A stretch of 57,806 bases of DNA from a virus. Taxonomy: Duplodnaviria; Caudoviricetes. The stretch lies in IMG/VR virus record IMGVR_UViG_3300029826_000002, positions 1 to 57,806 of that record. One strand, written 5' to 3'. Positions within the stretch are counted from its first letter, which is position 1. Each line of letters starts with the position of its first letter. A program made the translations under genes and the position numbers. Positions 1 through 57,806 of the stretch are shown here, piece after piece. Under the pieces are notes generated by a model that saw only the letters and a program-made list of their open reading frames with translations, ran no database searches and was not told the origin of the DNA.

Positions 1-98
1 TGAGCCACAAGCCATATATGAACATTGTTCGCACGGGCAAACCGCCTTATCTTCCCCAGCGATTCGCTGACGTATTCGGTTTCTGATAGATTCGGGGG
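1..98. repeat. Terminal direct repeat, copy 1 (circular assembly overlap)
   Basis: 1-98 is identical to 57708-57805; joining the ends restores one open primase-helicase frame. Confidence 0.95.
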
Positions 99-1421
99 GC
101 GGTGATATTCAAGCTCGTTCCACGGGTCAAGGACAATCCCGTTTACCCCGTGCCGGTCAATAGCCCCCTGCATGACCTTGAGTATTTCAGATATCGTCAT
201 CTGTTTTTCCTGTAGTTCGGAAAAAAAGAACGATCGACCCATTTTACCAAGCGCCGCTTTAAGCTCTTCTTTGTGCATCCGATCACTCGACCAGCTACCA
301 ACCGAGAACGGCTTGCCTATGATTTTTTCTGCTAATCCAGCAATATGCCGCTTAATCGGCCAATTCTCAGGAGAGCAATAAGCGAATTTCCAGCCGTGAA
401 GATTATTCAGATTCACCGTAAGCGCATCAATAAACGTACTTTTCCCACTTCCAGGGATGCCGGTTAACACGGTCAACTCACATTCCCTAACCGTGTAGTA
501 CATATTTAACCCTGCCCATCCCGTACTTACACCTGATTTCAACCCCTCGTCGTACATACTTAGAACAGAATCAAAAACGTCATCTACAGTGAACAGTCCG
601 TCAATCGGGAACAATCTTCTGCTTTCATATAGTGCCTGAACACCATCAACCCCATGCCGAACTAAAACATCGTTTGCGTCTTTGCATCCTTCTGGATAGC
701 TAACCCTGAGACACCGGTGCCGCCCCAACCGATCCGCAAGAACCAACTCAAACGCTTTCCCCGGCTCGTCGCTGTCAATCGCCAGAACAAAACTCGAAAA
801 CCCGTCAATCAATCCGTCATCCAAGAACTTCAACTTGGTATCAAGGTTGTTTGCCCCAACAGGAGGCGCACCATCAGGGACAGACACCACGTTCTTAAAA
901 CCCGCCTCGATAAATGACATGGCATCAATTTCACCCTCTGTGATTATCAACTCTTTCTTTTCAATCAGGGTGTTAGCCATGTCGTGATTATAAAAACAGG
1001 GTTCCGGGGCCGGTGACTGCCACATACGCTTATCGTGGGTACGGTATTTAATCGCAACGCACTCGCCTCCCTTAAACCGTGGAAACATGATTGCTCCTGA
1101 TCGCTTACCGTCTGGATTTAAATAACCAATTTTACACTTTTCTACCGTATCCTGGCTGATTCCACGCTTTTTAAAATACAGTAAAACCTTGTCGCTAACG
1201 ATCTGTTCTTTGTATTCCGGTTTTTTGTATTCCGTTGCTTTTTTTAACCCGCTAGACCACCCGCAATGGAAACAAGTCCACGTTCCCTTTTCGATGTTTA
1301 CGGATAAGTCTTTTTCTCGCTGGTGGGCAGCTTGCCTGCTTGGGGTGCATTTCGGGCATATGGTTCTTACTTCCCCCGTTGCCCCCTGTGGTATGTTTAT
1401 TCCGTGGTCCGTAAAATTCAT
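1..1421 (-). CDS. T7 gp4/Twinkle-like primase-helicase, N-terminal part (continues at 57707-57416; ~570 aa in total)
   Basis: Hand-translated segments in one frame: MNFTDHG..CPKC..CFHC zinc finger, Walker A GIPGSGKS, IVLDPWNEL, HIWLVAHPTK. Absent from the ORF track because it runs off the window edge. Confidence 0.9.
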   Translation of the reverse strand, partial: MNFTDHGINIPQGATGEVRTICPKCTPSRQAAHQREKDLSVNIEKGTWTCFHCGWSSGLKKATEYKKPEYKEQIVSDKVLLYFKKRGISQDTVEKCKIGYLNPDGKRSGAIMFPRFKGGECVAIKYRTHDKRMWQSPAPEPCFYNHDMANTLIEKKELIITEGEIDAMSFIEAGFKNVVSVPDGAPPVGANNLDTKLKFLDDGLIDGFSSFVLAIDSDEPGKAFELVLADRLGRHRCLRVSYPEGCKDANDVLVRHGVDGVQALYESRRLFPIDGLFTVDDVFDSVLSMYDEGLKSGVSTGWAGLNMYYTVRECELTVLTGIPGSGKSTFIDALTVNLNNLHGWKFAYCSPENWPIKRHIAGLAEKIIGKPFSVGSWSSDRMHKEELKAALGKMGRSFFFSELQEKQMTISEILKVMQGAIDRHGVNGIVLDPWNELEYHRPPNLSETEYVSESLGKIRRFARANNVHIWLVA

Positions 1422-1422
1422 G

Positions 1423-2154
1423 TTAATATACCAGTGTCGGTTTTTCTTTTATTTTACCTTTGAAATAATCAGGGTCTGGTGTTTTCCAATCCCGCTCCAT
1501 TGTGATATCCAAACACTCTTTCAGGCTTGCGTATTTTTTCTGGCACTTAATACAATCCCGCAGTAATCCATTAACGCCTTTTTCTGTTTTGTACTGGTCT
1601 GCTTTTTTCTTTCCCATTCTGTAATGGAAAAACTCTATTATTTTTTCCCGGTGTGCTTTAATGCCATCGTCGCATTTTTCGATTTGGTTTTTTAGGTGGG
1701 TTAATAGGTCGTCAAAAGAGGGGGTATATATATTATTTCCCTTCTTTCCCTTCTTTCCCTTCTTGTTTGTGGTTATTTGTTGGTTATCTGTTGGTTGATT
1801 GTTGGTTAGGTTGCTGGTTGAATTTTCTCCTTGGTTCTGGTAAGTGTCCCAATTTAAAACCGTAATTATGCTAAATTTGTTGGTTGTTTTGATGGTTAGA
1901 TTTTCCATTAAGCGCAGCGTTTGGAAACACGATCTAATGTTTTGGGGGGTTAAGCCGGTTTCCCTCGCCGCAGAGTCACGACCACAAACGAATTGCCCAG
2001 GCTCCAAAACAACCGGTTGATTACCTATAATCACGGTATGTTTTTTATAGCTTGCTTTCATTAAACACCACATCCATACCCTGAAAACCTTGCTATTTTC
2101 CCATATTGGAGATTGGAGTGTTTTCCTGTATAATTTAATATATCCGCTATCCAC
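1423..2154 (-). CDS. Phage replication initiator (lambda O / replisome-organiser-like)
   Basis: GYIKLYRK..W..WMWCLMKA..GQFVCGR wHTH-type N-terminus and N/Q/T-rich linker; directly upstream of the helicase; likely GTG start at 2154. Confidence 0.75.
   Translation of the reverse strand: MDSGYIKLYRKTLQSPIWENSKVFRVWMWCLMKASYKKHTVIIGNQPVVLEPGQFVCGRDSAARETGLTPQNIRSCFQTLRLMENLTIKTTNKFSIITVLNWDTYQNQGENSTSNLTNNQPTDNQQITTNKKGKKGKKGNNIYTPSFDDLLTHLKNQIEKCDDGIKAHREKIIEFFHYRMGKKKADQYKTEKGVNGLLRDCIKCQKKYASLKECLDITMERDWKTPDPDYFKGKIKEKPTLVY
1765..1900. repeat. Short TGGTT-containing repeats inside the initiator gene; candidate iteron origin
   Basis: ttggttatctg/ttggttgattg/ttggttaggttg/ctggttg in tandem, beside an AT-rich stretch. 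Confidence 0.5.
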
Positions 2155-2385
2155 GCTATATAAACTCCACCGTGCAAAACCATCTACCAAGGCTGTTAAC
2201 TGATGTGTGGACAATAACCGCATTGAGCCGTACAGCCTGACTTATGCAGTCCCACGGGCTTTCACCTATAACCATGCAATACCGTTTCATAACCCCTCCT
2301 AATGTTCCCTATATGGCTCATTAGGCCCGTTTATGGCCTATAACGTGCAATATTTTACCCATCGGTAATGTCGCATTTTGCGATA

Positions 2386-2598
2386 TCAAGGCAGGAGAGA
2401 ATAGATATCTATGCCTCGTTCTCCGCAAATATTGGTAAACTCTTCCCACAACTCCTCATAATCCCTTCCATGGTACTTGATCTGATCACGTATGTGCCCG
2501 TTAAACTCCCACACCACCAGGGCGAGGTCTTTAGCCTTGTTTGCAAGGTTGTATTCCACTTCATCGTCCGGTAGGTTAAATTCAAGAATTGCTTTCAT
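2386..2598 (-). CDS. Hypothetical phage protein (MKAILEFNLP..)
   Basis: ORF coupled to its neighbours. Confidence 0.6.
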   Translation of the reverse strand: MKAILEFNLPDDEVEYNLANKAKDLALVVWEFNGHIRDQIKYHGRDYEELWEEFTNICGERGIDIYSLLP

Positions 2599-2830
2599 CG
2601 TATTTACCAAGCATTTTGCGTGCTGTTTTTAAAATCAGTTCAAGCTCTTCGATATCAAAAACAAGTCTCTGCGTGCCGGTATCCGGGAACTGCTCAAGCA
2701 CGATATAGCCGCCACCAACCTCATCATCAATGCTAACATGAGTGGCACCGTAGCCGTATATCGGGTTTTCGTTATCCATATGTACAGATGATTTAATAAC
2801 CGTTGTTTTTAGTTTGAGTTTTTCAGACAT
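2582..2830 (-). CDS. Hypothetical protein
   Basis: ORF in the leftward operon. Confidence 0.6.
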   Translation of the reverse strand: MSEKLKLKTTVIKSSVHMDNENPIYGYGATHVSIDDEVGGGYIVLEQFPDTGTQRLVFDIEELELILKTARKMLGKYDESNS

Positions 2831-2833
2831 TTC

Positions 2834-3238
2834 TTATTCGCCTTCTTTGTAAAAGCGTTCCGTAATAAGACCGTCGATAATATTGTGCGCTACGTGCGAT
2901 TCACGCCTGATAGAATCTGCTGTTTTTGGGTCAACTTTGTTGAGTGTTAAGGAGATAATCGCACCTATAATTCCGCTCTCAATCACTTCATGCCGTGCAA
3001 TACGATCAATATCTGCCTTTTTGTTTCCAGATATATTTTCAATCCCGCTTGAATTTAGGGTTATCCAAACGCTTGCGCCGGTGTATGAATGGTAGGCTTC
3101 GGCGGCAGAATCATCATCCTCCATATCATCATCGAATATGGTGTAAAATTTCAGGTGGTTTAGGTTGAGTTTTTCCACGTAAAACCGAACCGCCTTTGTG
3201 AAATACTCAAAATCTTCTTTTTTAAGGTCGTGTGTCAT
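2834..3238 (-). CDS. Hypothetical protein with a degenerate zincin-like motif
   Basis: IARHEVIE..RESH; coupled to the upstream phosphoesterase. Confidence 0.5.
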   Translation of the reverse strand: MTHDLKKEDFEYFTKAVRFYVEKLNLNHLKFYTIFDDDMEDDDSAAEAYHSYTGASVWITLNSSGIENISGNKKADIDRIARHEVIESGIIGAIISLTLNKVDPKTADSIRRESHVAHNIIDGLITERFYKEGE

Positions 3239-4119
3239 CAGTCTTTAAACTCCCCTCTGTCTCTGGCACGTTCTCTTTGGTAACGCATCCAGCAGCTTGT
3301 TTTGAAAACATCGGGATGGTTAATCATCATGAATCTCCACACACTCATCCCCTCGTATTTACGGCATAAAAAATCTAAGGATATTTCCATCAGCGAATAA
3401 TCGCCGTTTAAGACCTCATGAAGTACAAATACACCACGCCACTCGTTATTGCCCTGCGGCCCCCTGTAAAATTCGTCATGAAGATAGCAGGCGCCCTGTA
3501 CTAAACCACGGATACGCTGACCATTATTGAGCGGCCTGACACCGACCATGTACACTTGCTGATGACCGGCCACGAATGAGAACCCCACGTTTTTTAGTCT
3601 GGTGGTGATGGATTCACCGCCGTATGGCCTGCCGGATTGGGGGTGACAAAAATAGTGTGAATAATAGATACCGTCTACTTCAACCACGTTAAGGAACGGA
3701 TGGACTTCCCAACCTAATTCCTCGTATTTTAAGTCAGAAATAGAGATAACACCGTCAAGTTTTGGGTCATCCTCTACGGCTCTATCAATTCGGTGTTCAT
3801 GGTTTCCTGTGGTGATGATTTTTCGGGGGGAGTATTGCTTTTCCTTGTTTCTTCTTCTGGTTTCGTTGTACTCGTCAATTGGCCCCCACAAGCGCCTCAT
3901 ACCGGCTACAGCGGCTTCAATGTCTTTCAGGTAGCGTCTACCCTCAAAACTCTTCTTACCCACGTCATAGGACGATAAGGACTCCATATCAGCGGCATCA
4001 CCAGCCTGTACAACAACATCTGGCTTTTTTTCAAGTATGTACTTTCCTATCCATTCAAGGTGATCGGTTGGCGTTCCTGGTGCAATTTGTAAATCTGGAA
4101 TATAAAAATGCTTATTCAT
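3238..4119 (-). CDS. Calcineurin-like metallophosphoesterase
   Basis: IPDLQ, GDAADM, GNHE, YSH and GHQQ motifs. Confidence 0.85.
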   Translation of the reverse strand: MNKHFYIPDLQIAPGTPTDHLEWIGKYILEKKPDVVVQAGDAADMESLSSYDVGKKSFEGRRYLKDIEAAVAGMRRLWGPIDEYNETRRRNKEKQYSPRKIITTGNHEHRIDRAVEDDPKLDGVISISDLKYEELGWEVHPFLNVVEVDGIYYSHYFCHPQSGRPYGGESITTRLKNVGFSFVAGHQQVYMVGVRPLNNGQRIRGLVQGACYLHDEFYRGPQGNNEWRGVFVLHEVLNGDYSLMEISLDFLCRKYEGMSVWRFMMINHPDVFKTSCWMRYQRERARDRGEFKD

Positions 4120-4268
4120 GGGTTCGCCTGTCCATGCCATTGTTCCGCTGACAAAATCGGGCACACAACGTGCATAACTGTGTTGCGTAGGTCGCATTTA
4201 TACGACAAATCGTTTAGTTTTGTGTTTGAGCAGAATCGGCAGGATTTTGGTTTTTGTTTTGATTTCAT
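4116..4268 (-). CDS. Small Cys-containing protein, first gene of the leftward operon
   Basis: MKSKQKPKSCRFC..C..CP; overlaps the next start. Confidence 0.45.
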   Translation of the reverse strand: MKSKQKPKSCRFCSNTKLNDLSYKCDLRNTVMHVVCPILSAEQWHGQANP

Positions 4269-4336
4269 GGTTAATGTATACCATATTGTAAAACAAAAAA
4301 GCAAGCAAAAAAAATCCACAACAACATAAAAAGTTC

Positions 4337-4365
4337 TTGACATGATATTTAATCCATGTTTTAAT
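4337..4365 (+). promoter_or_regulatory. Sigma70-type promoter of the rightward early arm
   Basis: TTGACA-17 nt-TTTAAT with an extended -10 TG; located where gene orientation diverges. Confidence 0.75.
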
Positions 4366-4379
4366 GGCATTAAAACATG
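4355..4379. promoter_or_regulatory. Perfect 12-bp inverted repeat over the -10/+1 (operator candidate)
   Basis: CATGTTTTAATG-g-CATTAAAACATG. Confidence 0.6.
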
Positions 4380-4389
4380 AGGGGAAATC

Positions 4390-4860
4390 ATGAATAAAAA
4401 AATCAAAGCCTGGTATTTTTCACACACCAAAAAGCTTGGATATGGCGATAACCGACGCATCGTGGTCGGGAGAACACACGGTATTAAGTTTCCGGTTTTA
4501 GTTTTTAATGACTGTAGCAATCAAAGTGAGTGGCTTTACACCCCACGTGTGTGTAAAATCGGTCTTCACGGAAGCATAGAGCCTCTAAGTGCGTACAGAC
4601 ATAAAAATAATTACGTTAATCGTATTTATGTGTGGATGGTTGAGCTTTCGGGAATGATGGATTTTGGTGATGACAAGATTGCCGCCGAAAAAAGAACCTA
4701 CTTGTGGGGATATGATGCAACAAGCGTGATCGCTAAATTTAATGATATTTGTGGAAGGATAGAGGGAGATGTTTATATATGGAACAACGGCCGTTATTTT
4801 GAAAAACAGAACCGCCGCTTATATCGGATGCTGATGGAGGGGAGAGCGGCTAATGTATAA
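4390..4860 (+). CDS. Hypothetical phage protein
   Basis: RBS GAGGGG; CKIGLHGS..VELSG..DKIAA motif. Confidence 0.7.
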   Translation: MNKKIKAWYFSHTKKLGYGDNRRIVVGRTHGIKFPVLVFNDCSNQSEWLYTPRVCKIGLHGSIEPLSAYRHKNNYVNRIYVWMVELSGMMDFGDDKIAAEKRTYLWGYDATSVIAKFNDICGRIEGDVYIWNNGRYFEKQNRRLYRMLMEGRAANV

Positions 4861-4872
4861 CGTAAACAAAAT

Positions 4873-5140
4873 TTCTGGATGCCGCACCGGTGGTAACATC
4901 GGATGCAATGATTTTGGTGTTGGCTACCAAGATGCCTCGCCGCCCCCGGTTGGCGGCTTGTGCGCACATACAGGCATCAAAAACAGCAAGTCCTTAAATG
5001 TGCCGTCCAGAATTGAGCAGCCGCTACCGGGGAGCAAGCCCGCTTGCCCGTCTATCCGGTTACAGTCCGGGGCGGCTGTTTTTAAACTTGGCTCGTGGCG
5101 CACACCCCCCTACCCCTCCAAACATCGTGCGTCACGGGCC
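4873..5140 (+). ncRNA. Candidate structured RNA (multi-stem leader or sRNA)
   Basis: Nested stems with G-U pairs: 4873-4881/5004-5012, GATGCCT/AGGCATC, GCAGCCGC/GCGGCTGT followed by a T run, 5090-5103/5127-5140. Confidence 0.45.
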
Positions 5141-5159
5141 ATTTTAATTAGGAGGAATC

Positions 5160-5885
5160 ATGTATAGCAATGACGATGGGTATATCTATTTCACGGATAT
5201 CGAAGAAGCGAAGGCGCTGTATAAAGAAGAGGATGAAGCGTTATGGGAAATCGAAAACGATATACATGGATGGAGGTGTGAGCATGGTTATACCTTTTGT
5301 TGCAGTGCTAAATACTACCGCCGCCGCCTGACCACCGATTTCCGTATCCGCAAAGAGTTTCGTGATGGTGATCCGGTGTGCTGGGCTGGAGCTAATGGGG
5401 TGATAAAACCGTGTCATCGCCTCGCAAATGGATACCATGTTTTTGCCGAATTTAAAAACGATATCGGCCTTGGTTTTACCGCTGACGGTAAATTTAAAAC
5501 TTGGCACAAAAACCCCTCCCTCTCCCACGGTCACGACTCCACGGTTGATAACCAGAAATACCCCGTAGAGCGTGTAAAAACCGAGAAAGCCATGTCACAG
5601 GCTGATGAGGTTGCGGAGTGTATACCGCACTGGCAGGAAAATTTGCGACTGGCGATTGAGGGGAAGGGGATAAATGGGCATGGAAGCAACTGCCCACTTT
5701 GTAAAAAATACCACTGCTCAAGTACCTTACTTTCATCGGGGTGTCCAATCGAGCAAGACACCGGTCTGAAGGGGTGCGCTGGAACCCCGTGGAGTGATAC
5801 AACTTCAGGAAAACCTGAACACGTCCTCGAAATGCTCAACTACCTGATCGACCTTGAGCGCAGTCTCCGCAAGGCAGGTAAATAA
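5160..5885 (+). CDS. Mosaic hypothetical protein with a Cys-rich C-terminal domain
   Basis: RBS AGGAGG; C-terminal domain resembles part of 10536-11144. Confidence 0.7.
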   Translation: MYSNDDGYIYFTDIEEAKALYKEEDEALWEIENDIHGWRCEHGYTFCCSAKYYRRRLTTDFRIRKEFRDGDPVCWAGANGVIKPCHRLANGYHVFAEFKNDIGLGFTADGKFKTWHKNPSLSHGHDSTVDNQKYPVERVKTEKAMSQADEVAECIPHWQENLRLAIEGKGINGHGSNCPLCKKYHCSSTLLSSGCPIEQDTGLKGCAGTPWSDTTSGKPEHVLEMLNYLIDLERSLRKAGK

Positions 5886-5916
5886 ATGAACCGCAACCAG
5901 ACAATGGGGCTTAAAA

Positions 5917-6201
5917 ATGATTAAAAAATATAAAATCAATATGGGTTTTAACTCAATGTTTCCACCGCAGGCATCAATAAAGACTGTTTATGCCGACAGG
6001 GAAACCGACAAGTGCCTTTTCTTTGGGGCCGACAGGGCATTAAAGCAATCAAGCCATGTTTTTTATTTCGATAGCTTTGATGAAGCAAAAGCGGCGTTGC
6101 TCGAAAGGGCAGAGGTCGTTTTATCAAATGCCACCAGCAGAAAAATAAAGGCAGAGGTGGCGGTTCACGACATAAAAAAGTTGGAAGAAACAGATGATTA
6201 A
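5917..6201 (+). CDS. Hypothetical protein
   Basis: ORF flanked by 18-bp near-identical direct repeats. Confidence 0.65.
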   Translation: MIKKYKINMGFNSMFPPQASIKTVYADRETDKCLFFGADRALKQSSHVFYFDSFDEAKAALLERAEVVLSNATSRKIKAEVAVHDIKKLEETDD

Positions 6202-6439
6202 CCGCAACCAGACCATGAGAGTACCCAACGGGCGATGTAGGCCGCATGGTCAGCGCAACGCATTACAGGCCCAGCAGAGGGTAATTCGCACCTTCGGCAA
6301 GTATAACGAAAGGCAAGCGCAAGCGGTTCAAGCCCTAACTCGGCACAAGACAGCTTATATAGGCGAGTCCTCTGTAACCGTAACGGGCGATAAGGCAAAA
6401 ACCATAAACCATAACTCAAAAAAAGGAGCCGCTAAGTAA
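6194..6439 (+). CDS. Hypothetical basic protein
   Basis: Overlaps the upstream stop; RBS-like sequence upstream. Confidence 0.5.
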   Translation: MINRNQTMRVPNGRCRPHGQRNALQAQQRVIRTFGKYNERQAQAVQALTRHKTAYIGESSVTVTGDKAKTINHNSKKGAAK

Positions 6440-6656
6440 AAAAACATTAACAGACGGAAACGTTAACTTGGAAAAACTTATCAACCGCACCGGGGCCGGG
6501 TGGTCCGGTCCCGGGTAAGCGGGTAAAGGGGAAAATCATGGATCATTACAAAATCAGAAAAATGGAAGAATGGTTTATCCGCGCCTGTTGCGGCCTGATC
6601 GGAATAGCGTTCGGTTATCTGTGGGCCGGCATGGCTTTCGGGGTTTGGGGGTAATT

Positions 6657-6962
6657 ATGTCAATCCAAATTGTTAAATACATCGAAATTCCGGTTTACGT
6701 GAGCGGGAATTACATACCAGAAGAAAAGCCGGATTACTCACAAACATCACCATGCGAAGGATCTCCGGAAGAGGTTGATTTTGATCGGGTGGTGATACCT
6801 GGGATACCGGACGCTGAAAAATTCATCGACCACTACGAACCTGATTTTTGGGCCAGCGCCAAAGAGGATATTATTGCCAAGGCGAAAGACGAAAAAGAGC
6901 AGGCCGCAGAGCGCCAGATTGACGCAATCGAATTACAGCAGAAATACGGGAAAACAGGATAG
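6657..6962 (+). CDS. Hypothetical acidic protein
   Basis: Likely start MSIQIVK after GGGGG. Confidence 0.6.
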   Translation: MSIQIVKYIEIPVYVSGNYIPEEKPDYSQTSPCEGSPEEVDFDRVVIPGIPDAEKFIDHYEPDFWASAKEDIIAKAKDEKEQAAERQIDAIELQQKYGKTG

Positions 6963-6970
6963 GGGGAGAA

Positions 6971-7333
6971 ATGAAAGTAAATCAAATTGAGTTTGGTTAT
7001 TACAAGTTTGCCGCCGATGATAGTTTTGACCTGAACACACTGAAAGGTTTGGTGCCTGTTCAGGAAAAGGGCGGTTCGCTTATGGCTGATTATGAAAACA
7101 GCGGTGCGAAAATACAAATCACTCTAAATCAAGAGCTTGCCGTGTCAGTGCAGGAAAAAGAGGCTGCGGAAGAGAAAGACATTAAAAACCAACTGGCAAA
7201 CGCAAAAACAATGGAAACATATTACCGCAACCAAGCGGCAGAGAAGGATAAGAAAATTGAGTGCCTAAAGATGGAGCTTGATGCGCTTAAAAACGACGAA
7301 AAGGCTGACGAGAACGAGCCGCAAGCAGGATAG
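6971..7333 (+). CDS. Hypothetical coiled-coil protein
   Basis: RBS GGGGGAG; flanked by identical 16-bp repeats. Confidence 0.65.
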   Translation: MKVNQIEFGYYKFAADDSFDLNTLKGLVPVQEKGGSLMADYENSGAKIQITLNQELAVSVQEKEAAEEKDIKNQLANAKTMETYYRNQAAEKDKKIECLKMELDALKNDEKADENEPQAG

Positions 7334-7342
7334 GGGGAGAAC

Positions 7343-7912
7343 ATGAGCCTATACGACATTCAACAGCAATTAAAAGCACCGAAGAACCAACACAATTCTT
7401 TCGGTAAATACTACTACCGCAGTTGTGAGGATATTCTTGAAGCCGTGAAACCGTTGCTTCAGCCAGGGGAAACCGTGACCCTGAGTGACGAGATTAAAGA
7501 GGTCGTTGGTGTTCCGTTTGTTGAGTCAACAGCCACTTATTCGGATGGCACAACACAGGTACAGGTGAAAGCACAGGCCGGTATCAACACGGAGCGCAAA
7601 GGCATGGACATTGCCCAGAGTTTCGGTTCATCTTCCAGCTACGCCCGTAAGTATGCGCTCAACGGGTTGTTCCTGATTGATGATAACAAGGACGCTGACG
7701 CTACCAACAAGCACGGCAAGGACGATAAGAAGCCGGAAGCAAAACCCCTGCCAACCAAAGAGCTCGAAACCGGCCTGAACGCTTGTGAATCCGAGTCTGA
7801 TCTTACCGACCTGTGGAACGCCTGGGGTGACACTATTACCAAAGCCAGTAATAAAGATGCCATTATTAAAATGTTCACAAAGAAAAAAGAAGAACTGAAA
7901 AAGGCGGCATAA
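7343..7912 (+). CDS. erf: ERF-family ssDNA-annealing recombinase
   Basis: LKAPKNQHNSFGKYYYRSCEDILEAVKP..AQSFGSSSSYARKYALNGLF..D.DAD. Confidence 0.9.
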   Translation: MSLYDIQQQLKAPKNQHNSFGKYYYRSCEDILEAVKPLLQPGETVTLSDEIKEVVGVPFVESTATYSDGTTQVQVKAQAGINTERKGMDIAQSFGSSSSYARKYALNGLFLIDDNKDADATNKHGKDDKKPEAKPLPTKELETGLNACESESDLTDLWNAWGDTITKASNKDAIIKMFTKKKEELKKAA

Positions 7913-8502
7913 TGGAAATTATAAACTGCGAACAAAGAAGCCCTGAATGGTTTGAAATAAAAGCCGGTGTGCCATCACCGTCCAAATTTGCAGAGATAAT
8001 CACCACCAAGGGGTTGCCATCAAAACAGCGGGACAAGTACCTGTATCAGCTTGCTGGGGAATCCGTGGCTGGTATCCGTGAGGACTCGTATCAATCTGCG
8101 GCAATGCAACGTGGTTGTGAATTGGAATCGGAAGCAAGAACGGTCTACGAGTTTATGACAGGCAATCAGGTGGTCGAAGTTGGTTTTATTAAATGTGATA
8201 CGGCTGGTGGTTCACCGGATGGGTTGATTAACGATGATGGCGGAGTTGAAATTAAATGCCCACTTATCAGCACCCACGTTGGTTACAAGGTAAGCGGAAA
8301 GCTACCAACCACATATTTTCAACAGGTTCAGGGTTATCTTTATATTACTGGCCGTCAATGGTGGGATTTTTTTAGTTATTATCCAGGATTAAAACCATTG
8401 TTGGTAAGGGTTGTTCCAGACAAAAAATTCCACGAAGTATTACATAACGAGCTTATCAAATTTAACGAAGACCTAAAAAAAACGATAGAGAAAATCAAAT
8501 GA
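7912..8502 (+). CDS. YqaJ / lambda-exonuclease family protein
   Basis: EQRSPEWF..AMQRGCELE..SPDGL..EIKCP..QVQG. Confidence 0.9.
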   Translation: MEIINCEQRSPEWFEIKAGVPSPSKFAEIITTKGLPSKQRDKYLYQLAGESVAGIREDSYQSAAMQRGCELESEARTVYEFMTGNQVVEVGFIKCDTAGGSPDGLINDDGGVEIKCPLISTHVGYKVSGKLPTTYFQQVQGYLYITGRQWWDFFSYYPGLKPLLVRVVPDKKFHEVLHNELIKFNEDLKKTIEKIK

Positions 8503-8525
8503 CACCACCTAGAGGCTAATGACAA

Positions 8526-8927
8526 ATGATATTTTCAGCAATAGCCAACATTAAAAACCACGCAATGTCAGCGCATTTCTACGACAACATAAACCGCTAC
8601 CTTCTTACCACACAGGACGGCCCGTACCGTATCACAATTAAAAAGTACAAGAAGCAACGCACCGAACCGCAGAACAGATACTACTTTGGCGTGGTTGTGG
8701 ATATCCTTGCTAAAGAACTTGGCTACACAAAAGACGAAATGCACGATGCCCTGCGTGATAAGTTCCTGAAAGTGGCAACGGATATACCGGATTTGTTCGT
8801 GATCCGCAGCACTACCAGCCTGAACACGGAAGAGTTTAACCAGTACATTGAGGAAATAAAACGGTGGGCTGCGACTGACCTGAGCATTTATATTCCCGAC
8901 CCGAACGAAGAAGAGGAGGCGGCATGA
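8526..8927 (+). CDS. NinB-like recombination accessory protein
   Basis: KQRTEPQNRYYFG..STTSLNTEEFNQYIEEI..IPDP. Confidence 0.7.
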   Translation: MIFSAIANIKNHAMSAHFYDNINRYLLTTQDGPYRITIKKYKKQRTEPQNRYYFGVVVDILAKELGYTKDEMHDALRDKFLKVATDIPDLFVIRSTTSLNTEEFNQYIEEIKRWAATDLSIYIPDPNEEEEAA

Positions 8928-9148
8928 CAAGTTTTTTTGATAAATTTATGTTCTTTATGCTCGACAAGTTTGGGCAAGCTGTCACAGCGGGTGTTTTGGC
9001 TTTCATGATGAGTGTTTTTGTTTTTGGGTTTTTGGCTATCTTCCTGAACGATTTTTCAGCAATAGAGGTTATTCCAACATCTATTGCGGTTGGCGGCGGT
9101 ACGTGGCTTGGGAACGCTATTGCCATTTTTTTATTTGAGAACAGATGA
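8924..9148 (+). CDS. Small membrane protein (two hydrophobic segments)
   Basis: Hydrophobic stretches; ATGA overlap. Confidence 0.6.
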   Translation: MTSFFDKFMFFMLDKFGQAVTAGVLAFMMSVFVFGFLAIFLNDFSAIEVIPTSIAVGGGTWLGNAIAIFLFENR

Positions 9149-9342
9149 TCTGCTACCGAGATATGACATTCTGCCCGTTCTACCTGCTTTGCAAACATGG
9201 CGTTACGTGTGAGCGGGCTTTATTGCCGGAAGTGTGGAAAGGCGCAGAAAAAGCAGGGTTGGGTATATCGAAATTTGCATGTAAACCGGATTGTTTTGAA
9301 GCGTTGTGGGAGGGAAATGATGAAAACGGTAAAAAATCTTGA
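9145..9342 (+). CDS. Small Cys-rich phage protein
   Basis: MICYRDMTFCP..C..C. Confidence 0.6.
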   Translation: MICYRDMTFCPFYLLCKHGVTCERALLPEVWKGAEKAGLGISKFACKPDCFEALWEGNDENGKKS

Positions 9343-9607
9343 GTGGTCGGTCACTAAAAATGAGCAGACAGGCAACACGCTAAATACGGTGTACTTGCCA
9401 GACGGTGCGAGAATAACTGTATTGGATAGAGAAACAGGATGGGGTGGAGGGATAAGAGACACAGAGACAGGGTTGCTCGAAAAAAATGGACGGTGGTGGT
9501 TAGCAAGTGGGATGTTCGATATAAGGGACTATCCAGACCATACGATTGAAGAAGCTGTTGGTATGATAAAAAAAATGTCCAACACGTGCAGGGGCAATAA
9601 ACCATGA
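9317..9607 (+). CDS. Hypothetical protein
   Basis: RBS GGAGGG, start MMKTVK. Confidence 0.55.
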   Translation: MMKTVKNLEWSVTKNEQTGNTLNTVYLPDGARITVLDRETGWGGGIRDTETGLLEKNGRWWLASGMFDIRDYPDHTIEEAVGMIKKMSNTCRGNKP

Positions 9608-9942
9608 ACCACATGCCTAAAGCTAAACCATACAGAGACAAGGACTACCGGGAGTGGGTAGCCACGAAGCCATGCGCTGCCTGTGGTCGAATCCCCACGA
9701 AAGACCGCCCCAACGTACCAGCGCATCAGAGCGATTTGGCAGTAAAGTATTATGCTCTAAACAAGTACATGGGCGGCAAGGCTATGAAGGCTGGGGATAA
9801 CCTGATAATTCCTCTGTGTAACGATTGCCATGCTGGAGAGCATCAATCGGGCCGTGGTGGGCTGTACGGGGATAATCCTGATGCGTACAGGATGGCTGTG
9901 GTGATCAATTTGGTGACGGAATATTATTTAGAGGATGGTTAA
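9604..9942 (+). CDS. DUF968/HNH-like zinc-binding nuclease
   Basis: YREWVATKPCAACG..AH..IPLCNDCH..EH. Confidence 0.7.
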   Translation: MNHMPKAKPYRDKDYREWVATKPCAACGRIPTKDRPNVPAHQSDLAVKYYALNKYMGGKAMKAGDNLIIPLCNDCHAGEHQSGRGGLYGDNPDAYRMAVVINLVTEYYLEDG

Positions 9943-10096
9943 ATGAAAACAGACTGCATCCACTACAACGATTGCCGCTTGCCGGTCGAGCTATGCAGAG
10001 ATGACTGCGGGCGATACCAGAAAAACAAGGCTTGGCAGGAACAGCTTTTGGATATCGCAAACCGGGAATACTACGAGCAAAACAAGGAGGCCGACA

Positions 10097-10303
10097 ATGC
10101 CTAAATGTGTGCAATGCGGAAACGACAAAAGCCTAAAACGGGGTTGGACAAATTGCTGGTATTGTTCTGAGACATGCGAGAGAATCCATGTGAGCGCCGT
10201 GCATGGTAGCATGCCTGGTGCATGGCCGGTTCCTCGACAAAACTGGGTTCCATACAATATATCAGTTGAGATGTCCAGGCGATGGGAGGCCGATAATGAA
10301 TAG
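10097..10303 (+). CDS. Small zinc-finger protein
   Basis: CVQC..YCSETC; RBS GGAGG. Confidence 0.55.
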   Translation: MPKCVQCGNDKSLKRGWTNCWYCSETCERIHVSAVHGSMPGAWPVPRQNWVPYNISVEMSRRWEADNE

Positions 10304-10532
10304 CAACTGGAAAACGCCGACATCGGCAAGAAGGCTTTTCTGCCACATGAACGACGGGCCGTGCATATCTGATGCCTGCGCCTACTGGCTTTGGAGGCCG
10401 TGCGATGCCTGTGACACGGGAACAGTTATTAACAGAGATAGCAACAATTTAGTCCACACTAAATGCCAAGTCTGCAACGGCACCGGCACTGATGGCTCGG
10501 GTTTGGGGCGGTGCGGATTGGTAAGGGGGTAA
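10296..10532 (+). CDS. Small Cys-rich protein with a DnaJ-like CxxCxGxG
   Basis: CDACDTG..CQVCNGTG. Confidence 0.55.
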   Translation: MNSNWKTPTSARRLFCHMNDGPCISDACAYWLWRPCDACDTGTVINRDSNNLVHTKCQVCNGTGTDGSGLGRCGLVRG

Positions 10533-10535
10533 AAA

Positions 10536-11144
10536 ATGAAACTTTACTGCGATTTATGTGGAAAAGAGTTTGAAGTTGATTGCGATCAGGAAGATTTAAA
10601 AGATGGATATTTTTGCATATGCGACAGATGTGATAATGATCGGGAGGACAAAATGACTAACTGCAAACACGGAAACGGCCCGGACTGCCAGTATGAGCGG
10701 GATGCAGGGCGGGTTAAGGGTACGGGGCATGACAGGAAAGTTGAAACAACCGAAAGCGTTTTATTGAATCTGGTGAATGCTCATATCTTTAGGGTTAATC
10801 AACTTGCTGAACAGGCTGATGATGTGGCCTCATGTATCCCCGACTGGATTGATAAGCTCACAAAATCTTTAAGGAGCGAATTCGTAAACAAGGGTGCAAA
10901 CTCATGTAGGCTATGCGTTAAATACCGCCCGGCAAAATGTGTCGGATGCCCCATATTTGAAGACATTGAAAACCCAACATGCATAGATGCGCCGGAAGAA
11001 AAGAAGGGTTTGATAAGCGCATATTCAGCAATCGAAATGATAGAATATTTGATACGGCTCGAAAGAAAACTGCGGACACACCCATTACTAAAACCCGACA
11101 AGTGCGCCACCTGCCGACACAGCTACGAGAAAAAGGAGGGATGA
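10536..11144 (+). CDS. Mosaic Cys-rich hypothetical protein
   Basis: Several CxxC pairs; internal RBS and ATG at 10653; shares blocks with 5160-5885 and 13026-13613. Confidence 0.6.
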   Translation: MKLYCDLCGKEFEVDCDQEDLKDGYFCICDRCDNDREDKMTNCKHGNGPDCQYERDAGRVKGTGHDRKVETTESVLLNLVNAHIFRVNQLAEQADDVASCIPDWIDKLTKSLRSEFVNKGANSCRLCVKYRPAKCVGCPIFEDIENPTCIDAPEEKKGLISAYSAIEMIEYLIRLERKLRTHPLLKPDKCATCRHSYEKKEG

Positions 11145-11680
11145 TGAAACCGTGTCCGTGCGGTGAAACGCCTAAAAAAATAGTGATAGAGGGCGACGAC
11201 AGGGCGAAATGGGCGAGGTGCTATGGGGATTGCTGCGGTGAATGGATAGTTGAATACCGCAACAACTATAACCGCATACCGTCAGACGAAGCGCAGACGC
11301 TTGCCGAACAAGCCTGGAACGATGCGCCGAGACCAGCCATGCAGGAGACTAAACACAACAAGTTTGCCATTGCCGCTACAATAGACATGATAGAAAAAGC
11401 GGACAAATTCGAGCTTGCCAAGTTGATACTGGATTTACAGGCAAAGCAACCACCCGCCCTGCCTGAGCCGATGCGGGATGAACAACCCAAAATCGAAGCA
11501 CGGTTGACTCTTACCGGGACTGAAATATCTGACCTTGTCATGATGCTTGGGTTTTCTCCGTTGGTGTTCGATGAAGAAAACGATCAGCACGAACAGGAAC
11601 TCACAATATTGAAATACGACGGGGAACATATTGCATATTTTACAGAATACCCTGAAGAAGGCCAAATTACGCTAGGCTAA
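11141..11680 (+). CDS. Protein with a Lar (restriction alleviation)-like zinc-finger N-terminus
   Basis: MKPCPCGE..C..C..AEQAWN. Confidence 0.5.
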   Translation: MMKPCPCGETPKKIVIEGDDRAKWARCYGDCCGEWIVEYRNNYNRIPSDEAQTLAEQAWNDAPRPAMQETKHNKFAIAATIDMIEKADKFELAKLILDLQAKQPPALPEPMRDEQPKIEARLTLTGTEISDLVMMLGFSPLVFDEENDQHEQELTILKYDGEHIAYFTEYPEEGQITLG

Positions 11681-11798
11681 ATTGTTTGGTGGAATCAGGC
11701 GGTGGGGAGGAAAGCATGAAAATTAAAATGGTCAAAACTCTCGCCAGGGATGAGATCGAGGTGGTTGAAGATTGACAATGACAAGGAACTGAGAACAC

Positions 11799-12515
11799 AT
11801 GAGAAACTATCTATCATTCGGCGGCGGAGTTAACAGCGTTGCGCTCCATCTGCTCATGCTTGACCAGGGCGTTGAGTTTGAGTCTGTTTTTGTGCATCAC
11901 GGCACCGACTGGCCGGAAACTTATCATTATGTTGCCATGTTCCAATGGTGGCTAAAGTCACAGGGGCATAAGCCGATAACTGTGCTGAGACCTAAAAAGT
12001 TCCACTCCCTGATTGATGAATGCGAAAAATATAGCATAGTACCAGCGCAATACCCACGGTGGTGTACTGCTAAATATAAGGTTGAGATACTGTATAGGTA
12101 TTTCAAAACGCCGTGCTTTGTTAACTTGGGGATAGATTATGGCGAATCTAAGCGGGCAAAGATATCAACAGAAAGCGGAATAGAAAACAGATGGCCGCTT
12201 ATCGAACACGAAATAGATAGGGACGGATGTAAGAAGATTATCGAGTCCCACGGGCTACCGATACCGATGAAGTCAGGTTGTTATATCTGCCCGTTCCAAA
12301 AGAAAGAGCAGTGGGTTGAGTTACGCCGAAAGCATCCATGCCTTTTCCGGAGGGCTGTTGATCTTGAAAAAGCGAACATGGAATATCGCGCATCAAAGGG
12401 GAAAAAGCCTATGTTTTTAAGCCCGTCTAAAAAGAGTCTGGAAACGATCGTTGATGAAAACCAGACATCAATGCTTGAAGAAGATCAATACCCGCCGTGC
12501 CAGTGCGGGCTGTAA
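11799..12515 (+). CDS. PAPS-reductase-family (adenine nucleotide alpha-hydrolase) protein
   Basis: PP-loop SFGGGVNS, TDWPETY, WCTAKYK, WPL, KSGCYICP. Confidence 0.85.
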   Translation: MRNYLSFGGGVNSVALHLLMLDQGVEFESVFVHHGTDWPETYHYVAMFQWWLKSQGHKPITVLRPKKFHSLIDECEKYSIVPAQYPRWCTAKYKVEILYRYFKTPCFVNLGIDYGESKRAKISTESGIENRWPLIEHEIDRDGCKKIIESHGLPIPMKSGCYICPFQKKEQWVELRRKHPCLFRRAVDLEKANMEYRASKGKKPMFLSPSKKSLETIVDENQTSMLEEDQYPPCQCGL

Positions 12516-12533
12516 AAGATTTGTTGAGGGGGC

Positions 12534-12836
12534 ATGAAATTATTATTACTGCCTATAATATTATCAATGCTGGTGTCAATGAGCTTTGTATATACTGGTT
12601 TTATTTCCGGGAAGATCTACCAAAGCAGACTTGATATCAACACCGACCAAATCCGCCTATGCGTCTGGTACTACGACATTTGCCACGACAGCGCAAAAAA
12701 CCCGAAGCACGAAGCATGGACAGATCATGGCAAGGCGCAGTTGACCGAGTGGGTGCGGGTAAAGTTCCCGGCTGGGTTGATTGATGACCTGCCGGGGGAG
12801 AAAATTAAGGAATGGGTAAGGAGAGTGAAGGGATGA
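12534..12836 (+). CDS. Hypothetical protein with an N-terminal signal/TM segment
   Basis: Hydrophobic N-terminus; RBS GAGGGG. Confidence 0.6.
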   Translation: MKLLLLPIILSMLVSMSFVYTGFISGKIYQSRLDINTDQIRLCVWYYDICHDSAKNPKHEAWTDHGKAQLTEWVRVKFPAGLIDDLPGEKIKEWVRRVKG

Positions 12837-13033
12837 ATGTGTACCAAATTATTTATGACAGAGACACGGAAGATGGGCACATCGTTGAAGATGTTGAATA
12901 TGTTGAAGCACGAACTTTCATGGATGCCGCAAAATACGCTTATAAATGGGCAGAAATGTATGAGCTGACATTAAAGTCAGTCAGGTATGCCTTAACGGTA
13001 GTTAAAACATTGCAGGAGGCCGACAATGGATAA
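12833..13033 (+). CDS. Hypothetical protein
   Basis: ATGA overlap. Confidence 0.55.
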   Translation: MNVYQIIYDRDTEDGHIVEDVEYVEARTFMDAAKYAYKWAEMYELTLKSVRYALTVVKTLQEADNG

Positions 13034-13613
13034 CTGCAAACACGGTAACGGCCAGGACTGCCAGCAATGCCAGTATGAGCGGGATGTGGCAAGCGGGTAT
13101 CCAGAGCCGTGGAAGTTGTGGGTAAAATTATCGCGGCATCCTTTTGGATGCGCTGAATCAAAATGTATTGAAAAGCCATGGTTTGAATATAAGTCAAACG
13201 AATATCGCCGCCGCCATGACGCTGACGAGATTATCAAGGAGTGGGAACGGGGGCAGAGGAAAAACACATTTTGCCCTGAATGCGGATTCGGGGTTGCCGT
13301 TGACGAGGATGGTTGCTGCGTATCCTGCGGGGCAACGGCTGTTGGTAGCGCTGTTGATGGTTTTCTTGACATGATACAGCCAGACAAGTGCGCCACCTGC
13401 CGCCCCGCCCCGCCGAAGCCGATGCGGGAAGAGCCGGAACCGGGAACAGAATATTTTTGGTTTAATATATATAAAAAACGCGTTAACAAGGCAACATGGA
13501 ATGAATGGATTCAGCATAGAGAAAGGCTTAACGCCTGTCTATGCCACACCACCAGAGAATCGGCCCAGGAATGGCTTGATTGGTGGAATGAGGCCGTGGG
13601 GAGGAAAGCATGA
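13026..13613 (+). CDS. Mosaic Cys-rich hypothetical protein
   Basis: CPECG..CVSCG; DNA blocks shared with 10658-11720. Confidence 0.65.
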   Translation: MDNCKHGNGQDCQQCQYERDVASGYPEPWKLWVKLSRHPFGCAESKCIEKPWFEYKSNEYRRRHDADEIIKEWERGQRKNTFCPECGFGVAVDEDGCCVSCGATAVGSAVDGFLDMIQPDKCATCRPAPPKPMREEPEPGTEYFWFNIYKKRVNKATWNEWIQHRERLNACLCHTTRESAQEWLDWWNEAVGRKA

Positions 13614-14074
13614 ACTTAGCAGAAGATATTACGATAAAAGAGATGATTAAAGGAGACAACATAATCCAGGCATGTTGCGTATGCAACGACATAACAAGCA
13701 GGGGGCCTGAAGATTCTTTATATGCCTTTGCTGCTATTGGGTTCCCGTATCTTTTTAGCTATAGAACCGGCGATACAATAGGCCCTCTTTGTACCCACTG
13801 CTATGATTGTTTGAAGATAATCGGGGCTATAACAGACAATTACGAAGAGGTTAGCCGTGGTCCGAAATTCAAGAAAATACCCCATGAGTTTAGAAAATCA
13901 GGAAACACCCCACCTGTCGTGCATAGTGTAGGAGAACTGGTTAATGTTTTAAAAAGACTCCCGGACGATTTGATAATAGACCAAGACTACGACTCTGGTG
14001 GCGCCCAGTGCGTTGTTTATAATTATGGAGAGGACGATTGCCACCTGTGCTTTGAACCCCCGCCATTGCCGTAA
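13610..14074 (+). CDS. Hypothetical zinc-binding protein
   Basis: CCVC..CTHC. Confidence 0.6.
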   Translation: MNLAEDITIKEMIKGDNIIQACCVCNDITSRGPEDSLYAFAAIGFPYLFSYRTGDTIGPLCTHCYDCLKIIGAITDNYEEVSRGPKFKKIPHEFRKSGNTPPVVHSVGELVNVLKRLPDDLIIDQDYDSGGAQCVVYNYGEDDCHLCFEPPPLP

Positions 14075-14120
14075 AGGAAAAGCGGGTAAAGACCAACAAC
14101 AGGAATAAGGGAGAATAACC

Positions 14121-14435
14121 ATGTTAGTAAAAATTATGTTTTGTAATCATGACGAGAAAAGGTACGACCGATTTGTGGAATGCGATACCTTGCACAGCTT
14201 CAGGGGTGCGAACTCTTTTGAACTCGTGATGTACAAGAATGGGAAAAAGATCGAAAACCCTGATTTTCACTCACCTGTTCGGGCGCTGCTGATAGAGCAG
14301 GGCAACGAGATCGAAAGGTTTGAATTTATGGTCAACGCTGATTCGGAGCCGAAAAACCGGGAAGGCGCAATGCCACCCGAAAGCACGACCGAGGAACGAA
14401 AATCTGATGATAACAGCCTGCAATTATATGGGTAA
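14121..14435 (+). CDS. Hypothetical protein
   Basis: RBS AAGGGAG. Confidence 0.6.
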   Translation: MLVKIMFCNHDEKRYDRFVECDTLHSFRGANSFELVMYKNGKKIENPDFHSPVRALLIEQGNEIERFEFMVNADSEPKNREGAMPPESTTEERKSDDNSLQLYG

Positions 14436-14436
14436 C

Positions 14437-14466
14437 TGGTGGAGGCGGCGGGAGTTGAACCCGCGT
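14437..14466 (-). other. tmRNA (ssrA)-like 3'-end fragment; attP-core candidate
   Basis: ACGCGGGTTCAACTCCCGCCGCCTCCACCA = T-arm + acceptor 3' strand with U70 + A73 + CCA; no matching 5' half nearby. Confidence 0.7.
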
Positions 14467-14591
14467 ACATTGTTTTACAACTGCCCGTTATCATTATATA
14501 TATTTCCAGAAAAAAATCGTGCAAGCACAAGGTAAACTGTAAGCATCTGTAATAACTCGTTACCAACTCGTACATTGAAAGGAGAATTATT

Positions 14592-14912
14592 ATGAAAATC
14601 ACAACCATTGGCACAACAGCTTATAAACCAAAAATGCTTGAGCATAAAATACAAATGGAGAAACAGGGGCATGAGGTTAAAATTCCGGCATTTGATGATA
14701 TAGCCGGGGATGAAATAGTCGTATGTAACTATAACCTTGCGGCAATAAAGTGGGCAGACGAAATACATATTTTTTGGGATCAGCGTTCCGTGGGAACGAT
14801 TTTTGATTTCGGGATGTGTTATGCCTTAGGCAAAAAAGTAAAAATCATATATCTGCAAACAAAAACATTTGCTGGGTTGATGGCAAAATATGAAAATATC
14901 ATTATTAACTGA
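14592..14912 (+). CDS. Nucleoside 2-deoxyribosyltransferase-like protein
   Basis: AIKWADEIHIFWD..SVGTIFDFGMCYALGKKV. Confidence 0.6.
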   Translation: MKITTIGTTAYKPKMLEHKIQMEKQGHEVKIPAFDDIAGDEIVVCNYNLAAIKWADEIHIFWDQRSVGTIFDFGMCYALGKKVKIIYLQTKTFAGLMAKYENIIIN

Positions 14913-15723
14913 CGCACCAAAACACAATCTTGCTCTGATGAAAATATCGGCATGGCATAAACAGCAGGGTGATATCGTTTTGTTAAATATGCCGATCGCA
15001 CCGGTAGACTACACCTATGCTTCAACCCTGTTTGAAAAAACACGGTTTATCGCAAATGAGCATGGTGGCCCCGCTTTTGACGGTTCTCAATTACCGGCAG
15101 AAATCGAAAGCATGAAACCGGACTATAATTTATACGGACTTGATTACGCTTTGGGGTACACATTCCGACCCTGTTTTAATTCATGTGGATTTTGCAAGGT
15201 TCCGGCGATGAATCAGCCTGACATCAAACACCATTCTATTTATGAATTTTGGGATTCCAGATTTTCAAAAATCTGCCTTTTAAATAACAACACATTCCAA
15301 GACCCGCAATGGAAAGACACGTTTGAAGAGATTTGGGATGCTGGGTTATTCGTTATTGATGAGAACGGATACGACCTGCGATTATTGGATGATGAAAAAG
15401 CGGATGCCCTGAAACGGACAAAATGGGAAACCAAACTGCATTTTGCATGGGATCGGATGCAGGACGAACCGCTGATAATAGAAGGACTTAAAACCCTCAG
15501 AAATCACAAAATATCAGGATGCCGGATATATGTACTTGTCGGGTATGACACCACGGAAGAGCATGACATTTACAGATGCCAGAAGATAATCGAATACAAA
15601 CAAGACCCGTACATAATGCCGTATAAGCGCAACAAATACACCAAGTCGTTTAAGCGGTTTATTGATACGTTCATGTGGAGAAAATACAGCACAATCAAAC
15701 AAGCATGGGCTGAATACGCTTAA
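14890..15723 (+). CDS. Radical-SAM-like Fe-S protein
   Basis: NLALMKISAWHKQQGD N-terminus; CxxxCxxC as CFNSCGFC; HFAWD; YVLVGY. Confidence 0.8.
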   Translation: MKISLLTDAPKHNLALMKISAWHKQQGDIVLLNMPIAPVDYTYASTLFEKTRFIANEHGGPAFDGSQLPAEIESMKPDYNLYGLDYALGYTFRPCFNSCGFCKVPAMNQPDIKHHSIYEFWDSRFSKICLLNNNTFQDPQWKDTFEEIWDAGLFVIDENGYDLRLLDDEKADALKRTKWETKLHFAWDRMQDEPLIIEGLKTLRNHKISGCRIYVLVGYDTTEEHDIYRCQKIIEYKQDPYIMPYKRNKYTKSFKRFIDTFMWRKYSTIKQAWAEYA

Positions 15724-15756
15724 CCCCAACCCGTAACCGTAACCGGAGGAAAGAGG

Positions 15757-15978
15757 ATGGAAAACGATATTCAGTGTTCATTTTGTGGAAAAACTCTAGC
15801 AGAAGCGGCGATTCTTCTTGCAGGCCAAGCGGCTTATATCTGCAATGAGTGTGTTATAGTAGGCATAAATATTATTGGTGAGCAGTTTGACGAGAAGGTC
15901 AACGAGGTCGAAAGACTCAAAAAAACTCAAAGCGGAAATATCCGGGAGATATTTAAACAATATTGGGCTGGTGCTTAA
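15757..15978 (+). CDS. ClpX C4-type zinc-finger protein
   Basis: CSFCGK..LLAG..AYICNECV. Confidence 0.8.
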   Translation: MENDIQCSFCGKTLAEAAILLAGQAAYICNECVIVGINIIGEQFDEKVNEVERLKKTQSGNIREIFKQYWAGA

Positions 15979-16007
15979 CCCCCGGCCCAGCGCCGGAAGG
16001 AGAAATT

Positions 16008-16247
16008 ATGGAATGGATCAGCGTTGAAGAGCGGTTGCCGGAAAAATCAGGGCAGTACTGGTGTTATGACATGAACGAGGCCGAAATATCCGGCAGTTGC
16101 GCCCCGTGGGTTGACCTGTTTTCTGAGTCGGCAGAATCGTTTATCGGGATATATACTAATTTATATGGCGAATACGTTGTCAGGGCAAGCATATCAGTGA
16201 CCCATTGGGCTGAAATGACCATGCCCGACCCACCGGAAGGAGAGTGA
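16008..16247 (+). CDS. DUF551-like protein
   Basis: MEWISVEERLPE..VTHWAEM..P.PP. Confidence 0.8.
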   Translation: MEWISVEERLPEKSGQYWCYDMNEAEISGSCAPWVDLFSESAESFIGIYTNLYGEYVVRASISVTHWAEMTMPDPPEGE

Positions 16248-16464
16248 AATGGCAGATTACAGAGTTGAACCATATATGGATGACCAATACCAAGTATTAG
16301 AAAAAGAAGCAGGACATGACGAAGGATGTGGTTGCCCCGATGAGGTGGTATTCAAGGGAAGCATAACGGAATGTGAGGCGTTTATTCGTCTTAAAGAAAA
16401 TGGGTATATGTAATTTAAAGCCTCGCCCCCTGCGGCAACAGGGCGAAAGGAGGACAAGCTCTAT

Positions 16465-16857
16465 ATGAAACCAGTAATGCAACAAGTATTAAGTTCAACT
16501 CACGGTGATTGTTTTAGGGCGTGTATGGCTTCTATTTTTGAATGCGATCTCAAAGACATCCCTGATTTCATGGGTGATGGAGAGAAGCATTTTAATGAGC
16601 GCATTTCAAAGTGGGGAAAAGATAACGGTGTGTTAATTCTTGATGCAACAATAGAAGATCCTAATAGCGATGAATACGAAGACCTATATTTAATCGCTAT
16701 GGGTAAAAGCCCAAGAGGTCATTGCAACCATGCTGTTATTTATAAAAATGGGAAAATGGTTCATGATCCGCACCCCGAACGGTTGGGGTTAAAAGGCAAG
16801 CCAGAAAAATTCACGCTTATAGCATTGCGTGATTATTCTTTGTTGAAAATTCGTTAA
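16465..16857 (+). CDS. Hypothetical protein with a papain-like Cys/His/Asp pattern
   Basis: GDCFRAC..HAVI..VHDP. Confidence 0.55.
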   Translation: MKPVMQQVLSSTHGDCFRACMASIFECDLKDIPDFMGDGEKHFNERISKWGKDNGVLILDATIEDPNSDEYEDLYLIAMGKSPRGHCNHAVIYKNGKMVHDPHPERLGLKGKPEKFTLIALRDYSLLKIR

Positions 16858-16948
16858 CCATGTTGCTGGCGTTAGCAAAATGGTCGCCACAAAAAAACGC
16901 ACTTAAAGCCCCGGCCAGTGCGGAAACAGGGCGAAAGGAGAGTGAAGG

Positions 16949-17404
16949 ATGAAGGTGTATCTTTTTATAGCGTTTTGTTTTGTATTTTTCTCTGCCGCCA
17001 TTTTGGCTGTTGAGACATGGCAACATAAAATAAGAATAAAGGAAATCCGCAATAGCGGTAAAAAAACGGAAGCCGTGTTTACAAGAATAAACGAAAGGCT
17101 TAATAGAATAATGAAAGGACAAATTATGGAATGGCATGAAGGATACGGAACCGGACAGGTTGACGAAGTGGACAAACTAAAAACAAATTTGTTTAAGGAG
17201 TTTATCGACTCTCTCGACGGTAAGAACACCGGCCTTTATTCGCCGCAAATTGCGTTTATGGCCGGTTTTAACGCTGGGAGGAGGCTCGGTAATCTTGAGG
17301 TTCTCGACAGCACATTCAACATTAAAGATGCTGTTGCGGTCCCACAGGGGTTTTGGGAAGACATTGAACGGCTGGTTGGTGGTGTTAATAAAAAACCACA
17401 ATGA
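16949..17404 (+). CDS. Hypothetical protein with an N-terminal TM segment
   Basis: Hydrophobic N-terminus; RBS. Confidence 0.55.
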   Translation: MKVYLFIAFCFVFFSAAILAVETWQHKIRIKEIRNSGKKTEAVFTRINERLNRIMKGQIMEWHEGYGTGQVDEVDKLKTNLFKEFIDSLDGKNTGLYSPQIAFMAGFNAGRRLGNLEVLDSTFNIKDAVAVPQGFWEDIERLVGGVNKKPQ

Positions 17405-17741
17405 GGAGGTGCGGCATGTTTTGGTACTGGATAATGTGGAATTGCTCTGAAAAAAATGGGGCTGTTGTTATCCAAGAAGAAGGACTTAACTGGATCACAA
17501 CCACCCTATACATACATGCTGCTTTTGCAATAGAAAAATATATTGAATAGGCGGTTATTGTGTAATGGCGAAAGGAGGTGATGCCACGTGAAACGAGCCT
17601 ATGCGCCCGACCAACCACCACCAACACCATATGGGAGATAACCGGGGGTCGCATCCGGCAAAACACGCATTGAATTAAAGCCCCGGCCAGTGCGGACACA
17701 CCAGCCGAGGCAGATCATAACACCAAAAACGGGAGGGTATC

Positions 17742-18197
17742 ATGATCAAATACATTATAATATTAATCGCTTGCTTGGTCAATGCTGGCTGCATCCTAAC
17801 CACTAAGGTCTACATTCCCGAACCTGTCCACGTTGAGCAAATCCAATGGGTAACGAAAGGCGATTGCGTAACCAAGGCCAGAAAAGGCCAAATCCTGTAC
17901 AACCGCAGCGGAATCATTTCCCGGCTCTGCTGTGGCTATGTGGGTGTGACCGGGAACCACTGCGCACATTGCTGGAACGAAGTTTACTGCCCCGATGATG
18001 GCTTGTGGCACCTGATTGACCTGCATGATAAGATGGGCTATGATGGATGGCCGAGGGATCAGTATTGTGAGTACGTTACAAGTGTGTACTGGTACGGGGT
18101 GCCGAGCATTTTTGAAATCCAGTTCGAGCAAAATGCGGATTGGTACGCACCGGAATCAGACATGGAGTTAATCAGCAAATTGCCGATGGGGAAGTGA
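17742..18197 (+). CDS. Putative lipoprotein with a transglutaminase-like Cys-His-Asp triad
   Basis: Lipobox-like VNAG-C; GDCVTKA, HCWNEV, WHLID. Confidence 0.6.
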   Translation: MIKYIIILIACLVNAGCILTTKVYIPEPVHVEQIQWVTKGDCVTKARKGQILYNRSGIISRLCCGYVGVTGNHCAHCWNEVYCPDDGLWHLIDLHDKMGYDGWPRDQYCEYVTSVYWYGVPSIFEIQFEQNADWYAPESDMELISKLPMGK

Positions 18198-18198
18198 T

Positions 18199-18423
18199 AT
18201 GAAAGACATGGATTTGACATTAGATAACGATGAGTCTTTAAAAGTTGGCGCTTATTTAGGCGAAATACCGAGTTCATTCGTGCGTATTTTAGTTTGTAAA
18301 GAGAGCGCAGATGAACTTTCTGTTTCAGTAGAGGTTGGCGAAACCGAATCGTTTTCATTTACCGTATCTGATAGGGGAAAACGATTAACCGTCGATAAAG
18401 ACACTTATGTAAATGGAGGATAA
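18199..18423 (+). CDS. Hypothetical protein
   Basis: ORF within the operon. Confidence 0.55.
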   Translation: MKDMDLTLDNDESLKVGAYLGEIPSSFVRILVCKESADELSVSVEVGETESFSFTVSDRGKRLTVDKDTYVNGG

Positions 18424-18466
18424 AGCCCCCGTCGCTTTCCAAGGATTGGCTTGAAGGAGAGATTAT

Positions 18467-18685
18467 ATGAAGCCCCTATATAAGAATTACCATGAAGGAT
18501 ATTGGTTTAGCAAAAACGGGCATAAAGCATATATGCGTGGAGAAAAGCCGCTTTTTCTGTGGACAGCAGATAAAGACGATTTGGAAGAAACGGTAGCTCA
18601 CCACATTGAAGAACACCCTGTTGATGGTCCACGTAGCGTAAGAATGGTTACCCGCTCTCTGGTCATGTTTTATAGGTTAAGGTAA
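18467..18685 (+). CDS. Hypothetical protein, last gene of the rightward arm
   Basis: RBS AAGGAG. Confidence 0.55.
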   Translation: MKPLYKNYHEGYWFSKNGHKAYMRGEKPLFLWTADKDDLEETVAHHIEEHPVDGPRSVRMVTRSLVMFYRLR

Positions 18686-18749
18686 TGACTAAAACCTGCG
18701 GCAACTATCAATATTTTATAAAAGGGCAGTCTGTGAATGGCATTATTAA

Positions 18750-19157
18750 TCAATAAATATGGACCATATCTTTGTTCGGAACATAAAAAACGACAGGATT
18801 TTTAAACCCCTTTGATTCTGCAAGTATATATACCTGAGAAAAATCCTCTCCATAAGCAATAACATCTGTGCTCTGGAAAGATTCTTTAGCGATATACTTA
18901 CCAGAATAATAGTTTGCGTTACTATTAAACTTGTCCCAATATTTTTCAGGAGCACGCCCAATTCCAGACAATGGCTCTTTACCGTTTTTGACGTCTAATA
19001 TTACTTGTCCTGTAAATGTGTTTTTGAAAGATTCGATGGCATCTGATATTCTTTTACCATAGGCAGCAATGTCATACTCAAGGCATTGCAGAACCCACCA
19101 ACCATCCTCTTGCCTTAACAGTGTTTGTATTTTAAAATCCATAGTCATACCATCCAT
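18750..19157 (-). CDS. HicB-like N-terminal domain fused to a DUF5678-like domain (AT-rich moron)
   Basis: EDGWWVLQCLEYDIAAYG..DAIESF; GKYIA..VIAYGED..KGFKNPVVFYVP; RBS GGGGAGG. Confidence 0.55.
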   Translation of the reverse strand: MDGMTMDFKIQTLLRQEDGWWVLQCLEYDIAAYGKRISDAIESFKNTFTGQVILDVKNGKEPLSGIGRAPEKYWDKFNSNANYYSGKYIAKESFQSTDVIAYGEDFSQVYILAESKGFKNPVVFYVPNKDMVHIY

Positions 19158-19199
19158 ACTTTGCCTCCCCCGTTTTTTATCCCCAAATTTCACATAAAC

Positions 19200-19230
19200 A
19201 TTTTGACACAAATTGACATTTTTGTCAAAG
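19200..19230 (-). promoter_or_regulatory. Promoter/operator for the moron gene
   Basis: TTGACA-17 nt-CAAAAT with TG; inverted TTTGAC..GTCAAA. Confidence 0.45.
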
Positions 19231-19313
19231 TTTCCATGTTTTGCAAGAAAAAAATAAAAACCGGTTGAATTATACTTAACCGCTCAAGCACCATTTTTTC
19301 TCAAACTGAACCA

Positions 19314-19508
19314 CTACCGAACCTTGAGCCCAGGAACCGACATCGCATTTTTAAACTGGTCCGGGTGACCGTCGTCCGTTATGTCGCCGGTCGCTATAAG
19401 CATGTCGTCTGGGTATCGCTCTTTGATCCAGGCAAGACGAACAGCAACAGCCTCGTTGTCAGCACTATGTCGGTGGATATGCAGATCGGATATGTGGATC
19501 AGGTTCAT
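19314..19508 (-). pseudogene. Truncated metallophosphoesterase
   Basis: HISDLH and TGDITDDG are present but the ORF stops at 64 aa, before GNH. Confidence 0.65.
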
Positions 19509-19786
19509 TCGTCCGTCATATCGACAATCTGCATAAGCGCCAGCAGCTTTTCCTTGTCTTTTACCAGGTCCGGAGCAACCGCCTTTAAAACGTCCATAAA
19601 ATACCCAACCAGATCTTCCGGGTCAAGCTCTGAGGGATTGATCCTGCCCAGCAGGGCGTCAATCACCTTTACGCCTCGGTCATCCCATTTTGTTTCAGTC
19701 TTTGCCGCAGCTTCGGCAACTTCGTCAGCCACGAACGGCCACATGATCTGTAAAGCGCCAATAATTACACTCGGTGGAATGTGCAT
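19505..19786 (-). CDS. Hypothetical lysis-region protein
   Basis: Coupled to the lysozyme; AAAKTETKWDD motif. Confidence 0.6.
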   Translation of the reverse strand: MHIPPSVIIGALQIMWPFVADEVAEAAAKTETKWDDRGVKVIDALLGRINPSELDPEDLVGYFMDVLKAVAPDLVKDKEKLLALMQIVDMTDE

Positions 19787-20211
19787 TAGATTTCTCCTGT
19801 TTTGAGTTGATGGTATAAAAGGTTTTTTCTATCGTCCTGGACCTGGCGCCACCATAAACTATCTGTCAATTCATAAGCGGCCATATGCCACTCATGATTT
19901 TTAACGGCAGCAATCAACCGCTTGAACCCTTTAAATTTACTTGATCCAAGATTAAATCTTAAATCAATCAAAGCTCTTTTTCTTCCTTCAGATATTGATT
20001 CCCAAAAATGAGGGCCGAAAAACCCGATAAGCCAATCTATCGCTTCTTTTAAATCTTCTTTGAATATGAACCGTGATGCAGCTTGACTTATGCCGTTGTT
20101 AAGGTTGTGCCCTACCCCAATAGTCCATATTTCAAGACTATCTTTATAAGGTTTTAATTTTTCGCCTTCATGGAAAAGTAGCTGTTCTTCAATGGTTTTG
20201 AAATTACTCAT
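19786..20211 (-). CDS. Endolysin, T4-type lysozyme (GH24)
   Basis: HEG.KLKPYKDS..WTIGVGHNL..ALIDLRFNLG..AAYELTDSLW..QV. Confidence 0.9.
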   Translation of the reverse strand: MSNFKTIEEQLLFHEGEKLKPYKDSLEIWTIGVGHNLNNGISQAASRFIFKEDLKEAIDWLIGFFGPHFWESISEGRKRALIDLRFNLGSSKFKGFKRLIAAVKNHEWHMAAYELTDSLWWRQVQDDRKNLLYHQLKTGEI

Positions 20212-20648
20212 TGCCTGTCCATGCGCTGCAGAAGTCTTTTAATATCTTTAACATCCGTTTTTATGTCGCAGATATCCTCCCGCATTGACTTTGTGCTTTC
20301 CTCAACCCGGATGACACGTTCTCGATTTAAATTAACATCCGCGGACTTTGCATAAACATAAGGGTCAACCTGCTGCTGAACCCTCATATTATTGATAGAT
20401 AAAATAAGCGGGATAATTATTGCTGTAACCAGCAAGACAATAACCCATGATGGTGGTTTTTTTAAAAACTTGTGCAGGCATTCTTGATTGGCTTTTTTGT
20501 CAACTTCTTTGGAAAGATCATTCAAGCATTTTTTATCTGCCTTTTTATCTACCTCGGCAGCTACGCCTGACCTTCCGTCAGGGCCATACAGCGTTCTGTG
20601 GTGTCCCATTACTCTTTCGTGACATTCCTCATTTGGACAGTCGCCCAT
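20208..20648 (-). CDS. Single-TM coiled-coil protein, holin candidate
   Basis: WVIVLLVTAIIIPLIL; directly upstream of the lysozyme. Confidence 0.5.
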   Translation of the reverse strand: MGDCPNEECHERVMGHHRTLYGPDGRSGVAAEVDKKADKKCLNDLSKEVDKKANQECLHKFLKKPPSWVIVLLVTAIIIPLILSINNMRVQQQVDPYVYAKSADVNLNRERVIRVEESTKSMREDICDIKTDVKDIKRLLQRMDRQ

Positions 20649-20763
20649 GTCTCGCTCCTCTCAACCATCCGGCCAGTCTATGGGTTAATATTATCACCAC
20701 CAGCCCCGCAAACACGGCAAATGCCGCAAGCATCACGGGTATTGGTAGGCGCTTATCGTTCAT
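20629..20763 (-). CDS. 44-aa single-TM peptide (not in the ORF track)
   Basis: MNDKRLPIPVMLAAFAVFAGLVVIILTHRLAGWLRGARHGRLSK; overlaps both neighbours. Confidence 0.5.
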   Translation of the reverse strand: MNDKRLPIPVMLAAFAVFAGLVVIILTHRLAGWLRGARHGRLSK

Positions 20764-21050
20764 TTCAATTTCAGCTTTTTGATTTCTGCCTTGATCTGGT
20801 TGTCATTACCCACAAACACCTCAACGCCAGCCGGAAAAGACATCTCCTGAAACTGCCCGATGTCAAGAATATCCAAAACCCTAACTCCGTCATGTTTTAA
20901 TATCTTGTCACCGATGGCAGTCTTCACCACCTTTGCATTTCCTCTTTGCTCAATTTTGCTCTGAACGCTCGCCTTGATTGCGTCCACTTTCTGCTTCACA
21001 TCATCCGGCATCTTTGCCTGTGCCATACTTGCCATTGCCATAATCGCCAT
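20760..21050 (-). CDS. Hypothetical protein, possible signal peptide
   Basis: MAIMAMASMAQA-K. Confidence 0.55.
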   Translation of the reverse strand: MAIMAMASMAQAKMPDDVKQKVDAIKASVQSKIEQRGNAKVVKTAIGDKILKHDGVRVLDILDIGQFQEMSFPAGVEVFVGNDNQIKAEIKKLKLK

Positions 21051-21066
21051 TCCTATGATTATTTTA

Positions 21067-22344
21067 TTAACCTAAAAACACCTCGATTTTTGAGATTGTA
21101 TTGGGGTCAAAGCCAGATTCGATTGATGTCCAGTTGCGGCTTGATCCAGATTCTGCGGCCTGGTCACGCAGTTGCAGGGCGTCGGTGCCCAGGGCGGTTA
21201 CTTGTTTAACAGTAACGTTCCTTACTTTTAACGTTGGAGTTCCTATGCTCCTTATATAAATATGATATGATGTACCGTCTTCGGCTGTTTCTGTTCTGTA
21301 CTGGGTATAAGTTCCGTTTGCATTACGATATGTATATGTAGGAGGACTTACTAGACTCCCAACCGCAACCATCCCAACTTGCCCTGCGGAATAATCATAT
21401 ACATCAAATTGCCATTTCATCAGCTTACCAACTGGAGATGAAAAAGATATATTATCATTATATATATTACCTGTTAACGCAGCACCGGCACAAGACGCGT
21501 TTCCATCGTTCTCGGTCCATAGTTCATTTGATTTTGTCCAAGCTGGAACGGCCGATACAAACGATGGAGCCAGCTCACTCCCCAACGCCTCCGCATCGTC
21601 CGCCCCATGCCCGTAGGCAAAAGCGTACTTGTCGTTTGTGCCATCGTAAGCAACTATATATTTAGCTGTCTGTCCTGACAGATCGGTAGCCGAGCTTCTT
21701 ATTGTAGCATCACCATTGGCGGTGATTGCGTAGAACGACCCGGTGTTCTCCATGATCACCGTTGAATATGTCAGCGTCCATGAATCATCTTCAAGGGCCA
21801 GCAAGGAGGTGACTCCAGCAGGATTAGGGCTTGAATTGCTTCCGCCGATGTCAAGCGTACCGGCGCTAACACCATTTGCAACCACCTCCGCTAACCTTGC
21901 CGCCACGCTTGCTGACCCCAAACCACAATTGCTGATATCAATGGTGGCTAATGCTGTCTGCAAACCAAGATACGGGTATGTGAGATTGGGGTTGTCGCTT
22001 AAATCCAACGTGGTTAAGTAACCGCCCAAGGGGGGGAGAACCGTACCCATTGAACCGTTAAGGTTGTTGTTATTTAAACTGATCTCGGTTACGTGTCCGC
22101 CTGAAACAGTAATACCGAACCAATCGTTTACGGTTCCGGTCTGCAACCAATTTGTTTTATCTGTCCAAGAATCTCCAGATGTGCTGTTATATAGAGCAAC
22201 AAGCGCATCCAACTCTCTCTGAGGAACGTCCAGCGCCGTTATACCAATACTTCTTAACGTTATATCTCCAGAAAAAGAAATATTATCAGAGACACCGGAT
22301 AGCTGGATTTCGGATTCCCTATTATCGTTTAATATGTATTGCAT
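21067..22344 (-). CDS. Putative tail fibre / receptor-binding protein with an LRR N-cap and short LRRs
   Basis: ALVALYNSTSGDSW..NWL..WFGITV..VTEISLNNNNLNG..LTTLDLSDN..LATIDISNC. Confidence 0.6.
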   Translation of the reverse strand: MQYILNDNRESEIQLSGVSDNISFSGDITLRSIGITALDVPQRELDALVALYNSTSGDSWTDKTNWLQTGTVNDWFGITVSGGHVTEISLNNNNLNGSMGTVLPPLGGYLTTLDLSDNPNLTYPYLGLQTALATIDISNCGLGSASVAARLAEVVANGVSAGTLDIGGSNSSPNPAGVTSLLALEDDSWTLTYSTVIMENTGSFYAITANGDATIRSSATDLSGQTAKYIVAYDGTNDKYAFAYGHGADDAEALGSELAPSFVSAVPAWTKSNELWTENDGNASCAGAALTGNIYNDNISFSSPVGKLMKWQFDVYDYSAGQVGMVAVGSLVSPPTYTYRNANGTYTQYRTETAEDGTSYHIYIRSIGTPTLKVRNVTVKQVTALGTDALQLRDQAAESGSSRNWTSIESGFDPNTISKIEVFLG

Positions 22345-22351
22345 ATATCAC

Positions 22352-22663
22352 CTAGAACCTGTAAGAAACGTGGAGGTATCCGCTCGTTGCTGTTGTTCTT
22401 ATGGCCCTGAAATTTTTGATGTCATGCGGGTTTGACAACAACAGGGAATCACCACTTTTTAGTAAATGCCCTACCGTTGTAGTCGGGTCTGTACCGTCCA
22501 TCCTGAACCGTAAATTACCGGACGCTATTTCAACCGTTACGAAAGCCTCTTGGCAACCCCTTGTTGGAGTCCACGCCGTACCGGTTCCCTTAATTTTTGA
22601 TGCAGTAAAACCAATCGCCGTATCGGCAACCGTAATCTTTTCAAAATCAGTCGTTGTCGCCAT
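22352..22663 (-). CDS. Virion-associated beta-rich protein
   Basis: LRFRMDGTDPTTTVGHLL; RBS AAAGGAG. Confidence 0.6.
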   Translation of the reverse strand: MATTTDFEKITVADTAIGFTASKIKGTGTAWTPTRGCQEAFVTVEIASGNLRFRMDGTDPTTTVGHLLKSGDSLLLSNPHDIKNFRAIRTTATSGYLHVSYRF

Positions 22664-22681
22664 TTCCATATCTCCTTTGTT

Positions 22682-22738
22682 AATAAAAAAGCCCTGCCAG
22701 TGCCGTAGCACCAACAGGGCTTGATTGTTTCAATACCC
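22682..22738 (-). terminator. Intrinsic terminator with overlapping 5' hairpin (switch copy C)
   Basis: GGGTATTGA-AACAA-TCAAGCCCTGTTGGTGC-TACG-GCACTGGCAGGGCTTTTTTATT. Confidence 0.8.
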
Positions 22739-22759
22739 GTTAATCAACCTTTTTATGTA

Positions 22760-25700
22760 TTAACTGGCCTTCAGTCTCCTTGCGATATCCCTCTTTGACG
22801 GTTTGAATGTCCGTTTAATGTACGTGTCAATGCTCTTGCTCGTTATCGGATTAAGGATGCCGAGCATATTATTTCGTTTAAGCCGTTGATTGTATTCGTA
22901 CACATCAGTCATTATGTCGGCCCATTCTTTCTTAGTTTTCTTGTTCTGCGGCTTTAGAACAAAATCCTTGATGCGCTCGTTAATCTTTGACCGGCGTTCC
23001 TGGTATTCCTTTTCGATATTCTTTTCTCGCCACAACTGGCCTTTCTTTGACGATAATTCAGCAGGGTTGAACGACAACGCCCGTAACCATGCGTCAAGTG
23101 CGCTTGATTTAAGCGGTTCATTTCCCCAATATACCGGCGTGTTTCTGTGGGTTGTAACCCCTTCTGTGCGTTCCCTGTAGGCTTTAATCGGTGCGGCAAA
23201 AGCGTTTGGCAGTAATCGTTCAAACGCCCTGTCAAGCTCACCTTGACTTAAATCACCAATACCGTACCCAATATCCTTAATCATAGAACCCGGAGCGCCA
23301 AGAATTTCAAATAGATCAGTCGGAATATCCGTAACATTGACTTGCAGCGAGCCTTTAAGGTCGAGTCCGAGAAGGCCGAACAAGCCCTGCTCTGTGAATT
23401 TGCCTGCGTTTTCTCCAGCGTTTTCATACATCCACCTATACAATGCTTCTTCTGGATCGTCCTCGTCTTTATCCCATAATTTCAGGGCAAGGTTTACCAT
23501 CTTCATCATGGCCGGTGTAACCATGCTGGCCGTTGTTCCGGCAAGGAGCGCCGGGGAAGCAATGAGCCATGATGCCGCCTTAATATTCTTTTTGTCCCAA
23601 CCAAGCTCTTTCAGGGTGGCAAGGTAGTTGTGCGTAAACGTCTTGAACACATAAGCCGATTTAAGCACCTGTCCACCGATACCGGAACCACGGGCCAGTT
23701 CTGGATAGTTCGGCTTACCGTACGTGCCGTGCGCCTTGTCTGACACCTCTTTGGCAAGCTCCATCTGCTTTTCAAAGGATAGTTCAGGGCGGGTCTTTTT
23801 AATGCCGTCATACGCCCCAAGGATTGTTGCAACACGGTTTATCTGCTCAGTTACCCCGAACATTGCCATTGACGCATCAATCAGCCGACCGTACCCACGC
23901 CCGAACTTACCCTTGAGCACGTTGACCGCTTCCATGTTGAATTGCGCCTTGTGCCAACCCTTATCATAAATCCGCTTTAACGCTTTCTGCGTGTCTTCAC
24001 TTACACTTCCGGGGTTCACCTTCCACGCCCCGTATTTCGTAACGGCTTTGGCTAACAGGTCAGGCGCACGGTGCAGGGGAATATCGGCGTATCCGTTCAT
24101 GGTGGCCGGTACGTTCGTTACCAATGCCGTCATATTCACCGCAGGAGCTGCCAGACGGAACCCAAGGTATTTCAGGACTGCTACACCCTTGACGGTTCCC
24201 ATAACCCTGTCTATGGCCTCATCGTTACGTAACATATCCTGCATATATTTGGTTGCGGATTCAAAGGCGTTCTTCTGCTTTGTAGCTGAAATTTTTTGTT
24301 CTTCCACATGGTCAAGGTAGTTATCATAGTTTATGTGGGCTTCACCGTAATGTCGCTTGCCGTCCGTGGTCTGATATCCTTCCTTTTTCATCCGGTCACG
24401 CCACTCAGCCCAGCTTTCCGTGGTTCCCTTCATGGCGTTTATCATCTTGATAGCCATGTATTTTTTAGCCTGTGCCGAAGCGGTGGATTGTCCTGCCCGT
24501 GCAATAGCTGTCAGGGGGTCTTCCTCGTACCCAGCCCATACGTTCTTTCCTGTCAACCGCTGCCTGTGGATCATGGCCGACCGTGCGCCACGCTCCTTGA
24601 TTGTGTTTGCTAACTGCTCCGCAAACTCAGCGGCAAAGAGCAATTCAATATCGGCACTGTCAATGCCCTTTTGTAAGAACAGGGCTTTGGTAAGTTTCTT
24701 TTCAAGCTCTTTGGTATCAGCACCCTTAAACCGGAACCGTCCACCGTATGTGTATGATTGCTTGCCCCTCTTAAAAAATTCTTCATACTTGCCGCCGTAA
24801 GCCTCAACGATTTCTCTGCTTTTACCCTTCTCGACAATTCCCTTTAGAATAACATCGTCACCGTCTTTTTCAAGCGTAATGCCAATATCTTTCAGGGTCT
24901 TGGTTCGTGGGCTATCCACACCCTCAAGGGCTTTGTCCACAAGCTCGTTGATGGCAATGTTCTGACCGGCAAGGGCAAACACCGATTCGGGCATACGTTC
25001 GGACATTGTGATGGGTGCCACGGTATACCCTTGTTTTTCGAGAGCCATCCTGCGAAATGACGCTGTTGCTTTGGTGTCCCGCATTTCGAGTATCGGCTGT
25101 GCGCCCTTCTTGGTTGCCCTGATAATCCACTTGCCCTGATTTCTTGTACGCGGGAAGTAGTGCCCCCGTAAATCACCCATCTCCGCAAGAGCCACTTTCA
25201 GGTCGATCTTGACCGAATTGCCAAGCTCATCCTTGTAAGCGATTGCCGGTTTCCTGCCCTCTTTCTCATATTTTTCTATCAGTTCTTGGATTGCCTCGTA
25301 GCGCATATTAAATATGTTGTGTGAGATAGACCGGAAGGACACAAGCCCTTCGACCATTGCGTCACTAAAACCCTTCTCTTTAACGTCCTCCGACTCACGA
25401 CTTACCGCCTCATTCCATATTTCGGTTTCGGCTTTTTTCCTGTCTGCCATATCGGTTTTGTCAAATGATATTTCTGAAATCTTTTCGTGTGTTAGTTTAG
25501 ATATGGCATAATATCCATTTTTCTTTTCAACAACTAGATGGTCTATGTATTTCCGGTCACCAGAAGATACTTCTTTTTCTTGCTCTTTTATAATACTTCC
25601 GAGCATACGGTATGCCGCATCCTCAGATGTTGCCTTTGCTGTTTCGGTTAATCGTGGTTTAAGCAAGTCAAACTTATCGTCTTTTTGCTTCACCCTATAT

Positions 25701-28700
25701 CCAACAGCGTCACGGTCACGGTTCAGCAAGTACGCCTGCAACCGCTTGTAGCTCATCTTGTCTTTCTTGCTCAAGCGTTTCAGGTTTTCGATATAGGAGA
25801 TTGTTTCACCGTCCTTATTCTTCCCGTGGAACAATATGTTTGAGTTGGTGTTCTTATCGTCTACCCAGCCCAGCCCAGCGTCATACATCAGTTTTAAACC
25901 GGGAACCTTTGCGCTGTAGTGCGACATGAGGTTTAACATCCGGTCGGCAAGGGTAATGTCCGGTTTGGGTAATTTGAAATCCTGCTCACGACCAAGTATG
26001 CATTTGAGAATTTTCGGGGATGATTCGTCGATGATTTTCTTCATCACCGGATCGTCGGGGCCGAACTTCTCTTTGTACATGGCACCGAGTTTCTTTAGCT
26101 CGTCAGCGGGATTGGTCTTTTCTTCGTACAGGATATCCGGGTTGTTCCCGTCCCATGTGCCTCTGTTGAATATGGATTTGATTTGGGTGGGTTTAAGAGC
26201 AACATATGTTTTATCCCTGAATGGGATGCCGCTTGGGATTGGAGTATTATAATAAGCGGCTTTGTATATAACCCCATCGTAACCGCTGTCGAGAAGTGTT
26301 TTTCTGGAGATATCTCCTCTTGCGCTATCCAAAATATTAGAATTTATAAATTCCCCGACAAAACCGTTTTGTTTACTATTACTATAACCGAAAAACGATT
26401 CTCCTTTTTTGCCCATCTTCTCCGCTATCTTCGATAACACCTCATATTCTTCTGTCCCTTTCTGTATAAGATTATTACCGGAAATATCTAGTGGGTTTTC
26501 TATTGCTAAATATACAGGATACACTCCCCCTGATGGCTCATCCGTTTCCTTATTGAAAGAAAAGCCAGACGCTATTTCTGCTGATTCCGAAAAATGCACA
26601 CCAAATGGGATTTGATTGTTTTTGTTGGGGGATTTTCCTGTTTTGAATGTCGTTTTTGTAGCGTCGGCATCACCCCTATACACCACCAGCGGCTCGCCAT
26701 CCTCGTCAACAACCTTGCTCTTGCCAAACCATTTCTTAAAGGCTGCGGTGGCTGTGTTGCGCTTTGTCTCGTTCAGGGGTTCTGTGCTATCTTCTCGCCC
26801 CTCCGCTTCCCGTATTGCGTCCAGCTTTTCCCCGTTGCGTTCCAGTAGGGCTATCTCGTCGAGGACGGCTTGATCCCATATGACGTAGTTATACGATCCT
26901 TCGCCCTTGCCCCTGCTCATGCCGTCAAGGTATCGGTTGCCGGGGATGCCGATGGAAGCGAGGTATTTGGAAGCGGCCTGATCGTTTCGGGAATGGTTCT
27001 TGATTGTTTTATAGATAGATTCACCCGTATTTTCATTGCCATATTCTTTATCGAACCATTTAATCGGGTTTGTTATATCGTCAAACCCCTTCCATTTGGC
27101 AATCTTTTTTATGGCCGGTTTTAGCGCCTTCTTCACATACTCGCTCTGCTCACTCAGCGGCTTATCCCAATCCAGCAGCTTCGGGATTACGGAGTCGGGG
27201 ATGTCGAGCTTGTAGAGGGAGCCACGAATATTTCTAGACTCTACTTTTTTACCGATGTATGGTTTTATCTGATCGTAACTCTTTACAGCATCCTCATATT
27301 TCTTTTTAGCAGCAGCAGAATCAGGGTGCTTCTCAAGCCATCTCCCTGTATATTCTTTTCTTTCTGTTAATTGATCAACTAGGTTACTAAACGGCAACCC
27401 TGAATGAGACACCCACCGTAAAATATCAGGTGGGCTTTTAACCTCTACCCCATCAACAAAAATACTAGGTTCATTAACATCAAGATAGTGTTGTGCAACA
27501 CTCTCCCCATCCGCACTATACCATCCCCATCCGTAAGCCTGCGCCCCCTCTCCCGTTCCTATCTTGTCCAGCCGTGGCCTGCCGTGCGGGAACCCCTTTT
27601 CAGGAGGCCAAACATGGGGCGTACCGTGCCATACCGTTTGGAGTAACTTGCTCTTAATATTCCTGCCACTCTCCTGCCCCCTCACATTCCCCTTCTCGAT
27701 CTTTCTCAGCACACCACGCTCAGTCAACTTGACTAATCCCACCAGAGAGTCCACAAAGTCTGCTACTTTCTGGAGGATTCGGCCTAACTTCGTCCCCCTG
27801 TACTGCTCTCGGTTAGCCAGATTGGCGCCTATCCACCTTGCCCTCGCTTCCCATCCTTCCCGTGTTTCCATGCCCGGACGCTTTCCTGTGGCTCTGCGGA
27901 CAGCCTCGTTAAGCACCATCTTATCGCCCTTGTTAATCAGGCCGATGTCCTCAAAGAAGTGGCTACCGATTTCGTGGAACACGGTTTCTAAATCGGAGGC
28001 TTTGGTGAATATGACTTCGTGGTTCTGGTATTGCGCTGTGCGTACTGCGCCGGTTGGGGATGTGCCTAAATTCAGCTTAACCTCGCCACCCGTGTCTGTC
28101 AGACCATTGATGGTCAGCACCTTGCCGGGAGCGAACTTCACCGCCACGCTTCCGTCATCGTTTATCTCTACGGACTTGCCTTTCATGAACGGGAGCTTTT
28201 TAAGCTGGGCTAGAGAGATGCCGGAAAAGTCGGTTACGGTGGGGGATTCTTCAAACCGGATATCGTCGCTGGACTTGTCAAATCGATCACTAAGGGGGAT
28301 GACATCGCCTGCTTTAGCCCTACCCTCTTTTACTGCGGCATCGCCCTTGGTATAGTAGGTGACGGGGTCGGCTGATTTGATTTGGGAGGGGGAAAGCGGA
28401 ACATAACTTTTCGGGCGAACATCCACACCGCCTTTTATGTTCGGTTCTGCACCCTCGTCTAAAATAAGAGAATCATATTCAGGGTGTGTTTCTTGCAACC
28501 ACTCTTCCAAATCAACAGAATCAGTCCAATCGGGTAATCCACGCTCTGACAAGGGCGTGCCATTTCCGTATTTACCTAAAAATTCGTCATTGAATATTTT
28601 TAATTCTTTAGCGTTACGAGTATCAAAGGCGTTTCCGAGACTTAAAAAAACCTCATATGTTCGCTTATCGGTCGCATCCTTTAGTCCCGATATCCCCATA

Positions 28701-31700
28701 CTAGAAGCGGTTGTTTCTTGATATCTGTCTGCGTATCTTTTGTCTTTACTAAAATGCGACAATGGATTAAAAACCGTAAAACCACCACGCCAAGTCCCAT
28801 GATACGCTATTGTATCATACCCCGCTTCCCTCGCCGCCTCGTCCACCATCCGCTGCAATTCTTCCCGGTTCGCTTCCGGGTCTTTGGCTAATTCCAGGTA
28901 TCGGGCATCACGGGAGGTGGGGCGCTCTTCGTAGTACGGCTTATCCCCAGGCTTATCCATCAACTCCATGCCTTCGGGGATTAGGTCGGGGTAGTCTTTC
29001 AGGACTTCTTTGGGGATGAACTTGCCTTCGGAGATGGCTTTGCGGATAGCCTCACGGTGCATCCCCTTTATATTAGATTTTTTCGTTCTTGTGGTTTCTT
29101 CTTTTAATAGTTCGCCATATGTTTTTCTCCAGATTGCATGGGGGCCGTCAGAATCCCATCGGCTATTCATGCCAGAATTATATTTTAAAATATGATTACG
29201 CAATTCATCCGGCAATGATTCCAAAACACGCATAGGTATTTTAGCATCACGGGGCAAATTGCTTATTTCATTATAGTATGTTTGCCTCCACGAGTTGATT
29301 TGCCCTTCGGGTGCTTTCGGATATTTCTCTAACTTCTCAGCCAAAAACTCATCAAGCGTCATTTCAGTAACGTTTTTTAGCCCTATAACATTCGTAATGT
29401 TATCGTTCTTTTTTTCGTTACCGTTCACCACTTCCGCTTTCTGCTCGGCCTTGGGGGCGGGTTGCTTGGATTCGGGTACTACTGTGGGTTCAGGCGCTTT
29501 CTTCGGCGCAAGTTTAGCCTTGGCGGTACGCTTCTTTAACGCCGCACGTAAACCGGCTAAATCCATCTTGGGGCTTTTGGGGGTGTCCGTAATCAGGTCT
29601 GATACGGTATCACGTTGCTTGTCTGTCAGGCTATCCACGTAGTCATAGTATGCCTGAGTAGATTGCCGCTTGTAGGGCTTTAACGTGGCAAGGTGGGATT
29701 CTCTTGGGGTCGCTTGCGGGGTTTCTTTGGTATCACCTGCAATTCCCTCAACGCCCTTCTCAACTCTTCCGGTTTGTCCTTCAGGTGATACAGTCCCAGC
29801 CTCTTCAGCCTGTTCTCTGTACTCATCGTTAAACCCTCCTTCTTCCTTTAGTGCTTCAACTTCAAGGTCGGTGTCCCGAATCCAAGCATCAACGGCGGTG
29901 AAATCCTTTTCGTCCTCGATCTCGTTTTCTTTTCGGTGTGCTTCAGCCGCTTTTCTGTATTTGTCAGGAGAAAATTGCCTAGCCGCAAAAGTAAGCCCTG
30001 TGCCTGGATTTCTCCCCTCTTTGGTGTGGGGTATGCTATCAAGGTTGTTGTCTTTAATGTACTGCTTAACCCGTGGTGCAATTCTGTCCAGAACATCATC
30101 AACCTGTTCCTCTGTTGCACCAACGACCGTGAACCCGAACTCATCACCGCCCTTTGTGGTGAATCCGATTTCCACACCCAGCTTTTCAAATTCTTCTCTG
30201 GCAATATCGGCCATTGCCTTAAAGTACGGGTCGGCTCCGGTCTGCCCGAATTTCTTATTAAGACCTCCAAGGTTGTATAAATCGCCCTCGACGTACACCA
30301 CCGGCACGTTGTTTTTTTCTGCTGTTTCGGCGGCGAACTCTGCAAGGCGTTTACTGGCATATTTCCCCTCCATCATTCCGGTTACGGGGTGATGGTTTAC
30401 TATCGAAACCCTCCTGTCACCAGCTTTCCGTTGTGCCAACCTTTTTTGCTGTTCTTCCTCAAATCGGTCGAGTATAGAAGGCGTTTCCTTGCCTGATTCG
30501 ATTGTCTCAGAATCGGCTACACCTGTCAAGCCTTTTTCGTCCGTAGCCACCGTATCGCTCTCAGGCGGCACGATCTCCGTTTCAGGCTGTGCTTGTACCG
30601 TATTGTCCGGTTGAATAACGTCTGCGGCCTCTGAGGAAGTAGGTGCGGGAACAACGGGGGAGGGGGAGGTGGGGGGAGGGGTTTCCGTTGCTCCACGCAC
30701 GCTATCTTGCCTGATGGTATCCGCAAATGCCTGACGTATTTCGGGGCTTACATTCTCGTTGTTGAGGAAGCCGCTTACAACTTTGTTGACCTTCTTTTGA
30801 TCGCCTTTATCTATCGCCTTTTGAAACTGATTGCGGAACTTGGCTATTTCGAGCTTTTCTTTTTCCGGTGAAACGGGCACCTCTTCCTGCTTACCACCAA
30901 CCAAATCAATATCATCACCCACAATCACCGGCTGACCGTTCGCCCGTGCTTTCTCGGCGTGTTCCTTAAAGCTCTTGGCAAGCCCCTTATCTATCTTTTC
31001 AACCGAACTGGCCACGGTGTTTACAACTGCGTTAAATTTTTCATCAGATGATTTCGGGTCGGAAAGCGTGTCAACAATATCTTTTCTGGTCTGGTAATTA
31101 TAGGCAGTACCGGCACCGCCAAAAAGCAAAGACATGAATATGGTCGGCCCGATGATATCAAGAACGTTCTCTTTTATGCTTCCCGCATCAACTCCGTATT
31201 TATTTGAAAAGTACGTTTGTGAAGCCGCCTGTCCTGCTTCCGTGGCAACCTCACCAAAAATGGTTTTACCTATGCTCTTAATCGCTTCTGCTGGGCCTAG
31301 CTTGGATGCTATTGATTTTACAATACTGTTTTTTATCGGCTTAGATGCGACACCAAACAGTTTCAGGGGGATGGCATCTTGCACAACCTCTCCACCGGTT
31401 TCAATAATACCCTCGATATTGGCGAGTTTAAAAGCGGTTTCCTTGTCCACCCCCTGCCGGATTGCTTCACGGTATTTATCTTCTGCCGAACCACCGTAAA
31501 AAAGACCACCAAGGGTAGCAAACCCTGCGGCAACACCAGCAGGGCCACCAGTAGCAAGCCCAGCAATAAGCGGTACGGCTGACTGTACGGCGTTTTCCGG
31601 CCCTGTAGCCATCATGTGCATAGGAGAGTACCACGGGGCGTTCTTTGCCTTCTCAGACATCCCTATGACCGGTTCAAGGCGTTTCTGCTGAGTATCACCA

Positions 31701-32119
31701 AAACCCTCTACGGCCTGCCCTGCACCCTGCAACAGCTTCCTTGCGTAGTCCTGAATGGGGTTCTCGAACCCTTTCGGCGTCAACATCTCATCCGAAAACC
31801 GTTTCAAGAATTGCATGGCCTTACCGGTCTGTTGCGGAATTACCGTATTCCACCCACGGGAGAAAGACTTGGCACCCTCTTTGGCTAAATCCGGCCCCTC
31901 GGTTGCGATATAACCAGCACCCTTCTGAGCCACCATTTTTGTAAAGTCGGCGGCATCAGACACGAACGAGCTTTCCGGCATCCTAAAGTTTGTGTGGCGA
32001 TCCGGTATCTGCTCTTCCTGCGGTGCCTGCTCAAACGGATTATAGTCCACCGGTGTCAGCTTCGCCGTGCTGGTTTGTGTTTCAAATGGGTTGTGGTTTA
32101 CCGGAACAAGAATTGCCAT
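22760..32119 (-). CDS. Giant polyvalent internal virion/ejection protein (GGDEF-like, three ART-like, zincin-like modules)
   Basis: 3119 aa, following the ejection genes; KGGDEF at aa 656-661; YHGT, WHGT and YRGD ART-type modules; HEIGSH; helical C-terminal region. Confidence 0.8.
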   Translation of the reverse strand: MAILVPVNHNPFETQTSTAKLTPVDYNPFEQAPQEEQIPDRHTNFRMPESSFVSDAADFTKMVAQKGAGYIATEGPDLAKEGAKSFSRGWNTVIPQQTGKAMQFLKRFSDEMLTPKGFENPIQDYARKLLQGAGQAVEGFGDTQQKRLEPVIGMSEKAKNAPWYSPMHMMATGPENAVQSAVPLIAGLATGGPAGVAAGFATLGGLFYGGSAEDKYREAIRQGVDKETAFKLANIEGIIETGGEVVQDAIPLKLFGVASKPIKNSIVKSIASKLGPAEAIKSIGKTIFGEVATEAGQAASQTYFSNKYGVDAGSIKENVLDIIGPTIFMSLLFGGAGTAYNYQTRKDIVDTLSDPKSSDEKFNAVVNTVASSVEKIDKGLAKSFKEHAEKARANGQPVIVGDDIDLVGGKQEEVPVSPEKEKLEIAKFRNQFQKAIDKGDQKKVNKVVSGFLNNENVSPEIRQAFADTIRQDSVRGATETPPPTSPSPVVPAPTSSEAADVIQPDNTVQAQPETEIVPPESDTVATDEKGLTGVADSETIESGKETPSILDRFEEEQQKRLAQRKAGDRRVSIVNHHPVTGMMEGKYASKRLAEFAAETAEKNNVPVVYVEGDLYNLGGLNKKFGQTGADPYFKAMADIAREEFEKLGVEIGFTTKGGDEFGFTVVGATEEQVDDVLDRIAPRVKQYIKDNNLDSIPHTKEGRNPGTGLTFAARQFSPDKYRKAAEAHRKENEIEDEKDFTAVDAWIRDTDLEVEALKEEGGFNDEYREQAEEAGTVSPEGQTGRVEKGVEGIAGDTKETPQATPRESHLATLKPYKRQSTQAYYDYVDSLTDKQRDTVSDLITDTPKSPKMDLAGLRAALKKRTAKAKLAPKKAPEPTVVPESKQPAPKAEQKAEVVNGNEKKNDNITNVIGLKNVTEMTLDEFLAEKLEKYPKAPEGQINSWRQTYYNEISNLPRDAKIPMRVLESLPDELRNHILKYNSGMNSRWDSDGPHAIWRKTYGELLKEETTRTKKSNIKGMHREAIRKAISEGKFIPKEVLKDYPDLIPEGMELMDKPGDKPYYEERPTSRDARYLELAKDPEANREELQRMVDEAAREAGYDTIAYHGTWRGGFTVFNPLSHFSKDKRYADRYQETTASSMGISGLKDATDKRTYEVFLSLGNAFDTRNAKELKIFNDEFLGKYGNGTPLSERGLPDWTDSVDLEEWLQETHPEYDSLILDEGAEPNIKGGVDVRPKSYVPLSPSQIKSADPVTYYTKGDAAVKEGRAKAGDVIPLSDRFDKSSDDIRFEESPTVTDFSGISLAQLKKLPFMKGKSVEINDDGSVAVKFAPGKVLTINGLTDTGGEVKLNLGTSPTGAVRTAQYQNHEVIFTKASDLETVFHEIGSHFFEDIGLINKGDKMVLNEAVRRATGKRPGMETREGWEARARWIGANLANREQYRGTKLGRILQKVADFVDSLVGLVKLTERGVLRKIEKGNVRGQESGRNIKSKLLQTVWHGTPHVWPPEKGFPHGRPRLDKIGTGEGAQAYGWGWYSADGESVAQHYLDVNEPSIFVDGVEVKSPPDILRWVSHSGLPFSNLVDQLTERKEYTGRWLEKHPDSAAAKKKYEDAVKSYDQIKPYIGKKVESRNIRGSLYKLDIPDSVIPKLLDWDKPLSEQSEYVKKALKPAIKKIAKWKGFDDITNPIKWFDKEYGNENTGESIYKTIKNHSRNDQAASKYLASIGIPGNRYLDGMSRGKGEGSYNYVIWDQAVLDEIALLERNGEKLDAIREAEGREDSTEPLNETKRNTATAAFKKWFGKSKVVDEDGEPLVVYRGDADATKTTFKTGKSPNKNNQIPFGVHFSESAEIASGFSFNKETDEPSGGVYPVYLAIENPLDISGNNLIQKGTEEYEVLSKIAEKMGKKGESFFGYSNSKQNGFVGEFINSNILDSARGDISRKTLLDSGYDGVIYKAAYYNTPIPSGIPFRDKTYVALKPTQIKSIFNRGTWDGNNPDILYEEKTNPADELKKLGAMYKEKFGPDDPVMKKIIDESSPKILKCILGREQDFKLPKPDITLADRMLNLMSHYSAKVPGLKLMYDAGLGWVDDKNTNSNILFHGKNKDGETISYIENLKRLSKKDKMSYKRLQAYLLNRDRDAVGYRVKQKDDKFDLLKPRLTETAKATSEDAAYRMLGSIIKEQEKEVSSGDRKYIDHLVVEKKNGYYAISKLTHEKISEISFDKTDMADRKKAETEIWNEAVSRESEDVKEKGFSDAMVEGLVSFRSISHNIFNMRYEAIQELIEKYEKEGRKPAIAYKDELGNSVKIDLKVALAEMGDLRGHYFPRTRNQGKWIIRATKKGAQPILEMRDTKATASFRRMALEKQGYTVAPITMSERMPESVFALAGQNIAINELVDKALEGVDSPRTKTLKDIGITLEKDGDDVILKGIVEKGKSREIVEAYGGKYEEFFKRGKQSYTYGGRFRFKGADTKELEKKLTKALFLQKGIDSADIELLFAAEFAEQLANTIKERGARSAMIHRQRLTGKNVWAGYEEDPLTAIARAGQSTASAQAKKYMAIKMINAMKGTTESWAEWRDRMKKEGYQTTDGKRHYGEAHINYDNYLDHVEEQKISATKQKNAFESATKYMQDMLRNDEAIDRVMGTVKGVAVLKYLGFRLAAPAVNMTALVTNVPATMNGYADIPLHRAPDLLAKAVTKYGAWKVNPGSVSEDTQKALKRIYDKGWHKAQFNMEAVNVLKGKFGRGYGRLIDASMAMFGVTEQINRVATILGAYDGIKKTRPELSFEKQMELAKEVSDKAHGTYGKPNYPELARGSGIGGQVLKSAYVFKTFTHNYLATLKELGWDKKNIKAASWLIASPALLAGTTASMVTPAMMKMVNLALKLWDKDEDDPEEALYRWMYENAGENAGKFTEQGLFGLLGLDLKGSLQVNVTDIPTDLFEILGAPGSMIKDIGYGIGDLSQGELDRAFERLLPNAFAAPIKAYRERTEGVTTHRNTPVYWGNEPLKSSALDAWLRALSFNPAELSSKKGQLWREKNIEKEYQERRSKINERIKDFVLKPQNKKTKKEWADIMTDVYEYNQRLKRNNMLGILNPITSKSIDTYIKRTFKPSKRDIARRLKAS

Positions 32120-32977
32120 CTATTCGCCTTCCACCAAGTAAAATTTTCCGTTTTCTTCGTAGTAATACTTCCCATCCGGAGCTTTTACGGCGGTAACTGT
32201 TTTGCCACCATCAACGGTAACTTGTTTCTTGGGTGGTGATACCTGTTCTGTATTATCTTGCTCTTGCCGTGGGGTTTGCCCCTGAACACCACCTTGGAAC
32301 GCTCCCATATTCAATAACCCAACCCCATCATGCTCTGGCCGTTTATATTTGCTTGGGTCAAAACCGGTAAGCATCCGATAATAACCAAGAGTTTCTTTTG
32401 CGAGGCCAGCAAGTTCCGGGTCATCACCTGCAATATACCACTTCAGCAATTCATATGGATTTTGAGCCGTTGTTCCGGTGTCAAGTCCAAAGGCGTAATC
32501 GCCAGCATCTTTTTTGGCAAGCATTTTCATGTTTATATTATACTTGTCGGAGATTATTTTTCTTTTATCTTTTTGTGCCTGATTAGCCGCTTTAGCCTGT
32601 GCCGCCTGATCGTTCTGTGTTAATCTGGATTTATCGTATTCAAGTTTATCTTTCTCCAACGCAAGTTGATCTGCATAATATCTCTGCTTGTCGGCGTATT
32701 GCTGTTTCTGTAGGGCGTCATGTTCCCGTTGTCGCTTAAAATCTTCAAAAGCACTTGCCACCTGGACAATACCGCCCATATCCTGCGGAGAAAGATTATT
32801 CTGCTGTGCAAACTTCTGAATACCCTCTGGGGTATAATCCCCCTGCTGAACAAAAGCCTGACCGAGTTGGCGTATCTTTTTCTGTTTCAGGAAATCGGCA
32901 ACCTGCTGGATTCCACGATTAGCCGCTTCCTGCTGATATTGAGAAGCCTGAATTAAAGATGGAATTACGTTCGCCAT
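32120..32977 (-). CDS. Putative ejection (internal virion) protein
   Basis: Q/A-rich and helical; position. Confidence 0.55.
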   Translation of the reverse strand: MANVIPSLIQASQYQQEAANRGIQQVADFLKQKKIRQLGQAFVQQGDYTPEGIQKFAQQNNLSPQDMGGIVQVASAFEDFKRQREHDALQKQQYADKQRYYADQLALEKDKLEYDKSRLTQNDQAAQAKAANQAQKDKRKIISDKYNINMKMLAKKDAGDYAFGLDTGTTAQNPYELLKWYIAGDDPELAGLAKETLGYYRMLTGFDPSKYKRPEHDGVGLLNMGAFQGGVQGQTPRQEQDNTEQVSPPKKQVTVDGGKTVTAVKAPDGKYYYEENGKFYLVEGE

Positions 32978-32986
32978 GATATTCCC

Positions 32987-33904
32987 CTAAATTAAGCCGG
33001 ACAAAATATTTGAAATACCCCCACCGTTTGATATTCCCGTAAAAAGGCTTGCAAGTTGACCGGCACCGGCAAGCGTGTTTGTCGCCGGATCATATACACC
33101 TGTGCTTGTGGTTGTTGGTGTTCCGTATCTTAACTGATCGTTCTGAGCGTTTAAGCCACCAATATAATTTAAGTATTCATTCTGCGCCCGATTCGGAGTG
33201 TACGCATTAGCAACCTGATTCTCGATTTGCGCCAACACTGTATTGTTATTTGCCGTTGCGTTGGCGATGTCGTTCAGAGTTCCAGCCCAACCGGTCATGT
33301 TGTTTGCGGCGTTTCTCTGTGATCCGGTCGCAAACTGAACCGGCCCACTCAGCCCAGCGCCGGTAAGATTGATTGGTGCGGAATTAGCCAACCCGCCCCA
33401 GCTATCCATCAAGCCCTGTATTGTCCCGCCGTACTGCTCGTTTGCGGCGTTCCTGTCACCGGTAATACCTGAGAGAGCGTCTAGAAGCGCCTGATCATTC
33501 TGTTGTGTATAGCCTATGTCCTGCGCTATCCTGTCACGGTACGGGTCAATTGTCACCCTCTCACCAAGCATTGCCGAAGCGGGTCCTGACATACCACTTT
33601 GGGCCTGCACCGAACGCATATATTCTTCAGCACGAACACGATCATTCGGGGTGATGTTTTTGGGGTCAATTCCAAGCTCTTTGGCTACATCCGAGTTTTT
33701 CTCAATAAACTCGTCGATGCTATATCTTCGATATTCATTCCCGCCAAACAGGTATTTAAGGAAGTCGTTAAACATCTGCTGCTGCCCAGCATCCCTTGTT
33801 GCCGCTGTGCGATCTTCTGTGTTTACCGCCACAGATTCACCGCTACCGGTCATATTATCCCATGTGTCTGATATGAAACCGCCGATATCACCCAATACAC
33901 CCAT
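32987..33904 (-). CDS. Putative ejection/pilot protein
   Basis: G/A/N/Q-rich with amphipathic termini; position. Confidence 0.55.
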   Translation of the reverse strand: MGVLGDIGGFISDTWDNMTGSGESVAVNTEDRTAATRDAGQQQMFNDFLKYLFGGNEYRRYSIDEFIEKNSDVAKELGIDPKNITPNDRVRAEEYMRSVQAQSGMSGPASAMLGERVTIDPYRDRIAQDIGYTQQNDQALLDALSGITGDRNAANEQYGGTIQGLMDSWGGLANSAPINLTGAGLSGPVQFATGSQRNAANNMTGWAGTLNDIANATANNNTVLAQIENQVANAYTPNRAQNEYLNYIGGLNAQNDQLRYGTPTTTSTGVYDPATNTLAGAGQLASLFTGISNGGGISNILSGLI

Positions 33905-33914
33905 GACAACCTCC

Positions 33915-34475
33915 TTAATATCTCAACATTCCAGCCATCAATTCGTATGGTGCGAGCGGGTTCTGAGACTTGGAACTGCTTGTGCTGGTAGAAGTCCCTG
34001 ATCCCGTGCTTTCTTGTGCCAACTGAGCAATATTGCCGAGAATGTTCGGCAACTGCATTTGCGCCGCATATTGTGCTAGCTGAGAATTAAAGCCCTGATT
34101 CGCTATATCCTGTGCCGCCTGATTCTGAGCGCCAGCAAGGGCGTTTCCGGCCACATTGCTGTTTAACATGCCCCGCTGTGCCAACTGGTTTAATGTACCC
34201 TGAAACTGATTCGGCCCCATTGCCTGACGCATAGCATTAGCGTACTGCCCCTGAATGGCCTGCCCCATATTATTCACAACACCGGGAAGGTTCTGCCCTG
34301 CCGTGATAATCGGCTGTTCCATCTGAGCCGCTACGGGTCTTTCCCAGTTTATACCGGCCTGACTCTGGTTACTCGAACTGCTGGCCGAGTTAGATGAGCT
34401 TGTGGGGAACAGGTCTGTGGGAATGTTAAACCCAACCGCTTCTGGTGTTTTACTATTACCTGTAATCCAAGACAT
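33915..34475 (-). CDS. Putative ejection protein
   Basis: Q/A/N/S-rich; LAQRGMLNS motif; position. Confidence 0.55.
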   Translation of the reverse strand: MSWITGNSKTPEAVGFNIPTDLFPTSSSNSASSSSNQSQAGINWERPVAAQMEQPIITAGQNLPGVVNNMGQAIQGQYANAMRQAMGPNQFQGTLNQLAQRGMLNSNVAGNALAGAQNQAAQDIANQGFNSQLAQYAAQMQLPNILGNIAQLAQESTGSGTSTSTSSSKSQNPLAPYELMAGMLRY

Positions 34476-34484
34476 GATTTCCTC

Positions 34485-35198
34485 CTATGATATCCACCAT
34501 AATATGCAAAACCCCGAACCCCCGTTCCCGCCGTTATTGGAATCGGCACCAGCGCCACCCGTGCCACCACCTGAACCACCAGCGCCTGAGTTGGCCGCAG
34601 CATTGGCACCGGCACCCTGAGAACCGTCTGCGCCATCACCGTATGAACCGCCACCACCGCCGCCGCCAAAATTACCGCCTGTTGTAGTGCCACCCTTGCC
34701 GTAGCCAGCACAACCTTGAGCGCCGCTCGTTGATGTCCACCACGTTACGTTTTTTATCCCGCCTTGACCACCTCCTGAACCGCCGGAAGAGCCACCGTAC
34801 TGACCAGCAGCGGAATAAGGGTTATAGACGCCGCCTCCAACACCGCCATCAACACCCGAAGTAATACTACCACCCTCTGCTGTTATCGTGGTTGTACCGT
34901 CTGTAATAGAACTGTCTCCACCGGCAGTAGCAGCCGCACCACCGGCAATGCCACCGGTACCACCTACGCCTATTGTGATGTTTAATGTAGAAACCCCGGC
35001 GGCAACAGGGAAAATGCCTGTGCGAACCTGGCCACCGCCGCCACCGGGGACACCTTGCGCCGCTGCACTCGCATTCCCGCCAGCGCCGCCACCGACGAGC
35101 AAAAACTTAAACCCCGTCACGCCTGCTGGGATAGTCCACGTTGCGTTGGTGGCCGGGAAGGATTCTGATTGAATTTTAGTTGTTCGTGCAGTTATCAT
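34485..35198 (-). CDS. Glycine-rich tail/adhesin-like protein, paralog 2
   Basis: WTIPAGVT..LVGGGAGG..GGGGG..GGSGFCILWW. Confidence 0.7.
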   Translation of the reverse strand: MITARTTKIQSESFPATNATWTIPAGVTGFKFLLVGGGAGGNASAAAQGVPGGGGGQVRTGIFPVAAGVSTLNITIGVGGTGGIAGGAAATAGGDSSITDGTTTITAEGGSITSGVDGGVGGGVYNPYSAAGQYGGSSGGSGGGQGGIKNVTWWTSTSGAQGCAGYGKGGTTTGGNFGGGGGGGSYGDGADGSQGAGANAAANSGAGGSGGGTGGAGADSNNGGNGGSGFCILWWIS

Positions 35199-35939
35199 TT
35201 AAGCCACCCAATATAAAATGCAGTAACCATCAGCACCGGCACCGCCATCCTTAACCGTTGGGCCAGCAGCCGCAGCACCACCAGAACCACCAGCGCCGGT
35301 ATTCGCAGAAGCCGCAGCGCCGTTGTCGTTGGCAACACCGTCCGCACCGTCACCATACGAACCACCTCCAGCACCACCACCACCGGCAGGGGTAGTCCCA
35401 CCCTTACCGTAGCCGGGGCACCCTTGAGCGCCATTGGCAGATGTAAACCAAGCCTGACCGCCCTTTCCGCCCTGACCGCCGCCTGAACCACCGGAACTAC
35501 CACCGTACTGCTCTGCGCTGTTGGCAGGATTGTAGGGGCCACCACCGGCACCACCGGAAGCGTCTGACCCGTTCGATCCAGAACCGCCCACGCCGCCATT
35601 AGCTGTAATGGTCGTAGTCCCGTCTGAAAGCGTGCTATCACCACCGTCACTACCAGCAGCACCGGGAGCACCACCGGCACCACCGGCACCACCAGCACCA
35701 CCAGCACCTATTGTTATGGCTAGACTTGTGGCGCTTGAATCGACAAAAAGCGTTCCGGTCTTTACTTCACCGCCACCGCCTCCACCGCCGTCAAAGCTGC
35801 CGTCAGTTCCGCCGCCGCCTCCACCTGCCGCCACAAGGATATACTCAAATGCAGATACACCAGCAGGGATAGACCAAGCCGCATCGGTAGCAGTAAACGC
35901 TTTTGCTTTCGATTTTGCTGTTGAAGGAGTTAAACCCAT
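35199..35939 (-). CDS. Glycine-rich tail/adhesin-like protein, paralog 1
   Basis: WSIPAGVS..LVAAGGGGG..GADGYCILYW. Confidence 0.7.
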   Translation of the reverse strand: MGLTPSTAKSKAKAFTATDAAWSIPAGVSAFEYILVAAGGGGGGTDGSFDGGGGGGGEVKTGTLFVDSSATSLAITIGAGGAGGAGGAGGAPGAAGSDGGDSTLSDGTTTITANGGVGGSGSNGSDASGGAGGGPYNPANSAEQYGGSSGGSGGGQGGKGGQAWFTSANGAQGCPGYGKGGTTPAGGGGAGGGSYGDGADGVANDNGAAASANTGAGGSGGAAAAGPTVKDGGAGADGYCILYWVA

Positions 35940-36283
35940 TAGCTTGTCACCTTCTTCTGGCCCTCAAGAACAAAGCTCAACTTGTCCGCTGTGCTTGCCT
36001 TGATTCGGATTGTCTCTGTTGCATTGGCGTGGATTGACAGTTCTATTGTGTCGTTCGCCGCAACCGCCCTGTCGTAAAACACCCAATCGTCACCGTCAGC
36101 CGCTACGTCACCATGGCCTTCCGTGGTATGAGCTACCCGACAAGTCCGGTCGGAAGAATCCTGGTTGCAAATTCTCAGGACAGCATTGATTTCCGTGCTT
36201 GCCGGAACAGCGTAAAGCTCCGCTTCGTCCGTATTGGCCGGGCATGAGCTTGCCAGTTTGCAGAATGTGTTTGTTATCGCCAT
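35939..36283 (-). CDS. Tail-associated protein
   Basis: LYAVPAST..ICNQ..YD..VAANDT; position. Confidence 0.6.
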   Translation of the reverse strand: MAITNTFCKLASSCPANTDEAELYAVPASTEINAVLRICNQDSSDRTCRVAHTTEGHGDVAADGDDWVFYDRAVAANDTIELSIHANATETIRIKASTADKLSFVLEGQKKVTS

Positions 36284-36295
36284 CTTGTCGCCTCC

Positions 36296-36348
36296 AATAA
36301 AAAAGCCCCACTACCATCCGGCAGCAGGGCTTGAGTTCTTCAATACCC
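36296..36348 (-). terminator. Intrinsic terminator with overlapping 5' hairpin (switch copy B)
   Basis: GGGTATTGA-AGAAC-TCAAGCCCTGCTGCC-GGAT-GGTAGTGGGGCTTTTTTATT. Confidence 0.8.
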
Positions 36349-36366
36349 GAATATATGGTTCAACGC

Positions 36367-36801
36367 TTAGAACGCTATGGAACCGAAAAACGCCAAGTTC
36401 TCAGCATCCCTTACGAGTTTTGTCATGTCGGTTTCAAGGGTTGATATGCTTGTTGTTAATGTCGCAATCTGGCCCGTTGATTTGAGGGATATGGTCAGTG
36501 TTTCATCGCCACCGTCATTACCCTCGGTCAGTAAAATGTCGGTATCGCCCAACAGCTTCCCATTGAGATATCCCGGCGTGGTGTCGTTGGCTGATACGGG
36601 ACAACCCGTACCAACCGTCAGGGCGGCTATGGAATCGTCAACACCGTCCAGCCTTGTATCGAGGTCTGATTCACCACCACGGGCGGTTTCCACCTCAAGC
36701 GCAATAGCGAACAACTCTGTCATATCGTCGTTGGCTTTTTTATATAAAGCGTCTTTAACCGTGTCTGTTTTTAATATTGCATCTCTGGAAACGGCAGTCA
36801 T
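36367..36801 (-). CDS. Tail fibre anchor / needle-like coiled-coil protein
   Basis: EVETARGG..LDTRLD; VSANDTTPGYLNGKL. Confidence 0.55.
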   Translation of the reverse strand: MTAVSRDAILKTDTVKDALYKKANDDMTELFAIALEVETARGGESDLDTRLDGVDDSIAALTVGTGCPVSANDTTPGYLNGKLLGDTDILLTEGNDGGDETLTISLKSTGQIATLTTSISTLETDMTKLVRDAENLAFFGSIAF

Positions 36802-39104
36802 TAGTAGCTCAACCTCCTGTATTTAAGGAGTATTCCATTGTTGTAAATCGGATACCCGGCCATCGTGATACCATTCACTTCAACCATGACCGACCTACCG
36901 TTAAAATTGATGTACTGAAAAAGTGGGGCCGCAAGCTCTGGATCGACAAGAAATAAAGCATCCTCAACGTCCATAATCGCTTCATCCACAGTCAGGTTAT
37001 CCCGTACCGCTAAAGCAATTGTCGTGCTTGCCGTGGTCGTTCCATAGATACCGTTGGTGTAAAAATCCATGTTGATCGAGCCACCGCCCTTAATGCTGGT
37101 CGCAATCTGCACCTCATTGAAATTGGCGTGGGTGAACGGCAGTTCCATGTATGCTGTTCTCAGAATGGGTAAAAGCTGGATTGTACTCATATCTTTATAA
37201 TCGGTTGCATCCACCCTGTACAAGAATCCGTCAGACGCACCAATCAGAAAATAATTGCCTGATTTACCAAAGCACTGAGGCTTTAATATCGTCCTAATAC
37301 ATACGCTCGTTGTGTCTGGATCGCCGCTCTCGTCCCTTACATATACCGTATTAAATCCAAGGGTGTCATTGTCCCCGTAATCCCATTGGTGGTCTGTAAG
37401 GCTTCCTGCGGTCCCCTCAGATGACACTACACCGTTGATAGTAATGTAATCCGGTTGGGCATCAAACCCCGGATCATTCCCGTCAGTATCCGTATAATAA
37501 TATTCATTCGTACCGCTGCCCGAAGCAGTCCATTTGCCGTTGTCGGAATTGCTTAAATTGTGCTGATAAAGCTCGTACTCTGCCCGTGGGTATCGAACTC
37601 CGCTACCGCTTGGGTCTTGTGTGGGATGTTTGGTGTGGATCACAACAACCCTGTGATAATCCATGACAAGCCACACCTGCCCGTCAACAGGGTAGTACCC
37701 TGCTACGGCTGTGCTGCTACCCCAATAATCATCGAACCGGTCAGAAACGGGGTCTGTCTCTGCCTGCGCCCGTAAATCGCCATACTCCTGAACACCGGAT
37801 ATCGGCACAGCACCTTCGTTTGTGAAATACCAGATATCGTTTACCGCATCGGTCAGGGTGAGGTGCGTACACCACGGGCGCTGGAACGTAAGCGATTGAA
37901 CATACTCGGACGGAGAACCGCCAGAAATTGTTGATAAATATGGTTGGCTTTGAGTGCCAAACACGTATAGGTTTCCGTAGAACGCTTTTAACCCGCCGAC
38001 CTCAAAGTTGTCATTGTCGCTATCAATCATACCGATGTAGCCGCCACCGTCTGTTGTTGACCAATCGAGGTGGGTGAGATTTCCGTACCATACATAGCCT
38101 GGGTTATCTGGATCACCAGCCACAAACGGGCGCTTGTTCCAGATTTCTCCGAACTTGCCCTTGGGCGGTCTGCCGGGGCCGACCTTTAAAACAACGTCTT
38201 TCGTATCGTCTGCTTTCCATGCGCCATCATTGTAATACGAGTCACCACCGGAACCAATATTGTAACAAACCAGCTTGACGTAGTTGGCACCATCACCACC
38301 AGCGTATTCAATCGAAGCGTAGTAGGCGGTGCTTGGTGACATTTCAGTTGTAACGTCTGCCGCTAAAAATGTGGCTGTGAACAGCGCCGGGGTTCCCTCT
38401 GTTATATCGGAACAGGAGCAAAGCGTTTTAGTTGCCATTGCCGCCCCGGTCGTGGAGTTTCTTAAAACTGCACTCACGCTACCGGACGGTGAACCTGCCT
38501 TATCCAGATACACACCAATCGTTGTTATCGGTATCGTGTATCCGCTGTCCCATGCCGGTGTAGTGAACTTTTTTGCCGCCTTGGTATTGGTCCCGTTACC
38601 GACCGCAAGAAAAGCGTCCTGAGTCAAAGCCGTATCGTCAACCATGTACCCGGACGTACCAGTACCGCCGTCATAGCAAATCTTAATGCTCGTCACACCG
38701 TCGAGGTATTTGATGTAAGACCCGTCAAACAACAGCGCCACACCGTTGTATGACATAATGGTGGTAGCCCCCTCAAGCGTTCCGATTGTCGTGGCTTCAA
38801 GGTCTTCGTTCAGGTAATACAGTATATCGTTGGCATCAACCAACAGCGTATAGGTTGTACCGCCGATATTTACTTCCTCACAAGTTTTTACCGCCGCATT
38901 ATTGGTTGTAGCAGTTGCCGAGTATTTTATAATCGGTGGCCTACTTACCAAACCACCACCCTTTCTAATTTTCCAGTTTATGAGCTTGGACGCTTCAGTC
39001 GGGGCGATTCTGTCAGCCGCAACATTAGTGTTAAGCCCGTGCCGAAAATCGGTCAGCGGTAATGTTTCGTATTCAACCTGTGTTTGAAGGTTCTGTTTAA
39101 ACAT
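36801..39104 (-). CDS. Tail nozzle (P22 gp10 / tubular B-like)
   Basis: 767 aa, beta-rich; DFRHGLN N-terminus; follows the adaptor. Confidence 0.7.
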   Translation of the reverse strand: MFKQNLQTQVEYETLPLTDFRHGLNTNVAADRIAPTEASKLINWKIRKGGGLVSRPPIIKYSATATTNNAAVKTCEEVNIGGTTYTLLVDANDILYYLNEDLEATTIGTLEGATTIMSYNGVALLFDGSYIKYLDGVTSIKICYDGGTGTSGYMVDDTALTQDAFLAVGNGTNTKAAKKFTTPAWDSGYTIPITTIGVYLDKAGSPSGSVSAVLRNSTTGAAMATKTLCSCSDITEGTPALFTATFLAADVTTEMSPSTAYYASIEYAGGDGANYVKLVCYNIGSGGDSYYNDGAWKADDTKDVVLKVGPGRPPKGKFGEIWNKRPFVAGDPDNPGYVWYGNLTHLDWSTTDGGGYIGMIDSDNDNFEVGGLKAFYGNLYVFGTQSQPYLSTISGGSPSEYVQSLTFQRPWCTHLTLTDAVNDIWYFTNEGAVPISGVQEYGDLRAQAETDPVSDRFDDYWGSSTAVAGYYPVDGQVWLVMDYHRVVVIHTKHPTQDPSGSGVRYPRAEYELYQHNLSNSDNGKWTASGSGTNEYYYTDTDGNDPGFDAQPDYITINGVVSSEGTAGSLTDHQWDYGDNDTLGFNTVYVRDESGDPDTTSVCIRTILKPQCFGKSGNYFLIGASDGFLYRVDATDYKDMSTIQLLPILRTAYMELPFTHANFNEVQIATSIKGGGSINMDFYTNGIYGTTTASTTIALAVRDNLTVDEAIMDVEDALFLVDPELAAPLFQYINFNGRSVMVEVNGITMAGYPIYNNGILLKYRRLSY

Positions 39105-39715
39105 TAAAAATCCAGCTTATGCCTTACTGGTACGTGGTTCCTTCCGACAACACGACCCATCAACCGCTCCATAAAGAAGTTGTATATTGCCGTGTCGGGG
39201 AAAACATTGACCTCGTTCTTCTTGTGCGCCAGGGTTATAATCATTTCCTTAATCATGCCGTTGAACTCGTCGTTGTACGGCATATTAGCACCGGTCGCTA
39301 ATGCCGTGGCACGCTTGTCATAGTATGTTACCACCGTGTAATCATCGTCAGCCTCACGGTCGAAAATCATCTGTGTACCGACTTCCGTAAAGTTGTACGG
39401 TATGCCGGTTCCAGATATGAACATTCTCTTACGGTAAAGCTGTTCGGCGTTCGTCTTGACAAGCTCGGTCGTGCTGATCCATGCCGACCGGATCAGGAAG
39501 CACCCGTCAGGGATTGAAGCGTAATCGTTTCCGGAACTTAAAGACACATCAGCCTCGTTGTACACCCAATCAGACTGCATAGCTGACAACACGTTATCAA
39601 GCTGAATCAGCGCACGGTTGGCGTAGTTGAATAGCTCCGCATCAGAGTACATACTTGACTGCGTATCTCTCAGGTCGTAGCGTACTTCTGTTAATACAGC
39701 GTCAGTCGTAGCCAT
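39104..39715 (-). CDS. Head-tail adaptor (tubular A-like)
   Basis: VRYDLRD..YSDAELFNYANRA; ~200 aa; position. Confidence 0.7.
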   Translation of the reverse strand: MATTDAVLTEVRYDLRDTQSSMYSDAELFNYANRALIQLDNVLSAMQSDWVYNEADVSLSSGNDYASIPDGCFLIRSAWISTTELVKTNAEQLYRKRMFISGTGIPYNFTEVGTQMIFDREADDDYTVVTYYDKRATALATGANMPYNDEFNGMIKEMIITLAHKKNEVNVFPDTAIYNFFMERLMGRVVGRNHVPVRHKLDF

Positions 39716-39717
39716 GA

Positions 39718-40359
39718 TTATTTCCTGAAAATTAAGGCAGATACCTTGATTACACCAGCCGTGATTGCGTCATTGGCTTTTACGTCCAGCGTATCGGCAG
39801 ACGAGACAACCAGCGGGGTTGCGGACTGCGGAGCCTTGTTGACCGTTATTTCAATATCGTGTTCCGGCAAATCCAGCCCACCGCCCGTGTTGTTCACGTA
39901 ATGAACGGCAACCCAATCCTTGTGGATAACCTCACCGGTCAGGGTCATATCGGCAATGTCAATGCTCGGAGATACGGAAACAACATCACCATATCTTGCG
40001 CCGGATATCTCAAGCTCGTCAGTATGCTCTGAGCCGTCATAGACAAGATACGGGTTCCATGTCTTTGTGGCGTTCAGGACAGCCCTGCTATGACCCTCAG
40101 AGTCCACCAGAAGCTCGTTACCGAAGTAATCAACGTCATCACCATACCCAAGGTCAACGGACGCATCCGCTGTACAGGAGGTTTCTACGTCGATCCAGGC
40201 GGCGAACACAACGTCACCGACAATAAACGGTATCACCTGAAACACATCGCCAGCCGCAGCGTTCGTTGTGCCGAAATAAATCTTTTTCTCAAACAGGCGT
40301 AGACCCGTCGGGTACTCCCGCATCTTCGTCAGATTTACTTGGTTGTAAATCATTTCCAT
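39718..40359 (-). CDS. Capsid cement/decoration-like protein
   Basis: AAAGDVFQV..VDLGYG..D beta-sandwich pattern. Confidence 0.5.
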   Translation of the reverse strand: MEMIYNQVNLTKMREYPTGLRLFEKKIYFGTTNAAAGDVFQVIPFIVGDVVFAAWIDVETSCTADASVDLGYGDDVDYFGNELLVDSEGHSRAVLNATKTWNPYLVYDGSEHTDELEISGARYGDVVSVSPSIDIADMTLTGEVIHKDWVAVHYVNNTGGGLDLPEHDIEITVNKAPQSATPLVVSSADTLDVKANDAITAGVIKVSALIFRK

Positions 40360-40744
40360 TTTCCTTCCACATTTTTAAAGCATTTTTCGTATGCTTGTCT
40401 TCTTTCCAGTTTTCTACAGCCTGCCGCACGGTCGCCATTGAGGACTCACAAAGTTGCTCCTTCGCCACCTTGACAGACTTATCCTTATGGTTGCAGATAT
40501 ACGCACTACACATCATCGGTCTGTTGTCGTATATGGCGCATCCGTTTTCCGTTAGGTGCCGACATGGTTTATAGAACCGAACGTGCAAAACACCACTGGC
40601 CGGATTGATATAGAATTGCTCACCACGCTCTATCCAGAAGTCCACCACTTCAAGGGACAACATGGTGGTGGGAATTTCGATATACTCACAACACTCCCGG
40701 CACTCGATACAGTTTTTCTGCTGTTCTGTTTTATCCAATTTCAA
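40289..40744 (-). CDS. YkgJ-family CxxCxxCC Fe-S/Zn protein
   Basis: CIECRECC..PCRHL...GCAIYDNRPMMCSAYIC; likely TTG start at 40744 or 40738. Confidence 0.85.
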   Translation of the reverse strand: MKLDKTEQQKNCIECRECCEYIEIPTTMLSLEVVDFWIERGEQFYINPASGVLHVRFYKPCRHLTENGCAIYDNRPMMCSAYICNHKDKSVKVAKEQLCESSMATVRQAVENWKEDKHTKNALKMWKENGNDLQPSKSDEDAGVPDGSTPV

Positions 40745-41717
40745 TGCCCTCCCCTTTGTAAAGCGGATTAATATCTTCGTAACCAATGCAAGCGCCAACT
40801 TTTTCAATGGTTAGCCTTTTTGTTAAGGCTAATCCCCGAATATTGTCATGCACCGCTTCAACCACTTCCGGGTCAATATCGTGTTTCACCTTTGCCCTTG
40901 CTCGCATAATGTCCGCTTTGATTACTGATAAATCACCGTCATGGTAATACACACAGTGGGGGTACAGGTCTGTATCTCCAAGGTATTCAGCAACGGTCTT
41001 GTCCTGGTGTTTCCATGCCCATTCAATCCAATGGGTATGTACTTGCGCTAAACATTCAGGCGTCTGGCCTTTATTGTTCGGCGTGTAGGTATCAACAAGC
41101 GTTTCAATTTGCTCGTCTATTTCGTGCTGTTTCTTGGTCATTGTCCAGCCGGGGGAGGGGCCGAGTATCATTTCATACTCTGTGCAGGCACGTTTCAGGA
41201 TAACGCCAACATCGGGGCTGATATGCTCGTCAACGGCTTTACGCACAACCTCATAGCACTCCCGCCCCTCATCAAGGCTGTTATTGTAGAAATAACCGCC
41301 ATACAACCTTGGGGTGTAGTACCTGAGTTCAATTCCGCACTTTGATGGCCTGCCAAGCGATTTCTCAACATCAAGTAAAAGAAAAAGCTCTTTCAGCGTC
41401 CGTGGGCTTACAACAACCTTCCAGCACTCCAAACAACGTGGGGGAACATAACCAAATGCGGTAAATTTACAATTATGATCCAGACCACACTTCTTGCTTC
41501 GCAAATGCTCAACATGGTGCCACGGGGTATCGACACCAACCGCATGGGCAATTTTTTTATAATTCCCTTCGTAAGACAGGTAATACCCACCCTGTTTCAG
41601 CAAGGGGTGGAGAGTGGTGATTAAATCTTCATCAACACACTGGCTGTAATATGAACCCTTAATCACATTACGTGCGTTATAGATTTTATCTTCCACCGTT
41701 AGCATTGAATTACTCAT
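40731..41717 (-). CDS. Uncharacterised Cys-rich enzyme-like protein
   Basis: VPPRCLECWKVV, SKCGIELR, YGGYFY, KRACTEYE; RBS GAGGGAGG. Confidence 0.75.
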   Translation of the reverse strand: MSNSMLTVEDKIYNARNVIKGSYYSQCVDEDLITTLHPLLKQGGYYLSYEGNYKKIAHAVGVDTPWHHVEHLRSKKCGLDHNCKFTAFGYVPPRCLECWKVVVSPRTLKELFLLLDVEKSLGRPSKCGIELRYYTPRLYGGYFYNNSLDEGRECYEVVRKAVDEHISPDVGVILKRACTEYEMILGPSPGWTMTKKQHEIDEQIETLVDTYTPNNKGQTPECLAQVHTHWIEWAWKHQDKTVAEYLGDTDLYPHCVYYHDGDLSVIKADIMRARAKVKHDIDPEVVEAVHDNIRGLALTKRLTIEKVGACIGYEDINPLYKGEGIEIG

Positions 41718-41735
41718 TTAAACCTCCCTCGGTTT

Positions 41736-41951
41736 TTAGCCTTCGTAGCCATAAAGAATTTCACCAGAGTTGGTTTTGAAAAAAGTACCGCCTTCTTCCA
41801 CACAGCAACAACTACAAGAACGATACTGCGAAGATAATGGCGTACCTATTTTCTCTACCGAACTTGCATCAAAAACCCTTGTTCTCCCAAACCAACCGCC
41901 TGGGACAACTAGTGTTTTTAATCCCCATTCTTTAGTAAGCTTTTCGTTCAT
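41736..41951 (-). CDS. Small hypothetical protein (MNEKLTKE..)
   Basis: RBS GAGGAG; CSCCC. Confidence 0.45.
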   Translation of the reverse strand: MNEKLTKEWGLKTLVVPGGWFGRTRVFDASSVEKIGTPLSSQYRSCSCCCVEEGGTFFKTNSGEILYGYEG

Positions 41952-42089
41952 TTTTCTCTCCTCGGTTTTTGGTTTCCCTCGGTGATAAATGCGTTGGAAG
42001 AAAGACCGAGGAAACTTTCTTGTCGGGCAAAGCCCTATCCAACGCATATTTTTACCGATCAATCCTATATGGAAAGACGAGTAGGTTAA

Positions 42090-42755
42090 CTATTCAGGAA
42101 CCTTCCAGCCGGTAGCCGCAACCTCAAGAACGCCAGAAAATTCGCCGTCAAGAGAACTGGCAGCAACACCAGAAGCACCCTTGCCACCGGTGACCTGCAA
42201 GGTAATGTACCCGCCGTAGGGGAAGTACATACCAATCTGCTGATCACCCGCACCATCGGCCCAACCCTGGTTACCACCCGCAACACCGGCAGACACCTTA
42301 CGGATAGCCGCTTTGGGGGAGGTTTCGGGATCGCCCGGAAGAGCAAGCACAGACGAGGTGTGCATTTTGCTTTTACTCAGGGTAGCCAACGCAAACCCGT
42401 CCGCATCGGTCGAGGTGGAGGATTTAGAAGCCGATTTATAGGCGATAAACCCAACGCCAACCGTACCGGAACTGATTGATTTGCTGTTACAGTTGTGGGT
42501 ACAACCGGCAGTACCTTTCGGGGCAACCAGAAACACACCGTCGATAACAGAGCGTTCGGGAACCTTCAGCAGCTTCAGAACATTCATGACCTTGTTGGTC
42601 AGAGTCGGAGCTGTGACGTTGCCAAAGTTGATCCGGTTTCGGGCAACAAACCCACCTTCACGGGGAGTGACCTCGTTCGCAGCAGCCGCATTCACGGTAA
42701 TTGATGTGAGGTCGTAGGTGGTTGCTCCACTTGCTGTAAAACTTACTTGAGACAT
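42090..42755 (-). CDS. Capsid decoration/cement protein
   Basis: A/G/S/T-rich; directly after the MCP; RBS AAGGAG. Confidence 0.6.
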   Translation of the reverse strand: MSQVSFTASGATTYDLTSITVNAAAANEVTPREGGFVARNRINFGNVTAPTLTNKVMNVLKLLKVPERSVIDGVFLVAPKGTAGCTHNCNSKSISSGTVGVGFIAYKSASKSSTSTDADGFALATLSKSKMHTSSVLALPGDPETSPKAAIRKVSAGVAGGNQGWADGAGDQQIGMYFPYGGYITLQVTGGKGASGVAASSLDGEFSGVLEVAATGWKVPE

Positions 42756-42834
42756 TTCATACTCTCCTTGGGGTTACGATCCCCGTTGTAGGCCCCTCGG
42801 TTTGGGTGCTACGATCAACCCGACCTGTTACCGG

Positions 42835-43920
42835 CTAGTGAGCGGCGCTGTAAGCAGTCATCACCATGCAGCCGTAGTTTTTGGAATTGTACTGCGTGGC
42901 CTTGACACCAAACACCATGCCAGCCGCAATACCCTTTTTGTCGTTGTAGTCACGAATGTTCTCAGCCCATGACATCGGCAGATCACCCAGCCCACCACGA
43001 TCCATCTTGGCGTATGCGTTTCCGATAGCGAACGCACCAGCCTGGCAACCCAGGAACAGATTACGCCTTACCGTGCCAGCCGTAGCAGCGTTGGCAGAAG
43101 ACAGAATCCGGTTGGAGTCGAACAGGATGATGTTGTTATAAACACCGTTGGCACCGGAAAAAATCGGGTTCTTCAGGCCACGCACGTTGGCGTACTGCTG
43201 AATATCCGACCATTTGATTGTGGCAGAACTGTTGGTGCTTACCTTGAGATCGGTCATGGAATAATCGTGCAGGACAGCCACGTAATACTCGGCACCGTCA
43301 ATCTTCGCCGGTCGAATCATCGGGGAAATGGTACGGGCTTTTTCCTTGGCATAGTCCAAATCCATGAGATCGAACTGATCATTGTCACTCAGGTTGCCTT
43401 CGTCAGTGGCAATCGTACCGGTATGGGACACGTCACCACACACAATGTAATGATCAGTGTCCGGATCGGCACCGGTATTGCTGGCGTGACTGAACGTTGT
43501 ATCCCCACACAGGGAACGGAACATATAGGTGTCCAGCGTGTCAGCCCACCAATCGGTCAGGTTTTCTTTGGCGTCTTTCCGCATATTGTGGATGGTTCTC
43601 TGCTGACTCATGCGGTCGAATGTGTGCGCCTGCCGAAGCTGGTCGATGTTTATAGAATCCTGGTAGTAGACCATCGGAGCTTCGTTGTCTTCCATCCAGT
43701 TGTTTCCGGTAACACCGGAACCGGCTGTTTTTACCAGCAGGTCGTACTTGATCTGATCACCGGCGCTCCTCTCCAAATCCATGTGGCGTGTGATAATGCT
43801 TTTCTTGTCCGTACCGAGAAACTTATTGATGAACGTACCCCGGATAGACTCACGGAACGTCATCTTGGAAAAAAGTTTTACGGCTTGGGCATCACTTGAT
43901 GCGAACTCTGTTAAAGCCAT
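42835..43920 (-). CDS. Major capsid protein (N4-gp56 / DUF4043-like)
   Basis: AGDQIKYDL, IDQLRQA, KNPIFSGA.GVYNNIIL, LFLGCQA. Confidence 0.85.
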   Translation of the reverse strand: MALTEFASSDAQAVKLFSKMTFRESIRGTFINKFLGTDKKSIITRHMDLERSAGDQIKYDLLVKTAGSGVTGNNWMEDNEAPMVYYQDSINIDQLRQAHTFDRMSQQRTIHNMRKDAKENLTDWWADTLDTYMFRSLCGDTTFSHASNTGADPDTDHYIVCGDVSHTGTIATDEGNLSDNDQFDLMDLDYAKEKARTISPMIRPAKIDGAEYYVAVLHDYSMTDLKVSTNSSATIKWSDIQQYANVRGLKNPIFSGANGVYNNIILFDSNRILSSANAATAGTVRRNLFLGCQAGAFAIGNAYAKMDRGGLGDLPMSWAENIRDYNDKKGIAAGMVFGVKATQYNSKNYGCMVMTAYSAAH

Positions 43921-43929
43921 TTCTTACTC

Positions 43930-44961
43930 CTATTCACTCAAGGAAAAGGCGGCTCTTTCTATTCGGTTGAAGTCCTTGTCGGGCATATTCAGGAAGTCCT
44001 CTACTGACATGGAATCTGCAATATCGTTGAGGGTTCTCCCGGTTGACCCCTTCTGGTTCTGCTGGCCTGAAAGATTGCTCGCTTTACCCTTGAAAAATTT
44101 AAGGTTTTTACCGTTTTGATCTTCTTTGCCTGTTTGTTTCTGCGAGCGTAGAACAGTATCGAGAGCTTTCTTGACCTTGCGTGGTCGGTACATTCCGTTC
44201 GTGCCGACTGTGCAGGCTTCAACAACCAGATCAACGTCGAGGTCGGGGAACGCCGTAGCGAACTCCTCCCCATAGTCTCTTTCAAGCAAGGACATAACCT
44301 CGTCAATACTGGTCGTCTGGACGGACAAACCGTAACGATCCATAATCTCACCGGACTTGTCGTCAAGAAACTTGTAAGCCTTATGGACGTACTGAAAAGC
44401 AGCGGGGTAGTTTTCGTTCTCCCCAATAACGTTGGATATGATGCTTTGGTTCTTACTTACCGTTTCGTTCTGAAAGCTTTGGTTTTTCATCCCGGCGATT
44501 TCTTTTTCCAATCTGGCAATTTCGTCCTTCGCCAAATCCTTGAAATACTTTGCCGGTACGTAGGCGTCACCGTTCTCGTCAAACTCAACTGGATATCCGT
44601 CCTTCGTGGTCACACCTTCAACCGATTGCTTGGCGGCATCGCTTACCATCTGCTCACGTTGCGCCCGTGCTTCCTGCATCATTCCCTTTAACTGGTCAAG
44701 CTGACTCTTGAGTTCCTTCCGTGTCTGCCGCTCGTTCTTCTGAGCGTGGTACAGCCCCTTGTTCTCTTTTTTGAGAAACTCAAGCTCCTTAACCAGGTCA
44801 TCGACGGTCGGTTTAGCCGGTTTTTCCTTCTCCGGCTCATTGTCGGTCTCTTTGGCTTCTTCAGCTTCATCGGCCAATTCAAGCTCTTTGGCCTGCGCCT
44901 CTAAGTCCTCTTCTGACTCGTCAATTATTTCGTCCATAAGGTCTTTGATTTCTTCGCTCAT
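43930..44961 (-). CDS. Capsid scaffolding protein
   Basis: Acidic N-terminus and coiled coil; lies between portal and MCP. Confidence 0.75.
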   Translation of the reverse strand: MSEEIKDLMDEIIDESEEDLEAQAKELELADEAEEAKETDNEPEKEKPAKPTVDDLVKELEFLKKENKGLYHAQKNERQTRKELKSQLDQLKGMMQEARAQREQMVSDAAKQSVEGVTTKDGYPVEFDENGDAYVPAKYFKDLAKDEIARLEKEIAGMKNQSFQNETVSKNQSIISNVIGENENYPAAFQYVHKAYKFLDDKSGEIMDRYGLSVQTTSIDEVMSLLERDYGEEFATAFPDLDVDLVVEACTVGTNGMYRPRKVKKALDTVLRSQKQTGKEDQNGKNLKFFKGKASNLSGQQNQKGSTGRTLNDIADSMSVEDFLNMPDKDFNRIERAAFSLSE

Positions 44962-44975
44962 TTCCTGTTCTCCTC

Positions 44976-45091
44976 GTTTAGCGCCAGTTATCGTTGGCGT
45001 GTACGTTTGCGGCTTTAAGCCGAGTGTTTGCGGTCTGTGACCGAGTTTGCGTCCGTTCTGCTGGACGTTGCCTTTTCTGCGCCCGTAGGCG
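44976..45091 (-). repeat. Array of five short hairpins in the scaffold 5' leader
   Basis: CGCC/GGCG, CGTCC/GGACG, CGGTC/GACCG, CGGCT/AGCCG and CGCCA/TGGCG, each followed by CAAAC or a variant. Confidence 0.7.
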
Positions 45092-45148
45092 AAAATAAAA
45101 AAAGCCCCAAGGTCGTAATGACCAAGGGGCTTAGTTTTTCTAATACCC
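45092..45148 (-). terminator. Intrinsic terminator with overlapping 5' hairpin (switch copy A)
   Basis: GGGTATTAG-AAAAA-CTAAGCCCCTTGGTC-ATTAC-GACCTTGGGGCTTTTTTTATT. Confidence 0.8.
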
Positions 45149-45152
45149 TAAG

Positions 45153-45338
45153 TTATCTGTTTTGTTTCTTTACTTCTATCCGACGTTGTTTCGCAATGCG
45201 TCGGGCTTTATTTTTCTCCCATCTTTTTTCAGCGTTGTAACGTGCTTTTCCCGGTCTTCTCGCCTGCCGCCCGTGTTTACGGTTCTTCTTTCCCTTTTTA
45301 CGGGAAGATTTGGGGAGCTCAAGTACAGGGATACCCAT
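45153..45338 (-). CDS. 61-aa Arg/Lys-rich peptide (ARM-like)
   Basis: Full SD AAAGGAGGTGAT at 45354-45343; SRKKGKKNRKHGRQARR..KNKARRIAKQRR. Confidence 0.7.
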   Translation of the reverse strand: MGIPVLELPKSSRKKGKKNRKHGRQARRPGKARYNAEKRWEKNKARRIAKQRRIEVKKQNR

Positions 45339-45472
45339 GACTATCACCTCCTTTCACTTAGCTTGGCTTAGTCATGGCTACCTCCTTCCATATGCACGTT
45401 ACATTATTCATTCGCTACCGATCCTCTCCATTCAGCACTGCCAACACTACAAATATGCCTTCCGGTGTAGTT

Positions 45473-45625
45473 TCATTGGTTACCCTCCTGTGGGGGCTTC
45501 CTGCTCACGGTCTGGTTCATGTGAACCGGAATACCGTTATTAAACTTGACCACGACTTCCCCGAAAAACTTAACTCGGTAAAGTTCTTTGATCTCGTTCA
45601 ATAACCATACCACAGATTTAGGCAT
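45473..45625 (-). CDS. 50-aa DUF2292/YezD-like protein (not in the ORF track)
   Basis: MPKSVVWLLNEIKELYRVKFFGEVVVKFNNGIPVHMNQTVSRKPPQEGNQ; TAATG coupling to the upstream gene. Confidence 0.6.
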   Translation of the reverse strand: MPKSVVWLLNEIKELYRVKFFGEVVVKFNNGIPVHMNQTVSRKPPQEGNQ

Positions 45626-45807
45626 TATTTAAACACCTTTCGTTTGCAATTCCCGAATACCGAATTTTTCCCGTCCTCGTATTCGTCGAAATCCTTGCTC
45701 CATTTGATTTTGTCGTAGTTCTCTTTATATTCCTCTGAGGGTTTGCGCTGATCCTTTCCGTAGGTTAGGCTCCAACCATAACCCTTTCGTTGTAGTCTGC
45801 GTGGCAT
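45625..45807 (-). CDS. Small hypothetical protein
   Basis: SEEYKENYDKIKW; coupled. Confidence 0.6.
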   Translation of the reverse strand: MPRRLQRKGYGWSLTYGKDQRKPSEEYKENYDKIKWSKDFDEYEDGKNSVFGNCKRKVFK

Positions 45808-46007
45808 TACATTACCCCCATTTCTGGATATCTCTTTCTAACCGCATCCTTCACCCTCTGCTTTTCCTCCGGTGTGCCGAACTTCTTGGCACGTTCCAGT
45901 GACACCCGTGCTATTCGCTCATTGCTTATCGGGTACGCTCTCTTTTCCGGTATTGCAAAGTCGGTGCGCTTTTTGTTTACGCCGGATAGCTGGTTTAGTA
46001 CGCTCAT
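45807..46007 (-). CDS. Small basic phage protein
   Basis: DFAIPEKRAYPI..AVRKRYP; coupled to the portal. Confidence 0.65.
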   Translation of the reverse strand: MSVLNQLSGVNKKRTDFAIPEKRAYPISNERIARVSLERAKKFGTPEEKQRVKDAVRKRYPEMGVM

Positions 46008-48184
46008 TAATTCATCTTCGCCATACTCGCTGGGCCGGTTTGCTCCTGCGGTAGCTGCATTTTCTGTGCTGACAGGAATTGAATAAACTTAGCTAACATA
46101 TCCTGATCCTGTAACTCCAGCTTTGCCATGTCAGCCGTAAAGTCGTACCGGTCTGATAGCTCTTCCTGTTGCAGTTTCTTGAGGTCTAATAACCTCTGTG
46201 CAGCCTTATCCTGTGCGTCAATGCGTAACTTATCCTGATCCGTCTGGAGCTTCCCTGCTTCGATCTGACGGCGCTCTGTGGCGTCCTGAACCTGTGCCTG
46301 AATCGTGGCCTGTTGCACCTGCATCTGCATCTGTTGTTGCTGTTGTGCCGATTGCTGAGACTGCTCTACGAACTTGACCCATTCAACTTTATCGCCCTCT
46401 GGAATATCCAACCGCTCAATAACCGTCTTGGGATCAACCGGGAATCCCTTGCTCATCATATCCATGAACACCGCAAGCTGGGCCATCGTCTTGGTCATGT
46501 TCGTTGGGGATTCTTCAACGTCGATATTGTATTTCAAGTCTTTGATGTTTCTTATCGGGGCAATGATGCCGTTCTTAATATCAGCTACCATCTCACCCCT
46601 GAACTGATACCTGTCTGACCCGCCAAGTATCCGCTGTATCTGGGAGTTGGGCATATACTTCATGATTATGGCGTAAATTCGTTTGGCAAGTTGCTCCTGC
46701 ATCCGGTGATGATTCTTAAATATTTTTGCCAGCATGGTAAGTCCCTGTTGCTGACGTAACCGGATTGTCACTCCTGCTTCCCCTGAGTTGTGGGCTACAC
46801 CGAGTAAATCGTTGTCGATGCCGGATACTTTCTTAATTAAATCCTTTGCTTGTTCGTGTAGCTGATACGCACCCTGTGGTAATTGAGGGATTTGCTTTGG
46901 CATTATCTTCCCACCAGACAACGCACCCGGATTAACAAACGTGTCGGCTCCAGGTGTCCTGATTGTATCATCCCATTCTTTCATATCGGCAATAGCGTCC
47001 GTTTCCACGAAATTGCCGCCCTGGTGCTGTTGCAGGTAGAGGTTCAACGTCTGTGACCACCGCTTATTAGATTCACGCTGGGGGTCGATCATGTTCTTTA
47101 CAACGCCATAGTGGGAGATGTTACCGGACGATTTATCCTTATAGCAGAACGCCCCCACAATCGAGAACCCATCGAACGGTATCGGTGAATCGCCATCGAA
47201 CAAAACCTTATGACCAGTAAACTGGAACCACTTAACCTTCTTGTCTTTAATAGTTTCGTACTGGAATCCAGGAATTGCCGCTTTTAGGGCTTCGAGGTTG
47301 TCTTTATCGAACTCCTCCCATTGCATTGTTTGTGGGTTCATCCCGTAATACCTGTCATACGTACACCAGTATTCCTTATGAACAATCCTGATCTGCCCGT
47401 TTGACCTGTCGTAATATCCCGTATCAATGTCAGTGCTGTACTCGTCATCCTCAGGTGTATCCACCGGCAACCCAGAATCATCCTCAATGTTGTCAATATC
47501 GGTTTCCTCAAAATCACCGAACGACTCACCGTGGATGATATCGTCCATGTCCTTGATGAACTGCGGGTACTGAATCGCAAAGTCCTCGTATGTTACCCAC
47601 TTGTGCCAGTAAATTTCTCTGGCATCGTCCAGGTCATCACCCTTGAAACTTGGAGAAAGTCGAATCTCGGACGGCATGACCGACACCACCGGTATCTTAA
47701 TCTCCCCCGGATGGTTCGGGTCTGGTGCAATATCGACCGCAAGGAATCCGCGCCCTGTGATTACAAAGTTTTCAAAAGCGTCATCTTCCTTCATCTCAAT
47801 ATCTTCTATCTCGTAAACCTTGTCTTTGCAGTCGTTTATGATATCAGCAAGAAATCCGTCATTTGGTTCCGTGGCCTGCGCCTTTACCTCGATTTTATTT
47901 TGCTCGTTTACACCCTTTATCAACTCAACTGTCGGCTGGATCATGTTCGCCGTTAAGTCCGGCCTGCCCTGCTCCTGAAGTATGTGCCGCTCTTCTGCTG
48001 TGTAATGATCACCGGAATAGAACTTGTACGCCAGTAGCGCCGACTTCTGGAACGATCTGTCCAGCGCCACGGCATTAGCAAAACCCTTGCGTGCCTTGTG
48101 TAGCTTGTCGGCCTTACTCAGCTTATCGAACGGCTTATACTTGCCGCTGTTGTCGATCTCTGTTGATATCAGGTCTTGTTCCAT
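46007..48184 (-). CDS. Portal protein (P22-like)
   Basis: RPDLTANMI, GRGF, YGVVKNMIDPQ, RQQQG, KYNIDV; Q-rich barrel. Confidence 0.9.
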   Translation of the reverse strand: MEQDLISTEIDNSGKYKPFDKLSKADKLHKARKGFANAVALDRSFQKSALLAYKFYSGDHYTAEERHILQEQGRPDLTANMIQPTVELIKGVNEQNKIEVKAQATEPNDGFLADIINDCKDKVYEIEDIEMKEDDAFENFVITGRGFLAVDIAPDPNHPGEIKIPVVSVMPSEIRLSPSFKGDDLDDAREIYWHKWVTYEDFAIQYPQFIKDMDDIIHGESFGDFEETDIDNIEDDSGLPVDTPEDDEYSTDIDTGYYDRSNGQIRIVHKEYWCTYDRYYGMNPQTMQWEEFDKDNLEALKAAIPGFQYETIKDKKVKWFQFTGHKVLFDGDSPIPFDGFSIVGAFCYKDKSSGNISHYGVVKNMIDPQRESNKRWSQTLNLYLQQHQGGNFVETDAIADMKEWDDTIRTPGADTFVNPGALSGGKIMPKQIPQLPQGAYQLHEQAKDLIKKVSGIDNDLLGVAHNSGEAGVTIRLRQQQGLTMLAKIFKNHHRMQEQLAKRIYAIIMKYMPNSQIQRILGGSDRYQFRGEMVADIKNGIIAPIRNIKDLKYNIDVEESPTNMTKTMAQLAVFMDMMSKGFPVDPKTVIERLDIPEGDKVEWVKFVEQSQQSAQQQQQMQMQVQQATIQAQVQDATERRQIEAGKLQTDQDKLRIDAQDKAAQRLLDLKKLQQEELSDRYDFTADMAKLELQDQDMLAKFIQFLSAQKMQLPQEQTGPASMAKMN

Positions 48185-48241
48185 GTTTTACCCGCAAGCT
48201 CTAAAATATTCGGAAAGACCCCCACGGCTCCCAAACAAACC

Positions 48242-48688
48242 CTATGCCTCCTTGTCCGCATTATCCACTTCCGTTACGCCGTACTTGGCCCGGAACGCCT
48301 TTTTGAAATCTGCTGAGATACGGTCACCCTTCATGGCAAACCTGACGCTCGCTTGGGAATACCCGATTGACTGAGCAAGCTGCTCCATCGTCAATTCGTT
48401 TACCTCTTTCACCTTCCTGATTTCGGCAGACGTAAGCTCCGGTGTTCCGTCGTCCTCTTCTGGTTCCGGTTCTTCCGTGGCTTCGGGTATCTGCTCGACA
48501 ACCTCTGCATTATCTTCGCCATGGTCGATTTCCGGCGTGATGTGTACAAAGTGTTCCAGGTTTACGATTGCTCCACTCTGAAGCGTGTACGATTTTCCCA
48601 GCGCCTTGGCCCTCTGAGATACCCGCGAAAAATCATCGTCGGTTAATTTTATTTCGTGGCCGTTTACTGTTACAAGTGTTGCTTTCAT
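48242..48688 (-). CDS. Protein with a C-terminal XRE-like HTH
   Basis: IRKVKEVNELTMEQLAQSIGYSQASVRFAMKG. Confidence 0.6.
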   Translation of the reverse strand: MKATLVTVNGHEIKLTDDDFSRVSQRAKALGKSYTLQSGAIVNLEHFVHITPEIDHGEDNAEVVEQIPEATEEPEPEEDDGTPELTSAEIRKVKEVNELTMEQLAQSIGYSQASVRFAMKGDRISADFKKAFRAKYGVTEVDNADKEA

Positions 48689-48834
48689 TTTGCCTCCTCG
48701 GTTAATTACACGTACTAACCCAAATCACTCCGCGCACCGTCAAAAGTGCGATTGTTGAGTTTTTTGGGTAAAAAATTATCATGTTGTTTTTATTGCCTTT
48801 TGTCTCTATCTCCCACGGGCGGGAGACTCGGTTT

Positions 48835-50181
48835 TTACGCCGCCATCCAGCCTACTTTTTTACGCCGCCGATGACTTAACATATCCTTGTTAATCCCTGC
48901 TGTTTCGTTCAGCATATTGTCTTTGTTTAATACCAAATACCGAAGCATATCAGCACCATGCGAAAACTCGTTGTGTACCGGCGAACCCACCGAGCCTGTT
49001 TGCCTGCTCACCTTGCGCTGATACCGCTTGAGAACCTCTACAAGCCGATTTGAGTAGTTGGTGTGGTGAAATCCCGGTATCTTCGACTCTTCCGGCCTTT
49101 GATCCGCTGCGGTACGCTCTATATCGAAATAGATTTGATGAAAGGCCAACCGTGTTTGTCGGATTCCCTCTTCAATAGTGGAGATAACCGTTTCTTCCTT
49201 CGGTTGTACCTGCCAGCCAAGCGCCTTGATAATGTCTGCCGTGCTGTTTCCGTTTGCTGAAAGCGTCTTGGCAAACCCGTCATGCGGCAGAAAAACCTTG
49301 CCCCAATTATACCCCCGTGTTTCTATCTCCCTGAAAAGAGTCGGTATTGTGGTCTGGTACGCTTCCAGGTACTCGATAATCCGAATCTCTGATAAATGCT
49401 TTTGAACCAGCCCAACCGCAAGTGAATCCTCCCAGCCTAAGTCTAACACTATGTGTGTTTTTAACATCGGGTCGTTGGGTATGTTACATATGCGCCGGTT
49501 TGTCTCTGCATCCTGTATCTGCTTGAAATAAATAGCACCTTCTACTGCTGACCGGCATTTACCTTCCCAAATATGGTCATAACTATCCGGGTCTGTCTCT
49601 TTGCAATGCAGGCGTTCCCGGTCGAGAACTTCTGAGAACCACGGGTTATCCCGCCAGTTCATCTCCACGTTGATGCAGTCGGGCGGTGGGTTGATCGAGA
49701 ACCGCTGGTGCGTTTCGTCTGATTCCAGGTCGGGGTTGTAACTCACCCAAATCTCTGAGCCTTCTTTACGTATCGTCGGTATCAGGATGTCCCAGGATCG
49801 CTTAGAAATCGCCTGCCCTTCTTCCACCCAACACACATCATAACCCTCGAAAGACTTGATTGTATCCGCTGTGAGAGATGACAGACCGGAGAACGTGAAC
49901 TCTGTGCCGTTTACACCGATAATCTTATCATACTGAACCGTGTATATTGATTCTAAGCCAAGTAGCTGTATTTGATCCGAAAGCAGTTTGTGAACGGACT
50001 GCTTGATTGACATCTGAACTTCACGAGTACACAATACCCGAAGCGGCTTTTTAGCCCCAATGATCAGAAGCGCACGGGCGAATGACCACGATTTAGCCGA
50101 TCCTCTGCCGCCACGGGCAACCTTATACCTGTGTGAACGGAATAAGTATTCAAGTTTTTTGGGAATTTGGGCTTTAATCAC
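48835..50181 (-). CDS. terL: Terminase large subunit (PBSX-like)
   Basis: GGRGSAKS, WVEEG, PTIRK..SYNP, DLG, PHD, SHGAD. Confidence 0.95.
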   Translation of the reverse strand: MIKAQIPKKLEYLFRSHRYKVARGGRGSAKSWSFARALLIIGAKKPLRVLCTREVQMSIKQSVHKLLSDQIQLLGLESIYTVQYDKIIGVNGTEFTFSGLSSLTADTIKSFEGYDVCWVEEGQAISKRSWDILIPTIRKEGSEIWVSYNPDLESDETHQRFSINPPPDCINVEMNWRDNPWFSEVLDRERLHCKETDPDSYDHIWEGKCRSAVEGAIYFKQIQDAETNRRICNIPNDPMLKTHIVLDLGWEDSLAVGLVQKHLSEIRIIEYLEAYQTTIPTLFREIETRGYNWGKVFLPHDGFAKTLSANGNSTADIIKALGWQVQPKEETVISTIEEGIRQTRLAFHQIYFDIERTAADQRPEESKIPGFHHTNYSNRLVEVLKRYQRKVSRQTGSVGSPVHNEFSHGADMLRYLVLNKDNMLNETAGINKDMLSHRRRKKVGWMAA

Positions 50182-50642
50182 TTACCAGCCTCCACAAATT
50201 CTACCGTGATACCGATGGGTTTCCCGCCTGGACCGGTGACCTCTGCGTCAATCTTGTCCCGCCACCTGGCCTTTTGCCTGTTACGCAACCACAGAGAAGC
50301 GGCTTGTGTATCAGGGGGATAATGCTTTCTCATTTCAGCATATTCCCAATGGCCACCGTTCTCATCGTGGACCCACTGGGCTTTTGTTTCCGGGCAGGTG
50401 TAACCGTTCGCCCGATTATATAGAGATTCAGCCACTTTAGCGTCTGCAATCTCCTTGCCTTCTTTGATGGACTCCGAAAATTCAGTATGCTCTTTTTTCC
50501 ACAAATTGAATGTTGACTCAGATACCCCAATAATATCAGCCATTTCTCTGTCTGTAGCGCCAAGCAACGCCAGCTTATAAACAAGCTCTACATACTCTTG
50601 CTTATAATCAGTCGGTCTGCCTGCGTTACTTTTTTTAGCCAT
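50178..50642 (-). CDS. terS: Terminase small subunit
   Basis: GRPTDY..GATDREMA..HYPPDT.A..WL.NR. Confidence 0.9.
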   Translation of the reverse strand: MAKKSNAGRPTDYKQEYVELVYKLALLGATDREMADIIGVSESTFNLWKKEHTEFSESIKEGKEIADAKVAESLYNRANGYTCPETKAQWVHDENGGHWEYAEMRKHYPPDTQAASLWLRNRQKARWRDKIDAEVTGPGGKPIGITVEFVEAGK

Positions 50643-50829
50643 TACCCAGCCCCATGGCGTTTTTTATCGCCTTCCTGATATCCCCTTGAGCTTCGTACAC
50701 CGATATTTCCGAATCAACACCGTAAGCCATCTCAAACGCAAAATTCTCAATGTTTTCCTGTACCCAATCCAGCAGCACCGAATCAGGCACATGGTCTTCT
50801 GTCTGCCTGAATAGTTCTGCTCTACCCAT
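50635..50829 (-). CDS. Hypothetical protein
   Basis: Coupled to terS. Confidence 0.55.
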   Translation of the reverse strand: MGRAELFRQTEDHVPDSVLLDWVQENIENFAFEMAYGVDSEISVYEAQGDIRKAIKNAMGLGNG

Positions 50830-50841
50830 TATTCCCCATCA

Positions 50842-51033
50842 TCAACAATAGAATGATTTCCACACCCCGGCTGCAAAACCAGCAACCATTTTTGTTTCCA
50901 TGTAATCGTCGTATTCTGTTTCCTGCGTAAAAACCAAATCGCCGTTCTCTTCTACTTCAACATCAACGTTAAAAAACTTTGCGTGTTCCCTCTCACCATT
51001 ACCTGAATCATAAAAAACGTTGTAGTCACTCAT
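50842..51033 (-). CDS. Hypothetical acidic protein (MSDYNV..)
   Basis: ATGA overlap; RBS GGGGGAG. Confidence 0.55.
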   Translation of the reverse strand: MSDYNVFYDSGNGEREHAKFFNVDVEVEENGDLVFTQETEYDDYMETKMVAGFAAGVWKSFYC

Positions 51034-51218
51034 ACCAAATACTCCCCCAGCTTCATCTCCAGCGCCAAAGCACAATCCATTAGCGCATCATCACTTGGCC
51101 CATCTATATCCAGCACCTTGTTTTTGTAGTCAAAATCCTTGAGCCAGCATTTATGATCTTGGATTATCGTGGTGATTACGGTCAATATTACGCCTTCGTC
51201 CATGTTGCATTTAGCCAT
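51030..51218 (-). CDS. Hypothetical protein
   Basis: ORF within the operon. Confidence 0.55.
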   Translation of the reverse strand: MAKCNMDEGVILTVITTIIQDHKCWLKDFDYKNKVLDIDGPSDDALMDCALALEMKLGEYLV

Positions 51219-51411
51219 AACAACACCTTGTGTGCCTCAAGCATCTAAAACCATAAGAGTAAAAGCAATTGGGGGAGCCGTAAATGTTACACAAACCCAC
51301 AAAAAAACAATTACACCCGGTTGCACGCCAAACAAGGAACTTAACAAAAGAATTGGGTGCATAATGATATACGCCGCTACGATTGTTTTAATTGCCTTAT
51401 CCATCGGTTTA

Positions 51412-51618
51412 TTAATATCTCCCTGCTTCGTCCAACCGGTTTTTTGTGTATTCTTTGCTTATATACCCGCCGGCGGGGCTTGTCTGCGTGTTCTGCGGTC
51501 GTGGTTGCTGCTGGCTCATGCGCTGTAGCCATGCCAGGAACATTTTCATTTTGCTCTGTTCTTCAGCTTGCTTTTTAGCGGCTGCGTTCTGCTGGGCCTG
51601 CTGCATTTGAGGGTTCAA
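51412..51618 (-). CDS. Small Q-rich protein
   Basis: TTG start overlapping the upstream stop. Confidence 0.5.
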   Translation of the reverse strand: MNPQMQQAQQNAAAKKQAEEQSKMKMFLAWLQRMSQQQPRPQNTQTSPAGGYISKEYTKNRLDEAGRY

Positions 51619-51797
51619 CGTCTACCCCTTACCTTGCGGTCAATGTGATTGAAATTGCGTGATCCCCTGGATTCGATGAATATTTGCTCTATTTCTCCGG
51701 GGTAAAAAATCCTATCGCACCCCTCCGGCATCTCCTCGTCGCCTATTTCAGGGGTTTGTAGTGTGCGATAGTCATATTCAAAAGTAATTTCTCTCAT
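51615..51797 (-). CDS. First gene of the late/packaging operon, probably near-leaderless
   Basis: ATG lies 9 nt after the -10 hexamer. Confidence 0.55.
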   Translation of the reverse strand: MREITFEYDYRTLQTPEIGDEEMPEGCDRIFYPGEIEQIFIESRGSRNFNHIDRKVRGRR

Positions 51798-51806
51798 GTA
51801 TAAGGG

Positions 51807-51835
51807 ATAGTACCACAATATATTGTGCCTGTCAA
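51807..51835 (-). promoter_or_regulatory. Sigma70-type promoter facing the terminase and structural genes
   Basis: TTGACA-ggcacaatatattgtgg (17 nt)-TACTAT. Confidence 0.75.
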
Positions 51836-51981
51836 GCATTTTATTGTGTTTTTCGTGCTTTTTACGCAAAAAAACCACAATATGTTGTGTTGGGGGTTTT
51901 AGAATTGTGGTTTGATTATTTTAACATACCAAAAAGCTATATGTTGTGGTGTGGTTCTGGTTTGTGTTCTATATGTGGGTA
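51813..51981. promoter_or_regulatory. Array of NrdR-box-like palindromes
   Basis: CCACAATATATTGTGC (51813), CCACAATATGTTGTGT (51875), AAGCTATATGTTGTGG (51934); weaker copies at 51834 and 51966. Confidence 0.6.
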
Positions 51982-52016
51982 TTTTTATTTTTTTTGCATT
52001 TTTTTATATTATTTAC

Positions 52017-52045
52017 TTGACAACACAAACAACACTTGTTATATT
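52017..52045 (+). promoter_or_regulatory. Sigma70-type promoter of a three-gene rightward unit
   Basis: TTGACA-17 nt-TATATT with an extended TG. Confidence 0.75.
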
Positions 52046-52094
52046 TACAATCAAGATGAGAACAAAAACAAACAATCAAAACCGGGAGGAAATT

Positions 52095-52295
52095 ATGAAA
52101 AACTACGAAATTAAATTTGGGGTCTGGGAAAATGGAAGCGGTTGGCAATGTCACGATATCGCTGATCGGTACGCCGATACGTTTGAAGAGGCTGTTTGCA
52201 CGGCCAACAAAATGATTTCGGTTTGCGATGGCATCCAAGTTATTGCAGACATCACCGACATCGAGACAGGCAACTGTAAAACAATCGGATGGTAA
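52095..52295 (+). CDS. Hypothetical protein
   Basis: RBS GGAGG. Confidence 0.65.
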   Translation: MKNYEIKFGVWENGSGWQCHDIADRYADTFEEAVCTANKMISVCDGIQVIADITDIETGNCKTIGW

Positions 52296-52309
52296 AAAGG
52301 AGGGCTAAA

Positions 52310-52621
52310 ATGGATCACAGGTGGAAATCAGAAAAAATGTACGAACATCCGGCAAAACACCAAGCTGGAACCTACGGCAACGTGGTATTATCTGATGCCG
52401 GTGTCTACTGCCTGCAGGTTGGCGGTGGGATTATGTCATGCCCCCAGCCGTGGGCGGCAAAAATCCACGCTGAGGAAACGGGGCAGACTTCGGCAGCATT
52501 TACCATCCGGCACATGAGCCAAGATTTGCGCAGGAAATTGGCATCTGAGGCAGGAGCAAGGGGAATCAATATGGCCGATCTGGCGGTGGAGCTTATCGCC
52601 GCAGGGCTTAAAACCAAATAA
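52310..52621 (+). CDS. Protein with a C-terminal ribbon-helix-helix (Arc-like)
   Basis: FTIRHMSQDLRRKLASEAGARGINMADLAVELI. Confidence 0.65.
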   Translation: MDHRWKSEKMYEHPAKHQAGTYGNVVLSDAGVYCLQVGGGIMSCPQPWAAKIHAEETGQTSAAFTIRHMSQDLRRKLASEAGARGINMADLAVELIAAGLKTK

Positions 52622-52631
52622 GGAGGGGATT

Positions 52632-52835
52632 GTGAAAAAATCTGAGGAAAGAAAAATTATTTTCAACGCGGTTAGAAGTGCTATAAACGATTACCCTGGC
52701 GATGATCTCACAAGAACGGAAGCGACACGGGCGGCAGCGTTAATCGCGGATCAAAACGGCGTAAATGTACAAACGGCGCCGTATTTGCAGGATATTTTTT
52801 ATGAAGCACTCGACAAAAATGGAATTGACGACTAA
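52632..52835 (+). CDS. Hypothetical protein
   Basis: RBS AGGAGG, GTG start. Confidence 0.6.
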   Translation: MKKSEERKIIFNAVRSAINDYPGDDLTRTEATRAAALIADQNGVNVQTAPYLQDIFYEALDKNGIDD

Positions 52836-52842
52836 CCCCACA

Positions 52843-52872
52843 CAGCCCCGGTTCAGGCCGGGGCTTTTTCTT
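52843..52872 (+). terminator. Intrinsic terminator
   Basis: AGCCCCGG-TTCAGG-CCGGGGCT-TTTT. Confidence 0.75.
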
Positions 52873-53030
52873 CCCCAAAAAACGCCACTCTGAACCTACG
52901 CCAACAACACACAAAATCACCACTCCGGCAAAAAGATACGCAGACCAATTTACCCAACCTGAAGCCGCCACGGTCATTTTTTCTTGACAACTCAACCTGA
53001 TCCAGCGCACAATTTGTAAGGAGGGCTGCC

Positions 53031-53237
53031 ATGAAAAAACCGTTTACAAAACCGCTATTCTCGAAAGGCCAGCACGTTAGGTTTAATGGACAGGTGGGTG
53101 TGGTGATAGAACCGATCTGCGACAAACGAATGACGTATATCGAACAGGTAGGAACCGTCCATGTACCGGTAATACTGGTACAGCTTGATAATGGTGAATA
53201 CCGGCGAGTCACACAGACGATTGCACGATTAGCCTGA
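53031..53237 (+). CDS. Small SH3/KOW-like beta protein with its own promoter
   Basis: FSKGQHVRF.GQVGVV; TTGACA-18 nt-CACAAT at 52984-53013; RBS AAGGAGG. Confidence 0.55.
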   Translation: MKKPFTKPLFSKGQHVRFNGQVGVVIEPICDKRMTYIEQVGTVHVPVILVQLDNGEYRRVTQTIARLA

Positions 53238-53450
53238 CTTGGCAGGGGCGGCAGGTATCGAACCTGCGACAACCGGGATCAAAGCCCGATGCTCTCCCTC
53301 TGAGTTACACCCCTTTATTTCATAGTCGAACTCTTCGTGCGTACTAAACCTGTACCCACAGCGGCATTCATACTCACGGTTCAGCACGTTACCGATGTAG
53401 GTATAATTACGTGGGTTTAGGCATATAGCTTGACATCTACGGCAAATCAT
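53229..53450 (-). CDS. NrdR-N-terminal/Ogr-like zinc-ribbon protein (3' end overlaps the tRNA)
   Basis: MICRRC..NREYECRCGYRFSTHEE; RBS GGGGAG. Confidence 0.55.
   Translation of the reverse strand: MICRRCQAICLNPRNYTYIGNVLNREYECRCGYRFSTHEEFDYEIKGCNSEGEHRALIPVVAGSIPAAPAKSG
53240..53314 (-). tRNA. tRNA-Gln (anticodon UUG) with encoded CCA
   Basis: Cloverleaf: acceptor AGGGGTG/CGCCCCT-G-CCA; anticodon arm TCGGG-CTTTGAT-CCCGG; T-arm GCAGG-TTCGATA-CCTGC. Confidence 0.9.
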
Positions 53451-53601
53451 CTGCTCTCCCCTTCCCAATCCAGCCACACCCGATACCCATTGTACCCGCC
53501 TACCCGATCCCAGCACATCAGGTGAATATCCAGCGTGTTTTTATTCGGGCATCTGCCGTCTACAAACCTGCATTGTGTTATAAACCAGTAGTTAAACATG
53601 G

Positions 53602-53961
53602 CTATCTCTCCTTATCTCTCCAGCTTTGATATTCTCTTGCGAGGTGTTCCGGCATCTTAACCGCAACATAATCCTTTTTTGACCGGATGTGATGGATCGA
53701 AAAATCATGAATCACACACTCAACCACCTCGTCACCACCACTCAACCGTTCCGGCAGTTCTTCGCCCTTAATCTCTACGGTGACGTTGTGACCGTGCAAC
53801 AAAGAACCCTCAATCCACTTGTAAACCATCCCATTTTCTCCAACACAATGCCACCGCCAACGGCCATCATCATCCTTAAACCTACAAATCGCTTCACCAC
53901 GGAAAATAACCACAGCACCTTCAACACCGGTTACCCTATCCCCTGCCTGAAAATCTTTCAT
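53602..53961 (-). CDS. Hypothetical protein (MKDFQAGDRV..)
   Basis: RBS AAGGAG; ATGA overlap. Confidence 0.6.
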   Translation of the reverse strand: MKDFQAGDRVTGVEGAVVIFRGEAICRFKDDDGRWRWHCVGENGMVYKWIEGSLLHGHNVTVEIKGEELPERLSGGDEVVECVIHDFSIHHIRSKKDYVAVKMPEHLAREYQSWRDKER

Positions 53962-54317
53962 TTCTCCTTCTCCTTCCTGTTTTTTTGCTCCCAAATTAAC
54001 CGCCTGCGCTCCGTATCCGCTTCCCATTCCGTGTGTTTCCGGTGGCAATCCACGCACAGCGTTTCAAGCCCTGCCGGATCGCACAGCAGATTTTTCCGCA
54101 GTACATCGTATATCTCTTGCCAGTTACACACGCCCTCTTTGTGATGAACCTCCACTTTGAGTTCCTTTCCTTTCGCTACGCTCTGCTTCCGGTGGCAATC
54201 CTGGCAGGTGTACTCATCCCGTTTCAGGGCTGCGGCCCGTTCCCTGCTTCTAAGAAATAACTGGCGCACAGCGGCTTTAATTTTGCTGTTGGGGGTGTAT
54301 GGTAGCCTTTTACCCAT
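53958..54317 (-). CDS. HNH endonuclease
   Basis: LKRDEYTCQDC..EVHH..LETLCVDCH..H. Confidence 0.85.
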   Translation of the reverse strand: MGKRLPYTPNSKIKAAVRQLFLRSRERAAALKRDEYTCQDCHRKQSVAKGKELKVEVHHKEGVCNWQEIYDVLRKNLLCDPAGLETLCVDCHRKHTEWEADTERRRLIWEQKNRKEKEK

Positions 54318-54519
54318 CGCACCCCCTTGAACACGCCTCAGACGGGCTTAATAGTTGCTCTCCGCAAAAGGGGCAGTAGTCGATAGCGCAAATAACGATA
54401 CGCTCACAACCCTCTTTGGCGCCCCTTCGCCACAAGAAAGAACTCAACAATTCCCACCGCATAATCATTTCATCGTCATATTCGACATCTTCATGGTTGC
54501 AATTCGGGCAAGCCATCAC
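54310..54519 (-). CDS. Small zinc-finger protein
   Basis: CPNC..IDYCPFCGEQL. Confidence 0.65.
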   Translation of the reverse strand: MMACPNCNHEDVEYDDEMIMRWELLSSFLWRRGAKEGCERIVICAIDYCPFCGEQLLSPSEACSRGCDG

Positions 54520-54827
54520 TCACCTCCCGGAGTACACACAAATATTTTATGCCCCTGTTCAGCTAAAACAGCAACCCGTACAACGTGGCAGATGTGCTTT
54601 TCGATCATCTGTTTTATTTCATACTCAAACACAATTAGCTCCTCTTCGGGGGCAAGCCCTCCAATTTTTCCGGCAATTATGGGCAGGTTGTCACCGCTTC
54701 CGTTCCAGTGCGGAACCTTGACGCCTGTTAAATACTTATCTGCCTTAACAAGTATCGACTCAACGGCACTAAAACACTTTTGGCAATAAATAAACTCCGT
54801 CACAAAAGAACCCCGTTCGCTCATCAC
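54516..54827 (-). CDS. Hypothetical protein
   Basis: Coupled ORF. Confidence 0.6.
   Translation of the reverse strand: MMSERGSFVTEFIYCQKCFSAVESILVKADKYLTGVKVPHWNGSGDNLPIIAGKIGGLAPEEELIVFEYEIKQMIEKHICHVVRVAVLAEQGHKIFVCTPGGE

Positions 54828-57806: not shown

Follow-up and report, generated by a model that had tools for sequence, protein, structure and literature searches.

Terminator-fused hairpins and a co-occurring 50-aa protein: a putative antitermination module in the late genes of uncultured phages

Three late-gene terminators share a hairpin

What allows transcription to pass the terminators that lie between the late genes of an uncultured virus? The question is raised by the 57,806-nt stretch of viral DNA analysed here (the window, IMG/VR record IMGVR_UViG_3300029826_000002), which is found in four DNA runs of one marine-sediment study. 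A first-pass annotation had described three minus-strand hairpin-terminators between co-oriented late genes, and their positions are confirmed by our analysis. Scanning the whole window with the pattern GGGTATT-N9-AAGCCC yields three exact matches, every one minus-strand; allowing as many as two mismatches raises the count to seven, as compared to 1.74 expected (0/100 shuffles reach seven), and the reversed pattern, our control, has none.

The first predicted antiterminator hairpin (45127–45148, minus strand; inner stem AG/CU, loop AAAAA; CM 35.1 bits) begins 4 nt past the stop codon of ORF 45153–45347. It leads into intrinsic terminator 1 (45097–45132, minus strand), the 5′ arm of which starts at hairpin position 17 and which is followed by a run of seven U. 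The portal gene and small ORFs precede this 45k site; a scaffold-position gene (43930–44961) and the major capsid gene (42835–43920) follow it. The second predicted hairpin (36327–36348, minus strand; inner stem GA/UC, loop AGAAC; CM 32.7 bits) begins 18 nt past the stop of ORF 36367–36801 and is fused to terminator 2 (36299–36332, minus strand; 13 pairs in a simple scan). Within 13 nt after the terminator come the ribosome-binding site and ATG of the next gene, which is fibre-like (35939–36283) and starts at 36283. At this 36k site the gene order is a 767-aa gene and a 144-aa gene, the element, then fibre-like genes and the gene for a 3119-aa protein. The third predicted hairpin (22717–22738, minus strand; inner stem GA/UC, loop AACAA; CM 37.6 bits) begins 21 nt past the stop of the 3119-aa gene, and its terminator 3 (22685–22722, minus strand; 15 pairs) lies upstream of the block 22669–19314, which contains a phage lysozyme gene (19786–20211). 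The genes flanking all three elements are co-oriented.

Each of the 22-mers folds as ((((.((((.....)))))))) with −5.6, −6.1 and −5.9 kcal/mol, and the full 57–61-nt stretches fold into terminator hairpins of −21.9, −24.5 and −27.0 kcal/mol (z = −4.4, −3.7 and −5.0). The criterion for an intrinsic terminator, a GC-rich stem directly before a U-run, is satisfied at all three sites, with 6–7 U. The 22k and 36k sites are the two best-ranked terminator-like sites within 19000–38999 in the simple scan; the 45k site is absent from that scan's list, yet folds as a terminator (−21.9 kcal/mol). The A-rich pentaloops AACAA, AGAAC and AAAAA, the unrelated terminator interiors and the compensatory double change from GA/UC to AG/CU (at the 45k copy) had all been claimed beforehand, and all held. 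The sequence flanking the three copies on their upstream side is not conserved.

Hairpin and terminator compete for the same bases

The first-pass annotation had proposed that hairpin and terminator are mutually exclusive. As judged by overlap, this is shown by computation in 26/26 evaluated copies from the window and other phages, including the sequence-divergent copies L189, L192, L195 and L196: the terminator 5′ arm begins inside the hairpin 3′ arm, most often at hairpin position 17 (21 copies) and otherwise at 18 (four) or 13 (one), with an overlap of 5–10 nt. When the hairpin is enforced, a gap of 4 nt or more separates what is left of the terminator stem from the U-run in 24 of the 26. 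The hairpin is weak (−4 to −8 kcal/mol), 14–27 kcal/mol weaker than the terminator.

Comparative data establish the RNA hairpin

Three collection scans, in which the two inner pairs were left as N, gave 113 unique pattern hits, 48 with a fully paired inner stem and 65 without. Since some rows of alignment A8 had been picked for pairing, the covariation result from A8 is partly circular. In the 11 rows found via protein homology alone, however, 94.3% of cells are paired as compared to 76.9 ± 2.5 in shuffles (0/500 shuffles reach this value), pairing does not exceed 54.5% in slid-alignment controls, and compensatory two-sided changes are seen at six of the eight pairs. The element is a genuine hairpin, in which a bulged A separates two 4-bp stem segments, the U·G pair is U4·G19 and the pentaloop is A-rich. 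Covariation in homologues and an Rfam search were checks named in the first-pass annotation. The former is found; as for the latter, Rfam 15 returned only a tRNA for the whole window at gathering thresholds and, in E-value mode on three 3-kb loci, at best an unrelated sRNA (31.1 bits, the threshold being 55; E = 0.3), so the element is not already catalogued there.

The inner stem differs among copies within single genomes, with complementarity kept in most: GA/UC in two window copies and AG/CU in one; GG/CC and GA/UC in L124; a G·U pair in L089; and, among the three copies of L108, an A·C mismatch in one. A double-stranded DNA site would have no reason to change in this way. The loop varies and is mostly A-first (AACAA, AAAAA, AGAAC, CCUAA and others). 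Across phages of 38–60% GC, the lower stem, the bulged A and the U·G pair are conserved in their nucleotides, which suggests sequence-specific recognition beyond structure alone. The L196 type differs in having a bulged G and a U-A pair.

These data bear on the possibility that the element acts as DNA, either as an operator or late promoter for a dimeric protein or as an N4-style DNA-hairpin promoter within the terminator, with new transcripts starting inside the terminator and thereby escaping termination. In its favour, the sequence is near-palindromic and the candidate protein described below is modelled as a dimer; the copies lie just upstream of highly needed genes with no space for a separate promoter, and between a candidate promoter at 51807–51835 and these genes sigma-70-like matches occur only at chance level. 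Against it, the inner positions vary within a genome while complementarity is kept, and the asymmetry is conserved: the bulged base is a purine, and the U·G pairs would be C·A mismatches if read on the other strand. Furthermore, the spacing between the element and the U-run or start codon varies by ~30 nt, no −10 or −35 is conserved downstream, and L008, which lacks the 36k copy, has an unchanged order of genes, which means that this position does not require a promoter. We consider a DNA-level element very unlikely. Two specific sites were rejected: an FNR/CRP-type site, because the spacing is N5, not the N6 of the FNR/CRP consensus, and because the half-sites are changed in one copy; and a sigma-70 promoter inside the element, because no −10 element is conserved.

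A small gene co-occurs with the RNA hairpin

If the RNA hairpin is a switch, what would operate it? The first-pass annotation had inferred a single trans factor and named two ORFs. Co-occurrence points to one of them, the putative trans factor gene at 45473–45625 (minus strand), which encodes a 50-aa protein and is the sole copy detected in the window. The other, which encodes a basic product (45153–45347), is not conserved: in the close relative L024 just 24 nt separate the small gene and the hairpin. The co-occurrence itself is shown by computation. Of the 113 unique hits, 19 have the small gene upstream in the same orientation, and in all 19 both inner pairs are formed, by six dinucleotide types; it is found in 0/65 hits without full pairing (Fisher p = 7e-9). 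Ten element-bearing loci have no tblastn match at E ≤ 1e-5 to any of the 92 window ORFs, and the same ten otherwise-unrelated loci encode the small protein 9–1548 nt upstream of the element. A protein-anchored search with the wider family found a terminator-fused hairpin 0–490 nt downstream in 8/11 distinct loci; the other three (L187, L193 and L194) have no canonical overlapping hairpin.

The association is not complete. No small-protein homologue is detectable in the available locus sequence for 29 of the 48 fully paired hits, many of these loci being short. Two assembled genomes with gene-less paired copies have one weak protein match each, in one of them an ordinary bacterial YezD-like protein that is unlinked to the element. 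ORFs picked by eye upstream of gene-less copies as candidate divergent homologues were rejected, the hhalign results being insignificant (L084, E = 0.028; L093, 0.41; L108, 0.0039), and searches with sub-alignments A3 and A4 recovered just the contigs that the RNA pattern had already given. Neither element nor small protein is present in 18 loci with a capsid 51–59% identical to that of the window; L007, with a capsid identity of 74%, has lost the small gene and retains only a decayed hairpin and terminator remnant. Genomes carry one to three copies, and in L108, L124 and L089 several copies flank individual head genes. Presence in lineages that share no other detectable protein, this range of copy number and the joint loss and decay in one relative together indicate that the module behaves as a portable regulatory unit.

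An alternative is that the switch acts in cis without a phage trans factor, the hairpin tuning terminator leakiness or sensing upstream translation: a ribosome at the nearby stop codon would cover the hairpin 5′ arm and favour termination, and the small gene would be linked by position only. The 4-, 18- and 21-nt distances from upstream stop codons in the window fit this idea, as does the L030/L031 group, in which the hairpin begins at a distance of 9 nt from the final sense codon of the small gene, ~6 nt beyond the stop; so do the 29 fully paired hits without a detectable homologue in the available sequence. It does not fit the nucleotide-level conservation of the lower stem, bulged A and U·G pair across phages of differing GC, the 14–27 kcal/mol deficit of the hairpin relative to the terminator, the gene-to-element distance, which spans 9 to 1656 nt while the protein sequence and confident fold are conserved, or L007, which lost gene and switch together. 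We regard the cis-only explanation as unlikely, and the 45473–45625 product as the likely factor that opens the gates; this is inferred from co-occurrence, there being no binding data.

The protein is modelled with confidence (AlphaFold pLDDT = 88.7) as a helix (residues 3–17) followed by a β-hairpin (22–29 and 32–40). Its homodimer model scores 0.61 as compared to 0.00 for the best of three controls; the score mark was reached by 20/30 proteins solved as same-chain pairs and by 1/23 solved as single chains. Contact agreement in the homodimer runs is at least 100%, with partner pLDDT ≥81. The protein is predicted to be probably a homodimer, a pairing that the model favours without demonstrating it. 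Two relatives, P0030 and P0062, are tandem two-repeat proteins.

A second alternative is that protein and hairpin act after transcription, controlling processing, 3′-end stability or translation rather than termination. A bulged-A hairpin and a small, modelled β-face dimer recall the MS2/PP7 coat-operator pairs, and the copies flanking individual head genes in L108, L124 and L089 could mark mRNA segments. However, the constant feature is the overlap with the terminator 5′ arm (26/26 copies); the hairpin overlaps no ribosome-binding site, the next start codon being 40–170 nt downstream; and when the pattern was searched without the terminator requirement, no A-rich-loop copy was found that lacks a long hairpin after it. 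Post-transcriptional action is, in our assessment, unlikely.

A proposed mechanism of late-gene gating

We favour, with moderate confidence, a protein-stabilised antiterminator that gates the head, tail/ejection and lysis blocks. That read-through gates late blocks was an inference of the first-pass annotation and remains one: RNA binding, antitermination and timing are inferred, and there are no RNA data for this virus. Each element would switch between two RNA states. In the default state, the strong terminator hairpin would form and RNA polymerase would stop; the 22-nt hairpin, which shares its 3′ arm with the terminator 5′ arm, would be too weak to win unaided. The 50-aa product, probably as a homodimer, would bind the hairpin in the nascent RNA, recognising the lower stem with its U·G pair and the bulged A, and thereby withhold five or six bases that the terminator needs beside the U-run, so that transcription would go on. 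As the small gene lies upstream of the first gate, the factor would be made first, and would then open, in trans, the gates ahead of the scaffold/capsid, fibre/ejection and lysis blocks. Besides the incomplete association noted above, several points count against the proposal. RNA binding and read-through lack direct support; no RNA-binding family or fold can be recognised in the protein; and scaffold and capsid are the proteins required in greatest quantity, so that a terminator directly ahead of them is an unexpected position for a gate.

A bolder reading, which taken jointly with its consequences may as readily prove wrong as right, is a self-contained, horizontally mobile antitermination module in which a dimeric protein of 50 aa is paired with an RNA hairpin of 22 nt. 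If true, it would amount to previously unrecognised terminator-by-terminator late-gene gating in phages, a new RNA-binding fold and a first functional lead for the DUF2292/YezD superfamily. If the proposal holds, late timing in a set of uncultured phages depends on a tiny protein-RNA pair at each terminator, a mechanism unlike processive antiterminators (lambda N and Q, Xp10 p7, P23-45 gp39), late activators or sigma factors. An RNA-binding role, if demonstrated, would annotate many genes, the wider protein family (739 clusters at E ≤ 1e-3) having no known function, and a 50-aa protein with a 22-nt target would suit synthetic biology as an orthogonal switch.

Comparison with known systems

Both protein and RNA appear undescribed, with no significant match in Rfam, Pfam, PHROGs, NCBIfam, PDB or cultured phages and only sub-threshold similarities. 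For the protein, the best PDB sequence match has E = 0.082, and Foldseek against PDB gives 0 matches at E ≤ 0.001 (best E 1.7, with insignificant hits to nucleocapsid dimerisation domains of arteriviruses and coronaviruses ranked first). Three of 23 family members match an unannotated PHROGs family (E = 0.003), with no annotated match; NCBIfam holds nothing relevant; and the ESM Atlas offers only 'hypothetical protein' viral clusters, with scores of 0.79–0.80 that are below lead level. Neither tblastn of the window protein and P0040 against 50,697 GenBank phage records (nothing at E ≤ 1) nor megablast of 9.4 kb of the window against cultured phages returned a match, and we found no paper on the small protein or the RNA motif in the literature searched (titles/abstracts level, supplements excluded).

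The protein resembles DUF2292/YezD (PF10055) in size and in a central G-x-V-x-I-x-F/V-x-x-G-x-V motif, and 13/60 wider-family members match PF10055 at E < 0.01 (best 2.6e-6). The relationship is remote: Pfam returns nothing for the window protein even at E ≤ 1, and the L030 relative scores 15.8 bits against a gathering cut-off of 22. No function for DUF2292 was found in the literature searched, in which the only relevant match is a B. subtilis genome announcement.

The coat protein-operator pairs of MS2 and PP7 likewise combine a small bulged-adenine hairpin with a small protein dimer, here the proposed binder. They repress translation at a start codon, whereas the phage hairpin overlaps a terminator and not a ribosome-binding site; nor has the protein a Foldseek match at E ≤ 0.001 to any solved structure. 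A protein-stabilised antiterminator competing with an intrinsic terminator, as proposed here, is also the principle of the ANTAR regulators (AmiR, NasR, EutV) and HutP-type systems. ANTAR proteins have sensor domains and target two hexaloop hairpins in tandem, unlike this small protein without a Pfam hit.

The first-pass annotation had compared the element to lambda/P22 boxB and to the BglG/LicT RAT; both hold as analogies of logic only, and membership of neither is met. Like N-boxB, the module pairs a small phage protein with a short hairpin with a purine-rich pentaloop, in multiple copies and, as proposed, for terminator read-through. N acts processively from distant upstream nut sites and depends on boxA and Nus factors, whereas in the phage module each terminator is overlapped by a hairpin of its own. 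It is the stem, bulge and U·G pair that are conserved, while the loop varies; the stem consists of 4+4 bp and a bulge, and the candidate protein is modelled as a folded chain, not an arginine-rich peptide. The features of N/boxB-nut (arginine-rich N, 5-bp boxB with a GNRA-like pentaloop, boxA nearby) are not shared by protein, stem or loop, and there is no conserved upstream flank.

In its working logic the module parallels BglG/SacY/LicT-RAT of Bacillus and E. coli. In the LicT system a weak hairpin, the 3′ part of which is the terminator 5′ arm, is stabilised by a small dimeric RNA-binding module. The same overlap is seen here in 26/26 copies, a shared logic and not homology. The CAT-plus-PRD criterion for membership is not met: at 50 aa the phage protein is too short for PRD domains, it does not match the CAT domain family in Pfam, and its predicted fold, one helix and a β-hairpin, has no structural match. 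The RNA also differs from RAT in being 22 nt long, with 4+4 bp and one bulged A. Finally, unlike LicT/RAT, the module is phage-borne and present in several copies per genome, and its targets would be late structural genes, not sugar operons.

The late gene blocks of the virus

The window is a complete virus record of 57,806 bp and, judging from sequence alone, its virus probably resembles a podovirus. The minus strand encodes a P22-type portal (46007-48184), a large terminase (48835-50181), the major capsid protein (42835-43920) and a 3119-aa protein (22760-32119) with an ART-PolyVal domain (ADP-ribosyltransferase in polyvalent proteins) at residues 1805-1985; from its size and position, the latter probably serves as a virion or ejection protein. 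PHROGs names a small terminase at 50178-50642, and a phage lysozyme gene lies within the block beyond 22.7 kb. Most remaining window proteins lack family matches. No GenBank phage is similar to the window at the DNA level, and the closest GenBank phage capsids are 29–36% identical to that of the window.

Divergent strong sigma-70-like sites at 51807-51835 (minus strand, 10/12 matches) and 52017-52045 (plus strand, 11/12) sit between the late block on the minus strand and a small plus-strand island (51912-52835), which a terminator closes at 52844-52865. This region could be a regulatory switch and a candidate late-operon start, an inference from sequence alone. A tRNA-Gln (anticodon TTG, 53240-53314, minus strand) is the sole Rfam or ARAGORN match in the window. 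One minus-strand ORF crosses both record ends (473-aa part at 3-1421, 129-aa part at 57416-57805), as might be seen if a circularly permuted or circular genome had been cut within a gene.

A 22-nt hairpin overlaps intrinsic terminators

A 22-nt hairpin element overlaps an intrinsic terminator at three minus-strand sites: 45127-45148, 36327-36348 and 22717-22738. The exact pattern GGGTATT-N9-AAGCCC occurs three times in the window, on the minus strand every time; with up to two mismatches allowed there are seven matches versus 1.74 expected (0/100 shuffles reach seven), and the reversed-pattern control has no match in the window. In the fold of each 22-mer, two 4-bp stems, with a bulged A between the lower and the upper one, are capped by a pentaloop (−5.6 to −6.1 kcal/mol); together with downstream sequence the 22-mers refold as terminators (−21.9 to −27.0 kcal/mol). 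Only the 22-mer, the terminator stem base and the U-run are common to the three copies. A strong 14-pair terminator-like hairpin with a poor U-run (17680-17711, minus strand), located past the end of the late block amid plus-strand genes, is not accompanied by the 22-nt element.

The first-pass annotation had described the three sites and claimed that hairpin and terminator are mutually exclusive. The description held on re-reading the sequence, and so did the exclusion: the two structures overlap in 26/26 copies evaluated, the terminator 5′ arm starting at hairpin position 17 in 21 copies, 18 in four and 13 in one. When the hairpin is enforced, the remaining stem stops at least 4 nt short of the U-run in 24/26 copies. 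Since an intrinsic terminator requires a stem that abuts the U-run, a held hairpin should disable termination. Folding gives the same overlap for L191, a locus outside the 26 counted.

We scanned sequence collections for the element. The first scan, with the inner stem fixed and no terminator required, returned 18 stretches: eight with a fused terminator, eight coding or chance matches with loops that are not A-rich, and two, representing one sequence (L038/L043), with a long hairpin but no U-run. In this 63% GC phage a long perfect hairpin comes after the canonical 22-mer (1312-1333), upstream of a capsid gene, conceivably a variant suited to hosts with terminators lacking U-runs. The second scan, with two inner pairs set to N and the terminator base included, returned 16 stretches from viral, 77 from metagenomic and 46 from genomic sequence, which collapse to 113 unique matches. 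These comprise ordinary terminators with an A-tract and 0–1 inner pairs, and a class with both inner pairs formed, A-rich loops and long terminators, with inner stems including GA/UC, AG/CU, GG/CC, CA/UG, AA/UU, UG/CA, CG/CG, UA/UA and GG/UC.

A small protein gene accompanies the element

Ten element-bearing viral loci have no protein in common with the window at E ≤ 1e-5; immediately before the element, the same ten loci encode a protein of ~50 aa that shares its motif with window ORF 45473-45625 (minus strand). An HMM of this small-protein family matches every viral locus that has a true element, and gives no match in chance loci or in 18 distant capsid relatives. The small gene lies upstream on the same strand, 9–1656 nt distant, in 19 of the 113 unique matches; both inner pairs are formed in 19/19 of these, while the gene accompanies 0/65 incompletely paired matches (Fisher p = 7e-9, or 3.9e-8 when at least 400 nt of upstream sequence is required).

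The first-pass annotation had proposed two candidate products, and the co-occurrence supports that of 45473-45625. The other, an extremely lysine- and arginine-rich 64-aa ORF without a family match (45153-45347, minus strand), lies between the small gene and the first hairpin copy. It is missing from the close relative L024, in which merely 24 nt separate small gene and hairpin, and is thus unlikely to be the conserved factor, although its arginine-rich character is still notable.

The family numbers 21 clusters by word-index search, none of them named, and 739 by full HMMER at E ≤ 1e-3 (10 at E ≤ 1e-10). The family appears remotely linked to DUF2292/YezD: 13/60 wider-family members match it at E < 0.01, while the window protein itself has no such match in Pfam. 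AlphaFold models the protein as one helix followed by a beta-hairpin (pLDDT 88.7), and no solved relative was found by sequence or by fold. The homodimer model scores 0.61, versus 0.00 for the best of three controls, a mark reached by 20/30 proteins solved as one-chain pairs and by 1/23 solved as a single chain; contact agreement between runs is at least 100%, with partner pLDDT of at least 81. The model supports the predicted pairing but does not show it. Two wider-family members (P0030 and P0062) carry two tandem repeats of a ~45-aa unit per chain, which may fit a dimer as the working unit.

Covariation and a probable role of the element as RNA

Querying viral contigs with the wider-family protein alignment yielded 12 loci, 11 of them distinct. 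Eight of the 11 have the same hairpin-terminator architecture with changed stems, 0–490 nt downstream of the gene; three (L187, L193 and L194) do not conform. Pair 1-22 is A-U, U-A or C-G, pair 2-21 is A-U or C-G, pairs 6-18 and 7-17 are C-G or U.G, and one lineage has U4-A19 plus a bulged G. In the 11 rows found via proteins alone, 94.3% of cells are paired versus 76.9 ± 2.5 in shuffles (0/500 reach this value), slid-register controls pair at no more than 54.5%, and 6/8 pairs vary on both sides, so that the covariation claimed earlier for the hairpin held. The 30-row hairpin alignment reaches 99.6% pairing, with the caveat that some rows were selected for pairing.

Inner pairs differ between copies of one genome (the window, L108 with three copies, L124 and L089 with two each) and mostly stay complementary, the exception being an A.C mismatch in one L108 copy. 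Nearly all copies retain the bulged purine and the U.G pair, and G.U pairs would become A.C mismatches if read on the opposite strand. The element stands at varying distances from the U-run and from the start codon that follows, and always on the strand that is sense for the flanking genes. From within-genome complementarity, the kept bulge and U.G pair, variable spacing and strand, we consider that the element most likely acts as RNA rather than DNA.

Gain, loss and genomic context

A capsid-based search gave 24 related loci, six with 73–78% capsid identity and 18 with 51–59%. Of the six, L004 (a contig shared with L042 and L047) has all three copies, and L008 and L024 have the copy that precedes the scaffold-position gene; L006 has a degenerate version and L005 is too short to score. 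L008 lacks the 36k copy and has a short scar there, a GGGT...GGCTTTTT sequence at 15020-15045, while L007 retains only a decayed hairpin remnant (6690-6730), which is fused with the terminal part of the upstream ORF and runs into a U-run. Both scars point to hairpin and terminator being gained and lost as one unit. No element was found in the 18 loci at 51–59% capsid identity (best covariance-model E = 0.13).

The window lineage has three copies; in a 36.8-kb phage genome that is complete and bears terminal repeats there is one, between the small gene and the head genes. In an unrelated HK97-like group copies precede protease, decoration and capsid genes, and in L049 the large terminase gene follows the element. 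The module of small gene and element is thus not bound to any single gene order. In L148, a 418 kb contig from an uncultured deltaproteobacterial assembly, a canonical element lies between an upstream large serine recombinase gene and a downstream ParB-like gene; the same ParB-like gene follows the element in L065, and L069 and L135 share with L148 only the element and terminator sequence. This is a context outside the head genes, without a small-protein homologue detectable in the sequenced locus; it might hint at the host range or mean that the element has a second use.

A putative antitermination system

The structure, its overlap with the terminator and the co-occurrence of gene and element are shown by computation. 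The earlier idea that one trans factor gates read-through into three late blocks is retained as a proposal: the small protein would be made from transcripts ending at the first gate and would then bind the nascent hairpin at every gate as a protein-stabilised antiterminator, so that transcription could read on into the head, fibre/ejection and lysis blocks. That the protein binds, that it antiterminates and when it would do so are inferences, as there are no RNA data for the virus. The proposal has further weaknesses: 'orphan' elements exist without a small-protein homologue detectable in the sequenced locus, three of the loci found via the protein deviate from the architecture, and it is counter-intuitive to place a gate immediately ahead of the most abundant structural proteins.

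The Rfam check suggested at the outset was run, and no family in Rfam 15 matches the element. In Pfam, PHROGs and NCBIfam no described family was matched significantly, the only hits being sub-threshold ones to DUF2292 and an unannotated PHROG, and no description of protein or motif was found in the literature searched, at abstract level. Per these databases and literature, protein and RNA are both probably undescribed, while the logic of regulation is already known. Of the comparisons with RAT and boxB drawn in the first-pass annotation, membership failed, neither the small protein nor the hairpin RNA belonging to the LicT/RAT or lambda N/boxB families; the likeness in logic held, the proposed logic of the window element being that of LicT/RAT and other attenuation-type antiterminators.

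Follow-up and report, generated by a model that had tools for sequence, protein, structure and literature searches.

GGDEF domains inside the giant polyvalent proteins of phages were reported in a computational study by Iyer, Burroughs, Anand, de Souza and Aravind (2017, J Bacteriol, PMC5512222), the article text of which describes them as 'not very widespread'. The design given there, a GGDEF domain in a giant multi-enzyme phage protein with ART domains, predicted to enter the cell along with the injected DNA and to exploit cyclic-nucleotide signals or disturb them, is shared by the protein described here (P0001), whose gene lies in a window of 57,806 nucleotides (the whole stretch of DNA analysed); the source record is a complete virus contig. 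The initial annotation of this DNA proposed a survey of GGDEF domains in phage polyvalent proteins; the design had already been catalogued in that article, and here 438 cluster representatives of the P0001 subfamily were found (E ≤ 0.001), mainly in giant proteins, so that the design is both common and known since 2017 and the P0001 domain is a further member. What differs from the 2017 set, as far as the article text goes (PMC5512222; its supplements may list members of the subfamily), is that the subfamily has a signature of its own and comes with an overprinted small gene. A second comparison is offered by gp75 of phage Bcep22, gp69 of JC1 and gp47 of phi24B, from Bcep22-like and 933W-like podophages, which, like P0001, are giant polyvalent proteins whose genes close the structural module and precede lysis, but the cargo of gp75 consists of SLT, methylase, SNF2 helicase, LPD3 and LPD38, compared to GGDEF and two ART-PolyVal stretches for P0001.

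The P0001 gene occupies 22760..32119 on the minus strand (from the ORF list and its translation; 3119 aa), and P0001 is a polyvalent protein, carrying its GGDEF domain and both ART-PolyVal stretches in one phage polypeptide. Pfam ART-PolyVal (PF18760), a domain specific to the polyvalent class, scored 78.7 bits against a cut-off of 31.2, the better of its two stretches being aa 1805-1985 (26165..26707, minus strand). Relatives of the P0001 GGDEF family carry LPD38, LPD39, MuF_C, RadC and Fic. An N-terminal module (aa 162-407; 30899..31636, minus strand) is common to P0001 and a giant GGDEF-bearing phage ORF at locus L003 (BLASTP E 2e-13) and includes a phrog_14422 match at aa 176-268, and a C-terminal module (aa 2624-3115; 22775..24250, minus strand) is common to P0001 and the giant ORFs of loci L003 and L004 (BLASTP E 5e-25 and 5e-27). 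Searches of the ESM Atlas with both ends of P0001 returned only viral clusters without names, with LPD38 and LPD22 as weak leads; the clusters nearest to the C-terminal module were viral with a score of 0.98, which is a lead only. A HEIGSH motif can be read in P0001, and neither the Pfam nor the PDB search gave a zincin-like peptidase match; PDB searches with aa 1290-1500 (the HExxH region) and with aa 1500-1790 gave no significant match.

From the sequence the initial annotation had proposed a divergent GGDEF domain within this 3119-aa protein, and this was upheld by the family profile, an AF2 model and structure superposition, which place the GGDEF fold at aa 566-760 (29840..30424, minus strand; PDB profile search, AF2 model, Foldseek and VIA-align). 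The strings it had quoted (HPVTGMM, VVYVEGDLYNLGGLNKKFGQTGAD and TKGGDEFGF) are all found within aa 552-779, and the GGDEF motif is where it had been placed, at 30151-30137, which is aa 657-661. The P0001 domain sequence alone scores 18.8 bits against PF00990, below the cut-off of 23.8; its close relatives P0004 and P0007 exceed that cut-off, 24 of 29 family members match PF00990 (best 8.1e-17), and a profile of the 29 members gave 42 matches in the PDB at E ≤ 0.01, every one a GGDEF-domain protein (best 2.2e-8). The AF2 model of the domain (pLDDT 92.7) was aligned with VIA-align to 5euh_A with Z 18.0 and an rmsd of 2.1 Å over 153 of 164 residues, and to PleD 2v0n_A with Z 16.4 and an rmsd of 2.9 Å over 154 residues, and all of its top matches by Foldseek and VIA-align were GGDEF domains. 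Comparison with PleD and WspR by HMM and structure, suggested earlier as the check, thus found the GGDEF fold (Z 16.4-18.0), the fold of the whole domain being shared with PleD, WspR, GcbC and T. maritima TM1788 (2v0n, 3i5c, 5euh and 4urs), while identity to such canonical diguanylate cyclases is 12-18%. The PDB profile matches and the superposition rule out a chance motif, and on profile and model together aa 566-760 is a genuine, modified GGDEF domain. P0001 holds a single copy of it, and no dimerising or sensory module was recognised beside it.

The domain has a DxLTG-type start like that of the canonical diguanylate cyclases and, as they do, possesses the metal Asp, Asn and Asp as base readers, the GGDEF loop and, in its last helix, a Lys. 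In the stretch YVEGDLYNLGGLNKKFGQTGAD (aa 609-630; 30230..30295, minus strand), which was aligned with the cyclase 4urs of T. maritima and counted over 190 family domains, Asp613, Asn621 and Asp630 fall opposite the D, N and D of DLAGFKAINDTYGHLSGD in 4urs, and from the roles given in the PleD literature we take Asp613 to be metal-binding and Asn621 and Asp630 to be guanine-reading. This alignment and the family counts bear out the earlier statement that the metal Asp, the guanine-reading Asn and Asp and the GGDEF loop (aa 657-661; 30137..30151, minus strand, with Thr655-Lys656 just before it) are kept. The replacements listed with it were also seen: the Lys of 'FK' has become Gly618, the His is Gln626 and the Arg is Thr655, and no RxxD I-site occurs in the 14 residues upstream of GGDEF. 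Compared to the canonical enzymes, P0001 therefore has Gly618 where a Lys would follow the metal Asp, lacks the RxxD I-site and has a family-invariant Asn616 as part of Asn616-Leu-Gly-Gly; it also has an extra IPHxK...GxG motif and an insertion of about 20 residues ahead of the last helix. The canonical GGDEF pattern is not known to include the IPHxK motif, which reads IPHTK in P0001 (aa 696-700, with His698 and Lys700; 30020..30034, minus strand) and has its His in 166 and its Lys in 178 of the 190 domains.

The hallmarks of the subfamily are D-x-x-N-L-G-G-L-N, GGDE and IPHxK without an RxxD site, which only 3 of 162 family domains have; in PleD-type cyclases this inhibitory site lies five residues ahead of GGDEF and serves regulation without being obligatory. 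Among the 190 domains, most of which retain GGDE, Asp613 is conserved in 172, Asn621 in 184, Gly658 in 188, Asp659 in 166 and Glu660 in 170. To judge from these alignments, the change from Lys to Gly at 618 is a family-wide signature and not a private defect of P0001. An Arg two residues ahead of GGDEF is likewise the family rule (170/190), and Thr655 stands there in P0001; together with His577 it replaces a covarying Asp/Arg pair (Asp-Arg in 159 of the 190 domains), a swap which is also seen in the nearest relatives of P0001, and His at the 577 position is paired with His, Thr or Gln in 12 of the 190. Because the Lys is replaced by Gly throughout the family and the pre-GGDEF Arg by Thr in P0001, the chemistry may differ from that of the canonical enzymes or be lost.

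The explanation which we tentatively prefer, short of holding it probable as a whole, is that of a feedback-free c-di-GMP cyclase, delivered with the DNA and provided with a peptide partner. The domain would bind Mg-GTP through the residues which it keeps (Asp613, Asp659-Glu660, Asn621 and Asp630), and two copies of it would pair to make c-di-GMP free of product inhibition, there being no RxxD feedback site. Of 151 family proteins, 39 have two GGDEF copies in tandem, as would suit a domain that acts in pairs; against this stands the single copy in P0001, beside which no dimerising module was recognised.

An active domain might instead make a product other than c-di-GMP, such as cGAMP, c-di-AMP or a linear dinucleotide, or transfer a nucleotidyl group to another acceptor, owing to the rebuilt phosphate loop (Asn616-Leu-Gly-Gly for x-Phe-Lys-x) and to the split at the base-reading position. 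The loop residues Asn616 (187/190), Gly619 (184/190) and Gly618 (148/190) are conserved, and of the 190 domains 102 have Asn and 82 have Asp at position 630, which raises the question of product diversity within the family. A Ser at the base-reading position is what lets Hypr GGDEF enzymes use ATP. Interference with nucleotide signals was also suggested by Iyer et al. (2017) in the article text (PMC5512222), and such a product, if made, could jam or feed nucleotide-based immunity. We nevertheless think this unlikely for P0001 itself, as its domain has the guanine-reading pair Asn621 and Asp630 and the modelled active site superposes on GTP- and c-di-GMP-bound cyclases.

We would give equally little credence to a catalytically dead nucleotide binder, serving as a sensor of GTP or c-di-GMP or as a structural module controlling neighbouring enzymes or ejection of the giant protein. 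The loss of the canonical Lys and, in P0001, of the pre-GGDEF Arg as well would suit such a binder, as would the score below the Pfam cut-off and the presence of the degenerate GGDEF receptors FimX and LapD among the structural and profile matches. Degenerate GGDEF receptors usually lose the metal and catalytic acids, however, and these are kept family-wide (166-172 of 190); moreover there is no RxxD site at which c-di-GMP could bind, and a second substitution compensates for the loss of the Arg (His577/Thr655).

The cyclase that we favour would come with a partner encoded immediately behind it. An overprinted +1-frame ORF of 48 aa and a stop (MSTENRLKRLGLYHLKDKPEEL...; 29680..29826, minus strand) overlaps main-frame codons 765-813, and 8 nt ahead of its ATG is a Shine-Dalgarno-like AAGGAGG (29835..29841, minus strand), which lies on the codons after Lys758, in the last helix of the domain. 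Related loci were gathered with narrower domain alignments (A2 and A3), a search with the single protein having found nothing, and the nested ORF was present at 22 of 25 evaluable loci. ATG-Ser is its start at all 21 tabulated loci, 17 of which have a Shine-Dalgarno-like sequence within 18 nt of the start, and the nested frame has an amino-acid identity of 0.526, compared to 0.225 for the main frame and 0.244 for the third (nucleotide identity at nested codon positions 1, 2 and 3 being 0.50, 0.67 and 0.42). Scores from a five-sequence HMM were 5.4 bits or less for 8 of the 22 nested ORFs, acceptance resting on frame, position, the ATG-Ser start and an Arg6/Arg9 pattern. Conservation in its own frame thus marks the nested ORF as a conserved overprinted gene, and it is an addition of the present analysis, the article text of Iyer et al. 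(2017, PMC5512222) making no mention of one following the GGDEF domain. GGDE is intact at each of the three evaluable loci from which the ORF is absent (L014, L029 and L034), and no association of the ORF with an intact GGDE motif was seen.

Embedded phage genes are familiar from the spanin gene Rz1, which lies inside Rz. As there, a larger gene entirely encloses a small one that is read in the +1 frame from start signals of its own, and both embedded and separated arrangements occur (at locus L020 the small ORF is separated from the main gene), but the nested peptide has no Cys and hence no lipoprotein signal, and it is tied to the cyclase cassette and not to lysis, so that the likeness is one of layout only and not of membership. 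No known family was matched by the nested peptide, either with Pfam on 8 peptides or in a PDB profile search, in which nothing scored below E 1. A resemblance to an MshEN-type c-di-GMP-binding motif (RLG..L...EEL in the nested peptide) was considered and is unsupported, Pfam on the 8 peptides having given no consistent match.

Complex prediction for the nested peptide with the GGDEF domain gave a score of 0.57 (runs 0.57, 0.58 and 0.57) compared to 0.02 for the best control, with a partner pLDDT of 70-72 and at least 65% of contacts agreeing between runs. Of 80 solved complexes 58 passed the mark set for this score, as did 2 of 110 mismatched pairs, but both mismatches and only 7 of the 80 solved complexes passed with 0.60 or less, and 0.57 falls in a band where passes are wrong more often than right unless the pairing is likely beforehand. 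The prediction hints that the 48-aa product may bind the domain as a partner, in which case it would be either an inhibitor silencing the enzyme in the producing cell or a helper.

The preferred explanation also has the GGDEF domain and the small +1-frame gene right behind it moving together as a cassette. P0001 and P0005 have only aa 544-790 in common, at 51% identity, which is consistent with the domain travelling between otherwise unlike giant proteins, a suggestion that we hold as tentatively as the explanation of which it is a part. A bolder version, which we regard as possible but doubtful, is that the two genes form an effector-partner unit like a toxin and its immunity gene, shuffled among unrelated giant virion proteins, with the peptide silencing or escorting the cyclase in the producer and the injected feedback-free cyclase flooding the next host with cyclic dinucleotide.

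Delivery was considered from the genome context. On a single strand the terminase, portal, capsid and tail-fibre-assembly-like genes are followed by the giant gene and this by an endolysin; Bcep22 has the same gene order, and Bcep22-like phages have capsid proteins about 30% identical to the one encoded here. The source is an uncultured short-tailed phage. In four of four other viral contigs the GGDEF ORF (2556 to at least 4394 aa) comes after tail fibre, tail or internal virion protein genes. Purified virions of JC1 and of phi24B contained the giant protein encoded at the corresponding position (gp69, PMC9144972, section 3.8, and gp47, bioRxiv 10.64898/2026.04.10.717836, respectively). BLASTP of P0001 against Bcep22 gp75 showed no similarity, and so the virion argument is one of position and class, not of orthology. 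Neither the domain nor the C-terminal 999 aa of P0001 found a match by tblastn in 50,697 deposited phage records, and thus no virion proteome applies directly. By analogy we infer that P0001 would be packed in the head and exit with the DNA, and the enzyme would act in the newly infected cell ahead of phage gene expression. Activity in the phage-producing cell and not after injection (for example a late rise in c-di-GMP altering envelope, matrix or superinfection), with the giant protein unpackaged or packaged for structural reasons only, would fit the failure of P0001 to resemble in sequence the Bcep22/JC1 giant protein known from virions but is quite improbable, since the gene sits inside the late structural block, giant polyvalent proteins at the same position are in virions of two related phage groups, and, more speculatively, a partner or inhibitor encoded alongside the domain would be easier to understand were its activity in the producing cell something to be kept in check.

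If the cyclase is active and delivered, such phages would rewrite the second-messenger pool of the host within seconds of infection and without transcription. Delivered phage GGDEF activity has been predicted since 2017, and no test of it was found in the literature as far as our search reached. A 48-aa peptide binding a feedback-free cyclase would, if true, be a natural regulator of c-di-GMP synthesis, and domain cassettes of polyvalent proteins could then carry hidden partner genes overlooked by standard gene calling.

Further nested starts were sought in viral contigs by a strict DNA pattern, which gave 7 matches, 3 of them on contigs already in the locus set; the other 4 have neither a Shine-Dalgarno sequence nor a GGDEF domain upstream and were rejected as chance. 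Over the GGDEF domain itself there is also an alternative-frame ORF of 170 aa (29848..30360, minus strand), the composition of which is rich in Ser, Thr and Arg and looks out-of-frame.

Every string that the initial annotation had quoted was found in the 3119-residue giant protein P0001 (a single ORF, 22760..32119 on the minus strand), with the GGDEF motif at amino acids 657-661 (nucleotides 30151-30137), and the observation is confirmed. By itself the domain gives borderline matches: to Pfam PF00990 (18.8 bits compared to a cut-off of 23.8), to several cyclase models of NCBIfam (E 4e-6 to 0.02) and to the T. maritima cyclase 4urs (E 0.004). An exhaustive HMMER search yielded 438 cluster representatives at E<=0.001 (199 of them at E<=1e-10), and a profile based on an alignment of 29 family sequences, 24 of which match PF00990 individually, matched 42 PDB sequences at E<=0.01, every one a GGDEF-domain protein (best 2.2e-8, PleD 3.6e-3). 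All matches listed by Foldseek for the AlphaFold2 model of the domain (pLDDT 92.7, pTM 0.85) were GGDEF domains with probability 1.00, and VIA-align placed the model on GcbC (Z 18.0, rmsd 2.1 A over 153 residues), WspR (Z 17.6) and PleD residues 286-444 (Z 16.4, rmsd 2.9 A over 154 residues). Family profile and structure comparison both agree with the GGDEF fold originally proposed, and the fold and homology of the domain are settled. A 2017 article (PMC5512222) describes GGDEF domains in polyvalent proteins, so the domain joins a class already known; the subfamily signature and a coupled hidden gene, taken together, mark it as a variant, and our literature searches found neither an experimental test nor an overprinted gene reported for GGDEF-bearing polyvalent proteins.

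The signature was counted, in window numbering, over 190 domains out of 151 family proteins (aligned stretches of at least 25 bits). The family has Asp at positions 577 (163/184) and 613 (172/190), Asn at 616 (187/190), Gly at 618 and 619 (148/190 and 184/190), Asn at 621 (184/190), Arg at 655 (170/190), Gly-Gly-Asp-Glu at 657-660 (174/184, 188/190, 166/190 and 170/190), His and Lys at 698 and 700 (166/190 and 178/190) and Gly at 706 and 708 (186/188 and 164/188). In alignment with the 4urs sequence, Asp613 corresponds to the metal-binding Asp, and Asn621 and Asp630 to the two guanine-reading residues, whose roles we take to be those of the PleD literature, and their retention was noted correctly from the start. 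Gly618 aligns with the Lys of ‘FK’; the replacement of that Lys in the window stands, but the change is a property of the whole subfamily because Gly618 is found in those 148 domains. The window deviates from its own family at His577 and Thr655, positions which covary (Asp-Arg in 159/190 domains; His577 with His in 7, Thr in 4 and Gln in 1), and the swap is common to its nearest relatives; we infer a replaced structural contact and not a catalytic loss. As had been stated, the window has no RxxD I-site, and RxxD occurs in 3/162 family domains. The last-helix Lys (Lys758 in the window) fits a loose motif in 115/162. Two tandem copies are present in 39/151 family proteins, with GGDE more often degenerate in the first copy.

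The most likely reading, which taken jointly we hold tentatively and at somewhat less than an even chance, is that the domain would be a feedback-free cyclase which pairs with a second copy, that its product would be c-di-GMP because of the guanine-reading Asp630 in the window, that it would be delivered along with the phage DNA and that a small binding partner would accompany it. Position 630 is split in the family (Asn 102/190, Asp 82/190), which may reflect two product specificities inside the subfamily, and an active domain with a product other than c-di-GMP is an unlikely alternative. We give the same low credence to a dead binder.

As a virus record, the window (57,806 bp) is complete (100%, CheckV), and its terminal 99 bases (1-99 and 57708-57806) are a repeat, 98/99 identical; the genome is probably circular or terminally redundant, despite ends that IMG/VR assigns to the linear class. 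The minus-strand order is small and large terminase, portal, major head protein, tail-fibre-assembly-like gene, giant gene and endolysin. The head protein shares 30-36% identity with its counterparts in Bcep22-like podophages, PBC5, Atu_ph08 and others. Bcep22 has the same gene order, ending in the 4602-aa gp75 followed by lysis genes; BLASTP found no similarity between P0001 and gp75, and what connects the two is therefore their position and class. Section 3.8 of PMC9144972 places the JC1 homologue of gp75 in CsCl-purified virions, and a preprint (bioRxiv 10.64898/2026.04.10.717836) describes phi24B gp47, a 2811-aa polyvalent protein, as abundant in virion proteomics and proposes it as an ejection protein. 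Action only in the producing cell, against which these virion findings speak, is given slightly less credence than the other two alternatives.

Just behind the domain, an overprinted ORF of 48 codons lies in the +1 frame (29680-29826, minus strand), starting 7 codons past Lys758, with a Shine-Dalgarno-like AAGGAGG (29835-29841, minus strand) 8 nt upstream, and the four other viral loci (L003-L006) share this arrangement. It is present in 22 of the 25 loci whose DNA extends beyond the domain (the window, L003-L006, L016-L020, L022-L028, L031-L033, L035 and L036), which are no random sample, having been retrieved by family-specific patterns with near-duplicates included (L018 and L032). It was not found in L014, L029 or L034 among these 25, and L015, L021 and L030 end too early to be counted. 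Eight of the 22 score <=5.4 bits with a five-sequence HMM and were accepted because their frame and position agreed and they showed the pattern ATG-Ser...Arg6..Arg9.Gly11. Across 21 loci (L036, with a variant start, was left out), the nested frame had a mean identity of 0.526 over the first 17 codons, compared to 0.225 for the main and 0.244 for the third frame, and nucleotide identity at nested codon positions 1, 2 and 3 was 0.50, 0.67 and 0.42. In the comparison with the four viral loci, differences in the RLKRLGL coding are synonymous in the +1 frame only, the main frame there being a poorly conserved linker. An SD-like sequence was found in 17/21 loci, and the main frame continues past the nested start in 20/21; in L020 the GGDEF ORF ends 4 codons past the ATG, leaving the small gene as an ORF of its own (161 aa). 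In tandem-domain loci with the nested ORF (n=4) it follows the first copy only. A 170-aa, Ser/Thr/Arg-rich ATG ORF also spans the whole GGDEF domain in the +1 frame (29848-30360, minus strand), with a composition that looks like out-of-frame reading.

Twelve such small proteins, all unnamed, occur in other groups' gene calls (49-116 aa, E 5e-18 to 0.025), and the nested peptide had no matching family or solved structure. Its AF2 model has two helices (residues 3-10 and 19-31, pLDDT 75.9). Prediction of the domain and peptide complex scored 0.57 compared to 0.02 for the best control, with partner pLDDT of 70-72 and contacts at least 65% in agreement between runs; this is weak support. The mark was reached in 58/80 solved complexes and 2/110 mismatches, and those reaching it at <=0.60 comprise only 7/80 solved complexes and both mismatches.

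Two stretches of P0001 match ART-PolyVal (78.7 bits). PF00990 was found at E<=1e-5 in 13 of 22 sampled giant family members, where co-resident domains were LPD38 (2), LPD39, MuF_C with ART-PolyVal, RadC (2), Fic and DUF7178. The domain also lies in ORFs on four IMG/VR contigs, with lengths of 3301, at least 4394, at least 4270 and 2556 aa; all four ORFs sit downstream of tail fibre, tail or internal virion protein genes. P0001 and the family protein P0005 have only aa 544-790 in common (51% identity), while the N-terminal module of P0001 is common to locus L003 and the C-terminal module to L003 and L004, and therefore the GGDEF region behaves as a movable cassette. Elsewhere in P0001, a HEIGSH (HExxH) motif near aa 1381-1386 (approximately 27960-27980, minus strand) may belong to a zincin-like peptidase for processing, as has been described for polyvalent proteins, with no support from Pfam or PDB, and aa 1500-1790 (26750-27622, minus strand; WHGTPHVW..., GWGWY) matched no Pfam family or solved structure and is 32% identical to the L004 giant ORF. 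The subfamily, often in tandem with the nested ORF in between, also occurs in Nocardia, Variovorax and a Chiayiivirga assembly (L030-L034, L036), loci which are presumably prophages. In L004, tail genes flank a reverse transcriptase gene (2059-3063, plus strand; phrog_1423, E 2e-108) upstream of the giant GGDEF-bearing ORF, and this gene may be part of a diversity-generating retroelement.
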